Shown: piece after piece, positions 1 to 64,000 of the stretch | Position numbering within the stretch: the first letter of the stretch is position 1 | Layout of the letters: each line of letters begins with the position of its first letter | DNA from: Nanobdellota archaeon | GTDB lineage: Archaea > Nanobdellota > Nanobdellia > Pacearchaeales > GW2011-AR1 | NCBI GenBank assembly: GCA_018817905.1 | Contig: JAHISS010000087.1 | Coordinates: forward strand, 985-64,984 | Direction of reading: 5' to 3' | Length of the DNA: 64,000 nucleotides | Position numbers and translations under genes: made by a program | The notes under the pieces: generated by a model | Databases searched by the model: none | What the model was told of the DNA's origin: nothing | Seen by the model: the letters and a program-made list of their open reading frames with translations, nothing else

Positions 1-186
1 TATTATGTAAGAGGTGAGACCTTTTTCTATTAGCTTGTTAGTCAGTTGGTACATTAGAGTTCTGTCGAGGTTTGTTTTTTGTGCTAACGCGGTTGCTGTT
101 GTTTCCCCTAGTTCGAGGAGAGCTAAGTAAGTTTTTGCTTCCTTTTCTTCTAGTCCGTAGTTTTCTAGAGTTTTTTGGAGGTTCAT
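1..186 (-). CDS. TrmB-family HTH transcriptional regulator, N-terminal fragment (gene continues beyond window start)
   Basis: Own translation of minus strand from ATG at 186: MNLQKTLENYGLEEKEAKTYLALLELGETTATALAQKTNLDRTLMYQLTNKLIEKGLTSYII. This fits the TrmB N-terminal winged-helix pattern. Absent from the ORF track because it is truncated. Confidence 0.6.
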   Translation of the reverse strand, partial: MNLQKTLENYGLEEKEAKTYLALLELGETTATALAQKTNLDRTLMYQLTNKLIEKGLTSYII

Positions 187-362
187 TGTTTTGTGAGGAT
201 TTTAGGGTTTATAGTTGTTGTGATTTTATCACAACAAGTGTTTAAGTAGTGTTTGTATGACAAATTTATTATGATAACGGAAACAAAAAACACGAGAGAA
301 GAAGGGAAGAAGCTCATGCTTGGTGAGAAAACTGAGGTTGTGAAAGGAGGTAAGATGAGAAA

Positions 363-752
363 GTGACAATTAGAAAAATAATGAGCAGTGATTTAATGGG
401 TAAGGCAGTTATACTAAGTTTAAGTGGCTCGCTGCTTGCTAGTCCGATTAATTATGCGTTGAAGGTTATAGATACCGGGAGATTGAAAACATCTGAACAA
501 TCGCAAGTTTACCAAGCGAGGGCAGATGCGGAAGAACGAGCTCGTCCAGAGAACGTAGCTTATAGACTGCAACTTCAACACCTTGTTGATGTGGATGGGA
601 ATAACCAAGTAAGTCTTCAAGAATACGATGGATTTAGAAAAGTAACTGGAAGGAAACCGTATTTTGATAAATCTCTTGAGGAGGACTTAGAGGGCATGAA
701 TCCAAACGAAGTTAGGAATGCCATAGAAAAATATAGGAAAATGCCAGAGTAA
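363..752 (+). CDS. hypothetical protein (129 aa)
   Basis: GTG start overlapping (GTGA) the stop of a 31-codon micro-ORF (271-366). GGAGGT lies about 11 nt upstream. No family recognised. Arg/Gln/Asp-rich, unlike Lys-rich neighbours. Confidence 0.45.
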   Translation: MTIRKIMSSDLMGKAVILSLSGSLLASPINYALKVIDTGRLKTSEQSQVYQARADAEERARPENVAYRLQLQHLVDVDGNNQVSLQEYDGFRKVTGRKPYFDKSLEEDLEGMNPNEVRNAIEKYRKMPE

Positions 753-811
753 TTTTGTACAAAACAAAATTTACTTTTAATTTTGCTAAATTCAAGTCGA
801 AGAGTTAGAAA

Positions 812-1339
812 CTAAGCAACATTAAAAACTTTCCTGAAAATAGTTGTGAAAATCATGCTGAAAATTATGTAAGCCCAGAACCAGCTGAGCAGGCCGAATA
901 TTTTTATTGGATTGGCTGTGAAGTAATCGTTAAACCATCTGAAGAAAAGGATAATTGGGATTGAGGTGTACATAATCGGTCTGAGCGTTATCTCAAATGT
1001 CCTTGGGATAAACTGGAGTTGTTTCTTCTGGAGCTCCATCATTTTTTCTGGGTGGTCTTTGTATTTTTTAATTTCTTCCTGAAGAATTTTTTGTTCTTTC
1101 TTTATTTGTCTAAGAGTTTCCTGGTCTGTCGTGTATTTTTGAATTAACGTGATGAAAAGGGAAATTGCGGCTGCAAAAAGCAAAATTCCGACGTTGGCGC
1201 TCCAGTTAAGAAGTTTTCCACCTGTAGGGTCAAGGATTAAATGAACAGACTGGCTAATCGCCGGAACTTTATTCCAAAACATCGCGATTGCCATGCTAAC
1301 AGCAACAACCAAAAACAAGGACCTCATTGATTTGTTCAT
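812..1339 (-). CDS. DUF106-type membrane protein (archaeal YidC/Oxa1/EMC3-like insertase homologue)
   Basis: 175 aa with TM1, a Lys/Glu coiled coil (RQIKKEQKILQEEIKKYKDHPEKMMELQKKQ), then TM2 and TM3. This family typically follows secY/adk in archaeal r-protein superclusters. Confidence 0.7.
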   Translation of the reverse strand: MNKSMRSLFLVVAVSMAIAMFWNKVPAISQSVHLILDPTGGKLLNWSANVGILLFAAAISLFITLIQKYTTDQETLRQIKKEQKILQEEIKKYKDHPEKMMELQKKQLQFIPRTFEITLRPIMYTSIPIILFFRWFNDYFTANPIKIFGLLSWFWAYIIFSMIFTTIFRKVFNVA

Positions 1340-1398
1340 TTTCTCTTTTGCATGGAAGTTAAGGAAAGTTAGTTTTTAAAATTATTTAATTTGGAGTT

Positions 1399-1722
1399 TT
1401 AAGCACCCTTCGTCTCAGCGTTTTCTGCGTATCTGGTTTGATTAACTATCTTGCTCTCAGGAAGATTCCACCGTGCCCAACACTCTGCCAAAGCATGCAA
1501 CGTCGAACTAACTTCTTCCAAATTTGTAAAGTTTCCTTCCAAAAAACCCCCAACTCTCATCGGATTTTCTCCAAAAAATTCTTGAGTGTCAAGCTCTACT
1601 CTTCCATTCCCACCTTTACCAGCAATACGATAGAGATATCTATACGGTTCTGTTCCAGCGACTACGTAGGAACATTCGTCCGGTGTCCATGCTTCTAATA
1701 TTCTGACTATTTCTGCCATCAA
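1399..1722 (-). CDS. hypothetical protein (107 aa)
   Basis: Clean ORF with no family recognised. Arg 8 vs Lys 3, Trp/Glu/Gly-rich. Compositionally similar to the r-operon insert ORFs. Confidence 0.5.
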   Translation of the reverse strand: MMAEIVRILEAWTPDECSYVVAGTEPYRYLYRIAGKGGNGRVELDTQEFFGENPMRVGGFLEGNFTNLEEVSSTLHALAECWARWNLPESKIVNQTRYAENAETKGA

Positions 1723-1880
1723 AGATTCACAAAACAGCCCTATAAAAATGTTTTGGTTAACCGAACATTTCTAAAAATCATTTTCGCATAAACCTTAACC
1801 GGGTTGGTGATAATTATTATTCAAAAAATTCCGGTGCAGGAATGCTGTAACCGAACATCTTTAAGAGGCGTTACATTTTT

Positions 1881-2249
1881 TCATTTCTTCACAAATTCAA
1901 CATTTTCCAAACCTTCGAATTCCTTATCGCCTGTCAAAAATTTGACGCCCATTTCCCTTGCCATTGTATAAGAAACGCAATCTGTCATTGACATCTTCTT
2001 CTTTTTGTTTTCATAACGAAATTTCATGGCCTTCTTTAGGATTTCAGGATTGGGAAAAATTATCGCAGGTTCAACTTCATCAAGTATTTCTTCCTTATTC
2101 TCGGCCTTCCCAACAATCAACTGGTAAGAAAACTCTGCAAATATAAAATCATTGATTATGATTTCCTTGTCTGTGTATTGGTCGTAATTTGGGTTTTTAT
2201 TTAATATCTCAATCAAAGCATAAGTATCGTAAAGAAACGTCTCAGTCAT
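1881..2249 (-). CDS. vapC: PIN-domain toxin VapC
   Basis: 122 aa. N-terminal acidic motif FLYDTYALIE, then MTDCVSY and FLTGDKEF, typical of PIN. 8-nt overlap with the upstream AbrB-type antitoxin. Confidence 0.8.
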   Translation of the reverse strand: MTETFLYDTYALIEILNKNPNYDQYTDKEIIINDFIFAEFSYQLIVGKAENKEEILDEVEPAIIFPNPEILKKAMKFRYENKKKKMSMTDCVSYTMAREMGVKFLTGDKEFEGLENVEFVKK

Positions 2250-2463
2250 TGTACAAATCCTCTTCCATTTCTTTCATCAGCTGTTCAGTTGGTTTGGAAA
2301 ATTTATGCGCGCCAAATAATTTTCTTAAATTTGGTTTGTGTCTTTGTATGAAAATGGTTATTTCTTGTCCTTGAACTGCCTTGGCTTTTTCAATTGCTTT
2401 TTGAGGCACAACTATGCCGAACGAGTTTCCCCATTTTCTCAATTTCGTTTTTATCTCAATCAT
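2242..2463 (-). CDS. vapB: AbrB/SpoVT-fold antitoxin VapB
   Basis: 73 aa. KLRKWGNSFGIVVPQKAIEKA is the SpoVT/AbrB swapped-hairpin signature. Overlaps the vapC start. Confidence 0.8.
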   Translation of the reverse strand: MIEIKTKLRKWGNSFGIVVPQKAIEKAKAVQGQEITIFIQRHKPNLRKLFGAHKFSKPTEQLMKEMEEDLYND

Positions 2464-2612
2464 GTATAAACAATATAATTAGATTATATAAACTTTTCGT
2501 TTGTGTTCTTAGTAAAAAATCTATCCCTAAAGAATTCAATATTCTTATTTAGGAAAATTGAGAAATAGCTAAGGAGATGGTTTTTTAAATAGCTAATACA
2601 TTCAGATATCTA

Positions 2613-3311
2613 ATGGTAAAAGCGTTTAAGAAAAGAATTCCAGAGCTTGAAGAATTGTTTGAAGATGATAAAATTACTAAGAAATTTGTGGAAAGAGATG
2701 CCAAATTATTTTCTAGGAATGGAAGTTCATATCACAGAGTTAGTAAAGATATTATGACAAATATAAAAATTAAAGAAGGAAAAGTTTTGGATTTAGCATG
2801 CGGATATGGGGGTTTGATAGGGACCTTACAGGAGTATATGGTAAATAGTGATCTTGTTGGAATAGATGGTTCAGAATGGATAATAAAATTAGCTAAAAAA
2901 ACTATTAAATCAAAAAATATTAATTTTAAAGTTGCTCGAGCTGAAAAAATTCCATTTAAAGATGAGTCATTTGATTTAGTTTTATGTAGGGATTCAGTAC
3001 ACCATTTTAAAGACCCAATAAAAATCTTTAAAGAAATGTATAGAGTTACAAAGAAGAGCGGTATAATTTACATTCTTGATTTGAGAAGGGATGTTCCTGA
3101 AAAATTAATTTATGATGGTTTATTAGAGTTTTTCTGGACAAACCCCACCTTTACTACAGAATATCTTTACTCAATTAGGGCATCATATACAATATCTGAA
3201 ATAAGAAAAATACTAAATAAAATTAAAATAAAAAATTATTCATTACATAATTGCAGAGGGATTTCAGATTCCTATTTTAGAACCAGGTGGAAATTAATAA
3301 TTAAAAAGTAA
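2613..3311 (+). CDS. class I SAM-dependent methyltransferase
   Basis: 232 aa. Motif I VLDLACGYGGL, post-I LVGIDGS, and FDLVLCRDSVHHF typical of the Methyltransf_11/25 type. Confidence 0.8.
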   Translation: MVKAFKKRIPELEELFEDDKITKKFVERDAKLFSRNGSSYHRVSKDIMTNIKIKEGKVLDLACGYGGLIGTLQEYMVNSDLVGIDGSEWIIKLAKKTIKSKNINFKVARAEKIPFKDESFDLVLCRDSVHHFKDPIKIFKEMYRVTKKSGIIYILDLRRDVPEKLIYDGLLEFFWTNPTFTTEYLYSIRASYTISEIRKILNKIKIKNYSLHNCRGISDSYFRTRWKLIIKK

Positions 3312-3320
3312 ACAGTCAGA

Positions 3321-3503
3321 TGAGGCTGTCCGACAATACAAAACCAACCCGAATAAATTCATTCTAACAACCTATAAAAATTAGGTGTTAAAAAGACTTA
3401 TCTCCACACGAAATAAAAGATTAGTGTAAATCACAAGCTGAATGTGAACTATTTTAATCAAGGAATCGTCCCTAAATTTTGACTGGATTGTCGGACAGCC
3501 TCA
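3321..3503. repeat. 17-bp perfect inverted repeat pair (TGAGGCTGTCCGACAAT / ATTGTCGGACAGCCTCA) enclosing 149 nt of non-coding DNA
   Basis: Read directly: 3321-3337 is the exact reverse complement of 3487-3503. Lies between the methyltransferase stop and the secY stop. Confidence 0.85.
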
Positions 3504-3572
3504 AGCAATCATTTACTCTTAACCCGAACATTTCTAAGAAATCTTACACTTACAGAACATCTTGTTAATCAA

Positions 3573-4970
3573 TCACCCCATAAACTTTCTTAACGCGGGA
3601 TGCATATCAACTGCGTGTTGTTCTGCAATTCCTTTGTAAAGGTTGTACATAATCATTACCGCGAGCAAGATTGAAGTTCCGCCGGTAAGTGCGCCGAGCA
3701 AGTCTGCTGTTGAAGCAAGCAGGCCGATTGCCAGGCCGCCCATAATTGTCAAAGGCATTATGTATCTTTTCAAAATTGATTCTATAACTCGCGGGTCTTT
3801 TCTAAATCCAGGCAATTGCAGACCAGAACTAAGAATGTTTTTTGCCTGACTTGATTCGTCCATTCCAGAGGTCTTGACCCAGAACACTGCGAAGATTGCT
3901 GCGAAAATCATGTAAAACAAAAGATGGACGACTGCCTGCAAGATGAATCTTGATTGCATACTTCCACGAATTATCGCTTCAACAAGATTTGTGCTGGAAA
4001 TCCAGTAGGCAAAACCAGAAATTGCCGTGCCGTCGACGAAATTCCCAATGAAAGTTGGATGGCCGAGCCAATTTTGCAGCAAGTTTCCGAACAGCTGAAC
4101 ATTTGCAGAAAGGGCTGCGACCAAAATAACTGGAATAACGCTTGAATAGAAAAATGCAAGAGGCCATTTGACGCTGTAGCCGCGGATTCTTTCGTAAGTT
4201 AATGGGATTTCTACTTTTAGAGATTGTGCCCAGACAACGCCGAGGAAAATTACTACTGTTACGGCGATTGCTGCGATTGCAGAAAGTGCGTCGCGCGGCG
4301 CTCCGTTTATCACTGCCTGAATAATCACAAGTGCGTTTCCAGAACAAGGAGTGCCAGCAAAATCAAACAAACAGTTTTCTCCTGTCGGACCGATGAACTG
4401 GAACAATCTTGCAAAAAGAGTCCATGCAACTCCGGCAACAATGAAAAGCGAGACGCCGCCGCCGTTCTTGAATCCATATTTTTGCAAAACTTCATCCATG
4501 TACATTATTGCCAAGCCACCGAGAATTAACTGAAAGATTAAGATAATTGTAAAACCAGGAGCTGCTTGCAAACCGCCCATCACGACATAAACAATTGCTT
4601 CAAAAACAATGAAGAACAAAACGCCTACTTTTTGCAATCCCTGAAAGCGCCTTTTTCCTTCTTCGGTTTTTGTGTCAATGTTAAGAATTCCTGAGCCAGC
4701 AAGAAGCTGTAAAATAATTGATGACATAACTATTGGGCCAATCCCTAAACTAATTATGCTTCCAAACTGCGAGGCGAGAATAACTTGCAAAAATTCCAGA
4801 TTGCCGAGCGCGTTTTTTGACAAGCCGTAAAGGTCAATGTTCGCTAAGACGAAAAAAGCTGAAAGAATAATCAGAGTCCATTTTAGCTTTATGTTGAACG
4901 AAAGCTTTTTCTCTATAGGTTTTTTAACTTCTGGAAAATTGTACAACAGGGTTTGTATGTTGAGTGGCAT
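3573..4970 (-). CDS. secY: preprotein translocase subunit SecY
   Basis: 465 aa polytopic protein of archaeal SecY type (MPLNIQTLLYNFPEVKKP..., 10 TM pattern). Located distal to the r-protein supercluster as usual. Confidence 0.95.
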   Translation of the reverse strand: MPLNIQTLLYNFPEVKKPIEKKLSFNIKLKWTLIILSAFFVLANIDLYGLSKNALGNLEFLQVILASQFGSIISLGIGPIVMSSIILQLLAGSGILNIDTKTEEGKRRFQGLQKVGVLFFIVFEAIVYVVMGGLQAAPGFTIILIFQLILGGLAIMYMDEVLQKYGFKNGGGVSLFIVAGVAWTLFARLFQFIGPTGENCLFDFAGTPCSGNALVIIQAVINGAPRDALSAIAAIAVTVVIFLGVVWAQSLKVEIPLTYERIRGYSVKWPLAFFYSSVIPVILVAALSANVQLFGNLLQNWLGHPTFIGNFVDGTAISGFAYWISSTNLVEAIIRGSMQSRFILQAVVHLLFYMIFAAIFAVFWVKTSGMDESSQAKNILSSGLQLPGFRKDPRVIESILKRYIMPLTIMGGLAIGLLASTADLLGALTGGTSILLAVMIMYNLYKGIAEQHAVDMHPALRKFMG

Positions 4971-5118
4971 GTTATGGAAAGATTATAGAAAGAGGGTTTT
5001 AAAAGATTTGCCTGACTCCATTATCTCCCACGTGTTCATCGGAGATACTGGAAACAAGAAATAGATTTATATACTAAAGTGTCAGTATATTATTAAATAA
5101 ATGGGACTGTGTTAAAAA

Positions 5119-5394
5119 ATGGATAATCCAACATGGAGTGATATTTTCTCGTCTAATGACGTTTCATTAATAGTTGGTAAACAGCAGATGGAAGGATTTG
5201 TTAATGACTTAGGTAATGAGAAAGATGAAAGCGGATTTTTAATAGACTCAAATGATAAAAAGAGAGTGATTTCACAAGACGAGGATGAAATTAAACTAAA
5301 AGAATTGGGGAGCATTTCTTCTGGTTCTAAGATTTTTATAAAAGATAATCTTGCAAGTTATGCGGAGTTCTTAGCCCAGAAAAGAAGTTTGTAG
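5119..5394 (+). CDS. hypothetical acidic protein (91 aa)
   Basis: ORF opposite in strand to secY and the r-operon. 2-nt gap to the next ORF. No family recognised. Confidence 0.5.
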   Translation: MDNPTWSDIFSSNDVSLIVGKQQMEGFVNDLGNEKDESGFLIDSNDKKRVISQDEDEIKLKELGSISSGSKIFIKDNLASYAEFLAQKRSL

Positions 5395-5396
5395 CG

Positions 5397-6263
5397 ATGA
5401 CTGACGTTGTTTCTGTTGTCTTAGCTATTAAAAGTGTTTGGGAAGCAATAAAAGGAACACGAGAGTTAAAAAAAGTTGACCTGCCTTTAGCAATGAACGG
5501 AGAAGCTAGAAAAGATTTTCTAAACAACAATCCCAATTCTACCATAATCAATATAGCCGGTAATTGTTATATCGGAGATAAATCTCAAATAACTCAAGAA
5601 GAAAAGGATAAACTGAAAGAAATTTATAATCCAACAACACAAAGTGAAAAAAATTATGATATAATAGATACTGATTTTTTTGGAAGAATTCAAGAGTTCA
5701 AAAAAGAGCTTCCAGATAACAAGTCAATTAATCCTTTTCTTAAATTTCTTGAGCATGATTTAAGAACAATCTTGAATCTATCAATTTATTCAAAAAAACT
5801 GTTTGATAATAAAGAAGGAGAAAAAGCTCAAAAAGTTAGAGATGATATTGGTAAGCAGTATGGAAAAGGTGGAAGAAAACTTTGTAATTTATATCTTTCG
5901 GGTTATATAGATGGTATGACTGAATTCCTCATACAAGAATATGGGGACAACTTAGAAAAGGTGAAATCAGATATAAACAACAAAATAAGAAAATTTGTTG
6001 AAGATTCCGACTATATTTTTTTCGTACATTCCAGCTCAGATGAAAACCACATATTAAACAATATCCTAGAGTGTATTAATCAGGGCAGACCATACATCGC
6101 AATACATGGCGCTGGACCCACAAATATAAAAAAAGTCAGGAACATAATCTCAAAAATAGAAGGAGAACTTTCCAGTTTCGGATATGATAAAAATGAAGAT
6201 AATAAAAGAACACTTTCGCTCTGCCCTTTACTATACGTGTATTTGACAAAAAAGAAGATTTGA
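5397..6263 (+). CDS. hypothetical protein (288 aa)
   Basis: Long clean ORF coupled to 5119-5394. No motif recognised. Confidence 0.55.
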   Translation: MTDVVSVVLAIKSVWEAIKGTRELKKVDLPLAMNGEARKDFLNNNPNSTIINIAGNCYIGDKSQITQEEKDKLKEIYNPTTQSEKNYDIIDTDFFGRIQEFKKELPDNKSINPFLKFLEHDLRTILNLSIYSKKLFDNKEGEKAQKVRDDIGKQYGKGGRKLCNLYLSGYIDGMTEFLIQEYGDNLEKVKSDINNKIRKFVEDSDYIFFVHSSSDENHILNNILECINQGRPYIAIHGAGPTNIKKVRNIISKIEGELSSFGYDKNEDNKRTLSLCPLLYVYLTKKKI

Positions 6264-6394
6264 TTTAGAAGTTTATAACATTTCGCTGGTTCAATCTGTT
6301 TCCTTATGTAACTTTTCCATTTAAGAAAATACCTGTCTTTTACCAACTGCTTACGCAACAATGTAGCCTGACTCTAATTTCATGAAAGAATAAA

Positions 6395-7085
6395 CGTAAA
6401 CTACCGAGGGCTAAAGCCCTCAGCGTTTTAAGTTGAAAAATCAACAATTCTTTTTTGCATATCTTCGACAAGTTTAGGGGCTGAAGCCCTTTCCCAATGC
6501 TTGTCTTGACAGTCTTCAATGTAGTGCTTCATCGTCTCTTTGTTCACAGCACCGACGCTGCGGTAGAAATGTCCTCCACTCCAAAACTTATTTCCCCACA
6601 GCTTGTTTTTGAAAAGAGAGCTAAAGTGTCTTCGCATCTTGAAAGAACTGTAACCTTTGATTTGTCTGACAAGTTCTATCTCGCTGACAAATCTTACATT
6701 CGCAACAAACAAATGCAAATGATCTGGTCCAAAATTGTATGCAACCAAAACAACTTTCAGTTCATTTAACTTTTCCAGAATGCATGCAAAAGTTAATTCT
6801 GCAACTTGCTCATCTCGAAAAATCTGTCTTCGAAAAGCAGGAGTTAGCTGAATGTGAAAGTTGCTTTCACCGATAGCATTACTGCTCAGAATCAATTCCT
6901 TTTCCATTTTCACCTCCCGTAAGATTTAATTACGAGCAAGGCTACAGCTAACTGCTACGTGCAATGAGCTACAACCAGCTCATTGCTTATGTTCATTCAG
7001 ATTAGAAAAATATTACTGACTCGCTTTTGCGTCGTTGAAATTCAATCCGAGGGTTAAAACCTCACAGGGTTTCTTTCAACTGGCT
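6395..7085 (-). mobile_element. IS200/IS605-family insertion sequence (tnpA only); boundaries approximate
   Basis: Y1 transposase gene flanked by related subterminal hairpins CCGAGGGCTAAAGCCCTCA (6404-6422) and CCGAGGGTTAAAACCTCA (7047-7064). A perfect 10-bp stem hairpin GCAATGAGCT-acaacc-AGCTCATTGC (6961-6986) sits just upstream of tnpA. Confidence 0.6.
6428..6913 (-). CDS. tnpA: IS200/IS605-family Y1 (HUH) transposase TnpA
   Basis: 161 aa. FHIQLTPAFRRQIF, HUH motif DHLHLFV, IKGYSSFKMRRHF, and catalytic-Tyr region FWSGGHFYRSVG..ETMKHYIEDCQ. Confidence 0.85.
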   Translation of the reverse strand: MKMEKELILSSNAIGESNFHIQLTPAFRRQIFRDEQVAELTFACILEKLNELKVVLVAYNFGPDHLHLFVANVRFVSEIELVRQIKGYSSFKMRRHFSSLFKNKLWGNKFWSGGHFYRSVGAVNKETMKHYIEDCQDKHWERASAPKLVEDMQKRIVDFST

Positions 7086-7312
7086 CGTCCTAAAAACCAG
7101 ATTTGATTAATGATAATTATAGGTGTGGAATGAGAGATTAAAGTTTCTTTTCGTTATGACGGCAAGAATTATTTTCAATAAAGCCTCTGTCTGGGCCACA
7201 TCTTAGGACAAAGATTAATAGATAAGCCTTGTTCGGAGTTGATGGGTAGGGAGGTTATCTTTTTCTTTATTCCGAGGTCCAACACTTTGGCATCAATAAA
7301 CTGCCCAACCAC

Positions 7313-7380
7313 GATAGTCGTCTGGTTTATGAGATAATCATTTGGTGCTGGTGGTGGAACATATTTTTATTCAAGATAAT
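7313..7380 (+). repeat. dispersed intergenic repeat, copy A (about 70 nt)
   Basis: GTCGTCTGGTTTATGAGATAATCAT (7317-7341) is identical over 25 nt to 33951-33975. The following TATTTTTATTCAAGATAAT parallels TATTTTTGTTTAAGATAAAT in the other copy. Confidence 0.8.
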
Positions 7381-7772
7381 TATTTCCCAGAAACCAAAAT
7401 TTCCCCGCCGGCTTTTTTAACTTTGTCAATTGCCGAACTTGAAGCTGCGGACGCTTTTATTGTCAGCTTTTCCTTTACTTCGCCAAGTCCGAGAATCTTG
7501 TAACCCTTGAGTTCGATTTCTTTTTTACCTTTGAACTTTTCCACCAGGTCTCTCAAGTTTATTGTTTTCAGTTTTTTAGAGGGTTCTTTTCTCAAAGTTT
7601 TGTCTTTTCCAAAAGGATATTTGATTAAATTCTTTTTCTGGTCTGCTCGTTTTCCAGTTCCTGCTTTTCCAACTCCTCCCCTGTTTCCAGAACCTCTGGC
7701 TTTTTTCTTAAATCCTCTTGCAGCTGTGTGCGAACCGCGATGCCTTGTGTTTTTCTTTCTTTTTTTATTCAT
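7380..7772 (-). CDS. rpl15: 50S ribosomal protein uL15
   Basis: 130 aa. MNKKRKKNTRHRGSHTAARGFKKKARGSGNRGGVGKAGTGKR is the uL15 N-terminal signature. Last gene of the cluster. Confidence 0.92.
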   Translation of the reverse strand: MNKKRKKNTRHRGSHTAARGFKKKARGSGNRGGVGKAGTGKRADQKKNLIKYPFGKDKTLRKEPSKKLKTINLRDLVEKFKGKKEIELKGYKILGLGEVKEKLTIKASAASSSAIDKVKKAGGEILVSGK

Positions 7773-7947
7773 CTTCTTCCTCTGGCTGCATTGCTAAAAC
7801 ATTTTCAGCTTCTTTTTTTTCAATCATATCTTCTGGAACTTTAGCAAAACTTTCAATTGCCTGGCATTCCTCGCATTCTTGCGGAGGATACTGGCCGTAT
7901 TCGACGTTTCCGCATTCGCATTCCCACATGAAACCGTCTTTTGACAT
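7765..7947 (-). CDS. small zinc-ribbon protein (60 aa) inserted between uL30 and uL15 (insert 13)
   Basis: WECECGNVEYGQYPPQECEECQ gives a CxC...CxxC knuckle pair, followed by an acidic tail. Start overlaps the uL30 stop (1 nt) and the end overlaps the uL15 start (8 nt). Confidence 0.6.
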   Translation of the reverse strand: MSKDGFMWECECGNVEYGQYPPQECEECQAIESFAKVPEDMIEKKEAENVLAMQPEEEDE

Positions 7948-8369
7948 TACAACATCCTCCTAACCAAATCATTTATTTTCTCTTTGTTGTCTCCGAGAAC
8001 TGCCTTGCTGCTTGTTCCGAAATGTTTCTTTGAGTCTATTCCTCCTCTTGGCGGATGCAGCCTGAAAAAAGATTTTAAGCCTAAATCGTTCAATGATTTT
8101 TTGGCTAATCCTTCAACAATTTTCTCAGCGCTGATTTTATCTCCAGCTTTAATCGGTTGGCCTCTTTCCTTTATTAGTTGAACAAGAGTTTCTTTGTCTA
8201 TTGTTCCGTATGCGACATAGCTCCTTATTTTTTTTAAGAGTTTCAGATTTTCTTTAGTTGGCGCAAGAAGAACTGCAGAATACTTTCTTCTAAGTTTAAT
8301 TCTGAACAGGGTTTCTGTTACTTCCTTTGGAATTTCTACTTGGCCTGATATTCTTATTGTTAAAATCAT
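7947..8369 (-). CDS. rpl30: 50S ribosomal protein uL30
   Basis: 140 aa. ILTIRISGQV..TLFRIKLRRKYSAVL and FRLHPPRGG are archaeal uL30 hallmarks. Confidence 0.92.
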   Translation of the reverse strand: MILTIRISGQVEIPKEVTETLFRIKLRRKYSAVLLAPTKENLKLLKKIRSYVAYGTIDKETLVQLIKERGQPIKAGDKISAEKIVEGLAKKSLNDLGLKSFFRLHPPRGGIDSKKHFGTSSKAVLGDNKEKINDLVRRML

Positions 8370-9187
8370 TATGTCCTCATCTTTGTTGTTTTTTCAAGAG
8401 CATTGACGCATGCTTTTGCTAAATTGAAAGTTGTTTTTGTTTGTCCCTGCGTTTTTGTGTAGGCGTCTTTGATTCCTGCGAGTTTAAGGATTTTTTTGCA
8501 TTCGTCTCCTGTGACCAAGCCGGTTCCGCGAGGCGCTGGCCAGAGAGTAATTTTTACACTGCCTGATTTTCCCTGAACTTTGAACGGAACTGTGTGGGGA
8601 ATGCTGTCTTCTTTTTCATCTTCTGGAGATTCAAAACCAAGGTTAATTTTTATGAGGTTTAGTTTTGAGTTCCTAACTGCTTTTTCCCTTGCTGGCAGGG
8701 TTTCGCTTGCCTTGCCAAAACCAACTCCAACATGTCCTTTTTTATCTCCAGCAACTGCCATTGCAGAAAATGAAACAACATTTCCCTCCTGGGTTTTCTT
8801 TTGCGTTTGCCTCCACGCTCTTCTCTTGCCTCCGCCAAATTTTCCCTTTGCCTGACCAATTAAAATCAGGTCTGTCTCAATATTCAAAAGCGAATCAACA
8901 ATTTCTGATTCTAAAATCTTTTTTCCTTTTTCTAAAATCTTGTCAATGTCTTTTTCTTTTTTTTCTTTTACTAATCTTCCAAGATTGGTTTTTGGAACCC
9001 ATGCAGCTAACAGCACCTTAGGATCTTCCCTCTGAAATCTCCCATCTCTCCGGCCGTATTGTTTTTTTGAATTTTCTGTTTTTTCTGGCTCTTCTGTTTT
9101 TTCTGTTTCTTTCTCTAACTTTACAACTTCTTCTGGTGTTGCTTCAACAAGATCTTTTGGTTCGTTTTTTGTTTCTTTTTCTGCCAT
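8369..9187 (-). CDS. rps5: 30S ribosomal protein uS5 with Lys/Glu-rich N-terminal extension
   Basis: 272 aa. Core GKRRAWRQTQKKTQEGNVVSFSAMAVAGDKKGHVGVGFGKA and WPAPRGTGLV. The first 45 aa or so are a KE-rich extension. Confidence 0.92.
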   Translation of the reverse strand: MAEKETKNEPKDLVEATPEEVVKLEKETEKTEEPEKTENSKKQYGRRDGRFQREDPKVLLAAWVPKTNLGRLVKEKKEKDIDKILEKGKKILESEIVDSLLNIETDLILIGQAKGKFGGGKRRAWRQTQKKTQEGNVVSFSAMAVAGDKKGHVGVGFGKASETLPAREKAVRNSKLNLIKINLGFESPEDEKEDSIPHTVPFKVQGKSGSVKITLWPAPRGTGLVTGDECKKILKLAGIKDAYTKTQGQTKTTFNLAKACVNALEKTTKMRT

Positions 9188-9188
9188 T

Positions 9189-9509
9189 TTATTTTCCGTG
9201 CCTCCTTAATACTGCGTCTCTTTCTGAATGTCCTTCATCCTTAGGGCCATAGCCCCTATCTCGATTCGGATGTAAAAACGTTACTTTTCCATTATGTATT
9301 GGGTAGGAAATAACATCAATTGCTTGAGTTCCAGGGACCCTTCTAAGAAATCTTGCTCTTTCCGAATGACTCCTATAATTTCCTTCATGTGTCTCACTAA
9401 AAAACAATTCCAATTCTGATCCTTGATCGGGCTGAACTAACACCCTATCTTCAGACACGAGGTTTCTTGCCTTTAACGTTTGGCTTGATTTTATTTCTAA
9501 AGTTGCCAT
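9189..9509 (-). CDS. hypothetical protein interleaved in r-protein operon (insert 12, 106 aa, uL18|uS5 junction)
   Basis: 1-nt spacers on both sides. Its own SD AAGGAGGT lies in the last uL18 codons. Its last codons AAGGAGGCACGGAAAATAA supply the SD for uS5. Arg 12 vs Lys 5. No family recognised. Confidence 0.65.
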   Translation of the reverse strand: MATLEIKSSQTLKARNLVSEDRVLVQPDQGSELELFFSETHEGNYRSHSERARFLRRVPGTQAIDVISYPIHNGKVTFLHPNRDRGYGPKDEGHSERDAVLRRHGK

Positions 9510-9510
9510 T

Positions 9511-9984
9511 TTATAACTTTTCCTTTACCTCCTTAAAGATACTTTTAAGCTTTTCGTTAGCTTCAATTCTTTCTGTTTTTGGCAAGGTGCTTTCTTTATG
9601 CGGGATTTTCAAACCAGCGTCTATTGCTCCTTTTACAAGTGCGTAGATTCTTGAACCGTGAATGTTTCTGTTCAGACCGAAATCTAAAATCGCTTCGTTG
9701 ACTTTTGTCTTTATGTTTTTTACTAGGAGGAATCCGGTTAAGTAAGCGGCTGGAAGAGATTTCAAACTTCCTGATTTTTCTTTTGGCCAACCTTTTTCAA
9801 GGAGTTCCTGCGAGCTCGCCTTTGCTACAACTTTGTCCTGAGCTATTTGCGATTCAACAATCTGAGCGATAATGTAATGATTTGTTTTTCTTACGACTAA
9901 GCGCGGTTTTTCTGACTTCAACATTGTAAATCTTGCTTTGTAGTCTGTTTTTGCTTGTTTTCGGCGACGTTTTAGAGTTTTCAC
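9511..9984 (-). CDS. rpl18: 50S ribosomal protein uL18
   Basis: 157 aa. RRRKQAKTDYKARFTMLKSEKPRLVVRKTNHYIIAQIV is the uL18 signature. Confidence 0.92.
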   Translation of the reverse strand: MKTLKRRRKQAKTDYKARFTMLKSEKPRLVVRKTNHYIIAQIVESQIAQDKVVAKASSQELLEKGWPKEKSGSLKSLPAAYLTGFLLVKNIKTKVNEAILDFGLNRNIHGSRIYALVKGAIDAGLKIPHKESTLPKTERIEANEKLKSIFKEVKEKL

Positions 9985-10397
9985 TTTTCTTCCTCCTGCA
10001 TTTCAGCTAACCTTTCTTTCATGTGAGCCAAACTTCTGAAGTCTGAGGCCCGGATTTCTTTCCGCAATTTGTAATAATCTTCCAGCGAAATTTTCTTTCT
10101 CTTCTTCAAGTTTGAAAGATAAGTTCTTAATTTTCTCGTCATAGTAACATAATCTTGTTTTCTTGTCTTCACTGTTTTCTTTACTGAACCAGCACGTCTT
10201 CTTGTTTTTCTTTTTTTGATTTTTCTCCGTCCCTTTTTTTCCTCTATGAAAATCGCGCCAGATTCTTTCAAATCTTTCATGTCTTGTTTTGTTATTGCTT
10301 CTTTTAATTCTGCCAAGCGCGCGGTGTTGAAAGAGATTCTGTTCTTTCCTGTCTTTAACGCCCTTGCAGCTAACTCTTTTTTCTTTTCAAGTTTCAT
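9981..10397 (-). CDS. rpl19e: 50S ribosomal protein eL19
   Basis: 138 aa. KKELAARALKTGKNRISF...ITKQDMKDLKESGAIFIEEKKGRRK is typical eL19. Confidence 0.92.
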   Translation of the reverse strand: MKLEKKKELAARALKTGKNRISFNTARLAELKEAITKQDMKDLKESGAIFIEEKKGRRKIKKRKTRRRAGSVKKTVKTRKQDYVTMTRKLRTYLSNLKKRKKISLEDYYKLRKEIRASDFRSLAHMKERLAEMQEEEK

Positions 10398-10696
10398 GCT
10401 GTCCCCCGATGTTGTTCGACGAATTCTGAAACTGTCTTAAATTCAGGATGTGTTTCAGGAATTCTGCTCGTTGAAGTAAGGGATGGTTCTAAAACATCTA
10501 AGCCCGATAAATTATAAACACTTCTTAAAAATGCTAACTGACCCTCCACTGGGACTGGTTTTGGATCAATTATTTCTACAACCGTTCCCTTGGTTTTATA
10601 CACTAATCCTTTTGGGATCCTTTGACAAAAAACTTTTTCTCCAGGGTGATAAGATCCTCTAACTTTCAGTTCCCTTGGTCTTGTTTGCGTTGTCAT
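10394..10696 (-). CDS. hypothetical protein interleaved in r-protein operon (insert 11, 100 aa, eL32|eL19 junction)
   Basis: ATGA overlaps with the eL32 stop and the eL19 start. Begins MTTQT. Ends ..ACAGCATGA. No family recognised. Confidence 0.65.
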   Translation of the reverse strand: MTTQTRPRELKVRGSYHPGEKVFCQRIPKGLVYKTKGTVVEIIDPKPVPVEGQLAFLRSVYNLSGLDVLEPSLTSTSRIPETHPEFKTVSEFVEQHRGTA

Positions 10697-11043
10697 TTCT
10701 TCTCCCCCTTAACATTTAAAATTTTTATTTTCTTTTCAGTTGCTTCTTTTATAAGCTCCAACTTTTTCTTTGCTCCGACTTTTGCGAGAATTGCTCCCTG
10801 GTTTTTTCCCAAATCGTTTAGTTCTTTTCTGTTGTGGACTAAAACAACTTGGAGATTTTGGATTTTTCCTGCTTGTTTTTTTGGTTTTTTGTATCCAACT
10901 GAAACTGTTTTTGCATGACCATGCATGTTTAGCCTCATCTTACTGTCGCGGCCCTTTGGTCTTCGCCATTTTTGCAGTTTCTTTCTTCGCTTTCCGATTC
11001 TTGAATGTCTGTCTGCTTCCTGCCTGATGAATTTTTTTTTCAT
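10693..11043 (-). CDS. rpl32e: 50S ribosomal protein eL32
   Basis: 116 aa. FIRQEADRHSRIGKRRKKLQKWRRPKGRDSKMR is the eL32 signature. Confidence 0.92.
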   Translation of the reverse strand: MKKKFIRQEADRHSRIGKRRKKLQKWRRPKGRDSKMRLNMHGHAKTVSVGYKKPKKQAGKIQNLQVVLVHNRKELNDLGKNQGAILAKVGAKKKLELIKEATEKKIKILNVKGEKK

Positions 11044-11585
11044 TATAATCCCCTCCCTGGTTTTGAAACCAAGTGAATACCGTCTTGGAAAATTCTTCGG
11101 TCCCTGCCTCGAACCTTGGTAGCTTTTTCAATATTTGCCATTGTTTTTCCTGCAGCTTCTCGGTCATTAGAAGAAATAGTTACCTTCTGCCCCTTAATTT
11201 GAACTTCGACATTTGGAAAAATTTTTGCATGTCTTGGAGTTTTCTCCCCTAAAAAATTGTTTATTGCGAGTTGATTTCCTTCGACTTTCAAAGTCATCGG
11301 AAAATGAACATTCACTGCCTCTAACTCGTAAACAAACTTCTCTCCTAAACCTCTAAAAAGATTTTTGATGTGCGCGATTTGCGACTTGATGATTTTGTAT
11401 TGGTTTTTGTTTCCTTTTTTACAACTGATGACAATTTCGTTTCCCTGAAGTTGTATTTCTATCTGCGGAATGTTCATATCTCTTGAAATTGAATCAGAAC
11501 CCTTTGTGCAAGTTAGTTTTTTATTTTCATAAGTGCAAGAAATGCCTTCGGGTATTTCAACTTTTTCTAGGATTTGGTGTTTCAT
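11043..11585 (-). CDS. rpl6: 50S ribosomal protein uL6
   Basis: 180 aa. Two-domain uL6 pattern: VEIPEGIS..., HFPMTLKVEGNQLAINNFLGEK, RGRDRRIFQDGI. Confidence 0.92.
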   Translation of the reverse strand: MKHQILEKVEIPEGISCTYENKKLTCTKGSDSISRDMNIPQIEIQLQGNEIVISCKKGNKNQYKIIKSQIAHIKNLFRGLGEKFVYELEAVNVHFPMTLKVEGNQLAINNFLGEKTPRHAKIFPNVEVQIKGQKVTISSNDREAAGKTMANIEKATKVRGRDRRIFQDGIHLVSKPGRGL

Positions 11586-11586
11586 C

Positions 11587-11952
11587 TTATGCTGCGCTCC
11601 TATCTTTCTTACAGGATAATTCTAAAACTGCTTGATAGGGTTTATAGAAACGTTCACGAACAATTTCAATTAATGGTTTGTAATAATCTGGAAAAACAGG
11701 TCTTTCTGTTTTTGGATTAATGCCATATTTTCTAAAATCTGATTGGGCCAAGGGCATGGCTTCAAAAGCTGTGTGATACTCTCTCATCAAAACGTTTGTT
11801 TTACCAGGGTTGCCAATTACCTGTTCTGCCCTGTCTAAATGTGTATGTATAAAATTTGCAACAACTAAAAATTTAGCCATGTCTCCGCTTATAGCCCGTT
11901 GTTCCCAAAGTTTTCCTATTGTGACAAGAGAAGGATTTAATTTTTTAGCCAT
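11587..11952 (-). CDS. hypothetical protein interleaved in r-protein operon (insert 10, 121 aa, uS8|uL6 junction)
   Basis: 1-nt spacers to the uS8 stop and the uL6 start. Ends AGCGCAGCATAA. No family recognised. Confidence 0.65.
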   Translation of the reverse strand: MAKKLNPSLVTIGKLWEQRAISGDMAKFLVVANFIHTHLDRAEQVIGNPGKTNVLMREYHTAFEAMPLAQSDFRKYGINPKTERPVFPDYYKPLIEIVRERFYKPYQAVLELSCKKDRSAA

Positions 11953-11953
11953 C

Positions 11954-12328
11954 TTAATAAAAATAAGCTATCAAGCTTCCTCCGATGTTTTTATCCTGGG
12001 CTGTTTGGTGAGTCATGAGTCCTTGCGATGTTGAAATGATTAAAAATCCGATGTTTTTTGCCGGCAGGTATCTCTTGACGTATTTTTCAATTTCGTCGAC
12101 TTTTACCATGAAGCGCGGCTTGATTGCGTTGCAGTTGTTTAATTTTCCAAGTTCAATCTTTAGGTTTGTTTTGTCGGTTTTGTAACTTTTTACATATCCT
12201 TTTAATTTCGCGATTGCTAAAACAGAACTGAGAAGTTTTGAATGTCTTTTTACTTCTACGATTTCCTTTCCAGCTCTTCGGATGTTCATCATCTGGTTTA
12301 GCGCGTCTGCTACTACATCTTGTGACAT
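11954..12328 (-). CDS. rps8: 30S ribosomal protein uS8
   Basis: 124 aa. DVVADALNQMMNIRRAGKEIVEV and GGSLIAYFY are the uS8 termini. Confidence 0.92.
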   Translation of the reverse strand: MSQDVVADALNQMMNIRRAGKEIVEVKRHSKLLSSVLAIAKLKGYVKSYKTDKTNLKIELGKLNNCNAIKPRFMVKVDEIEKYVKRYLPAKNIGFLIISTSQGLMTHQTAQDKNIGGSLIAYFY

Positions 12329-12329
12329 T

Positions 12330-12560
12330 TTAACTATATTTTTTGAAGCCGATTTCTACTGCGATTTCTCGGAAGCAGTGTCGGCAGATGTTTAGATTAT
12401 ACTGATTGAGGTGAGCGCCGAAGCGACCGCATCTTTCGCATTTTCGCGCGGCGATTCCGGTCTTTCTTTCCTTCGGCTTGCAGTGCTTTAGGAACTTTTT
12501 CATAATTTCTGGTTTGTCCTTCAATTGCTTTGTTATTTTTTTCCAATCTGATGCTGTCAT
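12330..12560 (-). CDS. rps14: 30S ribosomal protein uS14 (zinc type)
   Basis: 76 aa. CERCGRFGAHLNQYNLNICRHCFRE is the Zn-ribbon uS14 core. Has an N-terminal extension relative to typical archaeal uS14. Confidence 0.88.
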   Translation of the reverse strand: MTASDWKKITKQLKDKPEIMKKFLKHCKPKERKTGIAARKCERCGRFGAHLNQYNLNICRHCFREIAVEIGFKKYS

Positions 12561-12862
12561 ATTGTGTCTGCCTCCAAGATTTCCTTAAACCTTTCGAATA
12601 TTTCCATTTCTTTTTCTCCACGCAAACAGTCTGGGTGCATTGTATAAACACTATCATCTCCATTCCTACGCGATATTGTTGAGCCATCGAATAATAATTT
12701 AAAATGCGTGGTGCCGAAAACTTCGATTGATCCTTTGTTGTTGCCTGGTTTAATAAATTGATGATATGGGTATTCTCCATCAACATATTTGAATCTTTCT
12801 CCAGAAGGTCTGACTGGATACCATTCGCCCATTGCCAACTTTGGTTTTGTTTGTGTTGTCAT
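12557..12862 (-). CDS. hypothetical protein interleaved in r-protein operon (insert 9, 101 aa, second ORF at the uL5|uS14 junction)
   Basis: ATGA overlaps at both ends. Begins MTTQT. Last codons CTTGGAGGCAGACACAATATGA carry the SD for uS14. No family recognised. Confidence 0.65.
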   Translation of the reverse strand: MTTQTKPKLAMGEWYPVRPSGERFKYVDGEYPYHQFIKPGNNKGSIEVFGTTHFKLLFDGSTISRRNGDDSVYTMHPDCLRGEKEMEIFERFKEILEADTI

Positions 12863-13215
12863 ATTCTCCTTTGTTCACTCCTTTCAACCATGGCATACAA
12901 ATCTTGAAAGCCTATTGTTCCTTCTTCAATACCCTCACATGGACAGATTTTTCGGATGCTGAAATTACTCCCTTGATCCACTGCTGCCCAATATAGGCGA
13001 AGATATTTTTTGCGAAGTATCTTATCTGTTTGTGCGAATAGTGCTCTTGCCCCGTCTGTATCGGCCACGGTTCCAACATAGTTATATCTAACCCGCCTAT
13101 CTGGGGAAACTATTATATCTCCTTCATGTATAATGGTAATATCTATGAGGGGATTTGCTACTACTACCGCATGTTCACGATGAATTAATGGGGTTGCCGC
13201 TGTCATCTCACTCAA
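12859..13215 (-). CDS. hypothetical protein interleaved in r-protein operon (insert 8, 118 aa, first ORF at the uL5|uS14 junction)
   Basis: 8-nt overlap with the uL5 end and ATGA overlap with insert 9. AAAGGAGAATATGA supplies the SD for insert 9. Arg 11 vs Lys 4. Confidence 0.65.
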   Translation of the reverse strand: MSEMTAATPLIHREHAVVVANPLIDITIIHEGDIIVSPDRRVRYNYVGTVADTDGARALFAQTDKILRKKYLRLYWAAVDQGSNFSIRKICPCEGIEEGTIGFQDLYAMVERSEQRRI

Positions 13216-13744
13216 CCTCTGTCTCGAAGTTTTCTTCGAGGAATTTAATTATTTCTTCAGGGGAAATTTTTTGTTTTTCTGGGAGTTTTCCTCTTTTGAT
13301 TTTTCTTCTCTTAACTCTTACTCCTGCTCTGATAAAACATGCAGTTACATTTAAACCTCTAATTCCAATTTCTCTTTGATATTCTATCCCGGGAATTTCA
13401 ATGTATTCATGGATTCCAAAAGAAAACGAGTTTTCTGCGATTTGCTTTTCGTCGAGCTCGTTGTCAACTGCGCCTAAAAGTTTTTTCAGGATTTCAAAAG
13501 CATGTTTTCCACGCAATGTCACTGATGTTCCAAGAGGTAAGTGCGGCTTCACTCCAAAGTCAGGAATTCTCCGCTTTGGTCCTGCCTTCATGATTTGCGC
13601 TTTTTTTCCTGAAATCATTTCCAAAAGTTTCTGCGACTTTTCAAGATTCGGACCTGTTGCTCCACAGCTAAGAACAACTTTCTCAAGTTTTACTTCTCTC
13701 ATTGGATTTTCTTTTTTTTCCTGGATTTGGGTTTGGGTTGTCAT
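13208..13744 (-). CDS. rpl5: 50S ribosomal protein uL5
   Basis: 178 aa. NPMREVKLEKVVLSCG..., RRIPDFGVKPHLPLGTSVTLRG, GIHEYIEIPGIEY. N-terminal MTTQTQIQEKKE precedes the usual start; an alternative start is M15 at 13702. Confidence 0.92.
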   Translation of the reverse strand: MTTQTQIQEKKENPMREVKLEKVVLSCGATGPNLEKSQKLLEMISGKKAQIMKAGPKRRIPDFGVKPHLPLGTSVTLRGKHAFEILKKLLGAVDNELDEKQIAENSFSFGIHEYIEIPGIEYQREIGIRGLNVTACFIRAGVRVKRRKIKRGKLPEKQKISPEEIIKFLEENFETEVE

Positions 13745-14013
13745 CTTTGTCCTCCCGGACCTCTGAAATAAGCATTCGTAAATTGAATTAGTAAAATACT
13801 GTAAAGTCTCTCCATTGCATTAACTAAACCGAGATATGCCTCTTGATTCGGTGGCGATGCCAGGGTTCTTCTCATTTCTCCAAAACGTTGATTAATTCTG
13901 TCCCTTGCTGCGAAAAAACCTTTAATGTTATTTCCTTCTTCGGCATATCTTCTTTGTTCGCTTACATCTTTCAATACTTCTTCTGTGAAAGATGCGATTT
14001 TTGCTAAACTCAT
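13741..14013 (-). CDS. hypothetical protein interleaved in r-protein operon (insert 7, 90 aa, eS4|uL5 junction)
   Basis: ATGA overlaps with the eS4 stop and the uL5 start. Last codons GGTCCGGGAGGACAAAGATGA carry the SD for uL5. Arg 10 vs Lys 3. Confidence 0.65.
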   Translation of the reverse strand: MSLAKIASFTEEVLKDVSEQRRYAEEGNNIKGFFAARDRINQRFGEMRRTLASPPNQEAYLGLVNAMERLYSILLIQFTNAYFRGPGGQR

Positions 14014-14630
14014 AGCGCCACCACCTGCTGTCTTTCCAAAACAGTTTCTTTATCTTTGAGCTGTATCTTTGCCTTGCTTCCTTCGACAGAAATTATTTTT
14101 CCCTTGTTCCCAATATATTTTCCAGCAATTATGAAACAGTTCTTTGTTTTTTCCAAGGGAACGTGTTTTGTTATTTTTCCAGAAAAGTCGAGATAAACTG
14201 TGTCCTGCGTGTTTATTTTCCTGTCTTCTGAAAGAACGTTGGAACCGTCGTGCAAGTTCAATTGGGTTTTGTTTCCCTTTAATATTTTTTTGTCTATCAC
14301 TTTGCAGATTCTTTCCTTGTCTTTTGTTTTTTCAAATGTGAACTTTCCATTTGCCGTGAAAGTCAAAACATAAGATTCTCCTGCTTCGAAAACGTTGAAG
14401 AGCCGAATTGAATCTCTGTAATCTTTAATTTCTTTTCCGTTGAGTTTTAGCAATTTTTGTTTTATCATTTCTCTTACTTCTTTTGCTGTTGTCGCGAGGT
14501 TTAACATGTTCCGGACAGCTACGACGACGGGAACCGAGTTTTCCAAATCAACTAAAGACCTAGCTATGTATCTGGTTCCTTTTCTTTCTATTGGAATTTT
14601 TTTTGTTAGCTTAGCTCTTGTTTGGTACAT
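14010..14630 (-). CDS. rps4e: 30S ribosomal protein eS4
   Basis: 206 aa. KLTKKIPIERKGTRYIARS...VVVAVRNMLNLATTAKEVREMI is typical eS4. Confidence 0.92.
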   Translation of the reverse strand: MYQTRAKLTKKIPIERKGTRYIARSLVDLENSVPVVVAVRNMLNLATTAKEVREMIKQKLLKLNGKEIKDYRDSIRLFNVFEAGESYVLTFTANGKFTFEKTKDKERICKVIDKKILKGNKTQLNLHDGSNVLSEDRKINTQDTVYLDFSGKITKHVPLEKTKNCFIIAGKYIGNKGKIISVEGSKAKIQLKDKETVLERQQVVAL

Positions 14631-15021
14631 TTTTCTTTTCCTTTGATTTGTTTAAAGCAGATATTCTTTTTTTGTCTTCTAAGTTTAAAGTTTGAATCTG
14701 CAACGAACTTGGATGGAACCAGACGCTGACTTTTGTTCCGTCTTTTTTTGTCCGCTGGATGTTTTCCAAAGCAATTCTTGTTCTTTTCAAATCAATTGTG
14801 ATGACTTTTGCTTTTTTCTTCTTGAACGAACCGCGCATGACAAGCACTTCATCATTCTTCCTGATTGGAATGCTTTTCTTGCCGTGCTTTTTCCTTAATT
14901 CTTTTGAAAGCTGGGCGCTTAAAAACTTATGCTTTGTGTGAAGCGGCGCGTTAGCTAAGTATTTTCGCTGCTTGCGAGGCTGCTTCGAAGATTTCCATTG
15001 GGTTGAGAATTTGTTTTTCAT
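14611..15021 (-). CDS. rpl24: 50S ribosomal protein uL24
   Basis: 136 aa. SKQPRKQRKYLANAPLHTKHKFLSAQLSKELRKKHG..IPIRKNDEVLVMRGSFKKKKAKV (KOW motif). 20-nt overlap with the eS4 start. Confidence 0.92.
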   Translation of the reverse strand: MKNKFSTQWKSSKQPRKQRKYLANAPLHTKHKFLSAQLSKELRKKHGKKSIPIRKNDEVLVMRGSFKKKKAKVITIDLKRTRIALENIQRTKKDGTKVSVWFHPSSLQIQTLNLEDKKRISALNKSKEKKNVPNKS

Positions 15022-15022
15022 T

Positions 15023-15322
15023 TTATGCTGCAGTCCCGCTACTTCTAATGAAATGACTAACTACTATAAGTTGGATTTCCAAGGCATTTTGAAGGTGCCC
15101 GTTAATTTCCCTTAAATGATTAACATTTGAAACATCTATGTTTTCGACAATGGCTAAGTGTTCACCAATTCTCTCATTATAATACCTTGCTCCCACTGTA
15201 TTACCAGATATTATTGCAGTCGCTAATTCATCTACGTAGCGCTTAAGAGCTTGGCTGGACCTTTTAGCCACTAAATAATTCCTTCTTTCAGAATCCTGAC
15301 TTAATCTAATTGTTGTATTCAT
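15023..15322 (-). CDS. hypothetical protein interleaved in r-protein operon (insert 6, 99 aa, uL14|uL24 junction)
   Basis: Track ORF 15023-15385 trimmed to the ATG at 15322 (MNTTIRLS...), 1 nt after the uL14 stop. 1-nt spacer to the uL24 ATG. Ends ACTGCAGCATAA. Arg 9 vs Lys 2. Confidence 0.6.
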   Translation of the reverse strand: MNTTIRLSQDSERRNYLVAKRSSQALKRYVDELATAIISGNTVGARYYNERIGEHLAIVENIDVSNVNHLREINGHLQNALEIQLIVVSHFIRSSGTAA

Positions 15323-15323
15323 T

Positions 15324-15749
15324 TTACAAAACATACTGAGCAATCTTGGCGACAGATGGCCAACGCTCCTGAACCTCCCTTGCAACTGGACCTTTAATTT
15401 GAGTTCCTTTTGGATTGCCTTTGTCGTCTTTCATTAAGGCTACGGCGTTGTCTTCGAAGCAGACTCTCTCACCTGTTAGTCTCCGGTAAGGTTTCTTTTG
15501 GCGGATTACAACTGCATCAAACACTTGGCCTTTCATGTCCGGCTTTCCTTTTCTGACAGAGACTTTTACCCAGTCCGATATTTTAGCATACTGCTGTCTT
15601 TTCTTTGTTGTTTTTCCGCCTTTTACTCCTGTGATTCTGACAATTCTCGCGCCGCTGTTGTCTGAAGCAAGAACCTGACTGCCAATGTTTAAACCGCGCG
15701 TTGCTCTTGCACTAATCGCCTTTCCGAATATTTTTTTTGATTTTGTCAT
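15324..15749 (-). CDS. rpl14: 50S ribosomal protein uL14
   Basis: 141 aa. GLNIGSQVLASDNSGARIVRITGVKG...FEDNAVALM is the uL14 signature. Confidence 0.92.
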   Translation of the reverse strand: MTKSKKIFGKAISARATRGLNIGSQVLASDNSGARIVRITGVKGGKTTKKRQQYAKISDWVKVSVRKGKPDMKGQVFDAVVIRQKKPYRRLTGERVCFEDNAVALMKDDKGNPKGTQIKGPVAREVQERWPSVAKIAQYVL

Positions 15750-16057
15750 TATTCGATTTCCTCCAAAGCTTTCTTAATTAAAGGATAAAGCGGATGACGC
15801 CTGTTTGCCCAGTAATGATTGTGACTCTTCTGAACAGAAGAGAACGTTCCATTTGGAAAAAGGACAAAACTATAAACCGGAATACAGCCAATAGTGTGGA
15901 AATTCTCCGTGTCCACTACGATAAGACTCCCGTCTTCCATGCCTGCGTATCGTCCTTCTATCCCTGAAGCCTCTCCGATAACTACATTATCTCCAATCTT
16001 AGTGTTTCTCGCATCTTCTGCTGTTCTTACTAACAATGCGGGTCTTCGTGGACTCAT
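15749..16057 (-). CDS. hypothetical protein interleaved in r-protein operon (insert 5, 102 aa, uS17|uL14 junction); weak Rpp29-like motif
   Basis: ATGA overlap with the uS17 stop and TAATG overlap with the uL14 start. GCTTTGGAGGAAATCGAATAATG supplies the uL14 SD. KIGDNVVIGEASGIEGR...IPVYSFVLFPNG loosely recalls the Rpp29 Sm-like pattern (LIGxxVxV..GIEGxVVDET..IPK..xFxF). This assignment is not secure. Confidence 0.6.
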   Translation of the reverse strand: MSPRRPALLVRTAEDARNTKIGDNVVIGEASGIEGRYAGMEDGSLIVVDTENFHTIGCIPVYSFVLFPNGTFSSVQKSHNHYWANRRHPLYPLIKKALEEIE

Positions 16058-16398
16058 TCTCCCCCTCCCTCTTTTTTCCTAATCTTCTCAACAACAATGA
16101 AATGAATCATCTTGCTCAATGGCCTGCATTCCTGGACTTTGATTAAATCACCAATATGGATTTCATGGGCAAGTTCTTCTGGCAAACGGGCGTGGATTCT
16201 TGTTTTCTTTTTGAGAAAGCGCTCGTATTTTTTAATTTTAACTGTGCGCTCGAATTCTATGGCGACTCGGGTTGGGAATTTCCTTGTGACAACTCCTTGA
16301 AAAATCCTGCCGCGGGTTGAGACTTTAGTTCTGACTAAGTTTTCTGTTTTCTTTTTTGTGGATTTCTCTATCTGTTTTTTCTTTGACGTTTCTGTCAT
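16054..16398 (-). CDS. rps17: 30S ribosomal protein uS17
   Basis: 114 aa. GRIFQGVVTRKFPTRVAIEFERTVKIKKYERFLKKKTRIHA..IGDLIKVQECRPLSK is the uS17 OB-fold signature. Confidence 0.92.
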   Translation of the reverse strand: MTETSKKKQIEKSTKKKTENLVRTKVSTRGRIFQGVVTRKFPTRVAIEFERTVKIKKYERFLKKKTRIHARLPEELAHEIHIGDLIKVQECRPLSKMIHFIVVEKIRKKEGGGE

Positions 16399-16424
16399 TT
16401 TCTCTTTGCTTTGCGATGTGCGAG

Positions 16425-16721
16425 TTAATCGCTGATGGACTCTTCGGGAAAGCCTAGCTTCACAAGAATCGGCCGGAGCTTTTTCTTGTGGTCGCCTTGC
16501 AGTTCGATGACGCCGTTTTTAGACGTGCCGCCGCATGCCAGTTCTTCTTTCAGGCGTTTTCCTGTTGCCTTGATGTCCACGTGTTTGTCAAACCCCTCGA
16601 CAAGTGTTATTTTTTTTCCGTATCTCCTTGTCTCGGTGCGCACTTTTATGTGCTGTTCGCTTTTAGCGATTTCTTCAAACACATCGGTTTCTGTTGGTAA
16701 ACCGAATTCGTTTGAATCCAT
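16425..16721 (-). CDS. sui1: translation initiation factor aIF1 (SUI1)
   Basis: 98 aa. IKVRTETRRYGKKITLVEGF...LKEELACGGTSKNGVIELQGDHKKKL is the SUI1 signature. Confidence 0.9.
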   Translation of the reverse strand: MDSNEFGLPTETDVFEEIAKSEQHIKVRTETRRYGKKITLVEGFDKHVDIKATGKRLKEELACGGTSKNGVIELQGDHKKKLRPILVKLGFPEESISD

Positions 16722-16942
16722 TATTTCTTTTTCAACCCATCCTCTTTCAAGGATTTGTTGAATTTTTCTGATTTCATGAATGTATTTAATCGTGAAATTG
16801 CCCTTTTAATCTCTTTGGTTTTAGCATTTGTCTTGTTTGCAGCGACATTTGCTCTGACCAGTTCCATTTTCAAATCTTTTAACTTGCTATCTCTCTCCCT
16901 TGCTGTCATCTTTGCTATTTCTTTTGATTTTAGGATTGCCAT
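16721..16942 (-). CDS. rpl29: 50S ribosomal protein uL29
   Basis: 73 aa. ILKSKEIAKMTARERDSKLKDLKMELVRANVAANKTNAKTKEIKRAISRLNT is typical uL29. Confidence 0.9.
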   Translation of the reverse strand: MAILKSKEIAKMTARERDSKLKDLKMELVRANVAANKTNAKTKEIKRAISRLNTFMKSEKFNKSLKEDGLKKK

Positions 16943-16948
16943 TTTATG

Positions 16949-17254
16949 CTATTGAACCTCCCCAGGTATATTACTTCTCCTTCTTAGTTCAGTTAATTCT
17001 TGTTCTAACTCTCCTAATGAAGACATCAATTCTACTCTCATTTGACTGGGCGCTTTTTGTGATAAATGATCTGTGGGAATGCAGGGAAGTTCTTGGCTAA
17101 TGAATTGATACACCTCTACATCCAAACTTGCCAATTGGTCAAGGAGTCCTGAATATCCTGGCAAGCCAACAGTTTGAACACCTTGCACTCTCTTTGTAAG
17201 ACTCTGGGTTTGTTTATAGAGTTCTTCGTATACTTCTCGGCCTTGTGCAATCAT
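16949..17254 (-). CDS. hypothetical protein interleaved in r-protein operon (insert 4, 101 aa, uS3|uL29 junction)
   Basis: ATGA overlap with the uS3 stop. Last codons GGGGAGGTTCAATAG give the SD for uL29, 6 nt downstream. Gln/Leu/Glu-rich and helical-looking. Confidence 0.62.
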   Translation of the reverse strand: MIAQGREVYEELYKQTQSLTKRVQGVQTVGLPGYSGLLDQLASLDVEVYQFISQELPCIPTDHLSQKAPSQMRVELMSSLGELEQELTELRRRSNIPGEVQ

Positions 17255-17973
17255 TCTTTTTCCTCCTCAACTTTCTTAGGCGCTTTCTTTTTGACTGTCT
17301 TCTTATCTGTCTTTTTCTTAACTTCGGTTTCTTCTTGCTGGTTCATTTCTTCTAAAGTAACCTTTATTTTTTGTCTGAGAGCTTCATCAATTTTTATTTG
17401 GTCGTGAAGTTCTGCTTCTGGTCTGAGAATAGCGACTTTGACACCGACAACTCCGGCGATTGTTGTTGCCTGGCTTTGGGCCCTGTTGACTACTTTTGCG
17501 GTATCGCCGGTTTTTTTCAAATAACCCTGGGTGAATCTCCAGGTTCTGGCTCTGTCGCTTGGCAGTTTTCCTGACAAAACAATTTCTGTTCCTAAAGCTC
17601 CTGCTTTCATTATCTGTTGTAATGTTCTGTAAGCGATAACTTTGAATTTTAATGAGCCTCTTCTTTCAAGTAACAAAGCGATGTCATCTGCAACTAATTG
17701 CGCGTCAAGCACTGGCTGCGTAATTTCTACAATTTCAATGTGCGGATTGTCGAGGTTGAATCTTTTTTTAAGTATTCTTGTCAGCTCGTCTATTTTTTCG
17801 CCTTTCCTTCCAATTACTAATCCTGGACGCGAAGTGAAAACTTTTATTTTTTCTCCTACTGGCGTATACTCAATGCTGACGTCGCTGATTTTTCCCTTCC
17901 CCAAACTATTTTTGATGTAATCTCTTACTCTGAACTCATCTTTCTTAAACGCGACAAATCTTTTTTCTTCCAT
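17251..17973 (-). CDS. rps3: 30S ribosomal protein uS3 with Lys/Glu-rich C-terminal tail
   Basis: 240 aa. KH-domain region PGLVIGRKGEKIDELT and GALGTEIVLSGKLPSDRARTWRF. The last 40 aa or so are a KE-rich tail. Confidence 0.92.
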   Translation of the reverse strand: MEEKRFVAFKKDEFRVRDYIKNSLGKGKISDVSIEYTPVGEKIKVFTSRPGLVIGRKGEKIDELTRILKKRFNLDNPHIEIVEITQPVLDAQLVADDIALLLERRGSLKFKVIAYRTLQQIMKAGALGTEIVLSGKLPSDRARTWRFTQGYLKKTGDTAKVVNRAQSQATTIAGVVGVKVAILRPEAELHDQIKIDEALRQKIKVTLEEMNQQEETEVKKKTDKKTVKKKAPKKVEEEKE

Positions 17974-17974
17974 T

Positions 17975-18415
17975 TTATGCGAAAACCTCCCTTAGCACTC
18001 TTAAAGCGTTATCTCTTTTTTTCCAATCTGGGTTCGTTACTCTGAGATAAGACCTGCCGTGACCTTCATCAGTAAAATGTTCTACGGTGCAATCTCTCAC
18101 ATGATAAATAAGGGAGGTTGAATCATGATATGCGCTATGATCTGGACTTGTAATGGGGGCACTAAAGTCTGTATCGCCAAAGCAGAGTATAATCGGATTA
18201 TCAATTCTGCGTTGAGGACTGGCTAATTTGGCTAATGCATTTCCTAAGTTTGCATTAGCACTTGTCACAAATTCTAACATTTCATGCATTTCAGGAAAAT
18301 CCCCCGCATCAAAGATATATAAATCAAACTCGTCGTCTCTGGCTGAACCGATTTTCCATTCAAACCCCCCAATACGATTTTGTCCAATTAACTTTTGTTG
18401 TGTTGCTTTTGCCAT
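17975..18415 (-). CDS. hypothetical protein interleaved in r-protein operon (insert 3, 146 aa, uL22|uS3 junction)
   Basis: Start overlaps the uL22 stop (TAATG). Last codons GGGAGGTTTTCGCATAA supply the SD for uS3, 1 nt downstream. Asp/His-rich (DHSAYHDSTSLIYH, HFTDEGHG). No family recognised. Confidence 0.65.
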   Translation of the reverse strand: MAKATQQKLIGQNRIGGFEWKIGSARDDEFDLYIFDAGDFPEMHEMLEFVTSANANLGNALAKLASPQRRIDNPIILCFGDTDFSAPITSPDHSAYHDSTSLIYHVRDCTVEHFTDEGHGRSYLRVTNPDWKKRDNALRVLREVFA

Positions 18416-19029
18416 TATTCCTTTCCTCCTTGTTTCTTAGGAAATTCCTTTGCTTTTAGAATAATGTTTGTCCTCTTTGATAATGTGCCGCCGCGACGCA
18501 TTTGTCTTCGCGCCCAAGAAGCAGAGGCGATGGAAATTCGCGTGGTTTCAAGTTCAAGTCCGTTTGTTATCGCGTTGCCTTTCAAAGCTTTCAAAAGATT
18601 AATAAAATATCCTGATGCTTTAATCGGGTATCTGCCTCGCTCCATGCTCCCTTTTCTGTGCGGCGTTTCTCCCCTGAACGGAACTGCCTGCTTAAACTTG
18701 GAAACTTTCTCAACGTCAGAAATTGCCTGGTCTATTTTTTTGTTTTTGATAAATCTGCAAAGATACACTGAATGTTTTTTCGAAATCGGCAATCCTGCGC
18801 CTCTGGCAATTGCTTCTTCTTTCTTAACTTTAGGAATTTCTTTCTTTTTTTCTTCCTTCTTCTCTGACTTTTCTTCAACTTTATCTTCCAATTTTTCTTC
18901 AGCTGTTTCTTTTTTTTCTTGCCTCATCTTTTCTTCTATTTCTTTGGTTTTTTCTTTGTCGACTGGCAACGGCTTTGCTTCTATCTTTTTCTTTTTTTCT
19001 TCTGCTGGTTGTTTATTTTCTTCTTTCAT
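18415..19029 (-). CDS. rpl22: 50S ribosomal protein uL22 with a ~75-aa Lys/Glu-rich N-terminal extension
   Basis: 204 aa. Core ARGAGLPISKKHSVYLCRFIKNKKIDQAISDVE...PFRGETPHRKG..GRYPIKA. Confidence 0.9.
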   Translation of the reverse strand: MKEENKQPAEEKKKKIEAKPLPVDKEKTKEIEEKMRQEKKETAEEKLEDKVEEKSEKKEEKKKEIPKVKKEEAIARGAGLPISKKHSVYLCRFIKNKKIDQAISDVEKVSKFKQAVPFRGETPHRKGSMERGRYPIKASGYFINLLKALKGNAITNGLELETTRISIASASWARRQMRRGGTLSKRTNIILKAKEFPKKQGGKE

Positions 19030-19030
19030 T

Positions 19031-19447
19031 TTATTTCTTCATTGCTCTCGATGATTTAGTTGCTCCGATTCCTGCGCTGCCGTGGTTTACTCTTGTTCGC
19101 GTTGGTGCGAATTCTCCCAACCGGTGTCCAATCATTTCAAAAGTTATTAGAACTTCTTGGAAATTTTTTCCGTTGTGAACGCCGATTGTCAAACCAACAA
19201 GTTTGGGAACTATGACTATGTCTCTTAGATGTGTCCTGATTTTTTTGCCTTTTGCAACTTTTCTATCGCATCTTTTTATGAATTTTTCAATTGAATCAAA
19301 AGTTCTTAAGACAGTTCTCCTGCTGCGTGAAGGAAGGAACTTGGCTATCTCTCTTGCATCTAGGGTTTTTAATTCTTCTATGGGCCTGCCTCTGTAAATT
19401 TGTTCTCTTCGCTTTACTTTTTCTTTTTCTTTCTTTTTGTGTGCCAT
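19031..19447 (-). CDS. rps19: 30S ribosomal protein uS19
   Basis: Track ORF trimmed to MAHKKKEKEK (ATG at 19447), 1 nt after the uL2 stop. Core GLTIGVHNGKNFQEVLITFEMIGHRLGEFAPTR. Confidence 0.9.
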   Translation of the reverse strand: MAHKKKEKEKVKRREQIYRGRPIEELKTLDAREIAKFLPSRSRRTVLRTFDSIEKFIKRCDRKVAKGKKIRTHLRDIVIVPKLVGLTIGVHNGKNFQEVLITFEMIGHRLGEFAPTRTRVNHGSAGIGATKSSRAMKK

Positions 19448-19448
19448 T

Positions 19449-20150
19449 TTATTTCCTACAACCTGTTCTTCTTGGACGAACATGCCCAACTTTTCTTCCT
19501 GGGGGAGCGTTACGTTTTGCTATCTTTTGTTTGACTCTCTTGCCTCGGCCAGAACCAAACGGGTGGTCTACTGCGTTAGCTTTTACTGCGGAAGTTCTCG
19601 GCCATAATTTTGATTTTGCTTTCATCTTGTAATACTTTTTCCCAGCTGTGACAAAAGGCTTTGCGACGCGGCCGTCACCGGCAATTCTTCCGATTGTTGC
19701 GCGACAGTTCTCGTTGAGGGTTACAACTTTCTTATTGGGCATGGTGACTGTTACTTCTGTGTTTTCTAATTTTTTTGAGAGTATTGCTGACGAGCCAGCT
19801 GTTCGCATCATTTTTCCTCCGTCTCCAGGATTTTTCTCTATGTTAAAAATATGAGTTCCTGGAGGTATTTTGTTTAATGGTAAAATGTTTCCTTCTCCGG
19901 GACTGGTGTTAATGGAAATTTTTTGCCCGACAAATGCGCCGTTGAACGCAGCGTTGTAGAAAGTTTTGTTCTTGATTTGGACTTTCATCAATGGAGCAGA
20001 ATGTGCGGCAGAATGGATGATTGCGATAATCTCTGCCTCGCCTTGTGCTTCGACTGGAGGATAAGCAATCTTTTTGTTGAACGCTTTCTTTCTGACTCTG
20101 TAAGTTAAACTTCCCTTGCCCCGCGCTTGTTGAATTATTCGTTTTCCCAT
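19449..20150 (-). CDS. rpl2: 50S ribosomal protein uL2
   Basis: 233 aa. GKRIIQQARGKGS..., NAVDHPFGSGRGKR and PGRKVG are uL2 hallmarks. Confidence 0.93.
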   Translation of the reverse strand: MGKRIIQQARGKGSLTYRVRKKAFNKKIAYPPVEAQGEAEIIAIIHSAAHSAPLMKVQIKNKTFYNAAFNGAFVGQKISINTSPGEGNILPLNKIPPGTHIFNIEKNPGDGGKMMRTAGSSAILSKKLENTEVTVTMPNKKVVTLNENCRATIGRIAGDGRVAKPFVTAGKKYYKMKAKSKLWPRTSAVKANAVDHPFGSGRGKRVKQKIAKRNAPPGRKVGHVRPRRTGCRK

Positions 20151-20151
20151 T

Positions 20152-20499
20152 TTATTCTCTTCTTCTAAGATTTACTTCTACCATGTCATCAAACAACTCC
20201 TTGTATCTTACATCACTTTGGTCTAAGGTGATATATCTACCACCAAGAGTTGTAACTATTCCATTCTTCCCAAATCTAAGCCCATTTTCAGACACGATAA
20301 ATAAATAAATGGAATCTCTTGTGCGTGGGAAAGCAAACGAGAAGTCTCCTTCTTCTGAACCTCGATATTGGGCTAGTGTTCCCCCAGCAGACAAGCCATA
20401 GCCGTCTATTCTTACTACTTTTTTAACCGCCCGATGCAGCTCATCTAAACTATTTACTTGTGTCTCTATATCTTCTATATCCCTTGCTTCTTGTGCCAT
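20152..20499 (-). CDS. hypothetical protein interleaved in r-protein operon (insert 2, 115 aa, uL23|uL2 junction)
   Basis: Start overlaps the uL23 stop (TAATG). 1-nt spacer to the uL2 ATG. Arg 12 vs Lys 4. No family recognised. Confidence 0.65.
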   Translation of the reverse strand: MAQEARDIEDIETQVNSLDELHRAVKKVVRIDGYGLSAGGTLAQYRGSEEGDFSFAFPRTRDSIYLFIVSENGLRFGKNGIVTTLGGRYITLDQSDVRYKELFDDMVEVNLRRRE

Positions 20500-20741
20500 T
20501 ATATCATCCCCAGCTTTGTCGCGACGTCGATGGCTGGGTTCTCCTTTGCAAATTTTACATAAGCATATTTTTTGTTATTGCGAAGCAAGGTCCTGACTTT
20601 TTCAACTTTCACTTTGAATGTTTCTTCTACTTCTTTCTTGATTTCTTCTTTTGAGAATTTTCTCCCAACCTGGAACAAGAGAGTGTTGTCTATGTCCACC
20701 ATTTTTACTGCTTTTTCTGAAGTTATTGGTTTGAGTATCAT
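20499..20741 (-). CDS. rpl23: 50S ribosomal protein uL23
   Basis: 80 aa. ILKPITSEKAVKMVDIDNTLLFQV..KEEIKKEVEETFKVKVEKVRTL is the uL23 signature. Confidence 0.9.
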   Translation of the reverse strand: MILKPITSEKAVKMVDIDNTLLFQVGRKFSKEEIKKEVEETFKVKVEKVRTLLRNNKKYAYVKFAKENPAIDVATKLGMI

Positions 20742-21520
20742 GATGTTTCTTCCTTCTTTTCATTCCCAAGTTCTTTAATTGCTTTGTGAGTGTAAATTGT
20801 CAATCTTCCCAACGGATACAAATCAGCAATGGAAATATCGCCAACTGTCTTCACTTCAACGCCAGAAAACTTCACGTTTTCTTTTTCTGAGATTATCAAA
20901 AGTGCGCCTGCGCTGGATTTGTATTTCCTTCCGCGAAGTTTTCCTTTGCCGGCTCTAACTGCTTTTTTCTTAAATGCGAGAGCAAAACTTTTCCCAAGAA
21001 TATTTTTCATGGCTTGTGCAAGTTCTTTTGTTTTTTTTGGCAGCGACTCTATGACAAAAGGAATGTTTTCAATTTTTTCAAGAGAAAAATATCTTTTCAG
21101 GACAAAGTCTTTTTGCGCAGTCGCGGCAATCGCAGAGTTCATCGCTAACTGGATTTCTTTTTTGTTAATTTTCTTTTCCTTGCCAATTCCTTTTGGGGGA
21201 TGTGCTCTTCGGCCGCCTCTTGAACCTGGGATGTTTGCGCCAACCCAAATAAACTGAGTTCCCCGTCTCGACATTGTTTTTCTTGGAACGCGAGAGATTC
21301 CTCGACCGTAGTGTCCTTTCCAGTCATGTCTTTTGTGAGATATTGTTCCTGAAGCTGACTGACGAAGCCCTGCCCGGGGATTTGAAGAATACGGCTGGAT
21401 GAATTTGTCTGCTTCGAAATATTTTTGGACGATGTCTTTTCTCACGCGGATTTCAAATATCTTGGGTAATTCTATTTGGGATTTTTTCTTTCCGTCGCTT
21501 GAATAAAGTGTTGTTTTCAT
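20738..21520 (-). CDS. rpl4: 50S ribosomal protein uL4
   Basis: Track ORF trimmed to MKTTLYSSDGKKK (ATG at 21520), because the longer form would overlap insert 1. Core SHKRHDWKGHYGRGISRVPR and GGRRAHPPK. Confidence 0.9.
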   Translation of the reverse strand: MKTTLYSSDGKKKSQIELPKIFEIRVRKDIVQKYFEADKFIQPYSSNPRAGLRQSASGTISHKRHDWKGHYGRGISRVPRKTMSRRGTQFIWVGANIPGSRGGRRAHPPKGIGKEKKINKKEIQLAMNSAIAATAQKDFVLKRYFSLEKIENIPFVIESLPKKTKELAQAMKNILGKSFALAFKKKAVRAGKGKLRGRKYKSSAGALLIISEKENVKFSGVEVKTVGDISIADLYPLGRLTIYTHKAIKELGNEKKEETS

Positions 21521-21524
21521 TTTG

Positions 21525-21812
21525 CTAAATATATTGAATATTTCCCCCTGCTTCCAATCTTGCAGATATTTCTGGAATGGACTCAAGGGTTCCAACCCTT
21601 TCGACTGTTTTTCCAGTTTCTGATTCATAAACTCGAGTTAGATAGTCACATGAAGCTAAAACATGAACTCGCATAATCACTAATCTGTCATCAAGTGTCT
21701 GCGCTTTTTCACAATCGCCATTTTCTCTAGCACCCTTAGCAGCCTTTCTAAATAAGTCATGCTTTTTCTTCCAATAAATTACTCTTTCTGCAGCTTTTTT
21801 TAATTCGCTCAT
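21525..21812 (-). CDS. hypothetical protein interleaved in r-protein operon (insert 1, 95 aa, uL3|uL4 junction)
   Basis: 1-nt spacer after the uL3 stop and 4-nt spacer before the uL4 ATG. SD GGAGGT lies within the last uL3 codons. No family recognised. Confidence 0.62.
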   Translation of the reverse strand: MSELKKAAERVIYWKKKHDLFRKAAKGARENGDCEKAQTLDDRLVIMRVHVLASCDYLTRVYESETGKTVERVGTLESIPEISARLEAGGNIQYI

Positions 21813-21813
21813 T

Positions 21814-22755
21814 TTATTTCAAAACCTCCAGAAATTCAAATTTCTTTTTAGATTGCGCTTTGCTTGGTCTTATCGGGGGTGTTAAAAGAATTTGTCTTTT
21901 TTGAGGTCCTGGGACTGAACCCTTGAGGATGATGAAGGAGGTTTTTATTTTGCCGTAGTGAGGGAAGCCTTGTTTGGGATTGACGTCGGTTTCGGAGATT
22001 TTTCCAGAGGTTATGACATTGAGGTTGTAGACGAGCCGCGTGAAGTAACCCATTTGGCCGGCCATTGGCGTTCTGAAGGTTACTCTGGCTGGGTGCCAAG
22101 GTGCTATCGAACCAACTTTTCTAATGCCTTTTTCAGACTTGTGGAATCTTAGCGCGATGCCGAATCGCTTTACCGGACCCTGCATGCCTTTGCCTTTTGT
22201 TAATCCACGGACGTCTAACAGTTCAGATTTCAAGCAATCTGCTAACGTGATTTCTTTTCCAATAAGGCCTTTTGCGAATTCAAGTTTGTTCTCGGATTGA
22301 ATTGCCAGTTCTATCATGTCTGGGGTTTTCTTGATTGAAGTTTGTTTTGGCAGAGAATAAGCGATAAGACGAATGTCGTCATAACCTTCTGGGACGTTGA
22401 CGAGGTTTTTGACTTGCTTCGGAATTTTAACTTTTTTCTTTAGTTCTTTTTCATTTGAAACAATTATTTCAGTCAAAGGGCGATTATGTTTGTAAAACCT
22501 GACGGAGAAGATTTTCATTGATGGAACTTCGAGGATTGTAACAGGAATTGCGATGTGTTTATTTTCTGTTAGGGATTTTTTAGTGAGGTCTTTAACAACT
22601 GCAGTTGCCATGCCTGCCTTGTATGCGATGAATCCTAAAACGCCGTCATCTTTCGAAGAAATAGGTTTCCAGTTTGCGCTCGGCAAAATTTTTGCAGCTC
22701 TCTTTCTAGGCCAGTACTGTAAACTTCCTTTTCTCGGTCTTGATAATTTTGGCAT
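21814..22755 (-). CDS. rpl3: 50S ribosomal protein uL3
   Basis: 313 aa. PRKGSLQYWPRKRA..., GVLGFIAYKAGM, TKGKGMQGPVKRFG are archaeal uL3 hallmarks. First gene of the cluster. Confidence 0.93.
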   Translation of the reverse strand: MPKLSRPRKGSLQYWPRKRAAKILPSANWKPISSKDDGVLGFIAYKAGMATAVVKDLTKKSLTENKHIAIPVTILEVPSMKIFSVRFYKHNRPLTEIIVSNEKELKKKVKIPKQVKNLVNVPEGYDDIRLIAYSLPKQTSIKKTPDMIELAIQSENKLEFAKGLIGKEITLADCLKSELLDVRGLTKGKGMQGPVKRFGIALRFHKSEKGIRKVGSIAPWHPARVTFRTPMAGQMGYFTRLVYNLNVITSGKISETDVNPKQGFPHYGKIKTSFIILKGSVPGPQKRQILLTPPIRPSKAQSKKKFEFLEVLK

Positions 22756-22895
22756 GTGTTGTGTTTACCATTTTGTTTTGGGTGCAACTCTCCCTGTTTA
22801 TGTAAATCTTGAGGGTGAAGATTCCTCTTGATTTGTATTAGATTCTTACGGGTTGAGATGATAATTGGGGTTTTTAAAACTTTGTGGCTTGAGAA

Positions 22896-23378
22896 TTAAT
22901 CCTTCAGAACAACAACATTAGTCATTCCTCTTCGCTTTCTTTCAATCAAATCTTTGTTCTCCAGCCTGTCTAAAATCCTGGAAACCTTTGCCTTGCCAAA
23001 ACCGCTCTTTTCGATAAGGCCTGCTTGGAAAATTGTTCCTTGCTCTTGGATGAGTTTGAAAACATCTCTGTCTTCTTTCCTTAAACCAGACAAATCAATC
23101 TTTGTTTTCTTTATTTTTTCCTTTACTTTTTTAACAACAATTCTTTCTTTTGGTTTGGTAAAAATTAAAACCAACCCTATGACAACTAAAACTGCGACGA
23201 TTGTTAAGGAAAGATAGGTTTGCTGCTCTACGGTTTGGTTCATCGGACAGACAGGTCCGTGAGTTGGTCCACAGTTTCCTACGATGATTTCTTTCATTGC
23301 GTTGTTGAAGAGAAAGATTATTATTACAATCGCTATAGAAATTCCTAGGATGAGATAGCCGACGTTTTTGTTTTCCAT
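22896..23378 (-). CDS. membrane-anchored winged-helix (MarR/ArsR-like) transcriptional regulator
   Basis: 160 aa with two TM segments and a CGPTHGPVCP motif between them. C-terminal wHTH FKLIQEQGTIFQAGLIEKSGFGKAKVSRILDRLENKDLIERKRRG. Divergent from the metal island. Confidence 0.7.
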   Translation of the reverse strand: MENKNVGYLILGISIAIVIIIFLFNNAMKEIIVGNCGPTHGPVCPMNQTVEQQTYLSLTIVAVLVVIGLVLIFTKPKERIVVKKVKEKIKKTKIDLSGLRKEDRDVFKLIQEQGTIFQAGLIEKSGFGKAKVSRILDRLENKDLIERKRRGMTNVVVLKD

Positions 23379-23475
23379 CTTTCTGTTTATGTTTTTAGGT
23401 ATAATAAGTTTACTATTTATCTTGTGAAACTAGTTTCACAAAAGCGGTTAAGTAGTGGGATATTTTAGAAAAGGC

Positions 23476-24423
23476 ATGGAAAAAAATGTTGTTGTTAAAA
23501 TCAAAGGAATGCATTGTCAGAATTGCGTTGAAAGAATTGAATCTGGTGTTGGTTCTCTCGAGGGTGTTGATAAAGTAAAAGTTGATTTGATAAATAATGA
23601 AGCAAAGATTAGTTTTGATGACGAGAAAGTTAATTTGGAACAGATTAATAATAAGATAAAGGAAGTTGGTTATAATTTAGGAGATGGAGAGAAAAAGAAG
23701 AAGACAATTATTCAGGGAATTGCTTACGGATTGATTCCGCACATTGGATGCATTGCGTTTATTATCGCGGCTGTTCTTGGTTCCACGATTTTGATGCAAT
23801 ATTTCAGACCGGTTCTTATGAATAGGTATGTGTTTCATTATTTGATTTTGATTTCTGTTGGGTTTGCCACTTTGTCTTCTGGAATTTATTTGAAGAAGAA
23901 CAAATTATTGTCTTGGGAAGGCATCAAGAGAAAGAAGGGATATTTGTCAATTATGTTTGGTTCTGTTGTCGGGATTAATTTGATTTTGTTTTTGGGCGTG
24001 TTTCCTGTGTTGGCAAATGTTGGGGTTGGAAGTATTAGTGGGGATGCTATTGATAGCGGAGAGTTTAGTGTCATGAGGATAAGTGTTGATATTCCTTGTC
24101 CGGGACATGCGCCTTTGATTACTTCGGAGTTGGCGACTGTTAATGGAGTTGAAGGAAGCGAATTTAGTTTTCCAAATGATTTTGATGTTTATTATGATCC
24201 AACGGTGACTTCTGAAGAAGAGATGCTGTCTTTGGAAGTTTTTGATGAATATCCTGCGACTGTTTTAACATTGGAATCTGGTTCAGGTTCGAGCGGCGGA
24301 GTGAATAAAGTTCAGCCTTTGGCAAGTCCTAGTGGTGGAAGTGCAGGAACTTGCGGAAGTCCAAGTTGTGGCAATCCTACTTGTACTGGTGGAGGAAGCT
24401 GTGGCGGAGGTTGTGGAGGTTAA
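23476..24423 (+). CDS. HMA-domain membrane protein with Cys/Gly-rich C-terminal tail
   Basis: Start set at the ATG (MEKNVVVKIKGMHCQNCVERIE, an MxCxxC heavy-metal-associated fold). Followed by 4-5 TM and a tail GTCGSPSCGNPTCTGGGSCGGGCGG. Confidence 0.75.
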   Translation: MEKNVVVKIKGMHCQNCVERIESGVGSLEGVDKVKVDLINNEAKISFDDEKVNLEQINNKIKEVGYNLGDGEKKKKTIIQGIAYGLIPHIGCIAFIIAAVLGSTILMQYFRPVLMNRYVFHYLILISVGFATLSSGIYLKKNKLLSWEGIKRKKGYLSIMFGSVVGINLILFLGVFPVLANVGVGSISGDAIDSGEFSVMRISVDIPCPGHAPLITSELATVNGVEGSEFSFPNDFDVYYDPTVTSEEEMLSLEVFDEYPATVLTLESGSGSSGGVNKVQPLASPSGGSAGTCGSPSCGNPTCTGGGSCGGGCGG

Positions 24424-24424
24424 T

Positions 24425-24511
24425 ATGGATGAAAATATTTTGTTCTTTATTATAATGGGGATTGTTGGAGTGGCAATTTTCTTTTATGGCGGTGGAGGAT
24501 GTGGAATATGA
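24425..24511 (+). CDS. micro-ORF: 28-aa single-TM peptide ending GGGGCGI
   Basis: Own translation MDENILFFIIMGIVGVAIFFYGGGGCGI. SD GGAGGT lies 5 nt upstream. Stop overlaps (ATGA) the next gene's start at 24508. Below the ORF-track size cut-off. Confidence 0.45.
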   Translation: MDENILFFIIMGIVGVAIFFYGGGGCGI

Positions 24512-24957
24512 AAATTAAAAAGAGCACCTTAATTTGGATTGCAATTATTATTATAGCAGGGATATTTTTCTTTAGGGGGAAAATTACAGGGAATGTTGTT
24601 GGTGGAAATTCAGGGACTATGGAGATTCCTCTTGCTGATATATCTGAAAATGCAGAATGGTATGAATATCAATCAAATGGGAAGACGATTAGGTTTTTTG
24701 TTGTTAAAGCTGGTGATGGAAGTGTGAAGACCGCGTTTGATGCGTGCGATGTTTGTTATGAAAGCAAGAAAGGTTATAGTCAACAGGGAGATGTAATGGT
24801 TTGTAATAATTGCGGCAATAAGTATCCAATTTCTGGGCTGGGAACTGAGAACGAGAAAGGCGGTGGTTGTTGGCCTGGTTATCTGCCGAGCAAGATTGTG
24901 GGGGACAAACTGATAATTAAGAATTCTGATATAGAAAAAGGAGCGTATCGGTTTTAG
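24508..24957 (+). CDS. membrane-anchored Cys-rich metal-binding protein (DUF2318-like)
   Basis: N-terminal TM. DACDVCYESKKGYSQQGDVMVCNNCGNKYPISGLG...GGGCWPGYLP is a CxxC..CxxC pattern seen in DUF2318-type metal-uptake partners. Start chosen at the coupled ATG at 24508. Confidence 0.6.
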   Translation: MKIKKSTLIWIAIIIIAGIFFFRGKITGNVVGGNSGTMEIPLADISENAEWYEYQSNGKTIRFFVVKAGDGSVKTAFDACDVCYESKKGYSQQGDVMVCNNCGNKYPISGLGTENEKGGGCWPGYLPSKIVGDKLIIKNSDIEKGAYRF

Positions 24958-24961
24958 TAAA

Positions 24962-25348
24962 ATGGCGAAAGAATTAAAATGTCCGGTGTGTTATGAAGTT
25001 GTGTATTCAGGAGTTGGAAAAGGGTGTAAAATGTGCGACATGGTTTTAGAAGATAAAAGCAGAGAGTTTTGTTCGAAGATGTGCCGGGTTAATTATTTTA
25101 AGATAAACAAAACAAAGGCTTCAATGATTTTATTGTTAGTTTTGATTGGTTTGACTGGTTTTGTTTCGGCCCATTCTGGGGACGATGGATATTCACATCA
25201 TGGAATGATGTCCTGCTTTTATGGGGGAGGATTTTCTGGAATGAATTTTTTTGGTTGGATGTTTATGGCTTTAGTTTTAGTTGCATTGGTTTTGGTGATA
25301 GTTTGGTTAGCTAAGCAGATACAAGGTCCTGGAGGTAAAAGAAGATGA
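24962..25348 (+). CDS. zinc-ribbon/TRASH-like metal-binding protein with TM segments and a His/Met-rich loop
   Basis: CPVC..CKMC..FCSKMCRVNYF (TRASH/YHS-like). Then TM, HSGDDGYSHHGMMSCFYGG, then TM. Confidence 0.6.
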   Translation: MAKELKCPVCYEVVYSGVGKGCKMCDMVLEDKSREFCSKMCRVNYFKINKTKASMILLLVLIGLTGFVSAHSGDDGYSHHGMMSCFYGGGFSGMNFFGWMFMALVLVALVLVIVWLAKQIQGPGGKRR

Positions 25349-25557
25349 AAAAAATTAAATTGACAATTGAAGGAATGCATTGCGCGGCTTGTGCTGGGAT
25401 TGCTGAGAAAGAACTGCGGAAGGTGCCGGGTGTGAAAGAAGTTAGTGTTAGTGTGACAACTAACAAAGGTTTTGTGTATGCAGAGGATTCTGTGAGCGAG
25501 GAGAGCTTGAAGAAAGCAGTTGCAGAAGCTGGATATAAAGTTGTCGGGGTGAAATAA
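25345..25557 (+). CDS. copZ: copper chaperone CopZ (HMA domain)
   Basis: 70 aa. KLTIEGMHCAACAGIAEKELRKVPGVKEVSV is the MxCxxC ferredoxin-like fold. Confidence 0.88.
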   Translation: MKKIKLTIEGMHCAACAGIAEKELRKVPGVKEVSVSVTTNKGFVYAEDSVSEESLKKAVAEAGYKVVGVK

Positions 25558-27492
25558 ATGGAAGAGTCGGTAGAGGCGAGGGAGATTAGGGGTTGGAAAC
25601 TTAAGCTTGTTTGGGCGTGGGTTTTGACTATTCCGATAATGTTGATAATGTATTCTGGAATGGTTTTTGGGATTGAGATTGTGCCAATGAAGTATATGCC
25701 TATTTCTCTGCTTATTTTAGGATTTCCAGTTATATTTATTATTGGATGGGGAACTATTAAAGCTGGGACTAGGGGATTTTTTAAGTTAAGATTTAGTATG
25801 GACTCTTTGATTTCAATGGGGACAATTGTTGCGTACGCGACAGGGTTTTTGGCGTTTTTTGAATTGACGCAAGATTATTCTGGTGTGAGTTCTATGATTA
25901 TGACTATTTTTATTACTGGGAAATTTATAGAATCAAAGGCAAGGGGGCAGGCAAGTAAAGAGATAAAGAAGTTACTGGAGTTGGGAGCTAAGAAAGCGGT
26001 GGTTTTGCGGGGAAAGAAAGAAGTTGAAGTTCCGATTGAAGAAGTTGGGGTTGGCGACATTTTTATTGTGAAACCAGGGGAGAAAATTCCTACGGACGGG
26101 GTTGTTACAAGGGGCGAGAGCACAGTTGATGAAAGCATGGTTACTGGAGAAAGCCTGCCTGTTGACAAGACTGTAAAAAGTCATGTGATTGGGGCGACGA
26201 TAAATCAGGACGGTGTCTTATATGTTAAAGCGAGCAAGGTCGGCGATGATACTTTTCTTGCCCATATTATTGAATTAGTTGAGGAGGCGCAGGGCACGAA
26301 AATTCCGATACAGAAATTTGCAGATAGTGTTACAAATGTTTTTGTTCCGATTATATTGACTGTTGCGGTCTTGACGTTTATTGGATGGATTGCTGCGACA
26401 GGAGATTGGAGCCGATCTATCGGGGTGGGCATATCTGTTTTAGTTATTGCGTGTCCGTGCGCTTTAGGTTTAGCGACGCCGATTGCGTTAATGGTTGGAA
26501 GTGGGATGGGTGCTAAGAAGGGGATATTGATTAGAAAAGGAGAAGCGATTCAGACAATGAAAGAAATCAAGATAATTGTTTTTGATAAGACCGGGACAAT
26601 AACGAAAGGAAAGCCAGAGGTGACTGATGTTTATTCAGTTCTGAAGAAAAATGAGGCGAGCGTGATTGAGAAAACTGCTGCGCTTGAGAAATTGAGCGAG
26701 CATCCTATTGGGAAGGCGATTGTTGAGTATGGGAATCTTTCTAAATTCAAAAACGTTACAAAATTTAAAATTCTTCGGGGGCGGGGTGTTGAAGGAGTTT
26801 TAGATAAAAAGAAGATGTTAATTGGCAATACTGCGTTGATGAAAGAGAGAAATGTGGACATTAGTAAGATTAAGGAAGTGTTAGAAGAATATGAAACTGG
26901 CGGGAAGACAACTATGATTGTTGCCGAGGGCGGGAAGGTTATCGGAGTTATTGCGGTTGCCGATACTGTGAAGGAAGAATCAAAGAAAGTAATTCATTAT
27001 TTGAGAAGGCAAGGATTTAGAACTGTGATGATTACTGGTGATAATGAAAGAACTGCGAAGGCGATTGCAAAGCAAGTTGGGATTGATGAGGTCATTGCAA
27101 ATGTTTTGCCAGAGGACAAATCCAACAAAGTTAAAGAGCTTCAGAAAAGGGGAATGGTTGCTTTTGTTGGGGACGGGATTAACGATGCTCCGGCGTTGAA
27201 GCAGGCGAATGTTGGTATTGCAATGGGGACTGGGACTGATATTGCAATTGAGGCCGGCGACATTGTTTTGGCGAGCGGCTCTTTACGAGGTGTGCCGCAG
27301 GCGATTGTGTTATCTAAAGCTACGTTTGGGAAAATAAAACAGAATTTGTTCTGGGCGTTTGCTTACAATGTTGTTGCTATTCCGTTGGCTATTGCTGGTT
27401 TTTTGCATCCAGTTATTGCAGAGATTGCAATGGCTTTGTCATCGATAACTGTTGTCACTAATGCGAACTTGCTACGACGAAAGCGAATCTAA
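25558..27492 (+). CDS. copA: P1B-type copper-translocating ATPase (no N-terminal HMA domain)
   Basis: 644 aa. CPC motif [37 protein letters not shown]. Confidence 0.93.
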
Positions 27493-27555
27493 ATGTGAGG
27501 AGTAATGGGTGAGCTATTTGGGGACGAATGCTAATTTGTTGAGGCGGAAGAGGAT

Positions 27556-27972
27556 TTAATCTTCAAACCTAAATTCCTTAAATGTAACTTCATCAGATTT
27601 CAAATCGTCAATTAAATCCTTGATTTGTTTTTGATGTTTGCTTAGCTTTGAAGTTCCCTGCTTTACCTCGACAAAATGCACGCCTTTGACATCTCGTTCG
27701 TCCAGACCTTCGAATGCAACGTAATCAATTGGATCGCCGAGGAACTTGCATTCGCTTGGTTTGAATGGGAAACCTCCAAGGAACGGAGCGAAAGTTTCTG
27801 AGACTTTTCCTTTGATTCCTGCTCTTTGCTGGTCGGCGATTGATTTTCTTAGAGAGACAAGATTCTTTTGCCATTTTAGGTCTGCTCGAAGAACTGCGAG
27901 TTTGTAAGTCAGCCAGATAACTATGATGAATGCTGCTGCTGCGAGAAGGATTGTTATTGTTGAGATTTGCAT
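27556..27972 (-). CDS. membrane-anchored Holliday-junction-resolvase-related endonuclease (PF10107-like)
   Basis: 138 aa. N-terminal TM and coiled coil, then LGDPIDYVAFEGLDERDVKGVHFVEVKQGTSKLSKHQKQIKDLI, a restriction-endonuclease-like core. Confidence 0.6.
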   Translation of the reverse strand: MQISTITILLAAAAFIIVIWLTYKLAVLRADLKWQKNLVSLRKSIADQQRAGIKGKVSETFAPFLGGFPFKPSECKFLGDPIDYVAFEGLDERDVKGVHFVEVKQGTSKLSKHQKQIKDLIDDLKSDEVTFKEFRFED

Positions 27973-28146
27973 TATTTCACAAACTCCACATTTTCAATCT
28001 TAGGGAAAATAATCCTCATTGAATTTCCATATTTTTTTACAAATTCATATGCCATGTTGATATCTATTATCGAAAGTATTTGAATTTTGTCATTTTGAAA
28101 AGAGATTAATAGAAAAGATGACTTGGGAATTATTGCACAAAAAGCT

Positions 28147-28245
28147 TTAGATAATTAAAATGGCATTGAACAGTAAATAAATTATCAAGGCGATGTATCC
28201 AATTACTAACAATTTGTTTAAAGTGTTAATTTGTTTTGATGTCAT
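28147..28245 (-). CDS. micro-ORF, 32-aa single-TM peptide
   Basis: Own translation MTSKQINTLNKLLVIGYIALIIYLLFNAILII. ATGA overlap with the upstream micro-ORF. GGAG lies 8 nt upstream. Confidence 0.4.
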   Translation of the reverse strand: MTSKQINTLNKLLVIGYIALIIYLLFNAILII

Positions 28246-28412
28246 CTTTTCTCCAACAAATTATACAAATTTATCAAGGCTCCGACAAAAACTCCGAAAG
28301 AGGCAATAGCAAAATCTGTAATTGCTCCTTCTTGATTAATCAGTTGTGATGCAAAATAAACTAATATTGAAAAATTCAACATGCTTCCGAGCCAGCTCAA
28401 GAACTCTCCCAT
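28242..28412 (-). CDS. micro-ORF, 56-aa two-TM peptide
   Basis: Own translation MGEFLSWLGSMLNFSILVYFASQLINQEGAITDFAIASFGVFVGALINLYNLLEKR. Starts immediately after the upstream micro-ORF stop. GGAG lies 11 nt upstream. Confidence 0.45.
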   Translation of the reverse strand: MGEFLSWLGSMLNFSILVYFASQLINQEGAITDFAIASFGVFVGALINLYNLLEKR

Positions 28413-28505
28413 TTAGATAACTCCAAAAGCAGATAAAAGGAGAAGGATTATTGCGATTACCCCTGCGATTATAAGAATCTTTTCTAGAATACTTTTCTTA
28501 GCCAT
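28413..28505 (-). CDS. micro-ORF, 30-aa single-TM peptide
   Basis: Own translation MAKKSILEKILIIAGVIAIILLLLSAFGVI. First of three tandem, abutting hydrophobic micro-ORFs. Confidence 0.4.
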   Translation of the reverse strand: MAKKSILEKILIIAGVIAIILLLLSAFGVI

Positions 28506-28783
28506 ATTAATCTATGTCTTGCTTATATTTAGATTTTTGCATTGGGAAAATATAAATATTTATCTTTTGATTTATTTGATTATCGGGCTGTTTGGCAGGA
28601 ATTACCTTGGGTGGATGATTTTGCCTTCAATAATCTTTGAAGAAGTTTTTGAAAGATGTTGTTATGCTTTTTCTAACAATCGTGTTGGGAATTTTGCGTT
28701 TGTGATATTGTTTTGGTTTGTTGTAGGGGGTGGTTGGGAAGATTGTTGGGGTGGTGAAGAGGAAATAATTAGTTGGTTTTTTA

Positions 28784-29083
28784 TTATGAATTCACTTGTT
28801 GTTTTCTTTGTTTAATTTTTCCAATGACCAAACCGATTAAAGCCCCTATTAAAAAATATGTTATTGGAGCAGTTATAATCCCAAAATATATCGGTCCAAA
28901 ACCACGCCAGCCACCCCCACTAATAGCAACAAGTAATAATCCATTTGGGACATTGAGAACCATTAACGGTCCGACTGATGGCATAATGCTATAAGCCGCG
29001 CCTAAAAAATATCCTAAAATTCCAACTAGGGAGATGCCTAGTCCAATCAGTCCTCCCTTTAGCCAAGTCTTCATAAAGAACAA
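28784..29083 (-). CDS. small Gly-rich polytopic membrane protein (99 aa)
   Basis: Three hydrophobic segments (GLIGLGISLVGILGYFLGAAY, LLLVAISGGGW, ITYFLIGALIGLVIG). No family recognised. Confidence 0.5.
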   Translation of the reverse strand: MFFMKTWLKGGLIGLGISLVGILGYFLGAAYSIMPSVGPLMVLNVPNGLLLVAISGGGWRGFGPIYFGIITAPITYFLIGALIGLVIGKIKQRKQQVNS

Positions 29084-29202
29084 ACGAATAAAACTATTAT
29101 AAATCTTCCTAAATAACCATCTCCTTACTATCTCTCAAATTTCTTTTATAAAAAATTATCTTTTCTTGGGGGACAAATTATTTACTAATCGTCCTGCTTG
29201 AA

Positions 29203-30141
29203 TCAAAAAGGCAACGTCTTAACATTACCTTCGTTTTCCATTAGAAGTAATTCTGAGTCTTGAATGTCTTGTTGAAAAGTTGAGTTAATGTCTTTTATAG
29301 CGTCTCGGAGTTCTTTTTCTTCTTGATAGAAGAACTGGATAATGCAGTTGTATTTTGAGATTCCGAAGACAAGCGCGTTGATGTTTTTGTGCTGCTGGCA
29401 AAAACTCTTGATTTTGTTTTTTTCTAAGGGGTTTAGCTTTAGCTTGAGTGCTGCAAAGTTGAATCCGAGTTTTTCCATGTCGAATTGGATTCTGTTGCCT
29501 AAAATGATTTTCTTTTTGTAAAGTTGTTTTAATTTGTAAGCTATTAGTTCTCCTGAGAGATTTATTTTTTTTGAGAGATCGGTGATCTTTGCTCTGCCAT
29601 TTGTTTCTAGTGCTTTCATTAATGCAATATCTTTTTGCTGTAGCGTTACTTTTGCGACTGGTTGCATGAATGTGTACGTTTCCGCTTCTTTTTGCTCTCC
29701 AAAAGTCTTTAGAGGATATAATGAGGACGAGGTTGTCGTGAAAACTTCATAATGGGTAATTTCTTTATTCTCTTTTAGAAGATTGCTGAATTTCTCTTCA
29801 AATTCGTCCTTGTCCTTGAAAACAAAGTCTACAAATAAGTCATATTTCGAAAGCGTTTCTCCGACGGAGACTACATTGGGACTTTTCTCTAAACTGCTCT
29901 TTATCTGTTGTTTTTTGGAAGAGACTTTTAACCAGACGATTATGAACTCGTTATAACCGAGAAGAGCGTAATTGAAAATTGTGACATATTTCTTTATGAA
30001 CCCTTGCGACTCAAATTTTTTCAATCGGTATTCTGCCTGGTCGCGTGAAATTCTACAGGCTTTTGCTATCTGAGTTATTGGTTTTCTGTAGCTATGGTAA
30101 AGATATTTTATTAGTTTTTTGTCTATTGCGTCTAGTTTCAT
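29203..30141 (-). CDS. tandem Lrp/AsnC-type HTH transcriptional regulator
   Basis: 312 aa with two HTH_AsnC-like modules (LDAIDKKLIKYLYHSYRKPITQIAKACRISRDQAEYRLKKFESQGFIKKY and LQQKDIALMKALETNGRAKITDLSKKINLSGELIAYKLKQL). Each is followed by a RAM-like half. Confidence 0.75.
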   Translation of the reverse strand: MKLDAIDKKLIKYLYHSYRKPITQIAKACRISRDQAEYRLKKFESQGFIKKYVTIFNYALLGYNEFIIVWLKVSSKKQQIKSSLEKSPNVVSVGETLSKYDLFVDFVFKDKDEFEEKFSNLLKENKEITHYEVFTTTSSSLYPLKTFGEQKEAETYTFMQPVAKVTLQQKDIALMKALETNGRAKITDLSKKINLSGELIAYKLKQLYKKKIILGNRIQFDMEKLGFNFAALKLKLNPLEKNKIKSFCQQHKNINALVFGISKYNCIIQFFYQEEKELRDAIKDINSTFQQDIQDSELLLMENEGNVKTLPF

Positions 30142-30240
30142 TTTGGCATTGCTAAATACGGAAAGAATTGCTTAAATATCTTTTGTTTTTTAGGAAAATC
30201 TGGGGGATGTTTTTATGTATTTCTGGAGCTAGTAAAGAAC

Positions 30241-30456
30241 ATGGCAGTAGGATTGTCGGGATCGAACGGTGGAATCGGAAGAGTTTACAGAGCAGTGCTA
30301 GTGGCAGATGTCGAAGCGGGAATTACAAAGTACGAAACGCTTAGAAGTCAGATTCCTGAGGAAAATAGAGAAGTTAGAACAATGTATTCTGGGTTTATAG
30401 AGTCTTTGAGGGAGTTGCAGGCGAGCATGACTAAAGATAACCCAAGGGGTGACTAA
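30241..30456 (+). CDS. small protein (71 aa) coupled to the radical SAM gene
   Basis: MAVGLSGSNGGIGRVYRAV... shares a GxSGSxGGxG[RK] N-terminal motif with the downstream enzyme. 8-nt overlap with its GTG start. Confidence 0.55.
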   Translation: MAVGLSGSNGGIGRVYRAVLVADVEAGITKYETLRSQIPEENREVRTMYSGFIESLRELQASMTKDNPRGD

Positions 30457-31498
30457 AGTGGTCTTGGGATTTTCTGGTTCTAGTGGGGGCGTTGGTAAAG
30501 AAACTTTTGGGAAAGTTGGTTTAGTTAATCGGCCTTTAGAAGTTTCTTATTTTGTTAATAATCGATGCAATCTAAGTTGCAGACATTGTTATGTTGGATA
30601 TGAGCAGACTGATGGGGAATTGTCTGTTGGTGAATGGAGTGAAACGTTTGATAGGCTTATTGAGATGGGTGCTTTGACTTTTGGGAATGTTGGCAAGGAA
30701 CCTTTGCTTTCTTCGGATAAGACTATTGCTATTATGCAACACTTGGCTAAGAGGCGGGAGGAAATCCCTGCCTTGAGGTTTGGATTTGTCACGAATGGAA
30801 CTCTCCTTGACTGTAGAATGGTTGAAGATTTAGAAAGAATTTCTCCCGATTACATTGATGTAAGTTTAGATGGCGGCAGAAAAGTTCATGATTTTATTCG
30901 TGGAGATTATAATTATATTAGAACAGTTAGGAAACTTAGAGGTCTTCCTTCTGGTTTAACTGAGAAAGTTTTCTTAAGTTTTACTTTGATGAAGCCGAAT
31001 GTGGGAGAGTTTAGAGGGGTTGTTGGAGATATGAGTGCGTTGGGTTTAACAAAATTTCTTGTTTCTCCGTATGTTGCGACTCCTGGATCAAATGGAGAAT
31101 TGTTTATTAGTGATGAGGAAGTTGTCGATTTTTACGAACGAGTTGCTGATGGCTCTGAAATAAAGTTTGCAGACTTGCCCCAGATAGAAATAATCCTGAA
31201 ATCGGATTACGATTCTCAAAAAGCATTAATGGATAGATTAGTTGAACGGGGCGTAATTGATTTAGGAAATCTGTCAATAGATGAGTACGGAGTGATATTC
31301 AATAGGCACGTGCAAGGTGGTGGTTCAGAGGTTGTTGTTAATTACATGCCTTTTTCAGACACTCTCTCTAGGGCTGTTAGAATAAGCCATGATGGTTATG
31401 TTGGCGGTTGTTTAGAAATGTTTCACAAGGACTATCCTGAAAGAGCAAGGGCAAACTTGCGAGATAAGAAAATTGAAGAAATCCTCGGTAGAAATTAA
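30449..31498 (+). CDS. radical SAM enzyme (no SPASM/twitch Cys cluster visible)
   Basis: 349 aa. CNLSCRHCY (CX3CX2C), GKEPLL, VTNGTLL, VSLDGGRKVHDFIRG. The C-terminal half has a single Cys. GTG start. Confidence 0.85.
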   Translation: MTKVVLGFSGSSGGVGKETFGKVGLVNRPLEVSYFVNNRCNLSCRHCYVGYEQTDGELSVGEWSETFDRLIEMGALTFGNVGKEPLLSSDKTIAIMQHLAKRREEIPALRFGFVTNGTLLDCRMVEDLERISPDYIDVSLDGGRKVHDFIRGDYNYIRTVRKLRGLPSGLTEKVFLSFTLMKPNVGEFRGVVGDMSALGLTKFLVSPYVATPGSNGELFISDEEVVDFYERVADGSEIKFADLPQIEIILKSDYDSQKALMDRLVERGVIDLGNLSIDEYGVIFNRHVQGGGSEVVVNYMPFSDTLSRAVRISHDGYVGGCLEMFHKDYPERARANLRDKKIEEILGRN

Positions 31499-32226
31499 TC
31501 GTCCTGCTCAACTCTCGGCGCAAGAACGAAACTTAGGACGACGTCGCCGGTGTGGAAGTCCAGCCGCATTGGATGATTGTCTGAGAAACTCAGGGTCGAC
31601 TGGTTTGAAATCTTTGCTCCTTTGATGAACTTGCTTAGATATTCCAAGGAAAATCTTGCTGTGCTGTTTCCTGAATGGATTTCTGCTTCGTCGGTGGAGA
31701 ATTCTGCTCTCGCGCTGTTTAGGCTGTGGGCTTCAACAACAAACTTGTCTGGTTCGGCTATGAATGTGCAAGCGTCGCTTACGACTGAACAATCTTCGAT
31801 GACTTCAGTTAGGGTGTCTGAATTTATTTTGATAACTGAGTTGAACTCCCATTCTGGCAATGGCTTTTCTTCTGTGTCTGTGTCAATCAAAGCGAGAGAG
31901 AAATCCCGCTTGATTCTGTCTCTTATTGAAAGTTTCAACAGGTTGTCTTGTTTTTCCAAAGTAAGAGCTGCTCCAATCTTGCATCTTCTTAAAACTGCTT
32001 TCAAATTACTCAGATTGACTCCTAACTCCTCTTCTTCTTTGTCTATCTCAAAGTCTGAGAAGAGGGTATTTGGAATTTTAAAATAAATCATTGCGACATT
32101 TGCTGGGTCGATTGCAACAAGGCTCATTCCTTCTTTGTTTATTTTAATTCTCACTTCGGTAACTAACTCTGAAATGATTGTTACAATGTCTGAAAAAATC
32201 TTCGGGTTTTGAAGTGTGAGTTTCAT
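31495..32226 (-). CDS. pcn: DNA polymerase sliding clamp PCNA
   Basis: Track ORF trimmed to MKLTLQNPKIFSDIVTIISELVTEVRIKINKEGMSLVAIDPANVAM (ATG at 32226). 243 aa, typical PCNA. The stop overlaps the radical SAM stop by 4 nt (convergent genes). Confidence 0.9.
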   Translation of the reverse strand: MKLTLQNPKIFSDIVTIISELVTEVRIKINKEGMSLVAIDPANVAMIYFKIPNTLFSDFEIDKEEEELGVNLSNLKAVLRRCKIGAALTLEKQDNLLKLSIRDRIKRDFSLALIDTDTEEKPLPEWEFNSVIKINSDTLTEVIEDCSVVSDACTFIAEPDKFVVEAHSLNSARAEFSTDEAEIHSGNSTARFSLEYLSKFIKGAKISNQSTLSFSDNHPMRLDFHTGDVVLSFVLAPRVEQDD

Positions 32227-32296
32227 GGATTTTGATAAGATAAGAAGGTTAAAAGCTTTGTTGTAGTAAGAGAACAACAAACAATAAATAACCTCC

Positions 32297-33877
32297 TTGA
32301 TTCTCATTGGCGTGGAAGCAAAAGAAAAAAGAGTTCGGGCGATAACAAGTCTTTATTACTCGAATCAGAAGGTTCAGCAGGCGATTTTAGAGTTTGCAAA
32401 AGATAGAGAAGTTGTGCCGCAGTATTTTGAAGGTTTTGGAAAGCGGCCTGACATGCTTCAATACCAATCTGACATTGATGGTTTGGTTAGGAAAGGTGCG
32501 ACGTCTTTTCATGCTTCTGAAGAGTTATGGGAAAATCCCTTGAGCCTTAATTCAGAAATAACGCAGAAAGAAATGACGAAGCTGCGAAAGGGCTGGGATT
32601 TGCTGATTGATATTGACTCGCCTTTTCTTGACTGCTCGAAGATTGCAGCAGGCCTTCTTATCGAAGCTTTAGAACAACATGACGTGAAGAATTATGGCGT
32701 GAAATTTTCAGGAAGCAAAGGTTTCCATTTAATGATTTCTGGAAAAGCATTTCCAAAAGAGTTTGATGATAAAAAAACAAAAGAAATGTTTCCAGACTGG
32801 GCGCGGGTGGTTTGTTCTTATTTGATGGATTACATCAGAAAAGATTATAATGTTATGGCGAGCGAAATTCTTACGGATTTTGATGCGATAAAGCGGCGGA
32901 CAAAATTAACAAAAGAACAATTGCAAGAAGTCAGGTGCAATAAGTGCGGCGGTGTTGCGAGAAAAGGTTCAATTGCAGAGTTTTCCTGCCCTGTGTGCGG
33001 GATGAACGTTAAAAGAAAAAATATCAAAATAACAAAACGAAGATTGAAGTGTTTAAGCAACGACTGCGCTGGAATTTTGGAAATTGGCGATAGTGAGGAA
33101 TTTTATTATTGCGAGGATTGCAAAGACCAAGAAAACGAAAACCTGCAGTTGAATTCAAGCAAGCATCCTGAAAATTTTGAAAAGTTCGAAGGAGTCAGCG
33201 CTGAAAAAGTGGCTTCGCTGGATTTGGTTTTAGTTGCTCCGAGACATTTGTTCAGAATGCCTTACTCGCTTCATGAAAAAACCGCCTTGGCAAGCGTTGT
33301 TCTTTCAAAAAATGAAATTGAAAAATTCTCTCCGAAAGATGCAGATCCTTTGAAAGTTAAAGTCAGGAATTTTATGCCAGAGAATGTTGAAGGTGAGGCG
33401 AAAAAATTATTGAGCAAAGCACTTGATTGGGGAAGGGGAAGGGAAATTGTTCAGAAAGAAATTGAAGAAAAAAGATACAAGGGGAAGAGTTTTGAAAATG
33501 TTGAAATGAAAAACATCAGCGAGGACATGTTTCCGCCTGCGATAAAAAAACTTTTGAAAGGTTTAGAGGAAGGAAGGAAGCGGGGATTGTTTGTTTTGAT
33601 TACTTTTTTGAAAGCAGTTGGCAAGACGCCAGAAGAACTCAATAAAAGTATCAGAGAATGGAACGAAAAAAATGAGCCGCCGCTGAAAGAAGGTTATGTT
33701 AGGAGTCAGATTGAATGGCATCTGAAACAAACAAAGACAATCATCCCGCCAAATTACAGCAATGACGCGTTTTATCGAGACATTGGAATCTTAGACAAAA
33801 AACCGAAAACGAAAAATCCGCTGGTGGATGTTCGGAGGAGGATGTGGGGGCGAAGTGGTGATAATCTGAAAAAATAA
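32297..33877 (+). CDS. priS: DNA primase: PriS catalytic domain fused to a PriL/PriX-like helical C-terminal domain
   Basis: 526 aa. WDLLIDIDSP (DxD), FSGSKGFHLMIS, and a Zn-knuckle insert CNKCGG..CPVCG. The C-terminal FPPAIKKLLKGLEEGRKRGLFVLITFLKAVG resembles a primase large-subunit helical bundle. TTG start at 32297, or GTG at 32312. Confidence 0.8.
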   Translation: MILIGVEAKEKRVRAITSLYYSNQKVQQAILEFAKDREVVPQYFEGFGKRPDMLQYQSDIDGLVRKGATSFHASEELWENPLSLNSEITQKEMTKLRKGWDLLIDIDSPFLDCSKIAAGLLIEALEQHDVKNYGVKFSGSKGFHLMISGKAFPKEFDDKKTKEMFPDWARVVCSYLMDYIRKDYNVMASEILTDFDAIKRRTKLTKEQLQEVRCNKCGGVARKGSIAEFSCPVCGMNVKRKNIKITKRRLKCLSNDCAGILEIGDSEEFYYCEDCKDQENENLQLNSSKHPENFEKFEGVSAEKVASLDLVLVAPRHLFRMPYSLHEKTALASVVLSKNEIEKFSPKDADPLKVKVRNFMPENVEGEAKKLLSKALDWGRGREIVQKEIEEKRYKGKSFENVEMKNISEDMFPPAIKKLLKGLEEGRKRGLFVLITFLKAVGKTPEELNKSIREWNEKNEPPLKEGYVRSQIEWHLKQTKTIIPPNYSNDAFYRDIGILDKKPKTKNPLVDVRRRMWGRSGDNLKK

Positions 33878-33945
33878 TTGGAAATAACTGTAAAACCAGA
33901 TTCACTAAATACGCAAACACCAATAATAAAAAACCGTTCAGCTAT

Positions 33946-34015
33946 GATAGGTCGTCTGGTTTATGAGATAATCATAAGGCTGTGGCTATTATTGAAGCTA
34001 TTTTTGTTTAAGATA
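33946..34015 (+). repeat. dispersed intergenic repeat, copy B (about 70 nt)
   Basis: 25-nt exact match (33951-33975) to 7317-7341 plus flanking similarity. Sits about 30-100 nt upstream of the surface-protein gene at 34047. Confidence 0.8.
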
Positions 34016-34046
34016 AATTTTTAAACATCTCCTGCTTGAAAATAAG

Positions 34047-36173
34047 ATGAGAAAAAAGGTGCTGGCTGGCTTGTTAGTTGTTGCTTTTGTGGCAGTCTTA
34101 TTTTGCGGCCTTGTCACACCAGAAGATGATGACTCTGAAAAAATAAATGCTGCGTTCAATTGTTTGGATGAGAGAGTTGCTGCGACTTCTATCTCTCTTG
34201 AAGAGGCTGTGTTTGCTGCCTTGACAAAAGTTCCTGGAACAAAGGCGGCAGACAAGATAGAACAGGAAAAAAGTTCTTCAGCAGATTGCTGGCCAAAGTC
34301 TGGATGCGGGGTTAAAGAAAGCGCACAAGCTGCCCTGGCAAAATTAAGCATGGGTGAAAGTGTTGAGGAGATTACAGCATGGCTGGTTACAAAAAGCGGA
34401 ATGCCTAAAGAGCTCACTTGGTATCTGCAAATTTCAATAGGCGACAACGGGCCTGCAACATGTGTTGTTAATTACGACGGTTCTGATCATTCTGTAAGCG
34501 TGAACGAAGAAATGAAATTAAGCGGAAGTGCTGGCTCTTGTTTTAACTTGGCAAACTCTGACTATTGGTTGAAGATAAAAACTAACTGCTTAGAAAAAGA
34601 ATTTAACATTCAATGTGATAAAGAATTTAAGACAAATCTTTTGTACGAGAAAAGTTCTGGCGGCACGATTTATGTTTCTTCGCAAACGCATGGGGCAAGT
34701 TCTGGCGCTTGGACGGTTGAAGCAATAACAGCAAGATGTTTCAGGGAAGGGAATGACTGCGATTACGAAGCAAGTTTGTGGGGCGCTGTTGCCCTTTACG
34801 CAAACGGAGAAGATGTTTCTGAATTTGCACCTTACTTGCGGGCGCTTTCCTCGGAAAATGGAAAATATTTCCCAAGCGCTTTTCTTGTCGCTATTTTGGA
34901 AGGTGGGGAAAATCATTATTCTAAAATAATTGAAAACCAGCGAGCCAGACCAGAAGGAGCTTATTGGGAAATGCCCAACACTCCACACAACAAATACTAC
35001 GACACAGCGCTTGGAATGCTTGCCTTGGGCGGCGCTGGCTCTTCGGAGATAACAAACGCAAACACGATTGGTTATTTATTCAAAAAACAAGATGCAAGCG
35101 GCTGCTGGAATAACAACAATATCCGAGATACAGCGTTTTTGATTTATGCTGCGCAATGGTTGCGGGGAACAGGCGGCGGAGTAGAGTGTTATATTAATTC
35201 TGATTGTTCAGAAGGTTACGTTTGCGAGGATGGAAACTGTGTTTCAGAAGCTGTGTTGGAATGCAATAATAACGGCGTGATGAATGATTCTGAACAATGC
35301 GATGGAAACGACTTTGGAACTTTCAGCGATGGCGTTGGTCAATGTGATGAGTATAATTCTGGTTTCACAGGCGGTGATTTAATCTGTGAGGATTGCAAGA
35401 TTAATACAACGCAATGCACTGGAACAGGCCCGCCGCCAGTGGTAAATGGAAGTACTGGCAACGGCACTGATGATGAATCTTATGACCCAAACATGATAAC
35501 AGATTGCGAGTTGGCAAATCTTTTCTGCGCGCCAAGTCGAGCTTCTTGTTTGGAAAATGGCGGGAGTTTTTATCCTCAGGAAACACACGCCTGTGCTGAC
35601 CATTATGAATTTTGCTGCACTGTTGAAACTCCTGAATTGCCGAATTGTTTTAGTTTAGGGGGAAGTGTTTGCGCTTATGAAGAAGAATGCGGCGGCGCGG
35701 TGCAACAGGCCTCTGACGGAGCATGTTGTTTAGATATTTGTGAACTAACTGGAACAACTGGATGCTCTTTGGATAGTGATTGTCTTTCTGGAGAAACATG
35801 CCAAAGTGGTGCATGTGTTTATTCCGGTAGCAGTTCGAATGGGGGCGGTGGAGATGACGATGAAGGTGGAAGCAGTTTATGGATTTGGATTGTTATTCTT
35901 TTGATTTTAATCGGGCTTGTTGTTTTAGGAATAATTTACAGAGATAAAATCAGAGTTTGGTGGTTTAAGTTCAGAGGAAAAGCAAAAACTTCTAAAGTTC
36001 CTCCGGGAAGACCGCCAGGAATGAACTCTTTGATAAGAAGACCAACTCCGAGATTTATGCCTCAGGGGATGAGGACAATGCCTGAGCCTCAGAGAGCTCC
36101 GCCAAAACAAATGTCAAAAAAAGATAAGGAAATGGAAGAGACCTTTAAAAAATTGAAGGAGATTGGGGAATAG
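34047..36173 (+). CDS. cell-surface protein: signal/TM, toroid-like repeat region, Cys-rich modules, C-terminal TM and Pro/Arg-rich tail
   Basis: 708 aa. N-terminal hydrophobic leader. YYDTALGMLALGG and QDASGCWNNNNIRDTAFLIYAAQW recall prenyltransferase/terpene-cyclase-like repeats. Also ECNNNGVMNDSEQCDGND and many further Cys. TM LWIWIVILLILIGLVVLGII. Confidence 0.7.
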   Translation: MRKKVLAGLLVVAFVAVLFCGLVTPEDDDSEKINAAFNCLDERVAATSISLEEAVFAALTKVPGTKAADKIEQEKSSSADCWPKSGCGVKESAQAALAKLSMGESVEEITAWLVTKSGMPKELTWYLQISIGDNGPATCVVNYDGSDHSVSVNEEMKLSGSAGSCFNLANSDYWLKIKTNCLEKEFNIQCDKEFKTNLLYEKSSGGTIYVSSQTHGASSGAWTVEAITARCFREGNDCDYEASLWGAVALYANGEDVSEFAPYLRALSSENGKYFPSAFLVAILEGGENHYSKIIENQRARPEGAYWEMPNTPHNKYYDTALGMLALGGAGSSEITNANTIGYLFKKQDASGCWNNNNIRDTAFLIYAAQWLRGTGGGVECYINSDCSEGYVCEDGNCVSEAVLECNNNGVMNDSEQCDGNDFGTFSDGVGQCDEYNSGFTGGDLICEDCKINTTQCTGTGPPPVVNGSTGNGTDDESYDPNMITDCELANLFCAPSRASCLENGGSFYPQETHACADHYEFCCTVETPELPNCFSLGGSVCAYEEECGGAVQQASDGACCLDICELTGTTGCSLDSDCLSGETCQSGACVYSGSSSNGGGGDDDEGGSSLWIWIVILLILIGLVVLGIIYRDKIRVWWFKFRGKAKTSKVPPGRPPGMNSLIRRPTPRFMPQGMRTMPEPQRAPPKQMSKKDKEMEETFKKLKEIGE

Positions 36174-36345
36174 TTAACTGCGCGTCATTGAGAAACAGAT
36201 CTCACCAACCAAAAAAATCATTATCAATAACACACATCATCCCATCTGATTCTGGTTGATATAATAATCTTTGGGGTGGGTGGCGATGGAAACAACAGGA
36301 ATAGGTTTCAGCAGAATTTATATAACTGAATTATTTAATTAGATT

Positions 36346-38076
36346 ATGAAAAAAGTTGTGATTTTATTTGCATTGGTTATTTTGCTTCCAATTGTTGCAG
36401 GGGTTTCTTCTGATTTGGCGGATGTTTATCTTCCTAAGGAAACAATGATTGGCGAGATTTCTGGAGGGATTTTAGCTTCGATTTCTCCTGAGCAAGTTAA
36501 AGTTGTTAGAGACGAACACATTGAGGTTGCAGTTGAGTATGGTGTTAAAAAATTAGGAAGCAAACATTACATCTGGCTGATTTCCCCAGAAAATCCAGGA
36601 AATTACACATTGAAAATAAAAGAGATTATCGCGCTTGTTGATGGAGTTCCAGAAGTTGTTGATTACTCCAAAGATTTCCGAGTTGAGGGCTTGGCTGATT
36701 ATTCGATTAAGCCGGGCTTTGTACTTGCAGTAGATGATTTTGAAATTGTTGCTACTTTGTATGAATCAGTTGGAAAGTCAATAACTGTTGATTTTCCAGA
36801 AAGCCGGGAAATCAGTTTGCTCCCTGGAATAAATTACATTGACTTTTCAATTGCAGAGATTGTTGGCGTTCAGGAAGTTAAAATTGGCGTTGGGAAATAT
36901 TCTGTTCCGGGATATGTTGTTGGGCAAGAATATATTTGCGGAGACGGACAGATTGACGGAAGGGAAGTTTGCGACGGAGAGAATCTGAATGGAAAAGATT
37001 GTGCGGGAGTTGGAGATTTTTCAGGAGAAGATTTAGCTTGTTCAAGCGATTGTTTAAGTTTTGATGATAGTGGTTGTGTTTTGTCAGAACCAGAACCTGA
37101 ATGTGATTTAGAAAACTTGGATTTGTGTTTAACAGAAAACGACTGTGTTGGCGTTGGAGGTTATTGGTATAATGAAAGCTGCAATGTTTACGAGCAAGGA
37201 GCTGTATGCGACTCTGAGCATGTCGGTCTTTGCGAAACTTTAGAAACTTGTTCAGAAGCTGAAGGCTATTGGTATAACGAGAGCTGCAATGAAGACTCTT
37301 GCGGAAACTTGGAAATAGACGCTGGGGAAGTCTGCGATGGAACCAACTTAAGCGGAGAAACCTGCTTTTCCAAAGGTTATGCCAAAGGAAATTTATCTTG
37401 CTCAAGCGATTGTTTAAGTTTTGACTTTGGGGGTTGTGTTGTTGGAACTGTAACGCCGTTGAATTTTGCAATCAACCCAAGCGTAATCAGAGACACAATT
37501 TTGTCTTCGGGACAAATTCCAGTTTATTCTTTTAAAATTATTAACTCTTGGGAAAATTCAATTAAGGATTTGCGCCTTGATTATGACCGAAGTAAATTTA
37601 CAGTTGAACCTGATGAGATTTTTTCTATTGGTGTGAATGAAAGCGCTTATTTTAATTTGACATTTAAACAAATGCCAAGAGGTGCTGCGAAAGGAGTTGT
37701 TGTTGCTTATTCTGGAGATGTTTATGAATATTTATTGTTTATGTTTAACCTGACAGATGATGAGGCGCAAGTTAGAAGAGAATATTATCAAAATAATTCT
37801 GTCAGCACTCCATCGTACTACTGCACTGAAATTCCTGACGGGAAGTTCTGCGGTTCTGATGAGAGTTGTTCTGTTGTGGAAGTTGCTGCTCTTGACGGAA
37901 TGTGCTGCGCAGGACAATGTGAAGAAGAATCTTCTGGCGGCGGAAGGGCGTGGATTGGTTACTTGGTTGCTGGAATTGTCATCCTTGTTTTGCTGATTAT
38001 TTATGTAAAATACAAAAAGACAAAGCCTGCGAAAGATCCCATGGGGGTGAGAGTTTCCCAGATTGAGAAGGGTTAG
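36346..38076 (+). CDS. cell-surface protein with duplicated Cys-rich (CGxGxxDxGExCDG) modules and a C-terminal TM anchor
   Basis: 576 aa with a signal peptide. Two ~47-aa modules, paired GYWYNESCN motifs, and C-terminal TM WIGYLVAGIVILVLLIIYV. Confidence 0.75.
   Translation: MKKVVILFALVILLPIVAGVSSDLADVYLPKETMIGEISGGILASISPEQVKVVRDEHIEVAVEYGVKKLGSKHYIWLISPENPGNYTLKIKEIIALVDGVPEVVDYSKDFRVEGLADYSIKPGFVLAVDDFEIVATLYESVGKSITVDFPESREISLLPGINYIDFSIAEIVGVQEVKIGVGKYSVPGYVVGQEYICGDGQIDGREVCDGENLNGKDCAGVGDFSGEDLACSSDCLSFDDSGCVLSEPEPECDLENLDLCLTENDCVGVGGYWYNESCNVYEQGAVCDSEHVGLCETLETCSEAEGYWYNESCNEDSCGNLEIDAGEVCDGTNLSGETCFSKGYAKGNLSCSSDCLSFDFGGCVVGTVTPLNFAINPSVIRDTILSSGQIPVYSFKIINSWENSIKDLRLDYDRSKFTVEPDEIFSIGVNESAYFNLTFKQMPRGAAKGVVVAYSGDVYEYLLFMFNLTDDEAQVRREYYQNNSVSTPSYYCTEIPDGKFCGSDESCSVVEVAALDGMCCAGQCEEESSGGGRAWIGYLVAGIVILVLLIIYVKYKKTKPAKDPMGVRVSQIEKG
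36937..37077 (+). repeat. intragenic Cys-rich module, copy 1
   Basis: CGDGQIDGREVCDGENLNGKDCAGVGDFSGEDLACSSDCLSFDDSGC. Shares the 23-nt exact string TCAAGCGATTGTTTAAGTTTTGA (37042-37064) with copy 2. Confidence 0.85.
37300..37437 (+). repeat. intragenic Cys-rich module, copy 2
   Basis: CGNLEIDAGEVCDGTNLSGETCFSKGYAKGNLSCSSDCLSFDFGGC. The 23-nt exact match lies at 37402-37424. Confidence 0.85.
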
Positions 38077-38223
38077 GGTGATTTTTTCTTCAAGTTACCC
38101 AAACCCACCACAAATCCAACTAATTCGATAGTATCCAAAACTCAATTAATGTGACATCCGATTGGTTTTGTTATTAATTTGGCGGATTGCTGCTATAGTT
38201 AAAACTATTTTTTTAAAGATTTT

Positions 38224-38730
38224 CTACTTTGACTTCTTTTTTGTTTTTTTAGATTTTTTAACTGGTTTGCTTTTTTCTGCTGGCTGTTGGACAGTAGCGT
38301 CTTTTTGCTTGAATAAGTGCGGCGCAACTTCTTGTAGTTTTTTTACAAGAACATCGCGGTCTGCCAGTGCTTTTTTTACAACTGCGTCGTAATTATGCAG
38401 CCTTTGTGTCAAGGCGTTTGCAACTTCGTTCAAATCAGCGTTTGTAATTGTTAGTTTTTCTGGATAAGTTATTTCTATGTGGGATGGCATATAAGCCAAC
38501 AAAATCCCGAAATAATTCGACAAAGATTCTAACTCTACATCGATTTCTGCAAATGTTGTGAAGAAATCTTTTGAACCTTCTACCTCTTTAGGTTCATGAC
38601 AGGTTTTGTTTATGATTTTCACGCCTTTTTCAGAGCCCATTTTTTCTACGAGGAGGTTTAGGGATTCTTTTAGATGATCTGGCGGTCTGCCCAGGATTTC
38701 CACAATCAATGATGCGTTTAATTTGTCCAT
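38224..38730 (-). CDS. hypothetical protein with Lys-rich C-terminal tail (168 aa)
   Basis: Clean ORF with a host-like Lys-rich composition. No family recognised. Confidence 0.55.
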   Translation of the reverse strand: MDKLNASLIVEILGRPPDHLKESLNLLVEKMGSEKGVKIINKTCHEPKEVEGSKDFFTTFAEIDVELESLSNYFGILLAYMPSHIEITYPEKLTITNADLNEVANALTQRLHNYDAVVKKALADRDVLVKKLQEVAPHLFKQKDATVQQPAEKSKPVKKSKKTKKKSK

Positions 38731-38830
38731 TGCTGGCTAAAGTTTAGGGAGTTTTTAAAAGTTAGGTTTGGAAAAATGATTGGATTGCCCGCATCGATAA
38801 ATTTATTAACCAAGAATAAATCAATCAGAC

Positions 38831-39040
38831 ATGGGACAAAAACAAATAACTCTTGAAGAAATCTATGCGGCTATCCAAAACTTACAGCGAGAGGTTCATG
38901 TTATCAGGGAAAATGTTGAGGAAACGGAAATGACTGACTGGGCAGAACAAGAACTTGAAGAAGCAAGAAATGAACCAGGAGAAAAATACATCTCGCTTGA
39001 AGATTTAGAAAACGAGATAAAAAATGACGTGGAAGATTGA
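38831..39040 (+). CDS. putative antitoxin partner of RelE (69 aa, acidic)
   Basis: Small acidic ORF overlapping the RelE start by 17 nt, as in the classic type II TA layout. Confidence 0.6.
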   Translation: MGQKQITLEEIYAAIQNLQREVHVIRENVEETEMTDWAEQELEEARNEPGEKYISLEDLENEIKNDVED

Positions 39041-39278
39041 ATTCAGTTCCAAAGCAGAAAGATTTCTAAAAAAATTACCAAAGGATATTTCCTTAAGAAT
39101 CCTAAACAAGTTTAAATTATTGCAACAAAATCCGTTTAGATTTTTAGAGCATTACGAAGGTGCAAATTGTTTTAAGTTTAGAATCGGAGATTACAGAGCT
39201 TTGGTAGATATTGATTTTGACAGAAAAATCTTGTTGGTAAGAGTTTTTGATAAGCGAGGAAGAATTTACAAGAGATGA
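39024..39278 (+). CDS. relE: RelE/ParE-family toxin
   Basis: 84 aa. WKIEFSSKAERFLKKLPKDISLRILNKFKLLQQNPF...FKFRIGDYRALVDIDFDRKILLVRVFDKRGRIY. Confidence 0.85.
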   Translation: MTWKIEFSSKAERFLKKLPKDISLRILNKFKLLQQNPFRFLEHYEGANCFKFRIGDYRALVDIDFDRKILLVRVFDKRGRIYKR

Positions 39279-39293
39279 TTTCACAAATCAATT

Positions 39294-40307
39294 TTACTGT
39301 AAAGAATTCTTGGTGTCTAAAATCCTTGTCACAGAATCATCGATTCTTTCTTCTGGGATTTCTCCGCTGAGAACTGCTTTTTCTATTGCATTGATTCCTT
39401 GCTTAACTCTTTGGTGGTTTGAAAGAACATACGTCGTGTCTAGGATTATGTCATTTCCTGCTTTGACCAAATCAGGATATAATTTTTCTGGTTTGAATAA
39501 ATAAGACCACTTTAAGCCCCACATTCCGATTGCATCTGTGATTATCAGTCCGTTGAAATTTTTCCTTAAATTAGAAATAACTTCTTCAGAAACAGTGCTT
39601 TGTTTTCCGTTGGAGTTGAGTTCTCCAGAAACAATTGCATGACCGACCATTACAGATGAAACATTATTTTTAATTGCGTAATCGAATAACTCTAAATCCT
39701 CTCTTGAGATTTCTGCCTTGACTTTGAACCAGTGCGGGTCTTTGAGCATGCTTCCTCCGGGGTAGTGTTTTGCAGTCGCTAAAATTTTCTGTTCTTGCAA
39801 ACCTTTAATGTAAAATGCTATTTTCTCTTTAATTTCCTCATGCGTTCCTGAAAAACTTCTTCCAGGCCAAACAGTATTTTTTTCTTCTGCAACTGGGGAA
39901 AAGTCAAAATTAAAACCAACTTGTTTTAGAATTTTCCCGTGTTCTTTTCCTAATTCATAAGCTTCTTCTTTATTCTTTATTTCTTTGAAATTTTTGCTTT
40001 GATAAAATGGAAAAGGATTCCAATATCCTTCCATGTCTGTCGCAACGAGCAGTTTTATTTTTGAATTTTTTTGATAGGAATTGACGAGGTTTTTGTAAGT
40101 TTGCTCTGAGCTTTGTTTGTCGAGAAAAATCCCTCCAATTCCCAAGTCCAAAAAACGAGCATCGTATTTTGCCCCTCTAACCATGACCATTTGCGCGATT
40201 TTTTCTTTCAAGGTTAAATCTGAAATGTTTATGCTTTCCATTTCTTGAGCTATGGCAAGGTTCATCATAAAAACAAAGATTGTCAAGATAAAAATGTATT
40301 GTTTCAT
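39294..40307 (-). CDS. secreted glycoside hydrolase family 3 (NagZ-like N-terminal domain)
   Basis: 337 aa with a signal peptide. KIAQMVMVRG, GIGGIFL, ATDMEGY, KHYPGGS, VMVGHA, ITDAIGM. Confidence 0.8.
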   Translation of the reverse strand: MKQYIFILTIFVFMMNLAIAQEMESINISDLTLKEKIAQMVMVRGAKYDARFLDLGIGGIFLDKQSSEQTYKNLVNSYQKNSKIKLLVATDMEGYWNPFPFYQSKNFKEIKNKEEAYELGKEHGKILKQVGFNFDFSPVAEEKNTVWPGRSFSGTHEEIKEKIAFYIKGLQEQKILATAKHYPGGSMLKDPHWFKVKAEISREDLELFDYAIKNNVSSVMVGHAIVSGELNSNGKQSTVSEEVISNLRKNFNGLIITDAIGMWGLKWSYLFKPEKLYPDLVKAGNDIILDTTYVLSNHQRVKQGINAIEKAVLSGEIPEERIDDSVTRILDTKNSLQ

Positions 40308-40993
40308 AACTTCCTCAAAGCCAAAAGAATTATCAAAACTACGCAGAAGGAGGTGAAGGCGTAGATGATCCAGGTGCGGTTTTTTCCTTGTTTTGTTTTT
40401 AGAACTTGGGGTTCATCTTGATCTTGGGACTGCTTTGAGTTGAGGAGGATTTTTTCATTTTCATTTGAATTGGTTGACAAAGGTTTAATTTCTTCGCTCG
40501 CATCAGAAAGGTCGATTTCAATTTCTTCTTCGTGGACAGTTTCTTTTTCTTCCTGTATTTCTTCTTCAACTGGAGTTTGTTCTTCTTGAGTTTGTTCTTC
40601 GCCGGTGATTTTAATTTCCTGACAGATTTGTTCAAATCCTGAATCGCGTACTGAAGATTTTCTCAACCTCAGACAAATCTGCTGATTTCCAGGGGATTCT
40701 GTAACTTTTATTTTATATTCTGTTTTCTCAGGAAAAACTTCTTGCAAATAATACCATGGATTGCTCCAAGACTCCTTGTCTTCGCTGTAAATCTCAGAGA
40801 TGTAATCTGATGAAGGGATTTTATCGCTTTCTGATTTGTGGACAAAAATCTTTACATCGAAGTTTTCATCTGAATCTGCAGAAATCAAGACAGAAAACTC
40901 TTCATTGATTTCTACTTGACCTGGGGAATTTAACGACAGTTCGAGGGCTGAAGCATTGTGACTCAGGAAAAAACTAATAACCATAGCAATCAT
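40304..40993 (-). CDS. secreted acidic protein with C-terminal TM anchor
   Basis: Start moved to MIAMVISFFLSHNASA to limit overlap with the upstream nuclease. Glu/Gln-rich linker. C-terminal TM WIIYAFTSFCVVLIILLAL. Confidence 0.5.
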   Translation of the reverse strand: MIAMVISFFLSHNASALELSLNSPGQVEINEEFSVLISADSDENFDVKIFVHKSESDKIPSSDYISEIYSEDKESWSNPWYYLQEVFPEKTEYKIKVTESPGNQQICLRLRKSSVRDSGFEQICQEIKITGEEQTQEEQTPVEEEIQEEKETVHEEEIEIDLSDASEEIKPLSTNSNENEKILLNSKQSQDQDEPQVLKTKQGKNRTWIIYAFTSFCVVLIILLALRKL

Positions 40994-41714
40994 AATGAAC
41001 AAGAGCTTGCTCCTTGTCGAAAATGTATGCTGTGTCGCGGTCGTTGTTCCAAATGTTTTGCTTGCTTTGCCAAAATAAATCTGTTTCATTGTCTTTTCCT
41101 TCTCCTGTGTGGAGGATTACCTCACTTAAATCAATATCTGGAAACTTATATTTTTTTCTGCTCTCGTCTGTTATGGTCCAATCCTTGATATTTACTTCAC
41201 CGCAGAGACTTTTTATCTCTACTGTTTCTTTTTCTGCTTGGATTTTTGTTTGAAGACAATTAAAGTGTTGGGACTTTTTCCAAATTCCTTTTTGGTTTTC
41301 GATAGCGTTGGCTTCTGTTTGTGAAAAAAGTTTTAACTCGTCGTCTTCTACAAGAAATTTTTTTGCAAGTCCCTGCTCCACGAGTTTTAGGTTTAGATAT
41401 TCTGGAGCAAAAACTCTGGCAAGTGTTCTCCCGTATTTGTCTGGGGCGAGTTCTTGTATTTCTACTGTTTTATTTTCAAAAAGCGCGAGGAATTTTTTCG
41501 CTTCTTCGTAACCAGGTTCTGACTTTTCAGGGGCATTTATGTTGAGCAAACGAAAGCTTGTTCCTGTGCTGTCTTTGAAAGTGTCGCCGTCTATAACTCT
41601 GGATATTGTAATTGTTCTATAGGCCGAGCTTTCTAAAAAAGAAAAGAGAAAAAAGTTAGCTGCAAGCAAAAGTGTCAAGACAAGTGCTATTGTGAAAGCT
41701 TGTTTTGATTTCAT
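40974..41714 (-). CDS. secreted thermonuclease (SNase) fused to a lamin-tail-like domain
   Basis: 246 aa with a signal/TM. RVIDGDTFKDSTGTSFRLLNINAPE...YGRTLARVF. C-terminal VEIKSLCGEVNIKDWTITDESRKKYKFP...WNNDRDTAYIFD is LTD-like. Confidence 0.8.
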   Translation of the reverse strand: MKSKQAFTIALVLTLLLAANFFLFSFLESSAYRTITISRVIDGDTFKDSTGTSFRLLNINAPEKSEPGYEEAKKFLALFENKTVEIQELAPDKYGRTLARVFAPEYLNLKLVEQGLAKKFLVEDDELKLFSQTEANAIENQKGIWKKSQHFNCLQTKIQAEKETVEIKSLCGEVNIKDWTITDESRKKYKFPDIDLSEVILHTGEGKDNETDLFWQSKQNIWNNDRDTAYIFDKEQALVHYDCYGY

Positions 41715-42190
41715 AATTCCATAATCTGTTTTTTTGTTTTAAGAGAGTTGTAAAATCTTTCTAAATCTTCGTGCGTGATTTCCAAAGTCGCAGTATTAAT
41801 GTTTGGATGGAAACCAACAACCGGAGCTTCCCAAACTTGTTTGTCAAGAACTAAATAAACCTCTGTTGCGTGAATCATTCCAAAGATTGAAACAGAGCCA
41901 GGAGTTAGATTTAGTTTTTCCTTTAGCTGTTCTGCCGAAGCAAATGACAATTTCTTTTTAGCGTGGAGTTTTTTCGCAAGCGATTTCAAGTCAAGGCGTT
42001 TGTGCGCAAACATTGAAACAAGAAAGAATTTTTTATTTTCATCCTTAAGGAAAAGGTTTTTTGTGTGGAGAATGTTCGGAAGTTGCTCCTTTAGTTTCAT
42101 TGATTCTTCAACTGTGAAAACCGCTGGATGTTTGTGTTCGGTGTAAGCGATGCTGCACTTTTCTAAATATGTTTTTAGCGTTTGTTCCAC
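41711..42190 (-). CDS. YbaK/ProX-type aminoacyl-tRNA deacylase
   Basis: 159 aa. HPAVFTVEES..., HTKNLFLKDENKKFFLV, LSFASAEQLKEKLNLTPGSVSIFG. Confidence 0.8.
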   Translation of the reverse strand: MEQTLKTYLEKCSIAYTEHKHPAVFTVEESMKLKEQLPNILHTKNLFLKDENKKFFLVSMFAHKRLDLKSLAKKLHAKKKLSFASAEQLKEKLNLTPGSVSIFGMIHATEVYLVLDKQVWEAPVVGFHPNINTATLEITHEDLERFYNSLKTKKQIMEL

Positions 42191-42240
42191 CCATGTATTG
42201 ATGACGAATATTTTATATAATCTGTGTTTTTTAAGAATGT

Positions 42241-43176
42241 ATGACTTATGATTTTATCATCGTTGGAGCAGGAGTTGCTGGCTTGGCTGGAGCAATGTAT
42301 GCGGCGCGGCTTGGGATGAAGACGCTTGTTCTTGGAACATCGCACGGAAGCGAGATGCCTGTCGGCGGAGTTATCACAACTACAAATCTTGTTGAAAATT
42401 ATCCTGGATTTGTAAAATTAACTGGAACTGAATTAGCTGAAAAAATCAGAAAACATACAGAGAGTTACAAACTGGTTGAAATTAAAGAAGAAAAAGTTGA
42501 AGGTGTGAAAAAAACTGGGAAGAATTTCGAAGTTAAAACCGGCGGGGGAAATTATTTGGCAAAGGCAATTTTGTTTGCAACAGGAACAGAATGGAAAAGG
42601 CTTGAAGTTCCCGGCGGCAGGGAATTTGAAAACCGGGGCGTGGCTTACTGCACTTTGTGCGATGCGCCGCTTTACAAAAACAAAACTGTCGCAGTTGTCG
42701 GAGGAAGCGATGTGGCTGCAAAAGACGCATTGGTTTTAGCAGAACATGCGAAAAAAGTTTACATCATTTACCGAAGAGAAAAAATCCGGGCTGAGCCGAT
42801 TAATTTGGAAAGAATTGAAAAGAATAAAAAAATCGAAGTGATAAACAACACAAATGTCTTGGAAGTCAAAGGGGAGAACGTTGTCAAGTCAGTTGTTTTA
42901 GACAAGAATTATAGTGGTGGAAAAGGGCTTTTGGTTGACGGAGTTTTTGTCGCAATTGGACACCGGATTTTATCTGATTTGGCCAATGAGCTTGGAGTGA
43001 AATTGAACAAAAAGAGAGAGATTGTGATTGACCATAAAACTTGTGAAACAAACCTTGCTGGAGTTTTTGCGGCAGGTGATGTTGCAGACAAACCGTTCAA
43101 ACAGGCAATCACAGGAGTTGCAGAAGGCTGCACTGCTGCGTATTCTGCTTACGAGTATTTGAAGACAATTGAATAA
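42241..43176 (+). CDS. trxB: thioredoxin-disulfide reductase
   Basis: 311 aa. YDFIIVGAGVAGLAGAMYAAR, redox CTLCDAPLY, VAVVGGSDVAAKDAL, FAAGDV. Confidence 0.9.
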   Translation: MTYDFIIVGAGVAGLAGAMYAARLGMKTLVLGTSHGSEMPVGGVITTTNLVENYPGFVKLTGTELAEKIRKHTESYKLVEIKEEKVEGVKKTGKNFEVKTGGGNYLAKAILFATGTEWKRLEVPGGREFENRGVAYCTLCDAPLYKNKTVAVVGGSDVAAKDALVLAEHAKKVYIIYRREKIRAEPINLERIEKNKKIEVINNTNVLEVKGENVVKSVVLDKNYSGGKGLLVDGVFVAIGHRILSDLANELGVKLNKKREIVIDHKTCETNLAGVFAAGDVADKPFKQAITGVAEGCTAAYSAYEYLKTIE

Positions 43177-43203
43177 ATTTTTAAAGAAGAAAGATTATTT
43201 AAT

Positions 43204-43659
43204 TTGATGATTGTTGAGAAAAAAAGAGGGCTGTCTCCAGTTATAGCAACTGTTTTACTTGTTTCGATTGCTTTAGTTTTGGCAGTTATCATTTTTTTAT
43301 GGGCGAGAAGTTTTATTGCTGAAACTGTTTTGAAGGGTGGAGAGCGAGTTGAATTGATGTGCGAAGATGTTGGGTTTTTGGCGGAAGCATACGGTGAGCA
43401 GTTGCTCATAGAAAATATTGCGACTGTTCCGATTTATGGTGTTGAAATCAGGGTTCTTGGAAGCGGCGAAATAAGAGAAGTTGCACCGACAACGGGCGGG
43501 ACAATCGAGGCAGGGCAAACAATGAGCTTTGATCTTCCGGTTGGTATTTCTTCTGGAGAAACAATTATTGCTGTTCCGATTCTGCTCGGCGAAACAGATG
43601 AAGAACAGGTCCCATATATTTGCGACATTGATTATGGCGTGGAAGCTGTAGTGGGATGA
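43204..43659 (+). CDS. archaeal type IV pilin-like protein (class III signal peptide)
   Basis: MMIVEKKRGLSPVIATVLLVSIALVLAVIIF, with the KRG|LSPVIATVLL prepilin motif. Confidence 0.85.
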   Translation: MMIVEKKRGLSPVIATVLLVSIALVLAVIIFLWARSFIAETVLKGGERVELMCEDVGFLAEAYGEQLLIENIATVPIYGVEIRVLGSGEIREVAPTTGGTIEAGQTMSFDLPVGISSGETIIAVPILLGETDEEQVPYICDIDYGVEAVVG

Positions 43660-43663
43660 TGAA

Positions 43664-44212
43664 ATGAAAAAAAAAGGTCTGTCAACTATTGTTGCTACGA
43701 TTGCAGTTGTTTTGCTGACTTTGGCTGCTGCGGCGTTTATCGCTGGATTTATTGTTCCGCTTGTGAGAAACCAGCTGAATGAAGGAACAGAATGTCTTGG
43801 CTATGAAGATTATTTTACGTTTTATGAAGAGTTTGAGTATAATTGTTACAGACAGGGTGGATCGACCTGGCTTTACGGGATTTCTGTTCAAGCAGATTCG
43901 GTGAGAGAAGAAACTGCAGATGAAGTAGCAGGATTTAAACTTCAGTTTTTGAAAACAGGAGAATCAAAAAGTGTTGAGGTTGAAGATGAAATGCCGAAGA
44001 CAGATGAAATCAGAATGTTAAATTCTTCTGTGGCGAAGTTAGAAATTCCTAAGAGTGGGGAAGTAAGAACCTATGTTTATACCGGGAATGGACTTTTCGG
44101 AACAGTTAAAATAGCTCCCGTGTTAAAGTCAGGAAGAACTTGTGAAATAACTGATTCAATAGATATTGGAGGAATAGAATGCGCTCCAGGAGTAGATTTG
44201 GCGCTCACTTAA
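43664..44212 (+). CDS. archaeal type IV pilin-like protein
   Basis: MKKKGLSTIVATIAVVLLTLAAAAFIAGF is a class III signal peptide. Confidence 0.85.
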   Translation: MKKKGLSTIVATIAVVLLTLAAAAFIAGFIVPLVRNQLNEGTECLGYEDYFTFYEEFEYNCYRQGGSTWLYGISVQADSVREETADEVAGFKLQFLKTGESKSVEVEDEMPKTDEIRMLNSSVAKLEIPKSGEVRTYVYTGNGLFGTVKIAPVLKSGRTCEITDSIDIGGIECAPGVDLALT

Positions 44213-44503
44213 AATGAGCTACTAAAGGGGATGCACCAAAAAATAAAATGCCACCAAAAACAAACAAGCAAAAAAGAGATTTAATATTTAATCTTAGATT
44301 TATCAATCACAAAGTGAAGCTCCCAACCGTAAAATCAAAAAACAATCGTTATCAACAACGCACATTATTGGATATGATAATCTTTGGTGGGGCAGTAGCA
44401 TTTGCCCAACTGCAACAAGCGGAAGGAATCTCTTTTCAATTAAATTTAGGGGGCGACAATTCCTCTTTCGGTTTCAAAACCGAGTATCATTGGTGTTGAT
44501 GCG

Positions 44504-45040
44504 ATGGATAAAAAAAATGCCCAAGTTTGGATAGAGACTGTGATGTACACTTTGATTGGACTTGCTTTGATAGGCATTGTCCTGGCAATTGCAACTCCGA
44601 GAATAAACGAAGCAAAGGACAGGATTGCAGTTGAGCAGACAATTGAATCGTTAAATGTTTGGGATGAAAAAATCAGCGAGGTTTTGGACAGAGGTCCTGG
44701 AAACAACAGAAACATTCCTTCTTTTGTTATGAAACGGGGTGAGCTTTTTATCAACGGCGATACAGACACAATTGTTTTTATTTTAGACGAACTTGGAAAG
44801 CCATATTCAGAACCAGATATTGAAATAGAGTTCGGAGAAGTTGTTCTTGTTTCCAGACAAGAGGGAAAATCAAATTCTGTTGAAATGACTTTGAATTATC
44901 TTAACGTTACAAACTTAACTTATGACGGGGAAGACAATGTTAAAAAGTTCACTGCTGCTGCAACACCTTATGCGTTTTCTATAAAAAATCTTGGCGGAGT
45001 TAACATCAGCAATGTTGATATCGAAGAGAGCTCCAGATAG
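44504..45040 (+). CDS. pilin-like protein
   Basis: MDKKNAQVWIETVMYTLIGLALIGIVLAI. Short basic leader, Glu at +5 after A|Q, then a hydrophobic helix. Confidence 0.7.
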   Translation: MDKKNAQVWIETVMYTLIGLALIGIVLAIATPRINEAKDRIAVEQTIESLNVWDEKISEVLDRGPGNNRNIPSFVMKRGELFINGDTDTIVFILDELGKPYSEPDIEIEFGEVVLVSRQEGKSNSVEMTLNYLNVTNLTYDGEDNVKKFTAAATPYAFSIKNLGGVNISNVDIEESSR

Positions 45041-45070
45041 TTTTAAATAAATGTTTTCTTTAAAATCGAT

Positions 45071-46597
45071 ATGGCTGGCAAGATAAATCTAAATCCAGTA
45101 GTGCCGCCGCTTCCGCGGAATGAAGATAAAAAAAAGGTAGATGTGAGGTATATGCTGATTTCACCTTATGCTTCTGCGCACATTTACTGGAACAAGAAAG
45201 TAAATGAGTTGGTTTACGAACTTGAAGAGCCGATTCTGACAAAAGAAGAAGAGGAAGTGCTTGAAAGAGTTGAAAGCGCAATGCTTGAGTTGATTAATGT
45301 TAACGTTGCTATTGAAAAAACCCTTGAGGCAACAACGAATTATATAGATAAAACGGCGAGGTTACTGATTGATGAATTGAATATTGGGGTATCTTCTGAG
45401 AGTTATGATAAAATATTTTATTATCTGTTTAGGGATTTTATCGGACTGAATGAGATTGATCCATTGTTAAGGGATTATTTTATTGAAGATATAGAGTGCA
45501 ATGGAATTGATACGCCGTTATTTATCGTTCATAGGATGTATCGGAATCTTAGGACTAACCTTATTTTCAATGACTTTGACAAGCTTGCGAGTTTTATAGA
45601 AAAACTTGCGCAGCGCACAGGCAGGTATGTTTCTTACGCGCAGCCGCTGCTTGATGGAACACTGCCAGATGGTTCGAGAGTTAATGCTACATACACAAAA
45701 GATGTTTCTTCACGGGGACCTACTTTCACAATTAGAAAATTCACTAAAGTTCCATGGACTCCGACACAATTGATTTCGATGAACACGCTTTCCCCTGAAA
45801 TGCTGGCTTATTTCTGGATTTTGCTTGACAACAAAGCAAACATCTTGGTTACAGGAAGCACTTCTTCTGGAAAAACAACTTTGTTGAATGCGCTGGCTTT
45901 TTTTATCCCGCCTGAGGCGAGAGTTGTCAGTATTGAAGACACTCGAGAAATAAATTTACCGAGGGAAAACTGGCTGCCTTCGGTTGCAAGAACTTCTGTC
46001 GGCGTTGGAAAAATTGGCGAGGTTGATTTGTTTGAAATTTTGAAAAGCTCGTTCAGACAAAATCCAGATTATTTGATTGTGGGGGAAGTCAGAGGAAAAG
46101 AAGCGTTTGTTTTGTTTCAGGGAATGGCGAGCGGCCACACGTCCATCAGCACAATGCATTCTGACTCTGTGGACACTTTAATAAGGCGATTGCAGACTCC
46201 TCCAATAGATTTATCTCCAACCTTGGTAAATTCTTTAGATTGTGTTGTTGTTACAACGCACGCGGTAGCTAAAAAACAAGAAACCAGAAAAGTTAGAGAA
46301 ATCGTTGAGATTGTTAATGTTAACAAAGACGGAACAGCTTTGGTGAATACGCCGTTTAAGTGGGATCCTGCGAAAGATGTTTTTTACTCAAAAAAACAGA
46401 GCAAGGTTTTTGAAAAAATATCTACGCGAACTGGCACTCCTATTGAAAAATTGTATAAAGATTTAGCTACGAGGGCGAAATTGCTTTACGAGTTATACAA
46501 ACGAAAGATATTTGGATTTGATGAGGTTGGTTGGATTATTAATGAATTCCACAAAAACCCGGTTGGCGTTTTGAATAAATTTAATATTGCGGAGTGA
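45071..46597 (+). CDS. type II/IV secretion-family ATPase (ArlI/PilB-like)
   Basis: 508 aa. Walker A GSTSSGKTTLLNAL, EDTREI, Walker B/His box LIVGEVRGKEAFVLFQGMASGH. Confidence 0.9.
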   Translation: MAGKINLNPVVPPLPRNEDKKKVDVRYMLISPYASAHIYWNKKVNELVYELEEPILTKEEEEVLERVESAMLELINVNVAIEKTLEATTNYIDKTARLLIDELNIGVSSESYDKIFYYLFRDFIGLNEIDPLLRDYFIEDIECNGIDTPLFIVHRMYRNLRTNLIFNDFDKLASFIEKLAQRTGRYVSYAQPLLDGTLPDGSRVNATYTKDVSSRGPTFTIRKFTKVPWTPTQLISMNTLSPEMLAYFWILLDNKANILVTGSTSSGKTTLLNALAFFIPPEARVVSIEDTREINLPRENWLPSVARTSVGVGKIGEVDLFEILKSSFRQNPDYLIVGEVRGKEAFVLFQGMASGHTSISTMHSDSVDTLIRRLQTPPIDLSPTLVNSLDCVVVTTHAVAKKQETRKVREIVEIVNVNKDGTALVNTPFKWDPAKDVFYSKKQSKVFEKISTRTGTPIEKLYKDLATRAKLLYELYKRKIFGFDEVGWIINEFHKNPVGVLNKFNIAE

Positions 46598-46628
46598 TTG
46601 AAAACTATTTAAATCTTCTACTTCTTTT

Positions 46629-46799
46629 ATGTTGATGAAAAAAGAGAACATCGTAGTTGTAGCTCAGCTTTTGACAGCTATTAAGGACAACATTGAAAAA
46701 ATAGAAGAAGCTGAACGGGAAAAAGATGCTGAGAAACTTTCTTCTGGAAGGCAGGAGATTTTGAGTTTTCAAAAGAAAATCGGGGAGCTTTTGAAATGA
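46629..46799 (+). CDS. small coiled-coil protein (56 aa)
   Basis: Own translation MLMKKENIVVVAQLLTAIKDNIEKIEEAEREKDAEKLSSGRQEILSFQKKIGELLK. Stop overlaps (ATGA) the platform-gene start. Confidence 0.4.
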   Translation: MLMKKENIVVVAQLLTAIKDNIEKIEEAEREKDAEKLSSGRQEILSFQKKIGELLK

Positions 46800-48106
46800 T
46801 TGGCGAACTGAAAAAAAACATTGAAACAGAAATCGGAATGCTTCGGGAGATTTCTAATTATCAGCGCAAACTGGAATCTGCGACAGAAGAAGAGAAAGTT
46901 CTTTTGGAAGGGACGGTTAAGTCGCTGGTGGCTGGAATGAAAATAATTAATGATTCAGTTCCGAAAATGCTGCAGGATGTTTCTATCTCAAAAAAATTGC
47001 CTTCTCTTGGTCGGGGGAAAAAAGAAAAACAGAGATTTGAAAAAATTAATTTTAAGCGGGCGGGGTCAGATGTTGAGGTTGTTCTTAAGTCGGGGGACAA
47101 AGAAAGGTTTTTGAAGGAACTTGACATAAGCGAGCAGTTTGTGAAGAAACTTCGGAAAAAACAATTTGAAAAACAGGAGACATATGGAGAGTTTAAAGCG
47201 TCGCGTGGATACCTGAAACTTGCGAACAGTTTTTTTCTAAAAAGTGCTGGGAAGTCAATAAGAAAGGGTTATTTCAAAAGTCTTTCAGGGAGTTTGAGGA
47301 AGGCAAACATTGATATTTTGTTTGAATCCTATGTTGCACTAATCTATCTTTCTGTTTTGTTGTCTTTTATTGCGTCAATTTTCATCACAGTTGTTTTATT
47401 ATTTTTCAGCACTATGCCCATCTGGCCTTTTTTTGAAGTTAATGATGGCGGTTATCTTTTAAGAATTGGGAAAATCTTTTGGATACCAGTCGCTGTTCCG
47501 CTGCTAACTTTTTTAGGGCTTTACATTTACCCGCTGACTGAAAAAAAGTCTATTGGAAACAAAATAAATCAAGAACTGCCTTTTGCAGTGATTCATATGA
47601 GCGCGATATCTGGCTCTGGAATTGAACCTTCGGAAATATTCAGGATAATTGGACTGAATAAAGAATACCCTTATCTGAGAAGAGAGATTAGGAAAGTTCT
47701 GAACCAGATTAATCTTTATGGTTATGATTTGACTACTGCGCTTAGCAATGCGGCTAAAAGTTCTCCGAGCGAAAAATTGTCAGAGTTGTTTTCTGGTTTG
47801 TCGACTACGATAACTTCTGGCGCTGACCTTTCCGAGTTTTTCGAAAAAAGGGCGGAAACATTGCTTCTGGGTTATAGGATAGAACGGGAGAAATATACTC
47901 AGCTTGTTGAAACTTTTCTTGATATTTATATTAGCGTTGTCATCGCAGCCCCAATGATATTTTTGCTGCTGCTTGTGATGATGGCTGTTTCTGGGATGGG
48001 CGTTGCCTTGAGCTCGTTTCAGATAAGCGTCTTAGCTGTCCTCATCATAGCTGTCTTAAACATTGTTTTCCTGTTGTTTTTACAAATGAAACAACCGAGT
48101 TACTAA
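46796..48106 (+). CDS. pilus/archaellum platform protein, first half (T2SSF domain; ArlJ/TadC-like)
   Basis: 436 aa. Cytoplasmic coiled coil, then TMs and LPFAVIHMSAISGSGIEPSEIFRII...YDLTTALSNAAKSSPSEKLSELFSGL. Confidence 0.8.
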   Translation: MIGELKKNIETEIGMLREISNYQRKLESATEEEKVLLEGTVKSLVAGMKIINDSVPKMLQDVSISKKLPSLGRGKKEKQRFEKINFKRAGSDVEVVLKSGDKERFLKELDISEQFVKKLRKKQFEKQETYGEFKASRGYLKLANSFFLKSAGKSIRKGYFKSLSGSLRKANIDILFESYVALIYLSVLLSFIASIFITVVLLFFSTMPIWPFFEVNDGGYLLRIGKIFWIPVAVPLLTFLGLYIYPLTEKKSIGNKINQELPFAVIHMSAISGSGIEPSEIFRIIGLNKEYPYLRREIRKVLNQINLYGYDLTTALSNAAKSSPSEKLSELFSGLSTTITSGADLSEFFEKRAETLLLGYRIEREKYTQLVETFLDIYISVVIAAPMIFLLLLVMMAVSGMGVALSSFQISVLAVLIIAVLNIVFLLFLQMKQPSY

Positions 48107-48107
48107 A

Positions 48108-48479
48108 ATGAAAAATAAATTACAAAAGAAAATTTGTCAGGAATGGAAAAATATTATTTTTAATGCCCTATTTGCAGTTTTAACAATGCTGTTCGCTGTG
48201 CTATTTTACGAAAATATATTTTTAACAACGGCGGTGATTGGGGTTGTTAGTCTTGTTGGTTTAATTAAATGGAAATCTAAATTGACTTTGGTTATTTTTA
48301 TTTTTTCAGCGTTGTTAGGGACAATCGGCGAGATGATTGCTACAAATTATGGTGTTTGGGAATATTCGTTTGCTAATTTTGTTAATATCCCATTATGGCT
48401 ATTTTTAGTTTGGGGGAACGCTGGGGCTTTTATTTATCAAACTGCTTTAGAATTTAAAAGATTGGGAGTCAAAAAATAA
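48108..48479 (+). CDS. small polytopic membrane protein (123 aa)
   Basis: Four hydrophobic segments. Sits between the two platform halves with 1-nt spacers. No family recognised. Confidence 0.55.
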   Translation: MKNKLQKKICQEWKNIIFNALFAVLTMLFAVLFYENIFLTTAVIGVVSLVGLIKWKSKLTLVIFIFSALLGTIGEMIATNYGVWEYSFANFVNIPLWLFLVWGNAGAFIYQTALEFKRLGVKK

Positions 48480-48480
48480 A

Positions 48481-49341
48481 ATGGCGCTGAAAAAAATGCA
48501 CTGGTTTGGGATAATTGCAGGCGTAGTTATCGCGCTTTTTGATTTTGTATTCTTCTACAAAAATGAAAAGATGTTGTTTTTCCTTTTGGGAATCGGCATT
48601 GGAATTATAGCTTTGCCGTTTATTATCGGACTTAGCCTTGAGAACAAGAAAGAACACAAAGTTGATGATATGTTTTTAGAATTCACGAGGAATCTTGCAG
48701 AAAGCGTGGCAACTGGAACTCCGATAAGCAAAGGAGTAATCAACATGAGAAAAAAGAATTATGGGGTTTTGAATCCTCATGTCAATAAACTTGCAAACCA
48801 GATAGAGCTTGGAATTCCTGTTGACGAGGCGCTGCAAACTTTTGCGAAAGAGCTGGACAGCACTGTTGTTAAGCGGGCGATTGCCCTGATACGCGAAGCT
48901 GAAAAAGCTGGGGGAGATATTGACTATATTTTGGATTCAACAGCAAAGTCAATTTGTGAAGTTGAAAAGCTGAAGAAAGAAAGAAGGGCTGTGATTTATG
49001 GGCTGGTTGTTCAAGGTTATGTTATCTTTTTTATTTTTATCGGGATAATACTTATCATGGAATTCAAAATCATTCCGCTTACTGCTGGAGTCAGCACCTT
49101 CGGAGGTTTGGGCGGGGCAGGAGATTTGGGCTCTGGAGCAGCTGGAGTGGGAGAGATATCTCCTGAACAGTTTACTAAACCTTTTTTGTATCTTTTGCTG
49201 GCGCAGGGATTGTTTGTCGGGCTTGTAATCGGGAAGCTGACAGAAGGTTCGATAAAGAAAGGGCTGAAACATTCTTTTATCTTGATGATAACTGCTTTTC
49301 TTATTTCAACTGGGGCGCGGCTGTTTTTGAGTGGTGGGTGA
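48481..49341 (+). CDS. pilus/archaellum platform protein, second half (T2SSF domain; TadB/TadC-like)
   Basis: 286 aa. FLEFTRNLAESVATGTPISKGV...IELGIPVDEALQTFAKELDSTVVKRAIALIREAEKAGGD. Confidence 0.8.
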   Translation: MALKKMHWFGIIAGVVIALFDFVFFYKNEKMLFFLLGIGIGIIALPFIIGLSLENKKEHKVDDMFLEFTRNLAESVATGTPISKGVINMRKKNYGVLNPHVNKLANQIELGIPVDEALQTFAKELDSTVVKRAIALIREAEKAGGDIDYILDSTAKSICEVEKLKKERRAVIYGLVVQGYVIFFIFIGIILIMEFKIIPLTAGVSTFGGLGGAGDLGSGAAGVGEISPEQFTKPFLYLLLAQGLFVGLVIGKLTEGSIKKGLKHSFILMITAFLISTGARLFLSGG

Positions 49342-49488
49342 ATTGAAAAATCTGAAAAGAGTTAGTTGATGAAGGGAGGCATTTCTTTAGTCCGATTAGA
49401 ATGGAAAAACATTATGACTACTATAACTTGAAAGTGATAACAAAAAGAAAAGTTTATAAAGCAAGATACTGGAACTTTTATAGAGAAA

Positions 49489-52128
49489 ATGAAAGGAAAA
49501 GTACTCATCTGTGCCCTTTTGGCATCATTAGTTTTACTTAATTTAGCAAGTGCGGAAGCAAATGAGATTCCTGTCTCTACATGTCAAGTCTTGGATATGG
49601 GGAATGCTGTTTATGTGTTGCAGAAGGATATTGTAACTTCAGAAACTTGTTTTATTATTGGAGCAGACTTTGTAACTCTTGATTTAAGGGGATACACTGT
49701 AACTGGAGCAAACACTAATGTTGGAGTCGATAATAATGGATATAACTCTATGGTTCTCAAAAACGGAAGGATAACAAACTTCAATAAAGGGATTTATATC
49801 AGAGATGGTTCAAATAATCAAATAATCAACAATAACTTTGACTTCAGCGATGATGGAGGTATTTTCTTAAGAAATTCTAATAACAATTTAATGAGTGATA
49901 ATATCCTGAACTCGAATGAATTTGGCATCTTTATTGAAGGTGGTTCAAATAATATTATCAGAGATAGCCAAATCTTTAATAGCGGGTATCAAGGAATTCG
50001 TTTTAATTATGGTAGCACAAATAACGAGATAACTGATACGATTATCCAAAATAGTGTGCGCCATGATTTCTTTATCGCGACTAATTCAGTAACACAATGT
50101 AATCATCAGTTTACAAATGTTATTGGGACAGGAAATAAGCCAATTTTGTTCTTCAAAGATTCTGTAGAAATAAGTGACCTGGATGTAAGCGAAATGATAT
50201 TATGTAACGCAGATAATTCTGTAATAAGTGGTGTGACTCTAAACAATGAAAATCAGCAAAATAATGGTCTGCTCTTGTTATGGACAGATAATACAATATT
50301 ATCTCACATGTTAGTAAACAACTCAAGGGAAGGGATTTACATGGAAGACGGGAATTATAATACCATAATCAATTCTGAATTAACTCATAATCGGCAAGGG
50401 CTTGAGATTTATCGGGGGGATGGAAATTCCATAAGTGATAATCATATTAGCGATAATTCCAACGACGGTCTCACATTAGATAATGCAATCAATAGCATCG
50501 TAGAAAATAATTATTTAGAAAACAACGGCAGAGCTGGGGTGGATATTTCTGGAGGAGCATTGAATAATATCATTAGAGGTAACTTCATTAAAAACAACGA
50601 GGAGGTTGGAATCGATGTAGGGGATAGTAACAATCTATTTTTTAATAATTTTATTAGTAATCAGCTTAATGTTGAGATTGATGTTATAGATGATGATGAG
50701 GAAGAGATAATTAATGCTTGGAATACTGATTTACAGAATGGATTAAATATTGTTGGTGGAAATTTTTTAGGCGGAAACTACTGGGCAAATCCATTTGGAA
50801 CAGGTTTCTCAGAAACCTGTGGGGATTCTGATGAAGATGGAATATGTGATGAGCCTTATGTTTTAGAAGAGAGTAATATAGATTATTTGCCTTTAACTTC
50901 TATAGCCCCCAAAGAACCATCACTTTCAATAACAAAAACTCAAGAATTAACCTTAACACAAAATGGAATATTATCAATCATCAATACTGGAGATATGCTC
51001 CTAACCAATGTAACTCTTTCCGCAATAGGAGATTTTGAAATTGATTTTTCCCATAACAACTTCAATTTACCTGTACAGCCAGGAGCCATAGCACTAACAC
51101 AAGTTTCATTAATTAATTTAGATGATTTAGAATTTGGTCAAAACATAGTAACAATTACTGCCCAATCAGATGAAGGAGCACAAGACATAACAACATTCAC
51201 ACTAAAAGAAACATTCTGCAAAAATGGCGAAATAGGAGCTCTTAGAATAAATGACGTCAGCATAGAAAATGCAGACGGAGAAGACGACAAATGGATTCTT
51301 TGGGATTATGTTGAGATTGACATTGAAATAAAAAACGAGGGAGATGAAAAAATAAAGGATGTTATTGTTGAGCTTGGCTTATTTGATTCTTCTGGCCGGA
51401 ATGTTGCAGATGACTTAGAATTCTTCGGTGGAGATGAAGAGGTTGAGATTGGTAGTTTGAATGATGGAGAAAGAGAGACCGCCAGTTTTAAGTTTAAAGT
51501 TCCTGCTGATTTTGAGGACGGAGACTATAAATTGACTGTTAAGGCATATAGTGATGAGTTAGGGGAAGAGAACGAATGTGTTGATAGCGCAAGAGATTTA
51601 GATACTGACTTTTTCCAAGAAATCGAAATTGAACGAGAAGACGATGAAAGCAGATTTATTATTTTTGATAATGTTGTGATTGAACCATCTGAAACTTCAT
51701 GCGGAGACAGCGTGACATTGACAGCAGATATTTACAACATTGGTGAAGATGACCAGGATAGAGTTAGAGTTAATTTGGTTAACAATGAATTGGGGCTTGA
51801 CGAGTTTGTGGAGATAATGGGTGATTTTGATGTCGGAGATGAGGAAAGTGTTAGTTTTGATTTTGTGATTCCTAATGTTGCTAAGAATAAAATTTATCAG
51901 TTACGTTTATCTACAGATTATGATTTTAAGCGTAACGCTTACAGTGAATCTTCTGATGAAGAATTAATAGAATTAAGCATAACTGCTTGCGGTGTTACGC
52001 CAATTGTTGCAGTGGATGACAACGGACAAAGCGGAGATATTATTTACTTAGGTGGAAGAGCTGACGAAGAATCTGAAAAAGGTTTCTTTAGTAATCTTTG
52101 GGAAGAGATTTCTTCTTGGTTTGGTTGA
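49489..52128 (+). CDS. secreted parallel beta-helix (PbH1/NosD-like) repeat protein with acidic CARDB-like C-terminal modules
   Basis: 879 aa with a signal peptide. About 15 tandem ~22-aa repeats (GIYIRDGSNNQIINNNF, GIFLRNSNNNLMSDNIL, GIFIEGGSNNIIRDSQI ...). Followed by Asp/Glu-rich beta-sandwich-like segments. Confidence 0.8.
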   Translation: MKGKVLICALLASLVLLNLASAEANEIPVSTCQVLDMGNAVYVLQKDIVTSETCFIIGADFVTLDLRGYTVTGANTNVGVDNNGYNSMVLKNGRITNFNKGIYIRDGSNNQIINNNFDFSDDGGIFLRNSNNNLMSDNILNSNEFGIFIEGGSNNIIRDSQIFNSGYQGIRFNYGSTNNEITDTIIQNSVRHDFFIATNSVTQCNHQFTNVIGTGNKPILFFKDSVEISDLDVSEMILCNADNSVISGVTLNNENQQNNGLLLLWTDNTILSHMLVNNSREGIYMEDGNYNTIINSELTHNRQGLEIYRGDGNSISDNHISDNSNDGLTLDNAINSIVENNYLENNGRAGVDISGGALNNIIRGNFIKNNEEVGIDVGDSNNLFFNNFISNQLNVEIDVIDDDEEEIINAWNTDLQNGLNIVGGNFLGGNYWANPFGTGFSETCGDSDEDGICDEPYVLEESNIDYLPLTSIAPKEPSLSITKTQELTLTQNGILSIINTGDMLLTNVTLSAIGDFEIDFSHNNFNLPVQPGAIALTQVSLINLDDLEFGQNIVTITAQSDEGAQDITTFTLKETFCKNGEIGALRINDVSIENADGEDDKWILWDYVEIDIEIKNEGDEKIKDVIVELGLFDSSGRNVADDLEFFGGDEEVEIGSLNDGERETASFKFKVPADFEDGDYKLTVKAYSDELGEENECVDSARDLDTDFFQEIEIEREDDESRFIIFDNVVIEPSETSCGDSVTLTADIYNIGEDDQDRVRVNLVNNELGLDEFVEIMGDFDVGDEESVSFDFVIPNVAKNKIYQLRLSTDYDFKRNAYSESSDEELIELSITACGVTPIVAVDDNGQSGDIIYLGGRADEESEKGFFSNLWEEISSWFG

Positions 52129-52150
52129 GTTTTACCATTAATCATTCTGT

Positions 52151-52906
52151 TTAGCTTCCCTTCTCCACAAAATAAAAAACCTCGTTTTCGCTTTTGAATG
52201 TTTTGAAAGGGAAGTTTAATTTTTTCAAAAGAACTTCAAACCAAATCCTCTTCGGAAAATTCATCGGCTTGCCGGATAACTTTCTTGTTGAAAAGCTGAC
52301 TATCAATCTGGTGCAGGGAACTGTTGTGAGAATTTTTCTGGCGTGTTTTTTTTCTATTACGTCGAGAACTTTGAAAAGAAGGCACAGGTCTGCACGGGGA
52401 AGATTTTTTTTAAGATTCCTTAAATCGCAAATGAAAGTTTCCCCTTTTATTTTGTTTTTTTTGAAGAATTTTTTAACAAGGGAGAGTTCGTCTTGCTTTA
52501 TGTCTGAGGCGTGATATTTTATTTTTGGATTTGCTAAGGCAAGGGGGTTTAATCCGCAGCCCAGGTCTAAGATTGAAGCGGGTTTGAGAGAGGCTACGAT
52601 TTTTTTAAGTTCAGGATAAAACTCTAATCTTTCTGCTGTTGAAGAATGTGTCTTGAGAATCTTTTGGAAATCCCCTTCTTTGAAAAGTTTTTCTCTGTTT
52701 TTCAAACTTTTTTGAAATCTTCCGGTGAGGATTCTCAATTCAGCTCTTAAATCTTTGACGATTATTTTTTTTTGTTTTTGTGAAAGGTTGGCTAATTCTA
52801 TTCTGTATTTGTTAAGATAATTATTTAGAGCGGTTTTCACAACTGAATCGACCAAGCCGGACAGTTCTTTTTTTTGTTTTATTGTTTTGATTAGTTCATT
52901 TTTCAT
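52151..52906 (-). CDS. Arm/Rmt (FmrO)-family 16S rRNA (guanine1405-N7)-methyltransferase homologue
   Basis: 251 aa. LKTHSSTAERL, ILDLGCGLNPLAL, YHASDI, LLFKVLDVIE, IVSFSTRKLSGKPMNFPKRIWFE, NEVFYFVEK. These align by eye with the conserved blocks of ArmA/RmtB (HxSTxER, LDxxCGxNPLA, FKxLPxLE, SFPxxSLxGxxKGM..WFE). Confidence 0.75.
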   Translation of the reverse strand: MKNELIKTIKQKKELSGLVDSVVKTALNNYLNKYRIELANLSQKQKKIIVKDLRAELRILTGRFQKSLKNREKLFKEGDFQKILKTHSSTAERLEFYPELKKIVASLKPASILDLGCGLNPLALANPKIKYHASDIKQDELSLVKKFFKKNKIKGETFICDLRNLKKNLPRADLCLLFKVLDVIEKKHARKILTTVPCTRLIVSFSTRKLSGKPMNFPKRIWFEVLLKKLNFPFKTFKSENEVFYFVEKGS

Positions 52907-52955
52907 TTTATTTGGTGTGGGAAAATGTATATAAATGTAGGCGGCATTGATTGTT

Positions 52956-53684
52956 ATGAGAAGCTGCGGATTGTTTGGAAAAAAAGGCGTAAGCCATGTT
53001 GAAATTATTCTGGCATTTGTGATTTTTATCGCTGCTGTGGGATTTGCGCTGTATTTTTTTAATCCTGGAGATAGTGATAGGTTGGTGGGAACTTCTTTGA
53101 CTTATGCGTTTCGTGAAATAAAACAGAACGCAAGTGTGGGCGTTGAGACATTTTCAGTTGTGATTGACGATGTTGCGGTTGTTACTGGGGGAAGTGATAC
53201 GATTGCGATGAATTTCCCAGGTGTTGAAGGAAAAACAAGAGTTGAAACTTATGACGGAGAGGTTTTGAACTCTTCACATGTAGCGGACATTGTTAATGTT
53301 AACACTGATAATTGGAACGGGATAGATTTTCTTTTTGTAAAGTTTGGTGAAGAATTTGTTGAAACTGCTGGTTTGTCTGGAACTGAGAATGCGACTTATT
53401 ATGAAATTGGTTCTTCAAATTTAAAAGAAGTGATTTCTGAAAAAAGGATTTTAAATCTCAAGGATGCTTATGATGCAGATTATTATTCCTTGCGAGGGGA
53501 GGATAATTTCAATCTTCCTGACAGGGTGAATTTTGGTTTTTCTCTGGTTTTTGATGATGGTTCTATCGAGGCAGAAAGAGAAATTCCGGCAAGTCTTGAA
53601 GTTTTTTCAGACACAGAAAGAGTTGAGGTTCTTAGAGATGGAGGAGAGATTGTGTTTGCTGATTTGATGGTTAAACTGTGGTAA
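52956..53684 (+). CDS. pilin-like protein (class III signal peptide)
   Basis: ATG at 52956. MRSCGLFGKKGVSHVEIILAFVIFIAAVGFALYFF, with KKG|VSHVE and Glu at +5. Confidence 0.7.
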   Translation: MRSCGLFGKKGVSHVEIILAFVIFIAAVGFALYFFNPGDSDRLVGTSLTYAFREIKQNASVGVETFSVVIDDVAVVTGGSDTIAMNFPGVEGKTRVETYDGEVLNSSHVADIVNVNTDNWNGIDFLFVKFGEEFVETAGLSGTENATYYEIGSSNLKEVISEKRILNLKDAYDADYYSLRGEDNFNLPDRVNFGFSLVFDDGSIEAEREIPASLEVFSDTERVEVLRDGGEIVFADLMVKLW

Positions 53685-53688
53685 TGAA

Positions 53689-54114
53689 ATGATGAACAAA
53701 AAAGGTTTTATGCGCGTGGTTGAAGCGACAATTGCTATTTTGATTATCTTCGGAGTTTTGTTAGTGATTGTTCCAAAAAAAACAAGTAGTGAAGAGAAAG
53801 ATTTTAGTGAGATTTTACCAGGACTTTTGGACGAGTTGGCGCAAAATCTGACATTGCGCGAAGAGCTAATCTCTGGAGCTAAAGAAGATGGTTTTCTTGA
53901 GGGAGAGATAGAAACTTTGCTTGGGCAGAGGATTAAAAATCCTTCTTTAAGTTATTCTGTTGAGATTTGTGAGCTGGATGAAATTTGTTATCTTGAGCCG
54001 TATCCTGCTGATGTTGAAGAAGACATTTATGCGGCAGAGAGAGTTGTAAGTGCGAGTATAAAGAACTTGGATTTCTCTCCGAAGAAAATAAAAATATTCT
54101 TATGGCAGAATTGA
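53689..54114 (+). CDS. pilin-like protein (class III signal peptide)
   Basis: MMNKKGFMRVVEATIAILIIFGVLLVIV, with the KKG|FMRVVEA motif. Confidence 0.7.
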   Translation: MMNKKGFMRVVEATIAILIIFGVLLVIVPKKTSSEEKDFSEILPGLLDELAQNLTLREELISGAKEDGFLEGEIETLLGQRIKNPSLSYSVEICELDEICYLEPYPADVEEDIYAAERVVSASIKNLDFSPKKIKIFLWQN

Positions 54115-54338
54115 TTTGATAGCATGCGCTATTGAAATATTGCCAGCAATAAACAACCCAGTAGATATCTCTCTGCGTGTCATTGAATTGTTTTGTAATA
54201 TTATTTGAAGAAATTTGGTGGCGCGGGTTGGGGAAATGAATCGTGCTATCTTGTGCTGTAACAAACGAGTTAATGGTTGTAACCTACAACGAGATTGATT
54301 TTGACAATCTTTATAAAGTTGCGTTCTTTAGAAAAATC

Positions 54339-55904
54339 ATGAAGAGGATATTGAGTTGTATTTTACTTGTAAGTGTTTTGTTTTGCATTCTTACGTTGGG
54401 AATTGTTTCTGCTGTAATAACTTGCGTTAATGGAGAAGACAGAATGTTTAGAATAAGCAGTGTTACAAATGCTCATGCGGAAAAATGGGTTCAAACTAAT
54501 TATGGTGAAGAGATTTGTTACGAGGATTATTTCCAAGGATATGGGAGTGGCGTGAGGGGCTGCGCTGGAGGAAATAAAATCTTGGGAATTTCTGGAGATA
54601 CAAATGCTCATGTTGAAATTCCTACCCAAAGTAATTATGAATCTGTTTGTTATGGGGACTTGACTTGTAAAGCAGTTCAAGGACAATGCAATGATACTGA
54701 CTTAGGAGTTGGAACAGATTACAGTGTGATTGTTTCGTTGGCTGATGAAGAAAACAGCCATGTTTCACTTGCTTATGTTTATCCTTACAGAATTTGTTGT
54801 AAGGGTCCGCATTCTCCGATTTGTAATTATGACGGTGTTTGTGATTATTTATCTCGCGGGGAAACAGCGCAAAATTGTCCTGACGATTGTGTTTGCGGGA
54901 ACGGACAGATTGACGCGGGAGAAGTTTGCGATATTGGAGACGACCCCGAAGATCCAAGTGATGATGTATTCACAATTCCAGGGTTTGATTGTACTGATCT
55001 CGATTACAGCAGTGGACCACTTTATTGTGCTGAAGGATGCATGAGTTATGATGTAAGTTCGTGTGAGGTAGAATGTGATGATGGAATTCTTAGTCCTGGG
55101 GAAACATGTGAACCTTCTCTTGATCCTGATGGAGCGGATTGTAATGATGCTGAAGGTTATCCTGGAACGCGGCAATGTAGTAATGTAACTTGCAATTGGG
55201 TTTGTGATACAGGTTTGTTTTGCGGAGATACAATTTTCACTTCTCCCCCAGAAGAATGCGAAATTGACGATGAAGAAAGTTGCGAAGAGCATGATTTTGA
55301 AAGCGGCCTAGAAGTAACTTGTGACGAAGATACGTGCAAGTGGGACACAAGCCAATGCGTTGGAAAATTAACTTTTTGTGAAAAACATGAACCATTTACT
55401 TACGAACATCCAGACGAAAGTGGAAATTATTTTTCTCCGATGAGGTGCGTTGAATACAATCTTGTTTATCCTGGTTCTAGTAAAGCAGAAGAAAGGGAAG
55501 AACTTTGTCTTGGCGACTGTGTCGCTGGCGCTTCTGTTCCTGTGAACAATGGCTATGCTGGGACAAATCTTTTTAGCTCTGGATGTGCTTGGGATTCTGA
55601 CGGAACAGATGGCGGGCAGTGTTACTTTTATTTTGAAAGAAACGAAGGAGATAGATGTAGGACAGATTTTGTTTCTGAAGCAGACTGCGAGCCAGATGAT
55701 TCATTTAGAGAAGTGACAATTAACGCGAGCGCTGTCGGCGGAGGAACTTGGACTTGTGATGCTGGCTGTGGTGAAGATACTTGCACTTCGCAAATCTATT
55801 GTCCAACAGTTATACGTCTCCCTTTCTTTGGTTGGGTGGCTTTTGTTTCTGGAATTTTCTTAATTGGAATTATTTATATGTTTAATTTTGCAAGAAAAAG
55901 ATGA
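54339..55904 (+). CDS. Cys-rich cell-surface protein with C-terminal TM anchor
   Basis: Track ORF trimmed to MKRILSCILLVSVLFCILTLGIVSA (signal peptide). Repeated SxxTNAHxExxxQxNY motif, CVCGNGQIDAGEVCD module, more than 50 Cys, C-terminal TM. Confidence 0.75.
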   Translation: MKRILSCILLVSVLFCILTLGIVSAVITCVNGEDRMFRISSVTNAHAEKWVQTNYGEEICYEDYFQGYGSGVRGCAGGNKILGISGDTNAHVEIPTQSNYESVCYGDLTCKAVQGQCNDTDLGVGTDYSVIVSLADEENSHVSLAYVYPYRICCKGPHSPICNYDGVCDYLSRGETAQNCPDDCVCGNGQIDAGEVCDIGDDPEDPSDDVFTIPGFDCTDLDYSSGPLYCAEGCMSYDVSSCEVECDDGILSPGETCEPSLDPDGADCNDAEGYPGTRQCSNVTCNWVCDTGLFCGDTIFTSPPEECEIDDEESCEEHDFESGLEVTCDEDTCKWDTSQCVGKLTFCEKHEPFTYEHPDESGNYFSPMRCVEYNLVYPGSSKAEEREELCLGDCVAGASVPVNNGYAGTNLFSSGCAWDSDGTDGGQCYFYFERNEGDRCRTDFVSEADCEPDDSFREVTINASAVGGGTWTCDAGCGEDTCTSQIYCPTVIRLPFFGWVAFVSGIFLIGIIYMFNFARKR

Positions 55905-58642
55905 TAAAAAAGAGGATGTTAATTGTGGGGCTTGTTTTGATGATTGGCTTAGCAAGCGCGAGTTTTGACGTTGATGATAGTTCTTCTGTGATTGAAAAGA
56001 ATTATTACGAAGGGGATTTTGTCAGAGGTGTTTTGAATATGAGTTTTTCTGAACAAGATAATGAGGATTTTACAAGCAACTTTAAGGGAGGAATTGATAT
56101 AGTCGAACTTCTTAGAGGAATGAGTTATAATTCAAGCAGAGATTTTATTTGTGATCCTGTGAATTGCGAAAGTGATTATTATGTTAATTCTGGCACAGGT
56201 TCTGAAATTCATGGTTTAAATATAGGAGTCAAGAAAGTTTATGGTTTTCAAATAAAGGGAGGAGAAATTACTGGAATTGTAAATAACGGGCTAAAGTTTA
56301 ATGTTAATGTTACATCTCCTCCAATTTGCGGGGATAACCAAGTGTTTGTTGATTTGTTTGATGATGGGACGCTTGACTTTTACAATACTCAATCTGTCAG
56401 CGGCGGGGCGTGCATCTATGAAGAAAAAGATTTTGGCTGTTTTGACGAAGATGAAGTAACTGGAACTGTTTCAATTGAAGGTGAACCTTATTGTGAAAAG
56501 ATTAAACTGCGTCCTGCACCTGGTTACAGAATCGGAGCAGTGATAAGCGGCAGTAGCAGCGGGCAGTTAAGATTTTCAATTTATTCAACTGATTGGGACA
56601 GTGCTTTGGTTTATGGAACTGCGACAAATCCTTTGGCGGCGCCGTGGGTTGAGCCGTGGGTTGATGTTGATTATTCTTTTACAGAAGATACTGAAGTGTT
56701 TGTCTGTGTTGATGCTCCTTCGGGAAGTGAAGGGAAATATTCAATCAGAATCAATGAGGATAGCGATGAAATGTGCGGGGTGAATGTTGGGGAAGGAACA
56801 TCTGACACTGAGTTTGAAGTGGATTATGAAATTTTTGCTTTGCCGCGCCCTTATGGTTGGCTTAAAGAATTTGAATTTAATGCAGATTCTTATGCGAAGC
56901 TAACTAAAAGAAAACTTATAGATGATTTAGAAGATTATCTTGAAACAAAATATGACAATGATTGTTCTGGAGATGACGGATGCATTATCCCTTTCAGCAT
57001 TTTGGTGAGGAATTCTACAACCTCTCCGATTTTGCATTCCCCAACGCTGAAATATAAAAAGAAGAGTGCTGGCAGTCCAACAATTTACCAGTTGTTTGAG
57101 CTTAGTAAACGCCTTCCAAAAGTTAGTTCTGATTATCTTCTTTTGGACGTTGAAAAAATGGAATTCAGAGTTCCTGATTCAGATGGAGGATACAACTTTA
57201 AGTTAAAACTTGACGGGAGAAATGTGATTGAAGAAGAAGTGGATGTTGATATTGGATTTGTTTTCAATGTTGCGCCGCGGTTTGCGTTTATTGGGAGAAG
57301 CACTTCGTTTATTGCCTCTGGCTCAACCGGTGTGAATGGTTCGACCTGGGATTTCGGAGACGGAAGTTCTGTTGTTTATTCTAACAGCAATAGCGCGCAG
57401 CATCTTTATTCTGAAGCAGGGAGTTATGTTATCAAAACTACTTTAAAAAAATCTTCTGGCGCGACTTCTACGCGAAGGTTTAGAGTCATTGTTGGCGACG
57501 CGAAAACTTCGGCAAATTTAACACTTACAGATTACAAGTCGAGAATTTTGAACATTCAGTCTGGAATAAACTCCCTGCCAGAATGGGCGAGGCCGAGTGT
57601 TGAAACTGCTTTGAATTTTAACACGATGAAGGCAGCTGTTGCCAGCAAGAAAAATTCTTTTGAATTGCTAGGAACAAATGCTGCGGAATCAGCTTACGTT
57701 GAGATTGTCAATAGTTTGATGAATCTCTGGGTTCCGTATTCGGTTTTTGTCAGTGCAAGCGGAGAGCTTCCTGCGCTGGTTGGATTTAATAATCTTAATG
57801 TTGAACACATAAAATCAATTTCCGGCGAAGGCGCGGGGGTTGATAGTTCTGAAATGCGCCAGAGCATTGCTGATTGGATGGAACGAAATTATGAGCTTTC
57901 TGTGGCCTTTGAAACAATTTCTGCTGATGGAGATTTACAAACAACTGAGTTGTTGAAGAAGTATAAAATAAAAATCACGCAAAAACCAAACGCTGAAGAA
58001 GATTATTCTTATTTGGTAATAAATCATCCGCGGAGCGGCATAGTTGCAAAATCTTCTGCAAGTGGTCTTGAAGAAACAGTTTCTGGCGACGGAGCTTATG
58101 TTGGAATTGATTACAGCAGTCCATTGCAAGAAATAGAATTTTTGATTGTTGGTGCTGACGCTCCTGATGTTGAGGCATTGGGTGCGTATGTTTCTCCGAT
58201 TGTCAGCGCCTTGGGGGTAAGTGAACTGCCAATTAGGCCAAATTGGTGGGAAGATGAGGGGGGAAATTTCAGTTGGGGGAAATTTCTCATTGGAATGTTG
58301 ATTCTTTTAATTGTAACTCTTGCCGCATATATTCTTCTCCAGATGTGGTATAAAAAACATTATGAAAACCATTTATTCAAAGACCCGACCCATCTTTACA
58401 ACTTAATTAATTTCATTTACAATTCAAGAAGGGCTGGGCTGAAAGACAGCGTTATCAAAAGCCAGCTCAAAGAGAGAAAATGGAAAGGCGAGCAAATAGA
58501 TTATGCGTTTAAGAAAATAGACGGAAAGCGAACCGGAATGTGGGAGATACCTTTGTTCAAGTTTGTTGAAAACAGAAAAGTCAGGGAGGAAATTGAGAAA
58601 AAGCAAGGAATGCCAATAGACGCAAGATTTATTAAAAGATAA
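55901..58642 (+). CDS. giant surface protein with PKD domain, C-terminal TM and basic cytoplasmic tail
   Basis: 913 aa with a signal peptide. PKD-like WDFGDGSSVVYSNSNSAQHLYSEAGSYVIKTTL. TM FLIGMLILLIVTLAAYILL. ATGA overlap with the upstream gene. Confidence 0.75.
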   Translation: MIKKRMLIVGLVLMIGLASASFDVDDSSSVIEKNYYEGDFVRGVLNMSFSEQDNEDFTSNFKGGIDIVELLRGMSYNSSRDFICDPVNCESDYYVNSGTGSEIHGLNIGVKKVYGFQIKGGEITGIVNNGLKFNVNVTSPPICGDNQVFVDLFDDGTLDFYNTQSVSGGACIYEEKDFGCFDEDEVTGTVSIEGEPYCEKIKLRPAPGYRIGAVISGSSSGQLRFSIYSTDWDSALVYGTATNPLAAPWVEPWVDVDYSFTEDTEVFVCVDAPSGSEGKYSIRINEDSDEMCGVNVGEGTSDTEFEVDYEIFALPRPYGWLKEFEFNADSYAKLTKRKLIDDLEDYLETKYDNDCSGDDGCIIPFSILVRNSTTSPILHSPTLKYKKKSAGSPTIYQLFELSKRLPKVSSDYLLLDVEKMEFRVPDSDGGYNFKLKLDGRNVIEEEVDVDIGFVFNVAPRFAFIGRSTSFIASGSTGVNGSTWDFGDGSSVVYSNSNSAQHLYSEAGSYVIKTTLKKSSGATSTRRFRVIVGDAKTSANLTLTDYKSRILNIQSGINSLPEWARPSVETALNFNTMKAAVASKKNSFELLGTNAAESAYVEIVNSLMNLWVPYSVFVSASGELPALVGFNNLNVEHIKSISGEGAGVDSSEMRQSIADWMERNYELSVAFETISADGDLQTTELLKKYKIKITQKPNAEEDYSYLVINHPRSGIVAKSSASGLEETVSGDGAYVGIDYSSPLQEIEFLIVGADAPDVEALGAYVSPIVSALGVSELPIRPNWWEDEGGNFSWGKFLIGMLILLIVTLAAYILLQMWYKKHYENHLFKDPTHLYNLINFIYNSRRAGLKDSVIKSQLKERKWKGEQIDYAFKKIDGKRTGMWEIPLFKFVENRKVREEIEKKQGMPIDARFIKR

Positions 58643-58656
58643 AATCTCTATTTAAA

Positions 58657-59295
58657 ATGTTCAAGTTATTGAAAAAATTTTCAGCGAGGATTTTCGGTGG
58701 GCTGTTTAGAAAGAAAGATAATTTAAAAATTGGTTTTTACGGTCCGCCAAATGCTGGGAAGACGAGTTTGGCCAACAAAATTTGCAAGGACTGGACAGGT
58801 GAAGATATTGGAACTGTCAGCAATGTGCCTCATGAAACAAGAAATGTTCAAATCAAAGAAAAAGTCGAAATAAAATACAAGGGCAAAACGCTGATGTTTA
58901 AATTGATCGATACGCCGGGAATTGCCACGAAAATAGATTATGAAAATTTCATGAAGTTTGGCTTGAAAAAGAAAAAAGCAAAGAAGAGGGCCAAGGAAGC
59001 GACTCAAGGAATTATTGAAGCGATACAATGGCTTGACGACATGGATGCAGTGATTATTGTTCTTGACTCGACGCAAAACCCTTATTCTCAAGTGAACATT
59101 ACAATCATTGGGAATTTGGTTGCAAGGAAAATTCCTATCCTGATTGCCGCAAATAAGATAGATTTAAAAAAATCAGATGTTAAAAAAATAGAATCTGCAT
59201 TTCCTGAGTATGAAGTTGTCGGGATTTCAGCTAAAGAAGGGAAAAATATAGATGAATTTTATGAGTCATTGTTTAAACTTTCGAAAAAAATCTAA
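58657..59295 (+). CDS. small GTP-binding protein
   Basis: 212 aa. G1 GPPNAGKTS, G3 DTPG, G4 NKID, G5 SAK. Confidence 0.8.
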   Translation: MFKLLKKFSARIFGGLFRKKDNLKIGFYGPPNAGKTSLANKICKDWTGEDIGTVSNVPHETRNVQIKEKVEIKYKGKTLMFKLIDTPGIATKIDYENFMKFGLKKKKAKKRAKEATQGIIEAIQWLDDMDAVIIVLDSTQNPYSQVNITIIGNLVARKIPILIAANKIDLKKSDVKKIESAFPEYEVVGISAKEGKNIDEFYESLFKLSKKI

Positions 59296-59297
59296 AG

Positions 59298-59705
59298 ATG
59301 GAAAATAAAATGAAAAAAGGGGTGAAGAGAATAAAAGGATTGAGTTTGCAGGTGATACCGTTTGCAGAAGTTCAGGGCCTGACAATTGCTCAAAGAGTTA
59401 AGAAAATTTTGAGTTTAGTTTTAGGAAATAAGATTGTTATTTTGCATGGAAGGTTAAGGGCGGAGGAAGAGGCGAGATTAATCGAAGATACAATGGCTTT
59501 AGTTGACCATGTTAAGAATTTTAAGGGAATTGAGCTGGCTGTCATTGAACCTGACTTGAGGAATAGAAGTATTTTTATTAAAATGAAATATGGGATTGCG
59601 AAACGGCTTGTCGGAGATAACAGCGCTTTGACAGTTATTGGGCCTGCGACAGTAATTAAGGAAATCAAAAGGGACCCGAAAAGATTAGAACTGATGCTGG
59701 GGTGA
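59298..59705 (+). CDS. conserved archaeal protein (DUF2073-like) coupled to the GTPase
   Basis: 135 aa with a 2-nt gap after the GTPase. The family assignment is from memory of the GTPase/DUF2073/Zn-ribbon gene triad and is not verified. Confidence 0.45.
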   Translation: MENKMKKGVKRIKGLSLQVIPFAEVQGLTIAQRVKKILSLVLGNKIVILHGRLRAEEEARLIEDTMALVDHVKNFKGIELAVIEPDLRNRSIFIKMKYGIAKRLVGDNSALTVIGPATVIKEIKRDPKRLELMLG

Positions 59706-59778
59706 TTTGTGATTTTTTGGATAGGGATTTATTTCTTAATAACTAAATCTTTATTAATTGATTTAACTTCTGAAATGT

Positions 59779-60168
59779 ATGCCTTACAAATGTGTCCACT
59801 GCTCGAAACTTTACGAAGATGGGAGTGAGCAGGTGCTGAAAGGTTGTGACGGCTGCGGACGGAAGTTTTTCTTTTATATTCGGAAAGACCAAGTTGATAA
59901 AATAAGGGAGAATGAAGAGCTTGACGTTGAACTTGATGCTGTGGAAAAAAAACAGATAGAACAAGACGTGCGGGAGATTTCTGGTTTTGAAGACGAAGAA
60001 GTGCCGGTATTCCTTGATTTTGAAAGCGTGAAAGTGATTCGGCCTGGAAAGTATGCTGTGGATTTAGGGAATTTATTTGCTACGAACAAACCAAGAGTTT
60101 ACAAACTGGAAGACGGGAAGTATATCATTGATCTTTCGACAATTAAAATCAGTGAAAGACAAACTTAA
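59779..60168 (+). CDS. Zn-ribbon protein (DUF2072-like)
   Basis: MPYKCVHCSKLYEDGSEQVLKGCDGCGRKFFFYI is a CxxC..CxxC ribbon, followed by an acidic linker. Confidence 0.55.
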   Translation: MPYKCVHCSKLYEDGSEQVLKGCDGCGRKFFFYIRKDQVDKIRENEELDVELDAVEKKQIEQDVREISGFEDEEVPVFLDFESVKVIRPGKYAVDLGNLFATNKPRVYKLEDGKYIIDLSTIKISERQT

Positions 60169-60192
60169 AAGCTTTGAATTCTTTTAAAAGTT

Positions 60193-61458
60193 ATGAACGC
60201 AAAGAGGGTATTGGAAACATTGGATTTTTCTGTTGGCAAGAATGAATTTAATGAGTTAGAAAAAGAAACAAAAAGTTTTTTGAACTTGTTGAAGAAACAG
60301 GTTTCTAAGAAAAAAGTTAATTGTGAAGTTTTTCTCGGGGGAAGTTTTGCAAAAGGAACGCTGGCAAAATCAGAGAGCTATGATGCAGATATTTTTGTGA
60401 GATTTGGCCGTAAGTGCGGAGATTTATCAGATTATTTGGGGAAAATTTTGAAAAACCTTGTGAAAAGAACGGGGATGAAAATTGAGAGATTGCATGGAAG
60501 CAGAGACTATTTTAGGATTAGAAAAAATGAAAAATTAATCTTTGAACTTATTCCTGTCTTGAAAATAAAAAAAATTGTTGAAGCGATGAATGTCATGGAC
60601 TTGAGTTATTTTCATGTGAATTATGTGCGGAGAAATCTGAAAGGTCGACTGAGAAAAGAGGTGAGTTTTGCAAAGAAATTCTGCGAGGCGCAGGGCGTTT
60701 ACGGGGCTGAATCTTACATCAACGGTTTTTCAGGATACGGGCTGGAATGTTTGATAATTCATTTCAAGAGCTTTGAAAAAATGCTAAAAGAATTGATAAA
60801 GATTAAAGACAAAAAACTTGTGATTGATACGAAAAAGTTTTACAAGAAGAAAGGTGATGTTTTTATCGAGTTGAATGAGTCCAAATTGCAGTCGCCAATA
60901 ATTTTAATTGATCCGACGTGGAAAGAAAGGAATGTTTTGGCTTCTTTGAATTGGGAAACGTTTGTGAAGTTTCAAAGCGCTGCAAGAAATTTTTTGAAAA
61001 AACCTTCTGAAAAGTTTTTTTACAAGAAAGAAATTAATGTTTCCCAATTGAAGAAGAAAAATGGTGAGTTTTTGCATCTTGTTTTGGAAACAGACAAACA
61101 AGAAGGAGATATTGCTGGGACAAAGCTAAGAAAGTTTTCTAATTTTTTAATCAGAGAGATTGAGAAATATTTCTACGTTCTTGGGAAAGAATTTGTTTAT
61201 CGCGGAGAAGGAAAAAAGGCAGAACTTTATTTGACTTTGAAATCTCGCGGCGAAGTTTTGAAAAAAGGGCCACCAGTAACGATGAAGAAAGATGCTGTTT
61301 GCTTTAGGAAAAAGAATGAGAAAACAGCAGTTAGGGGTGGGGTTTTATATTGCAAGGTAAAGACTGATTTTTCTGGGAAGGAGTTTTTGAAGAAATTTGT
61401 TAGGAAGAATGAAAAGAAAATTAAGGAGATGGGTGTTGTTGACGTGAGGATAGAGTAA
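60193..61458 (+). CDS. cca: archaeal class I CCA-adding tRNA nucleotidyltransferase
   Basis: 421 aa. VFLGGSFAKGTLAKSESYDADIFVRF, MDLSYFHVNYV, GVYGAESYINGFSGYGLECLIIHF. Confidence 0.85.
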   Translation: MNAKRVLETLDFSVGKNEFNELEKETKSFLNLLKKQVSKKKVNCEVFLGGSFAKGTLAKSESYDADIFVRFGRKCGDLSDYLGKILKNLVKRTGMKIERLHGSRDYFRIRKNEKLIFELIPVLKIKKIVEAMNVMDLSYFHVNYVRRNLKGRLRKEVSFAKKFCEAQGVYGAESYINGFSGYGLECLIIHFKSFEKMLKELIKIKDKKLVIDTKKFYKKKGDVFIELNESKLQSPIILIDPTWKERNVLASLNWETFVKFQSAARNFLKKPSEKFFYKKEINVSQLKKKNGEFLHLVLETDKQEGDIAGTKLRKFSNFLIREIEKYFYVLGKEFVYRGEGKKAELYLTLKSRGEVLKKGPPVTMKKDAVCFRKKNEKTAVRGGVLYCKVKTDFSGKEFLKKFVRKNEKKIKEMGVVDVRIE

Positions 61459-61680
61459 TTCGAAGAGTTTTTCTCTTGTTATGTTTGCTTGTTTGATTAT
61501 GCTGTTTAAAGTTCCTTTTGCTATCTCTCTGTGGAGTGGAACAGGAACAGTAGTCTTTCCCTTTTCTTCGCCTATTTTATTCAGAATTGCATGGCTTCCT
61601 GTTGTTCTTACGTGTTGAAATCCAATCTTAGCCAATGCTTTTATCAGTTCCTTGCCTGAGAGAATTGGCAATTTTGGCAT
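61345..61680 (-). CDS. hicA: HicA-family toxin (C-terminally extended ORF overlapping the cca 3' end)
   Basis: MPKLPILSGKELIKALAKIGFQHVRTTGSHAILNK...VPVPLHREIAKGTLNSIIKQANI is the HicA signature. The ORF continues 114 nt into convergent cca. Confidence 0.8.
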   Translation of the reverse strand: MPKLPILSGKELIKALAKIGFQHVRTTGSHAILNKIGEEKGKTTVPVPLHREIAKGTLNSIIKQANITREKLFELLYPHVNNTHLLNFLFILPNKFLQKLLPRKISLYLAI

Positions 61681-61921
61681 TTTGACTTATCTCGATTACA
61701 GAAAAAAGAGAAGGTTCTGTTGAGATGTTTAATTCAGAATATTTTTCTGGCTGCTCTTCAAGATAAAGTTCAATTGCTTCTTTAATATTTTTGATTGCTT
61801 CTTCTGTTGTAGTTCCTTGGCTGGCAATTCCCAAATTTGTGCAATGAGCTACAAAAACATTTGAATCATCGCTTAGTTTCTCTTTCTTAATTACAATGTC
61901 TGCAAAATATTTTTCTGGCAT
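61628..61921 (-). CDS. hicB: HicB-family antitoxin
   Basis: FVAHCTNLGIASQGTTTEEAIKNIKEAIELYLEE is the HicB/UPF0150 signature. Lies upstream of and overlapping hicA. Confidence 0.8.
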   Translation of the reverse strand: MPEKYFADIVIKKEKLSDDSNVFVAHCTNLGIASQGTTTEEAIKNIKEAIELYLEEQPEKYSELNISTEPSLFSVIEISQNAKIANSLRQGTDKSIG

Positions 61922-61951
61922 GTTTTATCAAAAAGGCGGAGTTATATAAAG

Positions 61952-62386
61952 TTATTCTTTTTTCTTTGGAGGATGTGCTTTGAGGCGGTCTTGGATGTCT
62001 TCTAATCGTTCCTCCGCTACATCTGTAAGACAGAGGTTTGCTACCCATCCTAAAAGCTTCCCCGCGACATAAAGGGCAGCGCCCGCATTTGCATATGGTC
62101 TAAGAGATTCTGGCACGATTGTGTTAGCAAGAGTAAATAGCCCTCCTGTTTTAAGTAACCCTTCTCCTAACGATAACCACATGTACTTGTTAAATCTTTC
62201 AGTTCTTTTCTCTGCCCTATCCTCAACTTCTCCTAAATCTAATTCTGCATTAAGCCTATTCCCTAAATCATCAAGTTTTCTTCCAACAGTTTCGTCAACT
62301 AAACCACCAATTGGAGATTCACTGCCGCAACGCGGACAATATCCATTTCTATTTTGTGTTGCTGGGTCGTATTGTGTTTGTGTCAT
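61952..62386 (-). CDS. hypothetical protein with N-terminal Zn-knuckle and a hydrophobic hairpin (144 aa)
   Basis: Begins MTQTQ. CPRCGSE. Hydrophobic GGLFTLANTIV..AGAALYVAGKLLGWVANL. No family recognised. Confidence 0.5.
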   Translation of the reverse strand: MTQTQYDPATQNRNGYCPRCGSESPIGGLVDETVGRKLDDLGNRLNAELDLGEVEDRAEKRTERFNKYMWLSLGEGLLKTGGLFTLANTIVPESLRPYANAGAALYVAGKLLGWVANLCLTDVAEERLEDIQDRLKAHPPKKKE

Positions 62387-62410
62387 TTTATTTTTCTAAT
62401 TTCCTTTTTT

Positions 62411-62614
62411 TTAAATTTTACTTTTTCCCCGGTAAGGCGGGAGTCCGTAATTTCTTCTGAACTTCTCAATTCTCGGGTTCTCTAAAGTAACAACTCGCGC
62501 ATCTTTTCCAGAGATATCTTCTTCATCGCTACCTATTCGTTTCATTGCTGCGAACATGCTGTCGCCAGCTGCATCAACCCTTGAAGATTTGCTTGTTAAA
62601 ACTATTTTTTTCAT
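62411..62614 (-). CDS. hypothetical small protein (67 aa)
   Basis: Start overlaps (ATGA) the TrmB stop. No family recognised. Confidence 0.45.
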   Translation of the reverse strand: MKKIVLTSKSSRVDAAGDSMFAAMKRIGSDEEDISGKDARVVTLENPRIEKFRRNYGLPPYRGKSKI

Positions 62615-63396
62615 TTACTTCTCCTCCCTACTTGAGATTCTAAAATTCCTGACAAGGATTGCGCAAAGAACGGCGAGTTAAGCCAGATAGCGATTTCTTC
62701 GTCTGCTTTTTCTGAAGTTATCATGAACAAAACTTCTTTTTTGTCTGAAATATACATCCTGGCATCTGAGTCAGTTAAAAACGGTTTGAGGTTTGTTTTG
62801 GCGCTGATTTTTTTAATCTTTTCCGGTGCTCCAGTTAAAGCTAATCTTACATGAATATTATTTTTTGCAGCCTGCTCTAAAGCTGGAAGCAAAACCCTGC
62901 TCTTGTCTTCAAAATCCAAGACAGATGTTGAAATTGAGATTTCTTTTTTTGCGTTTTGAATTAGTTCTCTAACCCTTGAAATGATATTTGACCTTCCCCT
63001 AAGCGAGCCGGTTATTTCATGGGCCTTGACTGGGGCGATTCCTGTTTTGTGCAGTTTTTCAAGTTCTTCGTATTCTGTTGTTTCTTTTAAGGTTCCGAGA
63101 TTTTTTACTTTTTCCTGCGCTTCCTGCATGGCATTTGATTTCATTTTTTCAATAACCTCTGTAGGTTTAACTGCTATGTACTTCACTGGCTTGCCTATTT
63201 TTACTATTGCAAACCCGTGTTTTTCTAAAGATTCGAGGACATCGTAAGTTCTTGACCTTGGAACACCAGAAATTGTTGCAATTTCTCCAGCAGAAGCAAT
63301 TCCCCTTGAAAGCAGAGAAATCCAGACCTTGGTTTCATAAATATTCAAATTAAAGTATTCTTTGATTCTCTTCACAAGTTCATTCTTTACCATCAT
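62611..63396 (-). CDS. TrmB-family transcriptional regulator
   Basis: Track ORF trimmed to MMVKNELVKRIKEYFNLNIYETKVWISLLSRGIASAGEIATISGVPRSRTYDVLESLEKHGF (ATG at 63396). The upstream 97 codons are low-quality read-through. Confidence 0.8.
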   Translation of the reverse strand: MMVKNELVKRIKEYFNLNIYETKVWISLLSRGIASAGEIATISGVPRSRTYDVLESLEKHGFAIVKIGKPVKYIAVKPTEVIEKMKSNAMQEAQEKVKNLGTLKETTEYEELEKLHKTGIAPVKAHEITGSLRGRSNIISRVRELIQNAKKEISISTSVLDFEDKSRVLLPALEQAAKNNIHVRLALTGAPEKIKKISAKTNLKPFLTDSDARMYISDKKEVLFMITSEKADEEIAIWLNSPFFAQSLSGILESQVGRRSK

Positions 63397-63499
63397 ACTG
63401 GAGCAACAATTATTGGGTATATAAAGTTTTCTATTTTGTTGTAACTTGGGGATGACAAGTAATGGGAAGGTTTGAGTATTGAAAGACGTGAAAGGAAAC

Positions 63500-64000
63500 A
63501 TGGCAATTGATGAAAAAATATTAGATGAATCAGAAGAACTCCTCAAGGCAATGAAAAAAGTACAGATGTTTAGCTCAAAATATCGGGGAATCCCAGTTAA
63601 CGAATTGGTACGAGTGATAAATGGGATGAGGTGTTTAGAAGACTCTCTTCCAAATATTACAACGCCAAAAAACGCTGACGAGGCCACAACTAACGAATTG
63701 AAAAGAAGACTTCACGGCGAGGCAGCACATCTTGACCATTGGGTATCAGGAGAGCCATATGACTTCGAAACTGTTGTAGATATTTATAGAATTCCCAAAG
63801 AAGATCTTGAAGAACTGAGACCTTGGTTACTTGAAAACAAAGAGCCCACACAAAAATCAATTGAAAGGTTATTTGGAAAAAGCGATGTTCAAAGTTTTGA
63901 ATTGCCCCTTGCTGCAGATATCCCTAGTGTGAGGCGGGCTGCTGAGGAAGTAGCCAGGACTAAAATTCAACATTATCACAGAGTTATCGGAAGGTACATT
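63500..64000 (+). CDS. hypothetical protein, N-terminal 167 codons (runs off window end)
   Basis: Own translation MAIDEKILDESEELLKAMKKVQMFSSKYRGIPVNELVRVINGMRCLEDSL... is open to the last base. Not in the track because there is no stop. Confidence 0.5.
   Translation, partial: MAIDEKILDESEELLKAMKKVQMFSSKYRGIPVNELVRVINGMRCLEDSLPNITTPKNADEATTNELKRRLHGEAAHLDHWVSGEPYDFETVVDIYRIPKEDLEELRPWLLENKEPTQKSIERLFGKSDVQSFELPLAADIPSVRRAAEEVARTKIQHYHRVIGRYI

Follow-up and report, generated by a model that had tools for sequence, protein, structure and literature searches.

Recurrent interruption of the uL15-secY junction in Pacearchaeota/Woesearchaeota-like archaea and a conserved two-gene operon with a predicted Alba-fold domain at one interrupted site

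The stretch of Pacearchaeales DNA that we analyzed (64,000 nt; here, the 64-kb window) carries uL15 and secY on the same strand, separated by 2,409 nt (positions 4971 to 7379; Table 1). An earlier note on this DNA had described such a split, and the ORFs, the insertion sequence (IS), and the repeat-bearing DNA that it placed in the interval are all present. The secY product is 60 to 87% identical to SecY of 80 relatives, and uL15, the final gene of the ribosomal-protein super-operon, has homologues in 67 related loci. Between them lie three unrelated parts: the ORF91/ORF288 operon, a tnpA-only IS200 element, and ~280 nt of non-coding DNA. An Rfam scan of positions 4800 to 7600 at E ≤1 returned nothing, and comparison of the relatives' gap ORFs with the window found no pseudogene remnant of an older occupant.

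Table 1. Positions of genes and other features in and around the uL15-secY interval.
Feature	Position	Strand	Remarks
secY	3573-4970	-	465 aa; Pfam SecY 4.1e-60, Plug_translocon (Sec61 plug) 4.5e-08
Promoter-like box of secY	4988-5005	-	CTTTTAAAACCCTCTTTC on minus strand; same position conserved in relatives
TATA-like box of ORF91/ORF288	5064-5074	+	GATTTATATAC, 55-45 nt upstream of ORF91
ORF91	5119-5394	+	Small acidic protein, pI 4.5; conserved partner of ORF288
ORF288	5397-6263	+	Helical N-terminal region and C-terminal Alba-fold domain (both predicted)
Alba-fold domain of ORF288	~6009-6260	+	Residues ~205-288; predicted structure
Non-coding spacer, ORF288 stop to IS right end	6264-6394		No ORF or Rfam match
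IS200-type insertion sequence, tnpA only	6395-7097	-	~700 bp; left end accurate to ~3 nt
Right-end subterminal hairpin	6406-6421	-	GAGGGC-TAAA-GCCCTC; inverted repeat
tnpA, Y1/HUH transposase	6428-6907 (ORF to 6913)	-	159 aa; likely true start ATG at 6907
Left-end subterminal hairpin	7049-7063	-	GAGG-GTTAAAA-CCTC; orientation as right-end hairpin, similar sequence
Non-coding DNA, IS left end to uL15 stop codon	7098-7379		No ORF having homologues; no Rfam match
Repeat, 85-91 nt	7295-7385		Second copy at 33928-34022, 74% identical
uL15	7380-7772	-	130 aa; Pfam Ribosomal_L27A 1.8e-13

The ribosomal-protein order leading up to the interval (...uS8-uL6-eL32-eL19-uL18-uS5-uL30-uL15) is that of the canonical archaeal S10-spc cluster [...uS5-uL30-uL15-secY(-adk)], and here too secY is the next conserved same-strand gene after uL15. 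The canonical L30-L15-secY order has been documented in the DPANN archaeon GW2011_AR10 (PMC10833476). The present locus differs in that secY lies 2.4 kb away, apparently with its own promoter, and in that opposite-strand genes intervene where the canonical co-transcribed unit has uL15 and secY in direct succession. No adk was apparent in the translations of the ORFs that follow secY. Another feature of this genome's cluster is a set of ~12 extra orphan ORFs interleaved with the ribosomal-protein genes. These had no matches in Pfam, PHROGs, PDB sequences, viral contigs, or phages, and they are the more surprising lead.

We surveyed the spacing between the stop codon of uL15 and the ATG of secY in 67 Pacearchaeota/Woesearchaeota-like relatives for which both genes could be seen. 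The two genes were coupled (≤8 nt) in 18 of the 67; gaps measured 18 to 66 nt in 26 loci, 113 to 376 nt in 4, and more than 450 nt in 19 (456 to 4,265 nt, a maximum of 4.3 kb). Three further loci had no uL15 within 6 kb of secY. The uL15-secY linkage is not invariant, and roughly one species in three of this clade has an interrupted junction; the earlier description of a normally invariant linkage that is split here was correct as to the split and overstated as to the rule. The cargo was different in each genome with an enlarged gap and included PIN toxins (L034 and L057), a HEPN plus nucleotidyltransferase pair (L056), and a reverse transcriptase (L011), the remaining contents having no recognized identity. 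Neither ORF91 nor ORF288 nor tnpA occurred in the uL15-secY gaps of the 67 relatives. The type II toxin-antitoxin pairs in these gaps (VapBC and HEPN-MNT; L034, L057, and L056) are, like ORF91/ORF288, small two-gene cassettes at this junction but have no sequence or fold in common with them. Relative to the L30-L15-secY order, the segment is accessory, as had been proposed, and the closest relatives have no such content at the site. The arrangement is not common to relatives, and both ORFs have clear homologues as well as coding signal.

Upstream of secY, TTTTAAAA begins 34 nt before the ATG. Of 60 loci that had a gap of ≥18 nt or no uL15 in view, 46 have a box of the form cTTTAAAAAc(c/t)tcTTTt at this same distance from secY; the 18 loci with gaps of ≤8 nt all lack it. 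With the window counted, the box occurs at 17 of the 20 loci whose gap exceeds 400 nt, at all 4 with gaps of 100 to 400 nt, and at 17 of 26 with gaps of 18 to 70 nt. From this distribution, we infer that the TTTAAAAA box ~34 nt upstream of secY is a TATA-type promoter. The secY gene of Pacearchaeota/Woesearchaeota-like DPANN archaea would then be a transcription unit of its own, and DNA landing between uL15 and the box would leave secY transcription intact. The junction may tolerate insertions because the conserved box would give secY its own promoter, and many lineages could then have gathered unrelated cargo between uL15 and the box. The 2.4-kb interval would be a mosaic of three independent pieces at a recurrent variable spot of this archaeal clade.

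The first of these pieces is a pair of genes spaced 2 nt apart. The GATTTATATAC box may be the operon's own promoter, and the ORF91 homologues in L005, L091, L089, L002, L093, and L001 are preceded, at a comparable distance, by a TTTATATA-type box; the gap cargo here would be a self-contained opposite-strand operon with its own TATA-like box. Neither protein had a match at threshold in Pfam, NCBIfam, PADLOC, or PHROG, in agreement with the earlier reading that they contain no recognizable domains. Homologues of ORF288 (n = 17) and ORF91 (n = 21) were located on the same contigs, with an ORF91 homologue directly upstream of the ORF288 homologue wherever upstream sequence was present, including in relatives that are ~20 to 25% identical. 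A profile search with ORF288 retrieved ~445 clusters (50% identity) of similar length, and the architecture and size of the pair are retained at identities as low as ~20%. The close family is rare (17 clusters versus at least 148 SecY relatives in the genome scan). A close-alignment metagenome scan recovered only 8 loci, mostly redundant, and a further word-indexed protein search with broad alignment added almost nothing new and no taxonomy for distant members. Elsewhere, the module occupies nine distinct neighborhoods, mostly of housekeeping genes. Its neighbors include GatB/ProRS, CDC48/TFIIS, and malic enzyme/PPIase; one copy lies directly upstream of uL3, and the L001 locus adjoins pilus/secretion genes. 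Sequence comparison points to ORF91/ORF288 as an old conserved archaeal pair that resides in differing chromosomal neighborhoods. The G+C content of the module (0.314) falls within the lowest 1.6% of the window. This value was rejected as a sign of recent transfer, since all eight other loci tested likewise have a module poorer in G+C than the DNA around it.

In the predicted structure, the C terminus of ORF288 has the β-α-β-α-β-β order of an Alba/IF3-C-like fold, and its probable assignment as an Alba-fold domain rests mainly on that model. ORF288 itself had no Pfam Alba match at the family threshold; 2 of 142 ORF288 family members matched PF01918 (best E value, 5.7e-6), and 2 matched Rpp20 at 0.055. 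A search of PDB sequences with the family profile returned no Alba. An hhalign comparison with a single Alba sequence (Sso10b) gave a weak alignment (E = 0.04; probability, 1.3%) that covered only the expected motif. That weakly scoring alignment puts G240, which is conserved in at least 90% of the 142 family members, on Gly43 of Sso10b, a residue at the β2-α2 junction of Alba that is reported to be conserved (PMC11621453). The β2-α2 motif of ORF288, YIAIHGxGxxNIxK, parallels Alba IVIKARGRAISK, including the universally conserved Gly (PMC11621453). The nearest fold relative of ORF288 would be the Alba superfamily (Alba/Sac10b of archaea, Rpp20/Pop7 and Rpp25/Pop6 of eukaryotes, and the SpoVS-like fold of bacteria). 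Compared to Alba, ORF288 is three times longer, with a helical N-terminal region of ~200 residues that, like ORF91, had no recognizable fold, and it is always paired with a small protein that is not Alba-like in a low-confidence model. A canonical Alba gene that could serve as native comparator was not found in the DNA examined. A 2024 survey of Alba proteins distinguishes 13 subgroups, and the names DPANN and Pacearchaeota are absent from it. ORF288 would consist of a helical, partly basic N-terminal region and a C-terminal Alba-fold domain, and most likely it binds nucleic acid, probably RNA, as a complex with ORF91, the small acidic protein. Nucleic-acid binding appears more likely than a role as toxin/antitoxin or against viruses.

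The second piece was correctly recognized in the earlier note as an IS200/IS605-like element. Its transposase matches Pfam Y1_Tnp PF01797 (2.4e-22; 79.8 bits against a cutoff of 23) and NCBIfam transpos_IS200 (80.2 bits against a cutoff of 55), and a GGAGGTG ribosome-binding site precedes the tnpA ATG. The HUH motif (H63-L-H65) and the Tyr within FYRSVG (residues 114 to 119) were read from the sequence. The hairpins form a direct repeat (6404 to 6418 versus 7047 to 7061; 87%), and apart from tnpA no ORF of ≥50 aa lies wholly inside the element; tnpB is absent. A Y1 HUH transposase with its conserved Tyr, a compact size of ~0.7 kb, same-orientation subterminal hairpins, and the lack of tnpB place the element in the IS200 group of IS200/IS605; its host here is a DPANN archaeon, and the window shows one copy. 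The ends were placed from contig divergence and assembly-graph breaks, the right end being set where contig L097 diverges after 6395. All 7 mismatches to the sister MAG, which is otherwise identical, fall inside the IS; these SNPs and the graph breaks at its ends point indirectly to several copies, and no empty site was recovered. Copies of the IS are heterogeneous, and the element is probably multi-copy, in the population. ORF288 and uL15 converge, and the element would have inserted separately into the non-coding DNA that separates their 3' ends; this insertion may have been later than, or independent of, the arrival of the operon.

The repeat near uL15 shares an exact 25-mer, GTCGTCTGGTTTATGAGATAATCAT, with its second copy (0 expected by chance). 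No consistent RNA fold was common to both copies on either strand, and no copy occurred in any of the relatives' loci compared. A tRNA-derived attachment site was considered and rejected because the window contains no tRNA gene.

Could the interval be a product of assembly, a false join made at a repeated IS between parts that are not true neighbors, with uL15 on one side and the module and secY on the other? The IS does act as an assembly-graph repeat: Logan contigs of SRR6514274 break at both of its ends, stopping at 6422 and 7068 (~27 to 30 nt inside each end), and L097 departs from the window sequence 11 nt past the right end. However, contig L107 of a separately assembled NCBI MAG (GCA_018815165.1) matches window positions 3279 to 10263 at 99.9% with identical gene order from secY through eL19. 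Logan contig L108, from another run (SRR27458548), covers 3260 to 6652 and crosses the module-to-IS junction, while L097 covers 7406 to 6395 and crosses the uL15-to-IS junction. Every junction is confirmed by L107, L108, L109, L110, L097, and L106, and a chimeric join would still leave uL15 and secY non-adjacent, so that we regard a misjoin as most improbable. It is also very improbable that the IS200 element brought the two-gene module here, whether as passenger cargo or through an IS-mediated rearrangement, as the earlier note had entertained in suggesting delivery with or near the IS. Just 131 nt separate the element from the 3' end of ORF288, and the heterogeneous, probably multi-copy state of the IS would suit such a history. 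Against this, the module is outside the IS ends (~6395 and ~7097; ORF288 ends at 6263), and ~700 bp is the size of a tnpA-only IS200. A composite transposon is excluded because only one IS copy occurs in the 64-kb window, and tnpA is absent from every other module locus. IS200/IS605 elements move as single strands set by their own hairpin ends, a mode of movement that does not normally mobilize flanking DNA.

Two other readings concern the operon itself. The suggestion that ORF91/ORF288 is an addiction, abortive-infection, or defense module in a variable island near secY, with ORF91 as the antitoxin-like partner and ORF288 as the effector, draws on the tight coupling of the two genes with the small acidic protein ahead of the larger one, on the varying location and rarity of the close family, and on the presence, at the uL15-secY junction of relatives, of true toxin-antitoxin pairs (PIN; HEPN plus nucleotidyltransferase). 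A PIN/AbrB-like pair, read from translations, apparently lies just downstream of secY (1881 to 2463), and there was a sub-threshold match to the ABC-3C middle component MC4 (Pfam E = 0.061; cutoff, 28 bits). That match, however, lies where the model has its lowest confidence, and only 2 of 142 family members show it. A PADLOC scan matched neither ORF to any defense model (best match, AbiTi; E = 0.53), and ORF288 had no relatives among IMG/VR viral contigs. The module's neighbors elsewhere are housekeeping genes rather than defense islands or mobile elements, and retention of size and architecture to ~20% identity better resembles a cellular function maintained by vertical inheritance. The Alba fold predicted for ORF288 is not known as a toxin fold. 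A defense or addiction function, which the earlier note had offered as conjecture, appears unlikely on this evidence. The close-family rarity and varying location also fit an accessory or selfish module. We think it quite unlikely that the pair represents an undescribed, widespread archaeal two-protein system with a divergent Alba-fold domain and no Pfam family, relocating from site to site without recognizable mobility genes and with the uL15-secY junction (and here the whole super-operon) as a preferred landing zone. In its strongest form, this reading would make the pair a new kind of module that targets RNA and acts on translation, for addiction or for regulation.

The overall reading that we consider probable is that of a variable junction, tolerated by virtue of the secY promoter, which here holds a conserved operon of nucleic-acid-binding type and a separate IS insertion. 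No paradigm is changed by this locus; the IS is ordinary, and the defense idea is unsupported. In one large archaeal clade that has been little studied, a textbook "invariant" linkage is nonetheless routinely broken, and a secY promoter, acquired or kept, may provide a simple mechanistic reason. This result is relevant to the use of uL15-secY synteny as an anchor in binning and marker-gene work and to how operons dissolve in reduced genomes. For ORF91/ORF288, an uncharacterized and broadly conserved archaeal family, the predicted Alba-like nucleic-acid-binding domain may offer a testable handle.

The uL15-secY linkage of the window is split by a 2.4-kb segment with opposite-strand genes and an insertion sequence (IS), a feature described in an earlier note on this DNA and confirmed here by gene calls and domain scans. 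The host is a DPANN archaeon with low-G+C DNA (38%); public protein records are titled "MAG: Nanoarchaeota archaeon," and relatives carry Pacearchaeota or Woesearchaeota labels. Between secY and uL15 lie 2,409 nt, which hold non-coding DNA in addition to ORF91, ORF288, and the transposase gene. An assembly artefact was ruled out by the gene order in L107, a separately assembled NCBI contig of the sister MAG GCA_018815165.1 (99.9% identity to positions 3279 to 10263), and by Logan contigs from other sequencing runs that span each junction (L108, 3260 to 6652; L097, 7406 to 6395; L106, 10308 to 7068). The arrangement is genuine.

Coordinates of features in the window and, where an L-handle is given, of cargo in the uL15-secY gap of a relative's locus
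Feature	Position	Strand	Remarks
secY	3573-4970	-	Pfam SecY 4e-60
secY box	4988-5005		
ORF91	5119-5394	+	no domain match
ORF288	5397-6263	+	no domain match
IS200-type Y1 transposase gene	6428-6913	-	Pfam Y1_Tnp 2.4e-22
Non-coding DNA	7098-7379		no ORF call; Rfam scan empty
Intergenic repeat, 85-91 nt	7295-7385; 33928-34022		74% identical; exact 25-mer GTCGTCTGGTTTATGAGATAATCAT in common
uL15	7380-7772	-	Pfam L27A 1.8e-13
Orphan ORF	9189-9509	-	also in Logan contig L106 (independent) and sister MAG L107
Orphan ORF	10394-10696	-	
Orphan ORF	11587-11952	-	
Orphan ORF	12557-12862	-	
Orphan ORF	12859-13215	-	
Orphan ORF	13741-14013	-	
Orphan ORF	15023-15385	-	
Orphan ORF	15749-16057	-	
Orphan ORF	16949-17254	-	
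Orphan ORF	17975-18415	-	
Orphan ORF	20152-20499	-	
Orphan ORF	21525-21812	-	
PIN-domain toxin	L034 5013-5670		
PIN-domain toxin	L057 5137-5568		
HEPN + nucleotidyltransferase pair	L056 5267-5940		
Reverse transcriptase	L011 5045-5944		RVT_1 2.4e-8

The secY locus was taken from 80 species-level relatives (SecY 60 to 87% identical), uL15, uL30, and uS5 were located in each, and gap length was taken as the distance between the uL15 stop codon and the secY ATG. The two genes were coupled (gap of ≤8 nt) in 18 relatives and 18 to 66 nt apart in 26; gaps measured 113 to 376 nt in 4 relatives and 456 to 4,265 nt in 19, and in 3 others uL15 was absent within ~6 kb upstream of secY. The cargo of large gaps differs genome by genome and includes, besides the tabulated genes, putative methyltransferase, transporter, and membrane proteins, assigned by sequence inspection alone, plus unknowns. 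None of the relatives' gaps holds ORF91, ORF288, or tnpA, and that of the closest relative (L009; SecY 87% identical) holds an unrelated 234-aa ORF; the reading of the segment as an accessory insertion is therefore borne out. The canonical order, ...L30-L15-secY, is documented in another DPANN genome (PMC10833476), so the premise that the linkage is normally invariant stands in general but fails in this clade, given the 19 relatives with the longest gaps. Seen across the clade, this site resembles a small islet of the variable or defence type.

An alignment over relatives of the 90 nt that precede the secY ATG showed a conserved cTTTAAAAAc(c/t)tcTTTt that starts ~34 to 35 nt upstream of this codon. 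This box is present at 17 of the 20 loci with gaps of >400 nt (the window counted among them), at all 4 with gaps of 100 to 400 nt, at 17 of 26 with gaps of 18 to 70 nt, at 8 of 10 where uL15 was not in view, and at none of the 18 with gaps of ≤8 nt. From its position and conservation, we infer that the box is an archaeal TATA-type promoter, which would yield a leaderless or short-leader secY mRNA and make secY an independent transcription unit. If the box is read in this way, the DNA between it and the uL15 stop codon would be free to vary.

The mobile element in the gap is IS200/IS605-like, as the earlier note had it, with a Pfam Y1_Tnp match and similar, same-orientation hairpins flanking tnpA (CCGAGGGCTAAAGCCCTC, 6404 to 6421; CCGAGGGTTAAAACCTC, 7047 to 7063). 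Translated from the ATG at 6907, which a GGAGGTG site precedes, TnpA is 159 aa long; its HUH motif is H63-L-H65, and FYRSVG is its conserved Tyr region. The right end of the element lies at ~6395, where L097 diverges, and Logan contigs of one run end at 6422 and 7068, ~27 to 30 nt inside the IS ends, which places the left end at ~7095 to 7098 and gives an element of ~700 bp. Over 6,985 nt, the window and the sister MAG differ by seven mismatches, all inside tnpA (6518 to 6807), which suggests that IS copies are heterogeneous in the population while their flanks are clonal. The two-gene module of ORF91 and ORF288 ends at 6263, outside the element, and its proposed delivery by the IS is unsupported. 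The IS is an ordinary one that inserted separately into the non-coding DNA where two genes converge; it was not the vehicle for the module. From uL15 to the far end of the IS, L097 (run SRR27458547) matches the window exactly; the 11 nt just past window position 6395 (L097 1013 to 1023, ATATGGCGGCC) have no match in the sequences compared and could reflect another flank or a second IS copy in that sample, or an artefact at the contig tip.

Homologues of ORF288 (n = 17; 48 to 71% identity) and ORF91 (n = 21; 58 to 75%) were recovered from the same contigs, with the ORF91 homologue directly upstream of its partner in every locus that has upstream sequence and, in the close family, 1 to 3 nt from it or overlapping. 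An ORF288 profile searched against 1.84 billion representatives matched 445 clusters at E ≤ 1e-3 and 138 at E ≤ 1e-10, almost all 260 to 340 aa long. In two distant members as well (L094 and L095/96; ~20 to 25% identity), hmmsearch detected a small ORF91 homologue upstream (1e-11 and 3e-15), and most loci keep a TTTATATA-type box ~45 to 55 nt ahead of ORF91 (5064 to 5074 in the window); the pair is thus old and forms a self-contained operon. Its surroundings vary from genome to genome: it lies upstream of GatB and ProRS, adjoins CDC48, TFIIS, and an ABC transporter, sits between malic enzyme and prolyl isomerase, directly precedes the uL3-uL4 operon (in L093, on the same strand as uL3), or adjoins pilus genes. 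No tnpA was found near the other module loci and no module relative in IMG/VR viral contigs. Two module loci, L005 and L091, have CDC48, TFIIS, and a metallophosphatase as common neighbours, an indication that the family, at least in part, has descended vertically and undergone local rearrangement. At 0.314, the G+C content of the module falls within the lowest 1.6% for the window. Recent transfer was rejected as the cause, since at each of the eight other loci tested the module again has less G+C than the DNA around it; low G+C belongs to these genes. The S10 operon of L093 has an RNase T/DEDD-type exonuclease gene (3607 to 4260) between uL4 and uL23.

An AlphaFold2 model of ORF288 (pLDDT 76.6 overall, ~90 for residues 200 to 288) is helical in its N-terminal part and ends in a β-α-β-α-β-β domain, and Alba entries rank first in a Foldseek search of the PDB. 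The ORF288 sequence itself has no Pfam Alba match, and 2 of 142 family members match PF01918 (best, 5.7e-6) and 2 match Rpp20 weakly. The most conserved family motif, YIAIHGxGxxN..K, aligns to IVIKARGRAISK in an Alba sequence, and the nearly invariant G240 lands on its Gly43. This residue, whose numbering, like that of Lys16, fits the published one, is reported to be shared by all Albas and to take part in RNA binding (PMC11621453). The family that ORF91 and ORF288 represent is uncharacterised and has a divergent Alba-fold domain. Our preferred reading, held at about even odds, is that ORF288 is an Alba-fold nucleic-acid-binding protein working with a small acidic partner. A defence or addiction role, as the earlier note conjectured, would fit the cassette-like architecture of the module, the rarity of its close family, and the toxin-antitoxin cargo of relatives at the same junction, but it is unlikely and unsupported by the scans: the best PADLOC match has an E value of only 0.53, and a match to MC4 is sub-threshold and located in a low-confidence segment of the model.

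The non-coding DNA next to uL15 bears no trace of a remnant of relatives' gap genes. The repeat that overlaps it includes a ATGAnnnnnTCAT palindrome followed by a TATA-like stretch at the plus-strand end; in the second copy, this stretch precedes an ORF (34047 to 36173) that begins just downstream. No consistent fold common to both copies was found, and the copy at 7295 to 7385, the one scanned, had no Rfam match.

The ribosomal-protein super-operon runs for ~15.4 kb from uL3 (22755) to uL15 (7380), and ~12 same-strand orphan ORFs of 90 to 146 aa are interspersed among its genes. Their junctions are operon-like (overlap to 7 nt), with Shine-Dalgarno-like ends in most. They matched nothing in Pfam or NCBIfam, eight had no match in PHROGs, and a few compared with PDB sequences, viral contigs, or phage records gave nothing convincing. 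No mutual similarity was detected, ten had no exact copy in a 15-billion-protein collection, and relatives, in which the ribosomal-protein genes are contiguous, have no counterparts. The orphan ORFs are Lys-poor, unlike host proteins; third-codon-position G+C is host-like low in the three measured. Between uL30 and uL15 lies a 60-aa acidic Zn-ribbon/rubredoxin-like ORF (CxC...CxxC; 7765 to 7947, minus strand; NCBIfam RCKP-type rubredoxin, 3.9e-5, under cut-off), a clade-specific component of the ribosomal operon that 25 related genomes keep in the same place. No adk was noticed downstream of secY among the listed ORFs. What lies there is the one further part of the window that is strongly G+C-poor (~0.29); as read from translations, it holds overlapping genes for a likely PIN-like toxin of 122 aa and an AbrB/SpoVT-like antitoxin of 73 aa (1881 to 2463, minus strand) and, on the opposite strand, a SAM-methyltransferase-like ORF (2613 to 3311). 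The uL15-secY gap is one of many interruptions of this ribosomal-protein operon. The variability of the junction, together with the promoter account of it, is a modest new point on one clade, and the orphan ORFs may surprise more than the gap itself.

Follow-up and report, generated by a model that had tools for sequence, protein, structure and literature searches.

The ribosomal-protein gene cluster of archaea is as a rule invariant, which raises the question what the many additional reading frames are that sit between its genes in the DNA analyzed here (the window, a stretch of 64,000 nucleotides from a Woesearchaeota-type DPANN archaeon). In the literature searched, no description of a ribosomal operon packed with inserts in this way was found.

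Additional reading frames in a ribosomal operon

The carrier operon runs on the minus strand from uL3 to uL15 (7380..22755) and contains the 23 canonical genes in the archaeal order, as had been proposed in a preliminary description of the sequence. The assignments are based on Pfam matches, gene order and junction spacing, where uL29 (E = 8e-5) and uL30 (E = 4e-3) remained under Pfam's cut-off and were placed by position. All 13 additional ORFs listed in that description (60-146 aa) were recovered on the minus strand, distributed over 12 of the 22 gene junctions in this array, and the same holds for their total length of 4,101 nt (26.7% of a cluster of 15,376 nt), for the tightness of the junctions and, on recount, for the Arg:Lys counts, according to which Arg well exceeds Lys in six of them. 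The coordinates could be adopted with one exception, the start of insert ins08, for which the ATG at 13206 (1-nt spacer; 115 aa, in agreement with the gene calls of NCBI and ENA) is more likely than the proposed TTG at 13215 (118 aa).

The inserts are joined to their neighbors stop-to-start, each of them beginning at the upstream stop codon or overlapping it. A Shine-Dalgarno motif is present for each of the 13. The GGAGG-type motif of a cassette sits within the 3' end of the preceding gene (that of ins01 in uL3), and the 3' end of the cassette itself holds the Shine-Dalgarno motif of the following ribosomal gene (such as the GGGAGG motif for uL5 within ins07), every insert having motifs and tight junctions on both sides.

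The clade to which the organism belongs consists of tiny groundwater archaea (Woesearchaeota/Pacearchaeota) and provided 124 gaps of 150 nt or more at the junctions. An open frame covering at least 90% of the gap was found in 89% of these in the sense direction, versus 9% in the antisense direction and 0% after shuffling of the gaps, and the remaining 11% mostly contained two back-to-back ORFs. The insert ORFs are beyond chance. Their composition is coding-like (GC1 > GC2 > GC3 = 0.50/0.39/0.29) and specifies Arg- and Glu-rich proteins of the soluble kind, with a net charge that is near neutral or negative, unlike that of ribosomal proteins. The GC content at codon positions 1 and 2 is above that of host genes, and not AT-rich like local non-coding DNA; GC3 is below that of every other gene class. 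Where related inserts differ by indels, the lengths of these are mostly divisible by three. The synonymous codon usage was that of ordinary genes in 11 of the 13 inserts, and 22 of the 23 ribosomal proteins showed the ribosomal-protein pattern; by this measure the inserts are neither adapted to the operon nor r-protein-like.

Relatives of the individual inserts

None of the inserts had been recognized in the preliminary description, and the profile searches agree with it: not one of the 13 matches Pfam at E <= 0.01, and a search with NCBIfam, PHROGs and PADLOC on the 124 inserts of the clade, these 13 included, yielded nothing beyond rubredoxin-like families, a small number of enzyme families and some mis-called pieces of ribosomal proteins. 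Eight of the 13 lack a relative besides themselves in 1.8-5.8 billion proteins (self-match only for 7 of 11 inserts among 1.84 billion representatives), and clade-wide 90 of the 124 inserts are singletons. The inserts show no relationship among themselves, and the term 'family', used in one of the two alternatives of the preliminary description, is wrong.

The orphans without a Pfam match and with a self-match only include ins01 (21525..21812, 95 aa, uL3/uL4 junction; 5.8 billion protein clusters), ins02 (20152..20499, 115 aa, uL23/uL2; 1.84 billion representatives), ins04 (16949..17254, 101 aa, uS3/uL29), ins07 (13741..14013, 90 aa, eS4/uL5) and ins09 (12557..12862, 101 aa, the second insert at uL5/uS14). 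The first insert at the latter junction, ins08 (12859..13206), and ins05 (15749..16057, 102 aa, uS17/uL14) are also orphans with a self-match only and lack a significant Pfam match. In the relatives L079 and L015 several of these sites are empty (uL3/uL4 in L079, uS3/uL29 in both) or filled otherwise: uL23/uL2 carries unrelated ORFs of 96 aa (L079) and 61 aa (L015) at the position of ins02, uL5/uS14 of L015 carries two ORFs unrelated to the inserts there, and the 129-aa ORF at uS17/uL14 of L079 shows 24% identity to ins05, which is noise level.

Other inserts belong to small families. The family of ins03 (17975..18415, 146 aa, uL22/uS3) has a conserved C-terminal motif (YHVxDCTV...YL.I.N.DYKKR..AL.VL.EVF) and includes P0013, P0014, P0015 and P0019 (34-45% identity in the alignment), of which P0013 occupies the same junction and P0015 lies outside ribosomal-protein clusters, adjoining EF-2; the fold of ins03 was predicted with moderate confidence. 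For the helical ins06 (15023..15322, 99 aa, uL14/uL24) the homologs are P0016, P0018 and P0020 (35-37% in the alignment), the last one at the same junction, and there is a weak profile link (E = 0.015) with other inserts at uL14/uL24, the second most often occupied junction of the clade (filled in 43% of the clusters). The single homolog of ins12 (9189..9509, 106 aa, uL18/uS5; no Pfam match) is P0012 of L086, with 49% identity and at the same junction. Finally, ins10 (11587..11952, 121 aa, uS8/uL6), of which the AF2 model is all-helical with low confidence, has a distant homolog at the same junction in P0017 (42% identity in the search, 39% in the alignment). Across genomes with saturated synonymous sites these four families retain 32-49% identity; judged by these comparisons, purifying selection on them is real, and their function may be a specific one, possibly linked to translation.

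The sole insert of the 13 that is conserved across the clade is ins13 (7765..7947, 60 aa, uL30/uL15), an acidic CxC...CxxC zinc-ribbon protein with a pN/pS of 0.12 relative to L015. Its family counts 13 members among the fetched loci. There are 13 database relatives, of which the named ones are all annotated as hypothetical protein, and the rubredoxin-like models RUBY_RBDX and NF045720 match some of the family members. The uL30/uL15 junction is filled in 61% of the clusters, by this family and by others.

Turnover and exchange across the clade

In around 35 related clusters, between 0 and 12 junctions are filled per cluster, with around 120 different ORFs that form a size continuum from around 40 to 240 aa. 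Within the subclade of the window the filled junctions number 12, 9, 7 and 3. The closest relatives, with ribosomal proteins 74-76% identical, have some filled junctions in common and mostly unrelated ORFs in them, and insert counterparts by position in the window and L015 gave a z of around 0. The clusters L010 and L011, with ribosomal proteins 85% identical, share one of six occupied junctions; a filled site there has precisely one ORF unit more than an empty one, with untouched flanks and no intermediates. At such junctions relatives also carry genes coding for a NUDIX protein, a DEDDh exonuclease and a DUF5680 protein, and a donor pool was not found for most cassettes. The cassettes constitute a hypervariable pool across the clade, in which both occupancy and content change fast.

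In two cases, the only ones seen, lateral transfer could be traced. The nucleotide identity between ins10 and its counterpart in L079 is 95.9% (pS 0.04), versus 78% for the flanking uS8 and 69% for uL6 (pS 0.6-0.7). Similarly, ins11 (10394..10696, 100 aa, eL32/eL19), which found only itself in the 50%-identity library, is 85.5% identical to its L079 counterpart (pS 0.21), versus around 70-72% for the flanks (pS 0.6-0.8). Considering that both are far more similar to L079 than their flanks are, the data indicate that lineages which co-occur recently exchanged them into the same junction; the L079 organism and that of the window are both present in sample ERZ27247128. There was no clear co-conversion tract. 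Since many ribosomal genes are conserved in their first 45 nt in any case, no clear extension of the high identity beyond the cassettes could be made out, and precise insertion of a cassette may be an alternative to recombination through the flanks.

Origin and role of the cassettes

Estimates of selection were made on four gene pairs (479 codons) and yielded a pooled omega of 0.67 (0.47-0.94) for the inserts versus 0.20 (0.12-0.32) for the ribosomal proteins. For ins10 omega was 1.05 (12 non-synonymous and 3 synonymous differences), and a value of 0.2 or lower was rejected (P = 0.004). Selection on the insert proteins is weak, and the frames are kept open. In this dN/dS comparison, of the kind suggested in the preliminary description, the upper bound of the pooled estimate lies under 1, and the constraint is weak compared to that on ribosomal proteins.

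The explanation that we favor as probable is that the inserts are promoterless, translationally coupled accessory or orphan cassettes, which travel with the ribosomal operon and are exchanged through recombination, and which are neither ribosomal proteins nor one family. The capture of ordinary genes in relatives (NUDIX, DEDDh, DUF5680) counts in its favor. On the other hand, 27% extra coding at the level of ribosomal proteins should be costly, which speaks against pure passengers, except under damped expression or strong drift.

One could also suppose that the inserts are non-functional translated spacers, where DNA of any origin survives only as a stop-to-start frame, the protein is junk and selection acts solely on the openness of the frame and the downstream Shine-Dalgarno motif. 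The near-neutral omega values, the lack of relatives for most inserts, the unrelated counterparts at equal positions, the lowest GC3 of all gene classes and the frames and motifs kept everywhere would fit such spacers. Nevertheless, we consider them unlikely, given the upper bound on omega, the conserved motifs in several families despite saturated synonymous sites, the moderately confident fold of ins03 and the recognizable enzymes in relatives; moreover, neither the order GC1 > GC2 > GC3 nor the Arg- and Glu-rich soluble composition is expected from random AT-rich DNA.

Somewhat less probable still are lineage-specific proteins that associate with the ribosome, assist its assembly or regulate translation, co-expressed because they act on the ribosome. 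The location in the operon, the tight coupling, the clade-wide conservation of ins13 under purifying selection and the way in which the families of ins03, ins06, ins10 and ins12 hold their junction across genomes are in line with this. However, presence varies among the closest relatives, most inserts lack orthologs, the neutral or acidic charge contrasts with that of RNA-binding ribosomal proteins, omega stands at 0.67, the codon usage is unlike that of highly expressed genes, and no ribosome-related family was found in Pfam or NCBIfam. This suggestion of the preliminary description therefore fares poorly, as ins13 is the only insert conserved in the nearest relatives; its layout of the locus stood, and its alternative, the colonization of the most highly expressed operon, comes close to the evidence once the word 'family' is dropped.

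We give little credit to a birth of the ORFs in situ, by growth of small intergenic expansions in the operon, although this would account for the missing relatives, the size continuum and the weak constraint. Complete cassettes were seen to be transferred, an empty site lacks an entire ORF compared with a filled one, the GC content at codon positions 1 and 2 departs from that of local non-coding DNA, and in relatives the same sites hold known enzymes. Even less credible are selfish homing elements, for which a relative's empty junction would be cut by the cassette itself or by a nuclease acting in trans and the cassette then copied in by repair. Such elements, of which the free-standing homing endonuclease genes of T4-like phages (seg, mob) are the example, resemble the inserts in their position between conserved essential genes, their patchy presence and their lateral spread to the same site with an identity well above that of the flanks. 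Known homing endonucleases are longer, though, and the cassettes are mutually unrelated and mostly 90-120 aa. A nuclease domain was not found in any of the 13 inserts (0 of 13 match Pfam or PADLOC), the nuclease-type matches among the 124 clade inserts were limited to a weak one to LmuA and to those with DEDDh-type exonuclease models, which in Pfam concern one insert, ins10, the latest to move, is predicted to be all-helical without a nuclease motif, and a co-conversion tract was not clearly found. Errors of assembly or binning, or a chimeric sequence, are practically negligible as an explanation, even if all data are metagenomic and one of the Logan contigs, L005, is divergent at its end: the order recurs in five independent assemblies from different studies, with 99.98-100% identical DNA in GCA_018815165.1 (NCBI), ERZ27247128 (ENA) and SRR27458548 and SRR6514274 (Logan) and a fifth contig, SRR10598177, matching down to position 16906, and the L079 version is reproduced in four assemblies, so that the arrangement can be taken as real.

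Among known systems, the cassettes of sedentary chromosomal integrons are similarly small, promoterless, mostly orphan, in one orientation behind an upstream promoter, quickly turned over and exchanged between genomes. Integron cassettes are stacked at one attI, however, whereas the inserts are interleaved singly between essential genes at many sites; attC-like repeats or hairpins were absent from the cassette ends, and an integron integrase did not turn up near the cluster. Phage 'morons' and hyperplastic small-ORF regions likewise consist of single, compositionally distinct extra genes between conserved syntenic ones that vary in close relatives. Morons, as described, have their own promoter and terminator, for which the stop/start overlaps of the inserts leave no space, and the inserts sit in a cellular ribosomal operon rather than in a virus. 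Genes known to be carried now and then in the archaeal S10-spc cluster are those for RNase P Rpp29, aIF1/SUI1, Adk and Cmk. In some Asgard archaea Hsp20 is another (PMC10833476). The inserts are also non-ribosomal genes within the cluster, but those passengers are single, recognizable and lineage-conserved, whereas the inserts amount to up to 13 per genome, mostly unrecognizable and different in every genome. Replacement-type flexible genomic islands share the unrelated content at one site in related genomes, the exchange between co-occurring lineages and the conserved core-gene flanks; they are multi-gene islands between operons, unlike the single coupled ORFs inside an operon found here, at up to 12 sites within 15 kb.

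Returning to the cassettes that ride the operon, single genes would lodge exactly at the stop/start junctions of the ribosomal-protein polycistron, be carried on its transcript and, as far as the sequence suggests, be translated via translational coupling. The reason for their frames staying open would be that a stretch without translation uncouples or polarizes the expression of the essential genes downstream, and homologous recombination via the conserved ribosomal genes on either side, as in replacement-type islands, may account for their spread and replacement. The inserts would then not be structural ribosomal proteins. Most of them may be dispensable passengers, accessory genes that were captured and of which some are decaying, and a minority, the families of ins03, ins06, ins10, ins12 and ins13, probably represents longer-lived small proteins.

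Anatomy of the cluster and of its additional ORFs

The minus strand of the window carries, from position 22755 down to 7380, the r-protein genes in the order uL3, uL4, uL23, uL2, uS19, uL22, uS3, uL29, aIF1, uS17, uL14, uL24, eS4, uL5, uS14, uS8, uL6, eL32, eL19, uL18, uS5, uL30 and uL15. The assignments are backed by Pfam, with the weak matches to uL29 and uL30 placed by position. A preliminary description of the sequence had listed 13 additional minus-strand ORFs of 60-146 aa (here ins01 to ins13, 7765-21812) at 12 of the 22 junctions; these are indeed present, and amount to 4,101 nt or 26.7% of the cluster. Only the start of ins08 had to be revised, as public gene calls make the ATG at 13206 (115 aa) more likely. 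In all inserts the start codon lies at or overlaps the preceding stop, with junction spacers of -8 to +6 nt. A GGAGG-like motif lies 8-15 nt before the start in nearly all inserts, inside the 3' end of the gene ahead, and the 3' end of every insert holds such a motif for the next r-gene. The Gly-rich C-termini, previously noted as similarity at the insert termini, arise because this motif is encoded in the insert 3' ends.

An assembly artefact could be excluded, since the identical gene order recurs at 99.98-100% DNA identity in the NCBI MAG GCA_018815165.1 (annotated 'Nanoarchaeota archaeon'), in one ENA assembly and in two Logan assemblies. The near-identical contigs differ by 0-12 nt, none of these inside an insert. 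A fifth contig (L005, Logan SRR10598177) agrees with the window down to position 16906: it is identical through ins03, uS3 and ins04, and then shows 54 differing positions over uL29 and aIF1 (window 16634-16905). It represents a second, recombinant strain or else an assembly chimera.

Of 124 gaps of at least 150 nt in related clusters, 89% are covered over at least 90% of their length by a sense open frame, against 9% for antisense frames and 0% for shuffled sequence; the remaining 11% are mostly gaps with two tandem ORFs. Rfam families and tRNAs are absent from the region. Searches for an origin by duplication or frame-shift of neighbouring genes or other window DNA (blastn-short and tblastn) returned nothing significant. 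The genes uL5, ins09 and ins11 (13730-13744, 12848-12862 and 10682-10696, respectively) all open with MTTQT in synonymously different codons, and one insert of the related contig L079 starts with MTTKP; the common MTTQT start may reflect selection on A-rich start regions and not common ancestry.

Distribution, turnover and exchange in the clade

Related clusters were gathered via eS4 from genome and metagenome collections and supplemented with contigs encoding insert homologues, after which spacing was scored per junction. The interleaving of small ORFs extends over a whole clade within the Woesearchaeota/Pacearchaeota. Most clusters contain one to five inserts, and compact, insert-free arrangements were found in outgroups (Pacearchaeota L012 and L013, L059 and Nanoarchaeota L014). 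Numbers are highest in the subclade of the window, with 12 occupied junctions in the window itself, nine in L015, seven in L079, five each in L018 and L008, four in L009 and three in L083. The uL30/uL15 junction is occupied in 61% of clusters, followed by uL14/uL24 (43%), uL23/uL2 (41%), uL3/uL4 (27%), uS17/uL14 (25%) and uL22/uS3 (22%); no insert was found at uL29/aIF1 in 40 clusters or at aIF1/uS17 in 42.

Even among the nearest relatives the presence of inserts is patchy, without the conserved presence of canonical r-proteins. When the insert ORFs of around 35 clusters were pooled, including those of the window, 90 of the 124 distinct ORFs had no detectable relative among the others, so that the earlier idea of a single family is unsupported. 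The sole broadly conserved family is that of ins13, a zinc ribbon of 60 aa located at uL30/uL15. The relative with the highest r-protein identity, L015 (76%), has seven occupied junctions in common with the window and, zinc ribbon aside, its inserts differ in length and lack similarity to those of the window (z about 0). Similarly, the clusters L010 and L011, with r-proteins that are 85% identical, have one of six occupied junctions in common. In this pair a filled site differs from an empty one by exactly one ORF unit, from the start codon to the stop plus 0-1 nt, with the flanks intact. L010 and L011 (GenBank JAIFVW01 and JAIFVX01) belong to Pacearchaeota MAGs, one of them a 575-kb scaffold, whose isolate names contain 'viral-cat'; orphan-rich genomes like these two may be mislabelled by virus-detection pipelines.

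The distant database homologues that were checked keep their junction: P0013 at uL22/uS3, P0017 at uS8/uL6, P0012 at uL18/uS5 and P0020 at uL14/uL24. Profile iteration connects several helical families over uS17/uL14, uL14/uL24 and eS4/uL5, and therefore some cassettes have relatives at other junctions. Moreover, the ins03-like gene P0015 (L087:93-503) lies outside r-protein clusters, convergent with an EF-2 gene, and thus at least one family of cassettes is also found as an ordinary gene elsewhere. In relatives, recognizable genes also occupy such stop-to-start junctions, namely those for a NUDIX hydrolase, a DEDDh RNase_T-type exonuclease, a DUF5680 protein and a protein with a PEP-CTERM motif (loci of recognizable genes include L051:15065-15511 and L057:7020-7439, L030:3704-4333 and L031:14678-15169). 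In two genomes whose r-proteins share 69% identity, the NUDIX genes share 77%.

Lateral exchange is seen between the window and L079, a 22-kb contig from a different study, whose r-proteins are 60-89% identical to those of the window with pS at 0.5-0.8, near saturation. The two versions of ins10 are 95.9% identical at the nucleotide level (pS 0.04) between flanks of 69-78%, and those of ins11 are 85.5% identical (pS 0.21) between flanks of about 70-72%. Several independent assemblies reproduce each version together with the flanks that belong to it, and the two organisms co-occur in sample ERZ27247128. As a synonymous divergence fifteen-fold below that of the neighbours is impossible under vertical inheritance, ins10 and ins11 must have been exchanged laterally, recently and into the same junction. 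At uL23/uL2, uS17/uL14 and uL14/uL24 the window and L079 carry unrelated ORFs, which indicates replacement and not drift. A stretch of around 40 nt of identity that extends into uL6 was considered as a co-conversion tract; it is not diagnostic, as the first 45 nt or so of seven of the 23 r-genes are 91-98% identical between window and L079 anyway, with gene bodies at about 70% (e.g. uL4 21476-21520, uS8 12284-12328 and uL6 11541-11585). These conserved 5' ends could be short homology arms for recombination or could reflect constraint on the initiation region.

Identity and evolution of the insert proteins

Pfam gives no match at E <= 0.01 for any of the 13 inserts, and no significant Pfam match to canonical r-proteins or to usual passengers of the cluster (Rpp29, aIF1, Adk, Cmk) was obtained. 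In an exhaustive phmmer search against 1.84 billion representative proteins, seven of 11 inserts (ins02, ins04, ins05, ins07, ins08, ins09 and ins11) matched only themselves; ins03, ins06, ins10 and ins12 each had one to four relatives at 32-49% identity, and ins10 an additional one at 91%. The only match of ins01 among 5.8 billion clusters was to itself. The ins13 family is small, with all named members annotated as 'hypothetical protein', and ins13 itself, which carries a CxC...CxxC motif, has no Pfam match at E <= 1. Over the 124 clade inserts, NCBIfam identified rubredoxin-like proteins and a few enzyme families; r-protein matches were confined to five ORFs, which are mis-called pieces of r-proteins resulting from crude annotation. 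Six clade inserts match NF045720 (E >= 4e-5) and three PF21349 (E >= 2e-4); the scans give no member names, and we take these matches to belong to the ins13 zinc-ribbon family. The AlphaFold model of ins10 is all-helical with low confidence (pLDDT 61) and the fold predicted for ins03 is a generic alpha+beta one. A by-eye N-terminal 'PxxGRvY' pattern had hinted at a beta-rich superfamily, and the profile built from it recruited no further inserts.

With respect to defence and mobile functions, PADLOC matched only four families over the 124 clade inserts, with one or two members each and without specifying whether window inserts are among them; it reported no family for ins01. We attribute the PDC-S07, DEDDh and exonuclease-effector matches to genes for NUDIX and exonuclease proteins in relatives. 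The Pfam and PADLOC scans gave no defence or toxin match assigned to a window insert that would place it in anti-phage defence or toxin-antitoxin systems. PHROGs yielded NUDIX, exonuclease and MazG-type matches, likewise attributed to enzyme genes of relatives, and three unnamed families of one member each. A viral origin was searched for in IMG/VR, where ins10 and ins11 have no relatives.

The pooled omega of the inserts is 0.67 (bootstrap 0.47-0.94; four pairs with unsaturated divergence), compared to 0.20 (0.12-0.32) for the r-proteins of the same genome pair. For ins10, with 12 non-synonymous and three synonymous changes, an omega of 0.2 or less is rejected (P = 0.004). Between the clusters L022 and L034 the r-proteins are 94% and the inserts 70-78% identical, and most indels between related inserts have lengths divisible by three. 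The zinc ribbon forms the exception, with a pN/pS of 0.12; together with the ins03 family it is the best candidate for a real conserved function. Synonymous codon usage resembles that of ordinary window genes in 11 of the 13 inserts and follows the r-protein pattern in 22 of the 23 r-proteins. GC3 is lowest in the inserts (0.29), as compared to other window genes (0.35) and r-proteins (0.37); GC1 and GC2 exceed those of the remaining classes, and the inserts use Arg about twice as often as other genes of the host do. K+R about equals D+E, and the proteins range from near neutral to acidic, in contrast to the strong Lys bias of the flanking r-proteins. The proposal that the inserts encode ribosomal or assembly proteins is thus left unsupported, given their patchy presence, near-neutral to acidic character, omega of 0.67 and codon usage unlike that of r-proteins.

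Relation to known systems and implications

A survey of archaeal r-protein clusters reports isolated additions only, for instance Hsp20 in Asgard archaea (PMC10833476), and this was the nearest account in the full-text literature searched, where we found no description of insert-filled clusters. In behaviour the inserts come closest to integron cassettes or replacement-type flexible islands, as they too are promoterless orphan ORFs that depend on one common promoter, turn over fast and are exchanged between genomes. In contrast to integron cassettes they lack attC sites and are interleaved gene by gene inside an essential operon. No common direct or inverted repeats or hairpins of the attC, MITE or PATE kind occur at the insert ends, and the inserts lack the DNA similarity to each other or to the rest of the window expected of MITE/PATE or IS-derived copies. 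The genes that flank the cluster in the window do not include an integron integrase; they are a MarR-like regulator, an IS200-type Y1 transposase, two unknown ORFs and SecY. The transposase gene, on the 3' side of the cluster (6428-6913, minus strand; Pfam Y1_Tnp, E = 2.4e-22), lies between uL15 and SecY (3573-4970) together with the unknown plus-strand ORFs 5119-5394 and 5397-6263; in L083, SecY directly adjoins uL15. Next to the upstream end of the cluster, ORFs with metal-binding-type motifs form a set on the opposite strand (23455-27492, one of 644 aa); their counterparts in public records match the Pfam families HMA and FtrD-like, and a membrane-anchored MarR/DUF7343 regulator (22896-23378) precedes the set.

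Phage morons and free-standing homing endonuclease genes resemble the inserts in insertion position and in lateral spread into the same site, although the inserts, unlike morons, have no promoter or terminator of their own. A homing-like trait is present in ins10 and ins11, which are more similar between genomes than their flanks at the same site. Nevertheless, homing-endonuclease elements fit less well, as neither Pfam nor PADLOC detected a LAGLIDADG, GIY-YIG, HNH or PD-(D/E)xK nuclease domain in the 13 inserts. The same holds for an interpretation as ribosome-associated factors, as de novo births in situ or as pure junk spacers: all four fit the variability, composition and sequence data more poorly, although each may apply to individual cassettes.

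What the cluster contains is an operon-embedded pool of single-ORF cassettes whose frames stay open, which are rapidly gained, lost and replaced, and which at least twice were transferred laterally into the same site; their protein-level constraint is weak and their codon usage is not r-protein-like. The idea that small genes colonised the operon was partly right, and has to be extended with rapid gain, replacement and lateral transfer. Judging from the junction sequences, the cassettes would be expressed via read-through transcription and translational coupling. If a stretch went untranslated, the essential downstream genes would be uncoupled or polarized, and this would be why the frames remain open; a polarity mechanism acting via the termination factor FttA/aCPSF1 has been reported in Archaea. 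Exchange probably proceeds by homologous recombination via the conserved r-gene flanks. Most cassettes would then be passengers, i.e. captured accessory genes of which some are decaying, and a few would be longer-lived small proteins.

Binning and phylogeny use the uL3-uL15 cluster as a single-copy, syntenic block of markers, and it is a textbook case of frozen gene order. This order is broken in a whole clade within the Woesearchaeota/Pacearchaeota, where the cluster holds up to 27% foreign coding sequence and ranks among the most plastic of the places examined; the theme of gene cassettes or flexible islands is found here where in the genome one would least expect it. Pipelines based on marker genes will misjudge these genomes when they expect r-protein genes to be contiguous or treat such contigs as viral or contaminated. 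The cassettes provide a natural system to ask how promoterless genes get into operons, how far coupling and polarity limit inserted DNA in archaea, what useless expression costs tiny symbionts and where orphan genes originate. A more speculative possibility, to which we would give rather less than even odds, is that the r-protein supercluster of this DPANN clade serves as an integrase-free, integron-like expression platform, which takes single promoterless ORFs from a very large orphan-gene pool at many junctions, expresses them by strong transcription and coupling, and lets them move between species by means of the conserved r-gene flanks. In that case diversifying selection, driven by host-symbiont or virus conflicts, might act on the proteins. 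If true, this would constitute a new route of gene birth, testing and exchange in organisms with minimal genomes.

Follow-up and report, generated by a model that had tools for sequence, protein, structure and literature searches.

Four ribosomal proteins (r-proteins) of a Pacearchaeota-type DPANN archaeon, uL22, uS5, uS14 and uS3, carry terminal extensions that are translated and common to the clade, and this lineage-specific set of extensions is real and functionally constrained. In uS5 and uL22 the extension is built of two parts, a short peptide that is conserved and lies at a distance from the core, and a K/E-rich linker that is highly variable in length and sequence and predicted to be disordered. 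The main r-protein operon (NCBI GCA_018815165.1) occupies the minus strand of the window, i.e. the whole 64-kb stretch of DNA analysed (Table 1). The host archaeon is tiny and symbiotic. Of the ~90 ORFs in the window, those of uL22 (78 residues), uS5 (57), uS3 (30) and uL23 (26) contain long K/E-rich tracts, the sole further long tract being that of an E/Q-rich non-ribosomal protein (40304-41089); the tracts are nearly confined to r-proteins, to a degree that exceeds chance. The first-pass annotation of this DNA had spoken of lineage-specific r-protein expansions, and this description stands: the matched solved archaeal ribosomes lack them (chains of 150-156 aa for uL22, 202-236 aa for uS5 and 50-56 aa for uS14), while almost all of ~80 species-level relatives have them.

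In alignments with PDB chains, residues 73/74 of uL22 fall opposite residues 17-19 of archaeal orthologues that are 150-156 aa long, which leaves ~55 residues beyond the N-terminus of the solved proteins, fewer than the ~75 first proposed. K and E make up 63% of residues 1-69. The extension is kept in 80 of 82 relatives, with a median of 72 residues before the core anchor (range 0-119), and can be S/Q/P-rich in more distant species. Block-mean pLDDT (AlphaFold2) is 40-53 over residues 1-60 and at least 82 in most core blocks. The core itself scores 25.2 bits against Pfam PF00237, under the 28-bit cutoff; its identity is given by matches to PDB uL22 chains (E down to 2e-11), by Foldseek matches of the model to uL22 chains (E about 1e-12, target-normalised TM 0.6-0.8) and by the position of the gene between uS19 and uS3. 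Of 30 metagenomic homologues in the alignment, 18 have the conserved peptide (consensus AKPLPVDKEKxKEIE in the closest relatives), but among the 82 species representatives only 6 do, those closest to the query; this narrow range, together with the length spread of the extension, would fit weak constraint. K, E and D account for 75% of residues 33-64 (EKMRQEKKETAEEKLEDKVEEKSEKKEEKKKE), a segment which lacks W, Y, F and P and has no run of five like charges, and which we take to be a KEKE motif, reportedly defined by Realini and colleagues in 1994. It differs from the ER/K single alpha-helix, said to have been described by Sivaramakrishnan and colleagues in 2008, in that AlphaFold2 predicts no long rigid helix in uL22 but only one of 14 residues (27-40), with block-mean pLDDT of about 52-53.

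The extension of uS5 amounts to ~47 residues (~45 in the first-pass annotation), residues 53/54 being aligned with residues 5-7 of the top-scoring archaeal chains of 235-236 aa. All of the 120 best homologues are 254-309 aa long, nearly all with 98-100% query coverage, and across 69 species a median of 54 residues, with a median net charge of -4, precedes the core anchor. Block-mean pLDDT (AlphaFold2) is 34-48 over residues 1-50, remaining below 50 across most of residues 1-53, and exceeds 85 in most core blocks. In 30 sequences of 65-79% identity, M1, A2, E5, K11, D12, E15, P18 and E19 of the N-terminal peptide are invariant, and synonymous codons vary at the conserved residues; a strict pattern matches 45 of the 69 species, with variants visible by eye in most of the other 24. 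The basic insertion coincides with a gap in the PDB alignments and lies in a segment of 22 residues (G111-T132) that is almost wholly invariant in the 30 sequences; among 72 species ORFs, 70 have its KG.FGGGKR motif, and the two that do not are 40 and 102 aa long. Eukaryotic uS5 (RPS2) likewise has an N-terminal extension, basic and RG/RGG-rich, ahead of a core that starts with WVPVTKLGRLV. Protein, terminus and approximate length agree (in several eukaryotic chains the alignment begins at query residues 27-45, with ~15-45 residues before the core), but the RPS2 extension is basic and Arg/Gly-rich, whereas that of the archaeon is acidic and K/E-rich, starting MAEKETKN..PKDLIE..PEE, and the basic Gly-rich element of the latter (KGKFGGGKRRAW) is internal. 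The two extensions lack sequence similarity and are therefore of independent origin.

Table 1. Extended r-protein genes and associated features (window coordinates).
Feature	Position	Strand	Remarks
uS5 gene	8369-9187	minus	272 aa
uS5 N-terminal extension, residues 1-53	9029-9187	minus	net acidic; PDB offsets
uS5 conserved N-terminal peptide	9110-9187	minus	MAEKETKNEPKDLVEATPEEVVKLEK; clade consensus MAEKETKNxPKDLIEAxPEE
uS5 insertion	8813-8866	minus	ILIGQAKGKFGGGKRRAW; basic, Gly-rich; absent from aligned archaeal chains
uS14 gene	12330-12560	minus	76 aa
uS14 N-terminal extension, residues 1-20	12501-12560	minus	MTASDWKKITKQLKDKPEIM; basic, fixed length, conserved
uS3 gene	17251-17973	minus	240 aa
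uS3 C-terminal K/E-rich tail, residues 205-240	17254-17361	minus	PDB alignment ends at 204/240
uL22 gene	18415-19029	minus	204 aa
uL22 core domain	18415-18822	minus	divergent; NCBI name 'hypothetical protein'
uL22 N-terminal extension, residues 1-69	18823-19029	minus	MKEENKQPAEEKKKKIEAKPLPVDKEKTKEIEEKMRQEKKETAEEKLEDKVEEKSEKKEEKKKEIPKVK; translation and PDB alignment offsets
uL22 conserved peptide, residues 18-33	18931-18978	minus	AKPLPVDKEKTKEIEE; within extension
Antisense shadow ORF opposite uL22	18395-19054	plus	219 codons, F/S/L-rich

The remaining proteins are less uniform. Residue 27 of uS14 corresponds to residue 7 of archaeal chains of 50-56 aa, an offset which implies an extension of 20 aa, as had been suspected; its length hardly varies among 74 species, which have 28-29 residues ahead of the anchor and a median protein length of 76 aa, and its sequence is near-identical among the 12 species shown. 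An N-terminal extension had also been attributed to uL5, but residue 11 of this protein aligns with residue 16 of chains of 186-188 aa, and there is therefore none. Residues 4-204 of uS3 match residues 5-204 of a 209-aa chain, so that about 30-31 K/E-rich residues are extra at the C-terminus, against ~40 claimed at first. The tail is basic (net charge +5) and variable, with a median of 39 residues past the anchor in 81 species, whereas two solved chains have 16-17. Across species, the uS5 extension does not vary in step with that of uS3 in either length or charge (rho 0.11 and -0.04), which lends no support to a direct contact between the two tails.

An unlikely, though possible, explanation is that the extensions are functionless low-complexity expansions, generated by purine/AT mutational bias and replication slippage and tolerated at solvent-facing termini. 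It would account for the extreme length spread of the uL22 extension and the uS5 linker, for their low pLDDT, for the 64-67% purine share of the sense strands and for weak tandem repeats in linker-coding DNA (period 12 at 18837-18901 in uL22, period 9 at 9060-9114 in uS5). Moreover, extension length shows a weak correlation with how many inserted ORFs an operon has (rho 0.41 for uL22), a hint of a general tendency toward sequence gain. It does not, however, account for the invariant uS5 residues, the nearly invariant segment around the insertion or the conserved uS14 extension of nearly constant length, nor for the scarcity of comparable K/E tracts in non-ribosomal proteins of the window, with the one E/Q-rich exception given above. 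In the uL22 motif, variation is almost confined to third positions (2, 1 and 11 variable sites at codon positions 1, 2 and 3; five species, 15 codons), and this codon pattern, like the varied synonymous codons at the conserved uS5 residues, points to purifying selection at the protein level. Neutral expansion probably holds for the linkers and not for the entire extensions; likewise, the term 'KE low complexity' of the first-pass annotation suits the linkers but neither the conserved peptides of uS5 and uL22 nor the invariant uS5 insertion.

A more doubtful possibility is that the distal peptides act as recruitment handles, which by means of their linkers would hold a trans-acting factor at the mRNA entry (uS5) or near the tunnel exit (uL22). 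A comparable arrangement is known from the P-stalk (aP1 / P1-P2), where an anchored domain is followed by a flexible acidic linker and a conserved C-terminal peptide that recruits translation GTPases. The extensions share with it the succession of a short conserved peptide (here ~16-26 residues), a charged, disordered linker whose length varies, and an anchored domain; they differ in the proteins and ribosomal sites involved and in their opposite, N-terminal polarity, and the resemblance is one of design only, not of homology. The peptides are unique to uS5 and uL22, as neither was found outside its own gene in the window or in the retrieved loci of relatives. That of uS5 is acidic (median charge -4 over the first 28 residues), which makes a protein a more plausible partner than rRNA, direct binding of which is unlikely for this peptide. 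Against the idea of handles stands the narrow phylogenetic range of the uL22 peptide.

It is improbable that the whole set is an ordinary archaeal feature, with such tails common among orthologues and none lineage-specific. In their survey of low-complexity regions in 1334 bacterial and 102 archaeal proteomes, Ntountoumi et al. (2019; PMC6821194) described similar terminal A-, E- or K-rich regions on r-proteins, with archaeal S3 among the most frequent carriers (at least 10 orthologues), and their supplement contains one archaeal L22 whose K/E-rich region is 45 residues long (positions 151-196) as well as bacterial S5 proteins with N-terminal regions. The L22 region is, however, C-terminal, those of bacterial S5 are rich in G/R or A/E/P, unlike the extension found here, and conserved peptides at linker ends, the internal uS5 insertion and the uS14 extension are not described in that paper. 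A 184-aa uL22 chain with ~20 extra N-terminal residues in the 50S entry of Pyrobaculum calidifontis is a partial exception among the solved archaeal uL22, uS5 and uS14 chains, which otherwise lack extensions, and in the data gathered the peptides and the uS5 insertion are confined to the clade. Only for uS3 does this reading hold, as solved archaeal chains of this protein range from 186 to 318 aa and its tail is ordinary for archaea.

The view that translation truly starts further downstream, with the 'extensions' being untranslated leader, is scarcely credible and already contradicted: although no clear GGAGG was found before the first uL22 ATG and an in-frame ATG is present at codon 35, the first ATG comes 1 nt after the uS19 stop codon in a densely packed operon, the frame has stayed open through many indels in nearly all relatives, any alternative start would lie downstream of the conserved peptides, whose changes are almost exclusively synonymous, and NCBI, JGI and ENA independently call the long forms. 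The ATGs of uS5 and uS3 likewise abut upstream stop codons, each lying 1 nt past the stop of the interleaved ORF that precedes it and having GGAGG upstream, and the last uS3 codons (GAGGAGGAA) double as the Shine-Dalgarno site of the next ORF. Long starts are thus conserved and translated, and the presence of conserved peptides in the uS5 and uL22 tails implies that these are in part functional. For uL4, a 296-aa ORF in the mechanical list, the NCBI call and relatives match a start at M37, which is probably the true one (260 aa).

The first-pass annotation had read the extensions and the interleaved ORFs together as signs of a 'remodelled ribosome periphery'; this link is not supported. The interleaved ORFs are unrelated between relatives (198 of 257 are singletons), at least one has been exchanged horizontally, and 19 of 72 near-complete operons lack them; extensions are present in operons without them (e.g. 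L005). They are not parts of the ribosome, and the phenomenon is separate from the extensions. The antisense ORF opposite uL22, which had been ascribed to the extension, does exist, but the antisense strand is open across the whole gene (204 codons) opposite a sense strand of 67% purine, and the ORF is an artefact of this purine-rich strand.

Judged by established ribosome structures, the termini of these r-proteins would face the solvent: uS5, uS3 and uS14 would be located around the mRNA entry and the head-body junction of the small subunit, and uL22 close to the rim of the exit tunnel on the large subunit. Most likely, the K/E linkers would serve as flexible, highly soluble tethers, which may drift almost neutrally via slippage of purine-rich GAA/AAA codons, while the conserved peptides and basic segments would most likely make new contacts at the ribosome surface, with rRNA or neighbouring proteins. 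We assign this combination of tethers and new surface contacts, with the placement and docking that we infer, a probability of roughly 0.55. In a ribosome with reductions elsewhere, such contacts could have a stabilising or tuning role, and the extensions may make up for lost rRNA or proteins: uL18 has 157 aa as against 174-205 aa in solved archaeal orthologues (17-48 residues shorter), and eS4 206 aa as against 235-243 aa (29-37 residues shorter); rRNA of the genome was not found within the 64-kb window. The charged r-protein tails are a further example of a known phenomenon and not a new kind of ribosome, and the more surprising feature of the region is its interleaved ORFs.

The ribosomal proteins (r-proteins) uL22, uS5 and uS14 of this archaeon are extended at their N-termini and uS3 at its C-terminus, and the evidence supports the view that these segments are lineage-specific expansions, in which conserved peptides are carried on variable tethers, beyond mere K/E repeats. 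All four extensions, which the first-pass annotation had read from the sequence, are borne out by offsets against solved archaeal chains, even if some had been slightly overstated in size. Aligned to archaeal chains of 150-156 aa, uL22 (204 aa) has its residues 73/74 opposite residues 17-19, which leaves ~55 extra N-terminal residues (~75 in the annotation); in uS5 (272 aa), residues 53/54 fall opposite residues 5-7 of chains of 235-236 aa (~47 extra). In uS14 (76 aa), residue 27 corresponds to residue 7 of chains of 50-56 aa (+20), and uS3 (240 aa) is alignable up to residue 204, corresponding to residue 204 of a 209-aa chain, so that ~31 C-terminal residues are extra (~40 in the annotation). 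An extension had also been proposed for uL5 and is rejected, residue 11 of uL5 pairing with residue 16 of the solved chains.

The affected genes belong to an archaeal S10/spc-type operon at 7380-22755 on the minus strand, in the order uL3, uL4, uL23, uL2, uS19, uL22, uS3, uL29, aSUI1, uS17, uL14, uL24, eS4, uL5, uS14, uS8, uL6, eL32, eL19, uL18, uS5, uL30, uL15. An identical uL22 sequence is present in NCBI GCA_018815165.1 ('Nanoarchaeota archaeon'), as it is in Logan and ENA assemblies made independently, so that the arrangement of the operon is not an assembly artefact. Relatives were surveyed in 80 species-representative loci, labelled as Pacearchaeota, Woesearchaeota or Nanoarchaeota MAGs, together with two loci from metagenome look-ups, L004 and L005. 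A single strain, L086, is close to the window; with just 2 differences in 19,187 nt it is too alike for dN/dS. Within the window no rRNA or tRNA genes were found. An IS200-like transposase gene lies ~470 nt downstream of uL15 and, with two further ORFs, parts uL15 from SecY.

For three of the four proteins the identity is plain. Both domains of uS5 pass their Pfam cutoffs (PF00333, 61.1 bits against 27.1; PF03719, 78 bits against 21.5) and archaeal uS5 in the PDB is matched at E=1e-42; uS3 exceeds the cutoffs for KH_2 (44.6 bits) and Ribosomal_S3_C (63.4 bits), with a PDB match at E=1.6e-44; and uS14 (PF00253, 35.5 bits against 27) has a CERCG...CRHC knuckle and aligns to 'S14 type Z' chains. 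On uL22, PF00237 scores 25.2 bits over residues 75-175, below its 28-bit cutoff. Phmmer against the PDB nevertheless matched uL22 chains (best E=2.3e-11), the position between uS19 and uS3 is kept as uL2-uS19-uL22-(ORF)-uS3 in the window and its relatives, and the top Foldseek matches of the predicted model are all uL22 chains (E ~1e-12, target-normalised TM 0.6-0.8). The structural match settles the identity despite the sub-cutoff Pfam score and the NCBI name 'hypothetical protein', a name explained by the extension and divergence of this uL22.

In the clade survey the extension before the core anchor of uL22 has a median of 72 residues (IQR 52-78, range 0-119) and that of uS5 a median of 54 (range 32-88); they are present in 118 and 120, respectively, of the 120 best homologues. 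In uS14, 28-29 residues precede the anchor in 74 of 74 species (median length 76 aa), and the extra 20 residues are basic and nearly identical in the 12 species listed. Median net charge is +3 for the uL22 extension, -4 for uS5, +7 for uS14 and +5 for the uS3 tail. The annotation's reading as lineage-specific expansions therefore holds clade-wide for segments absent from the matched solved archaeal chains, with the exception of uS3. The tail of uS3 has a median of 39 residues after the anchor against 16-17 in two solved chains; solved archaeal uS3 chains, however, span 186-318 aa, and S3 is among the archaeal r-proteins with the most low-complexity regions (PMC6821194), so that the uS3 tail is ordinary for archaea.

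What is conserved in these segments differs between proteins. The uS5 N-terminus is a conserved peptide, MAEKETKNxPKDLIEAxPEE, in which M1, A2, E5, K11, D12, E15, P18 and E19 are invariant among 30 sequences of 65-79% identity; the strict pattern occurs in 45 of 69 species, and most of the remaining 24 have visible variants. A hypervariable linker of 0 to ~60 residues follows. Further inside uS5, a segment at about residues 108-125 falls in a gap of the PDB alignments, and its sequence, GQAKGKFGGGKRRAWRQTQKKT, is almost entirely invariant across the clade; it is a basic insertion fixed in the clade. In uL22, conservation of the peptide AKPLPVDKEKxKEIE is limited to the closest relatives (18 of 30 metagenomic matches, 6 of 82 species), and more distant relatives retain an extension which can be S/Q/P-rich. 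In the related locus L010 an extension with the KPLPVDKEK peptide (9832) lies upstream of a 123-aa uL22 core ORF (10001-10387) with a frame break between them; either the gene is split or the assembly contains a frameshift.

The possibility that the true starts lie downstream is the weakest of the alternatives. The uL22 ATG stands 1 base after the uS19 stop codon, and those of uS5 and uS3 each stand 1 base after the stop of the preceding interleaved ORF, with GGAGG upstream. Conserved N-terminal residues of uS5 are encoded by differing synonymous codons, and in the uL22 peptide of five species third codon positions vary at 11 of 15 sites, first positions at 2 and second positions at 1. These start positions, the near-universal extensions and the synonymous-site variation indicate that the segments are translated and under purifying selection; mis-called starts are rejected and the long forms stand. 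A start was corrected elsewhere in the operon, where a mechanically called uL4 ORF of 296 aa is too long: the NCBI call is 260 aa, the ORF has 51 residues before the core anchor against 15 in relatives, and it overlaps, in its upstream part, a small ORF that lies between these genes, uL3 and uL4. The antisense ORF opposite uL22, which had been ascribed to the extension, exists, but the frame is open over all 204 uL22 codons (the sense strand is 67% purine), and the extension alone is thus not its cause.

The composition of the linkers is not a genome-wide habit, since, of the window's ~90 ORFs, those with long K/E-rich tracts are nearly all r-proteins (uL22, uS5, uS3 and uL23), the exception being one E/Q-rich non-ribosomal protein. 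A KEKE motif is a stretch of at least 12 residues with more than 60% K plus E/D, no W, Y, F or P and no five consecutive like charges; residues 33-64 of uL22, of which 24 of 32 are K/E/D, read directly as such. An ER/K single alpha-helix, i.e. a continuous stable helix of over ~30 residues with alternating E and K/R, is not supported for the uL22 linker, the predicted helix being limited to residues 27-40 with blocks of mean pLDDT 52-53, although prediction is weak evidence in this regard. In AlphaFold2 models of uL22 and uS5, built with 30-sequence alignments, most core blocks have pLDDT above 85 (at least 82 in uL22), while the extensions score low, block means ranging from 40 to 53 over residues 1-60 of uL22 and from 34 to 48 over residues 1-50 of uS5. 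One short helix lies in the low-scoring blocks of each extension (uL22 27-40, uS5 19-28), and uL22 residues 39-59 have pLDDT below 50 and no secondary structure. The linker-coding DNA contains traces of slippage in the form of weak tandem repeats, one of period 9 and one of period 12, and the linkers as such are probably purely neutral. Part of the terminal E/G richness has another source. The GGAGG of a downstream gene sits in the last codons of uS3 (17254-17275; ...VEEEKE, GAGGAGGAA), uL22 (18415-18440; ...QGGKE), uS17 (16054-16080; ...EGGGE) and eL19 (9981-10000), which amounts to dual coding for translational coupling.

Between the r-protein genes of the window lie 11 ORFs of 90-146 aa and one of ~60 aa, which the annotation had joined with the extensions into one remodelled ribosome periphery. 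They are translationally coupled by ATGA overlaps or TAA-N-ATG, many end in GGAGG for the next gene, and none matched Pfam, PHROGs, PADLOC or NCBIfam. Across 82 relatives, 216 gaps of more than 150 nt separate adjacent r-protein genes; in 93% of these gaps, at least 90% of the length is filled by same-strand ORFs (median coverage 99.8%), so that the interleaved ORFs are maintained.

Coordinates of the extended r-proteins, interleaved ORFs and neighbouring features (in the window unless a related locus is named)
Feature	Position	Strand	Remarks
uL22	18415-19029	-	
uS5	8369-9187	-	
uS3	17251-17973	-	
uS14	12330-12560	-	
uL18	9511-9984		
eS4	14010-14630		
uL4, mechanical ORF	20738-21628	-	
ORF antisense to uL22	18395-19054		
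Interleaved ORF	20152-20499	-	
Interleaved ORF	17975-18415	-	~5 relatives among 1.84 billion cluster representatives
Interleaved ORF	16949-17254	-	
Interleaved ORF	15749-16057	-	
Interleaved ORF	15023-15334	-	
Interleaved ORF	13741-14013	-	
Interleaved ORF	12859-13206	-	
Interleaved ORF	12557-12862	-	
Interleaved ORF, uS8/uL6 junction	11587-11952	-	
Interleaved ORF, eL32/eL19 junction	10394-10696	-	
Interleaved ORF	9189-9509	-	
Small interleaved ORF	21630-21812	-	~60 aa
Zinc-ribbon-like ORF	7765-7947	-	60 aa; CxC...CxxC, acidic tail; between uL30 and uL15
IS200-like Y1 transposase	6428-6907	-	PF01797, E=2e-22
SecY	3573-4970		
Recurrent RNase T/DEDD-type insert, examples	L043 2522-3118; L069 16745-17374		
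Second recurrent insert family, examples	L024 5057-5404; L044 10602-10961; L060 8567-8869		

The inserts themselves are highly variable. Nineteen loci have none, and the highest number per operon is 11, reached in the window and in L069; uL14/uL24, uL23/uL2 and uS17/uL14 are hot junctions. BLASTP leaves 198 of 257 as singletons, and the window and L004 share no related inserts even though their uL22 proteins have 68% identity. Every known r-protein is conserved in presence and sequence across its lineage; these ORFs are not, and they fall short of what is basic to a ribosome component. A few families recur in different species, among them an RNase T/DEDD-type exonuclease of ~200 aa, at uL4/uL23 in seven species and at eL32/eL19 in one, and a second family at uL2/uS19, uL23/uL2 and uL22/uS3; their recurrence at different junctions implies movement between junctions. 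Visual inspection of 13 insert boundary pairs revealed no transposon-like shared ends beyond the Shine-Dalgarno/stop/start junction. The uS8/uL6 insert is 96% identical in DNA and 91% in protein to that of L088, another related locus (window 11400-12150 against L088 9800-10560), whereas the r-protein genes of the two are only 67-82% identical. The high-identity tract of ~475 nt takes in ~60 nt of uS8 and ~45 nt of uL6 before identity collapses. A near-identical insert with short flanks amid divergent genes is the mark left by a recent horizontal transfer through recombination in conserved flanks, and the lower identity in protein than in DNA suggests many protein-changing differences. The eL32/eL19 insert has the same pattern (85% DNA, 74% protein identity). 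Such non-conserved, horizontally exchanged ORFs are very unusual for the most conserved prokaryotic operon, more so than the extensions.

The proposed unity of inserts and extensions does not hold. Operons free of inserts, e.g. L005, still have the extensions, which are hence independent of the inserts apart from a weak correlation for uL22 (Spearman rho between insert number and length 0.41, against 0.33 for uS3 and 0.00 for uS5; loci L004-L085, uncorrected for phylogeny). The zinc-ribbon-like ORF is conserved, unlike the other interleaved ORFs: of 64 related operons, 30 have a tblastn match to it, and the cysteine pattern is kept in 29 of these matches. No Pfam family matches it, and it is a candidate lineage-specific ribosome-associated protein.

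Two r-proteins are shorter than each of their matched solved archaeal orthologues, uL18 with 157 aa (174-205 aa in the orthologues) and eS4 with 206 aa (235-243 aa); contraction of these two stands beside extension of uL22, uS5, uS14 and uS3. In established ribosome structures uS3, uS5 and uS14 are found where the mRNA enters, on the head-body side of the small subunit, and the globular domain of uL22 lies on the solvent side near the rim of the exit tunnel. The proposal is that the K/E linkers serve as soluble, flexible tethers and drift through slippage of codons, and that the conserved peptides and basic segments form new contacts at the surface, either with proteins or with rRNA, which would stabilise or tune a reduced ribosome. 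When lengths and charges of the uS5, uS3 and uL22 tails were compared across species, uS5 and uS3 gave no signal of co-variation, and no direct contact between these two tails is claimed. The main rival to such contacts is that the conserved peptides recruit a trans-acting factor, modelled on the tail of the P-stalk, which is of like architecture. The peptides at the tether ends, of uS5 at the mRNA entry and of uL22 near the tunnel exit, would then be docking handles for a lineage-specific factor, possibly the product of an interleaved ORF or a host-derived protein; we regard this as improbable. Neither peptide was found in other proteins of the window or in ~1.6 Mb of related loci. If docking handles did exist, translation in DPANN archaea would have a layer of control not seen before, here in an obligate episymbiont.

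The kind of feature is already known, since the supplement of PMC6821194 includes a 45-residue K/E region at the C-terminus of one archaeal L22, as well as N-terminal regions rich in G/R or in A/E/P in bacterial S5 proteins. The N-terminal extensions of uL22, uS5 and uS14, the conserved peptides and the uS5 insertion are absent from the matched solved archaeal ribosomes, among which there is no DPANN ribosome; of the tails, only that of uS3 is common in archaea. A literature search found nothing specific on r-protein extensions in DPANN or Pacearchaeota or on ORFs inserted into r-protein operons, and a 2026 Nanobdellota preprint does not touch on the subject in 12 of the 54 passages picked out by term. 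Lineage-specific r-protein tails are a well-known theme, and on its own the finding is incremental. The features of uS5, uS14 and uL22 are clade markers, and the acidic uS5 peptide and the uS5 insertion, the uS14 extension of fixed length, the fast-evolving uL22 tether and the shortened uL18 and eS4 together provide a distinguishing map of a large uncultured clade. Structural studies of minimal symbiont ribosomes can take these features as targets to test.
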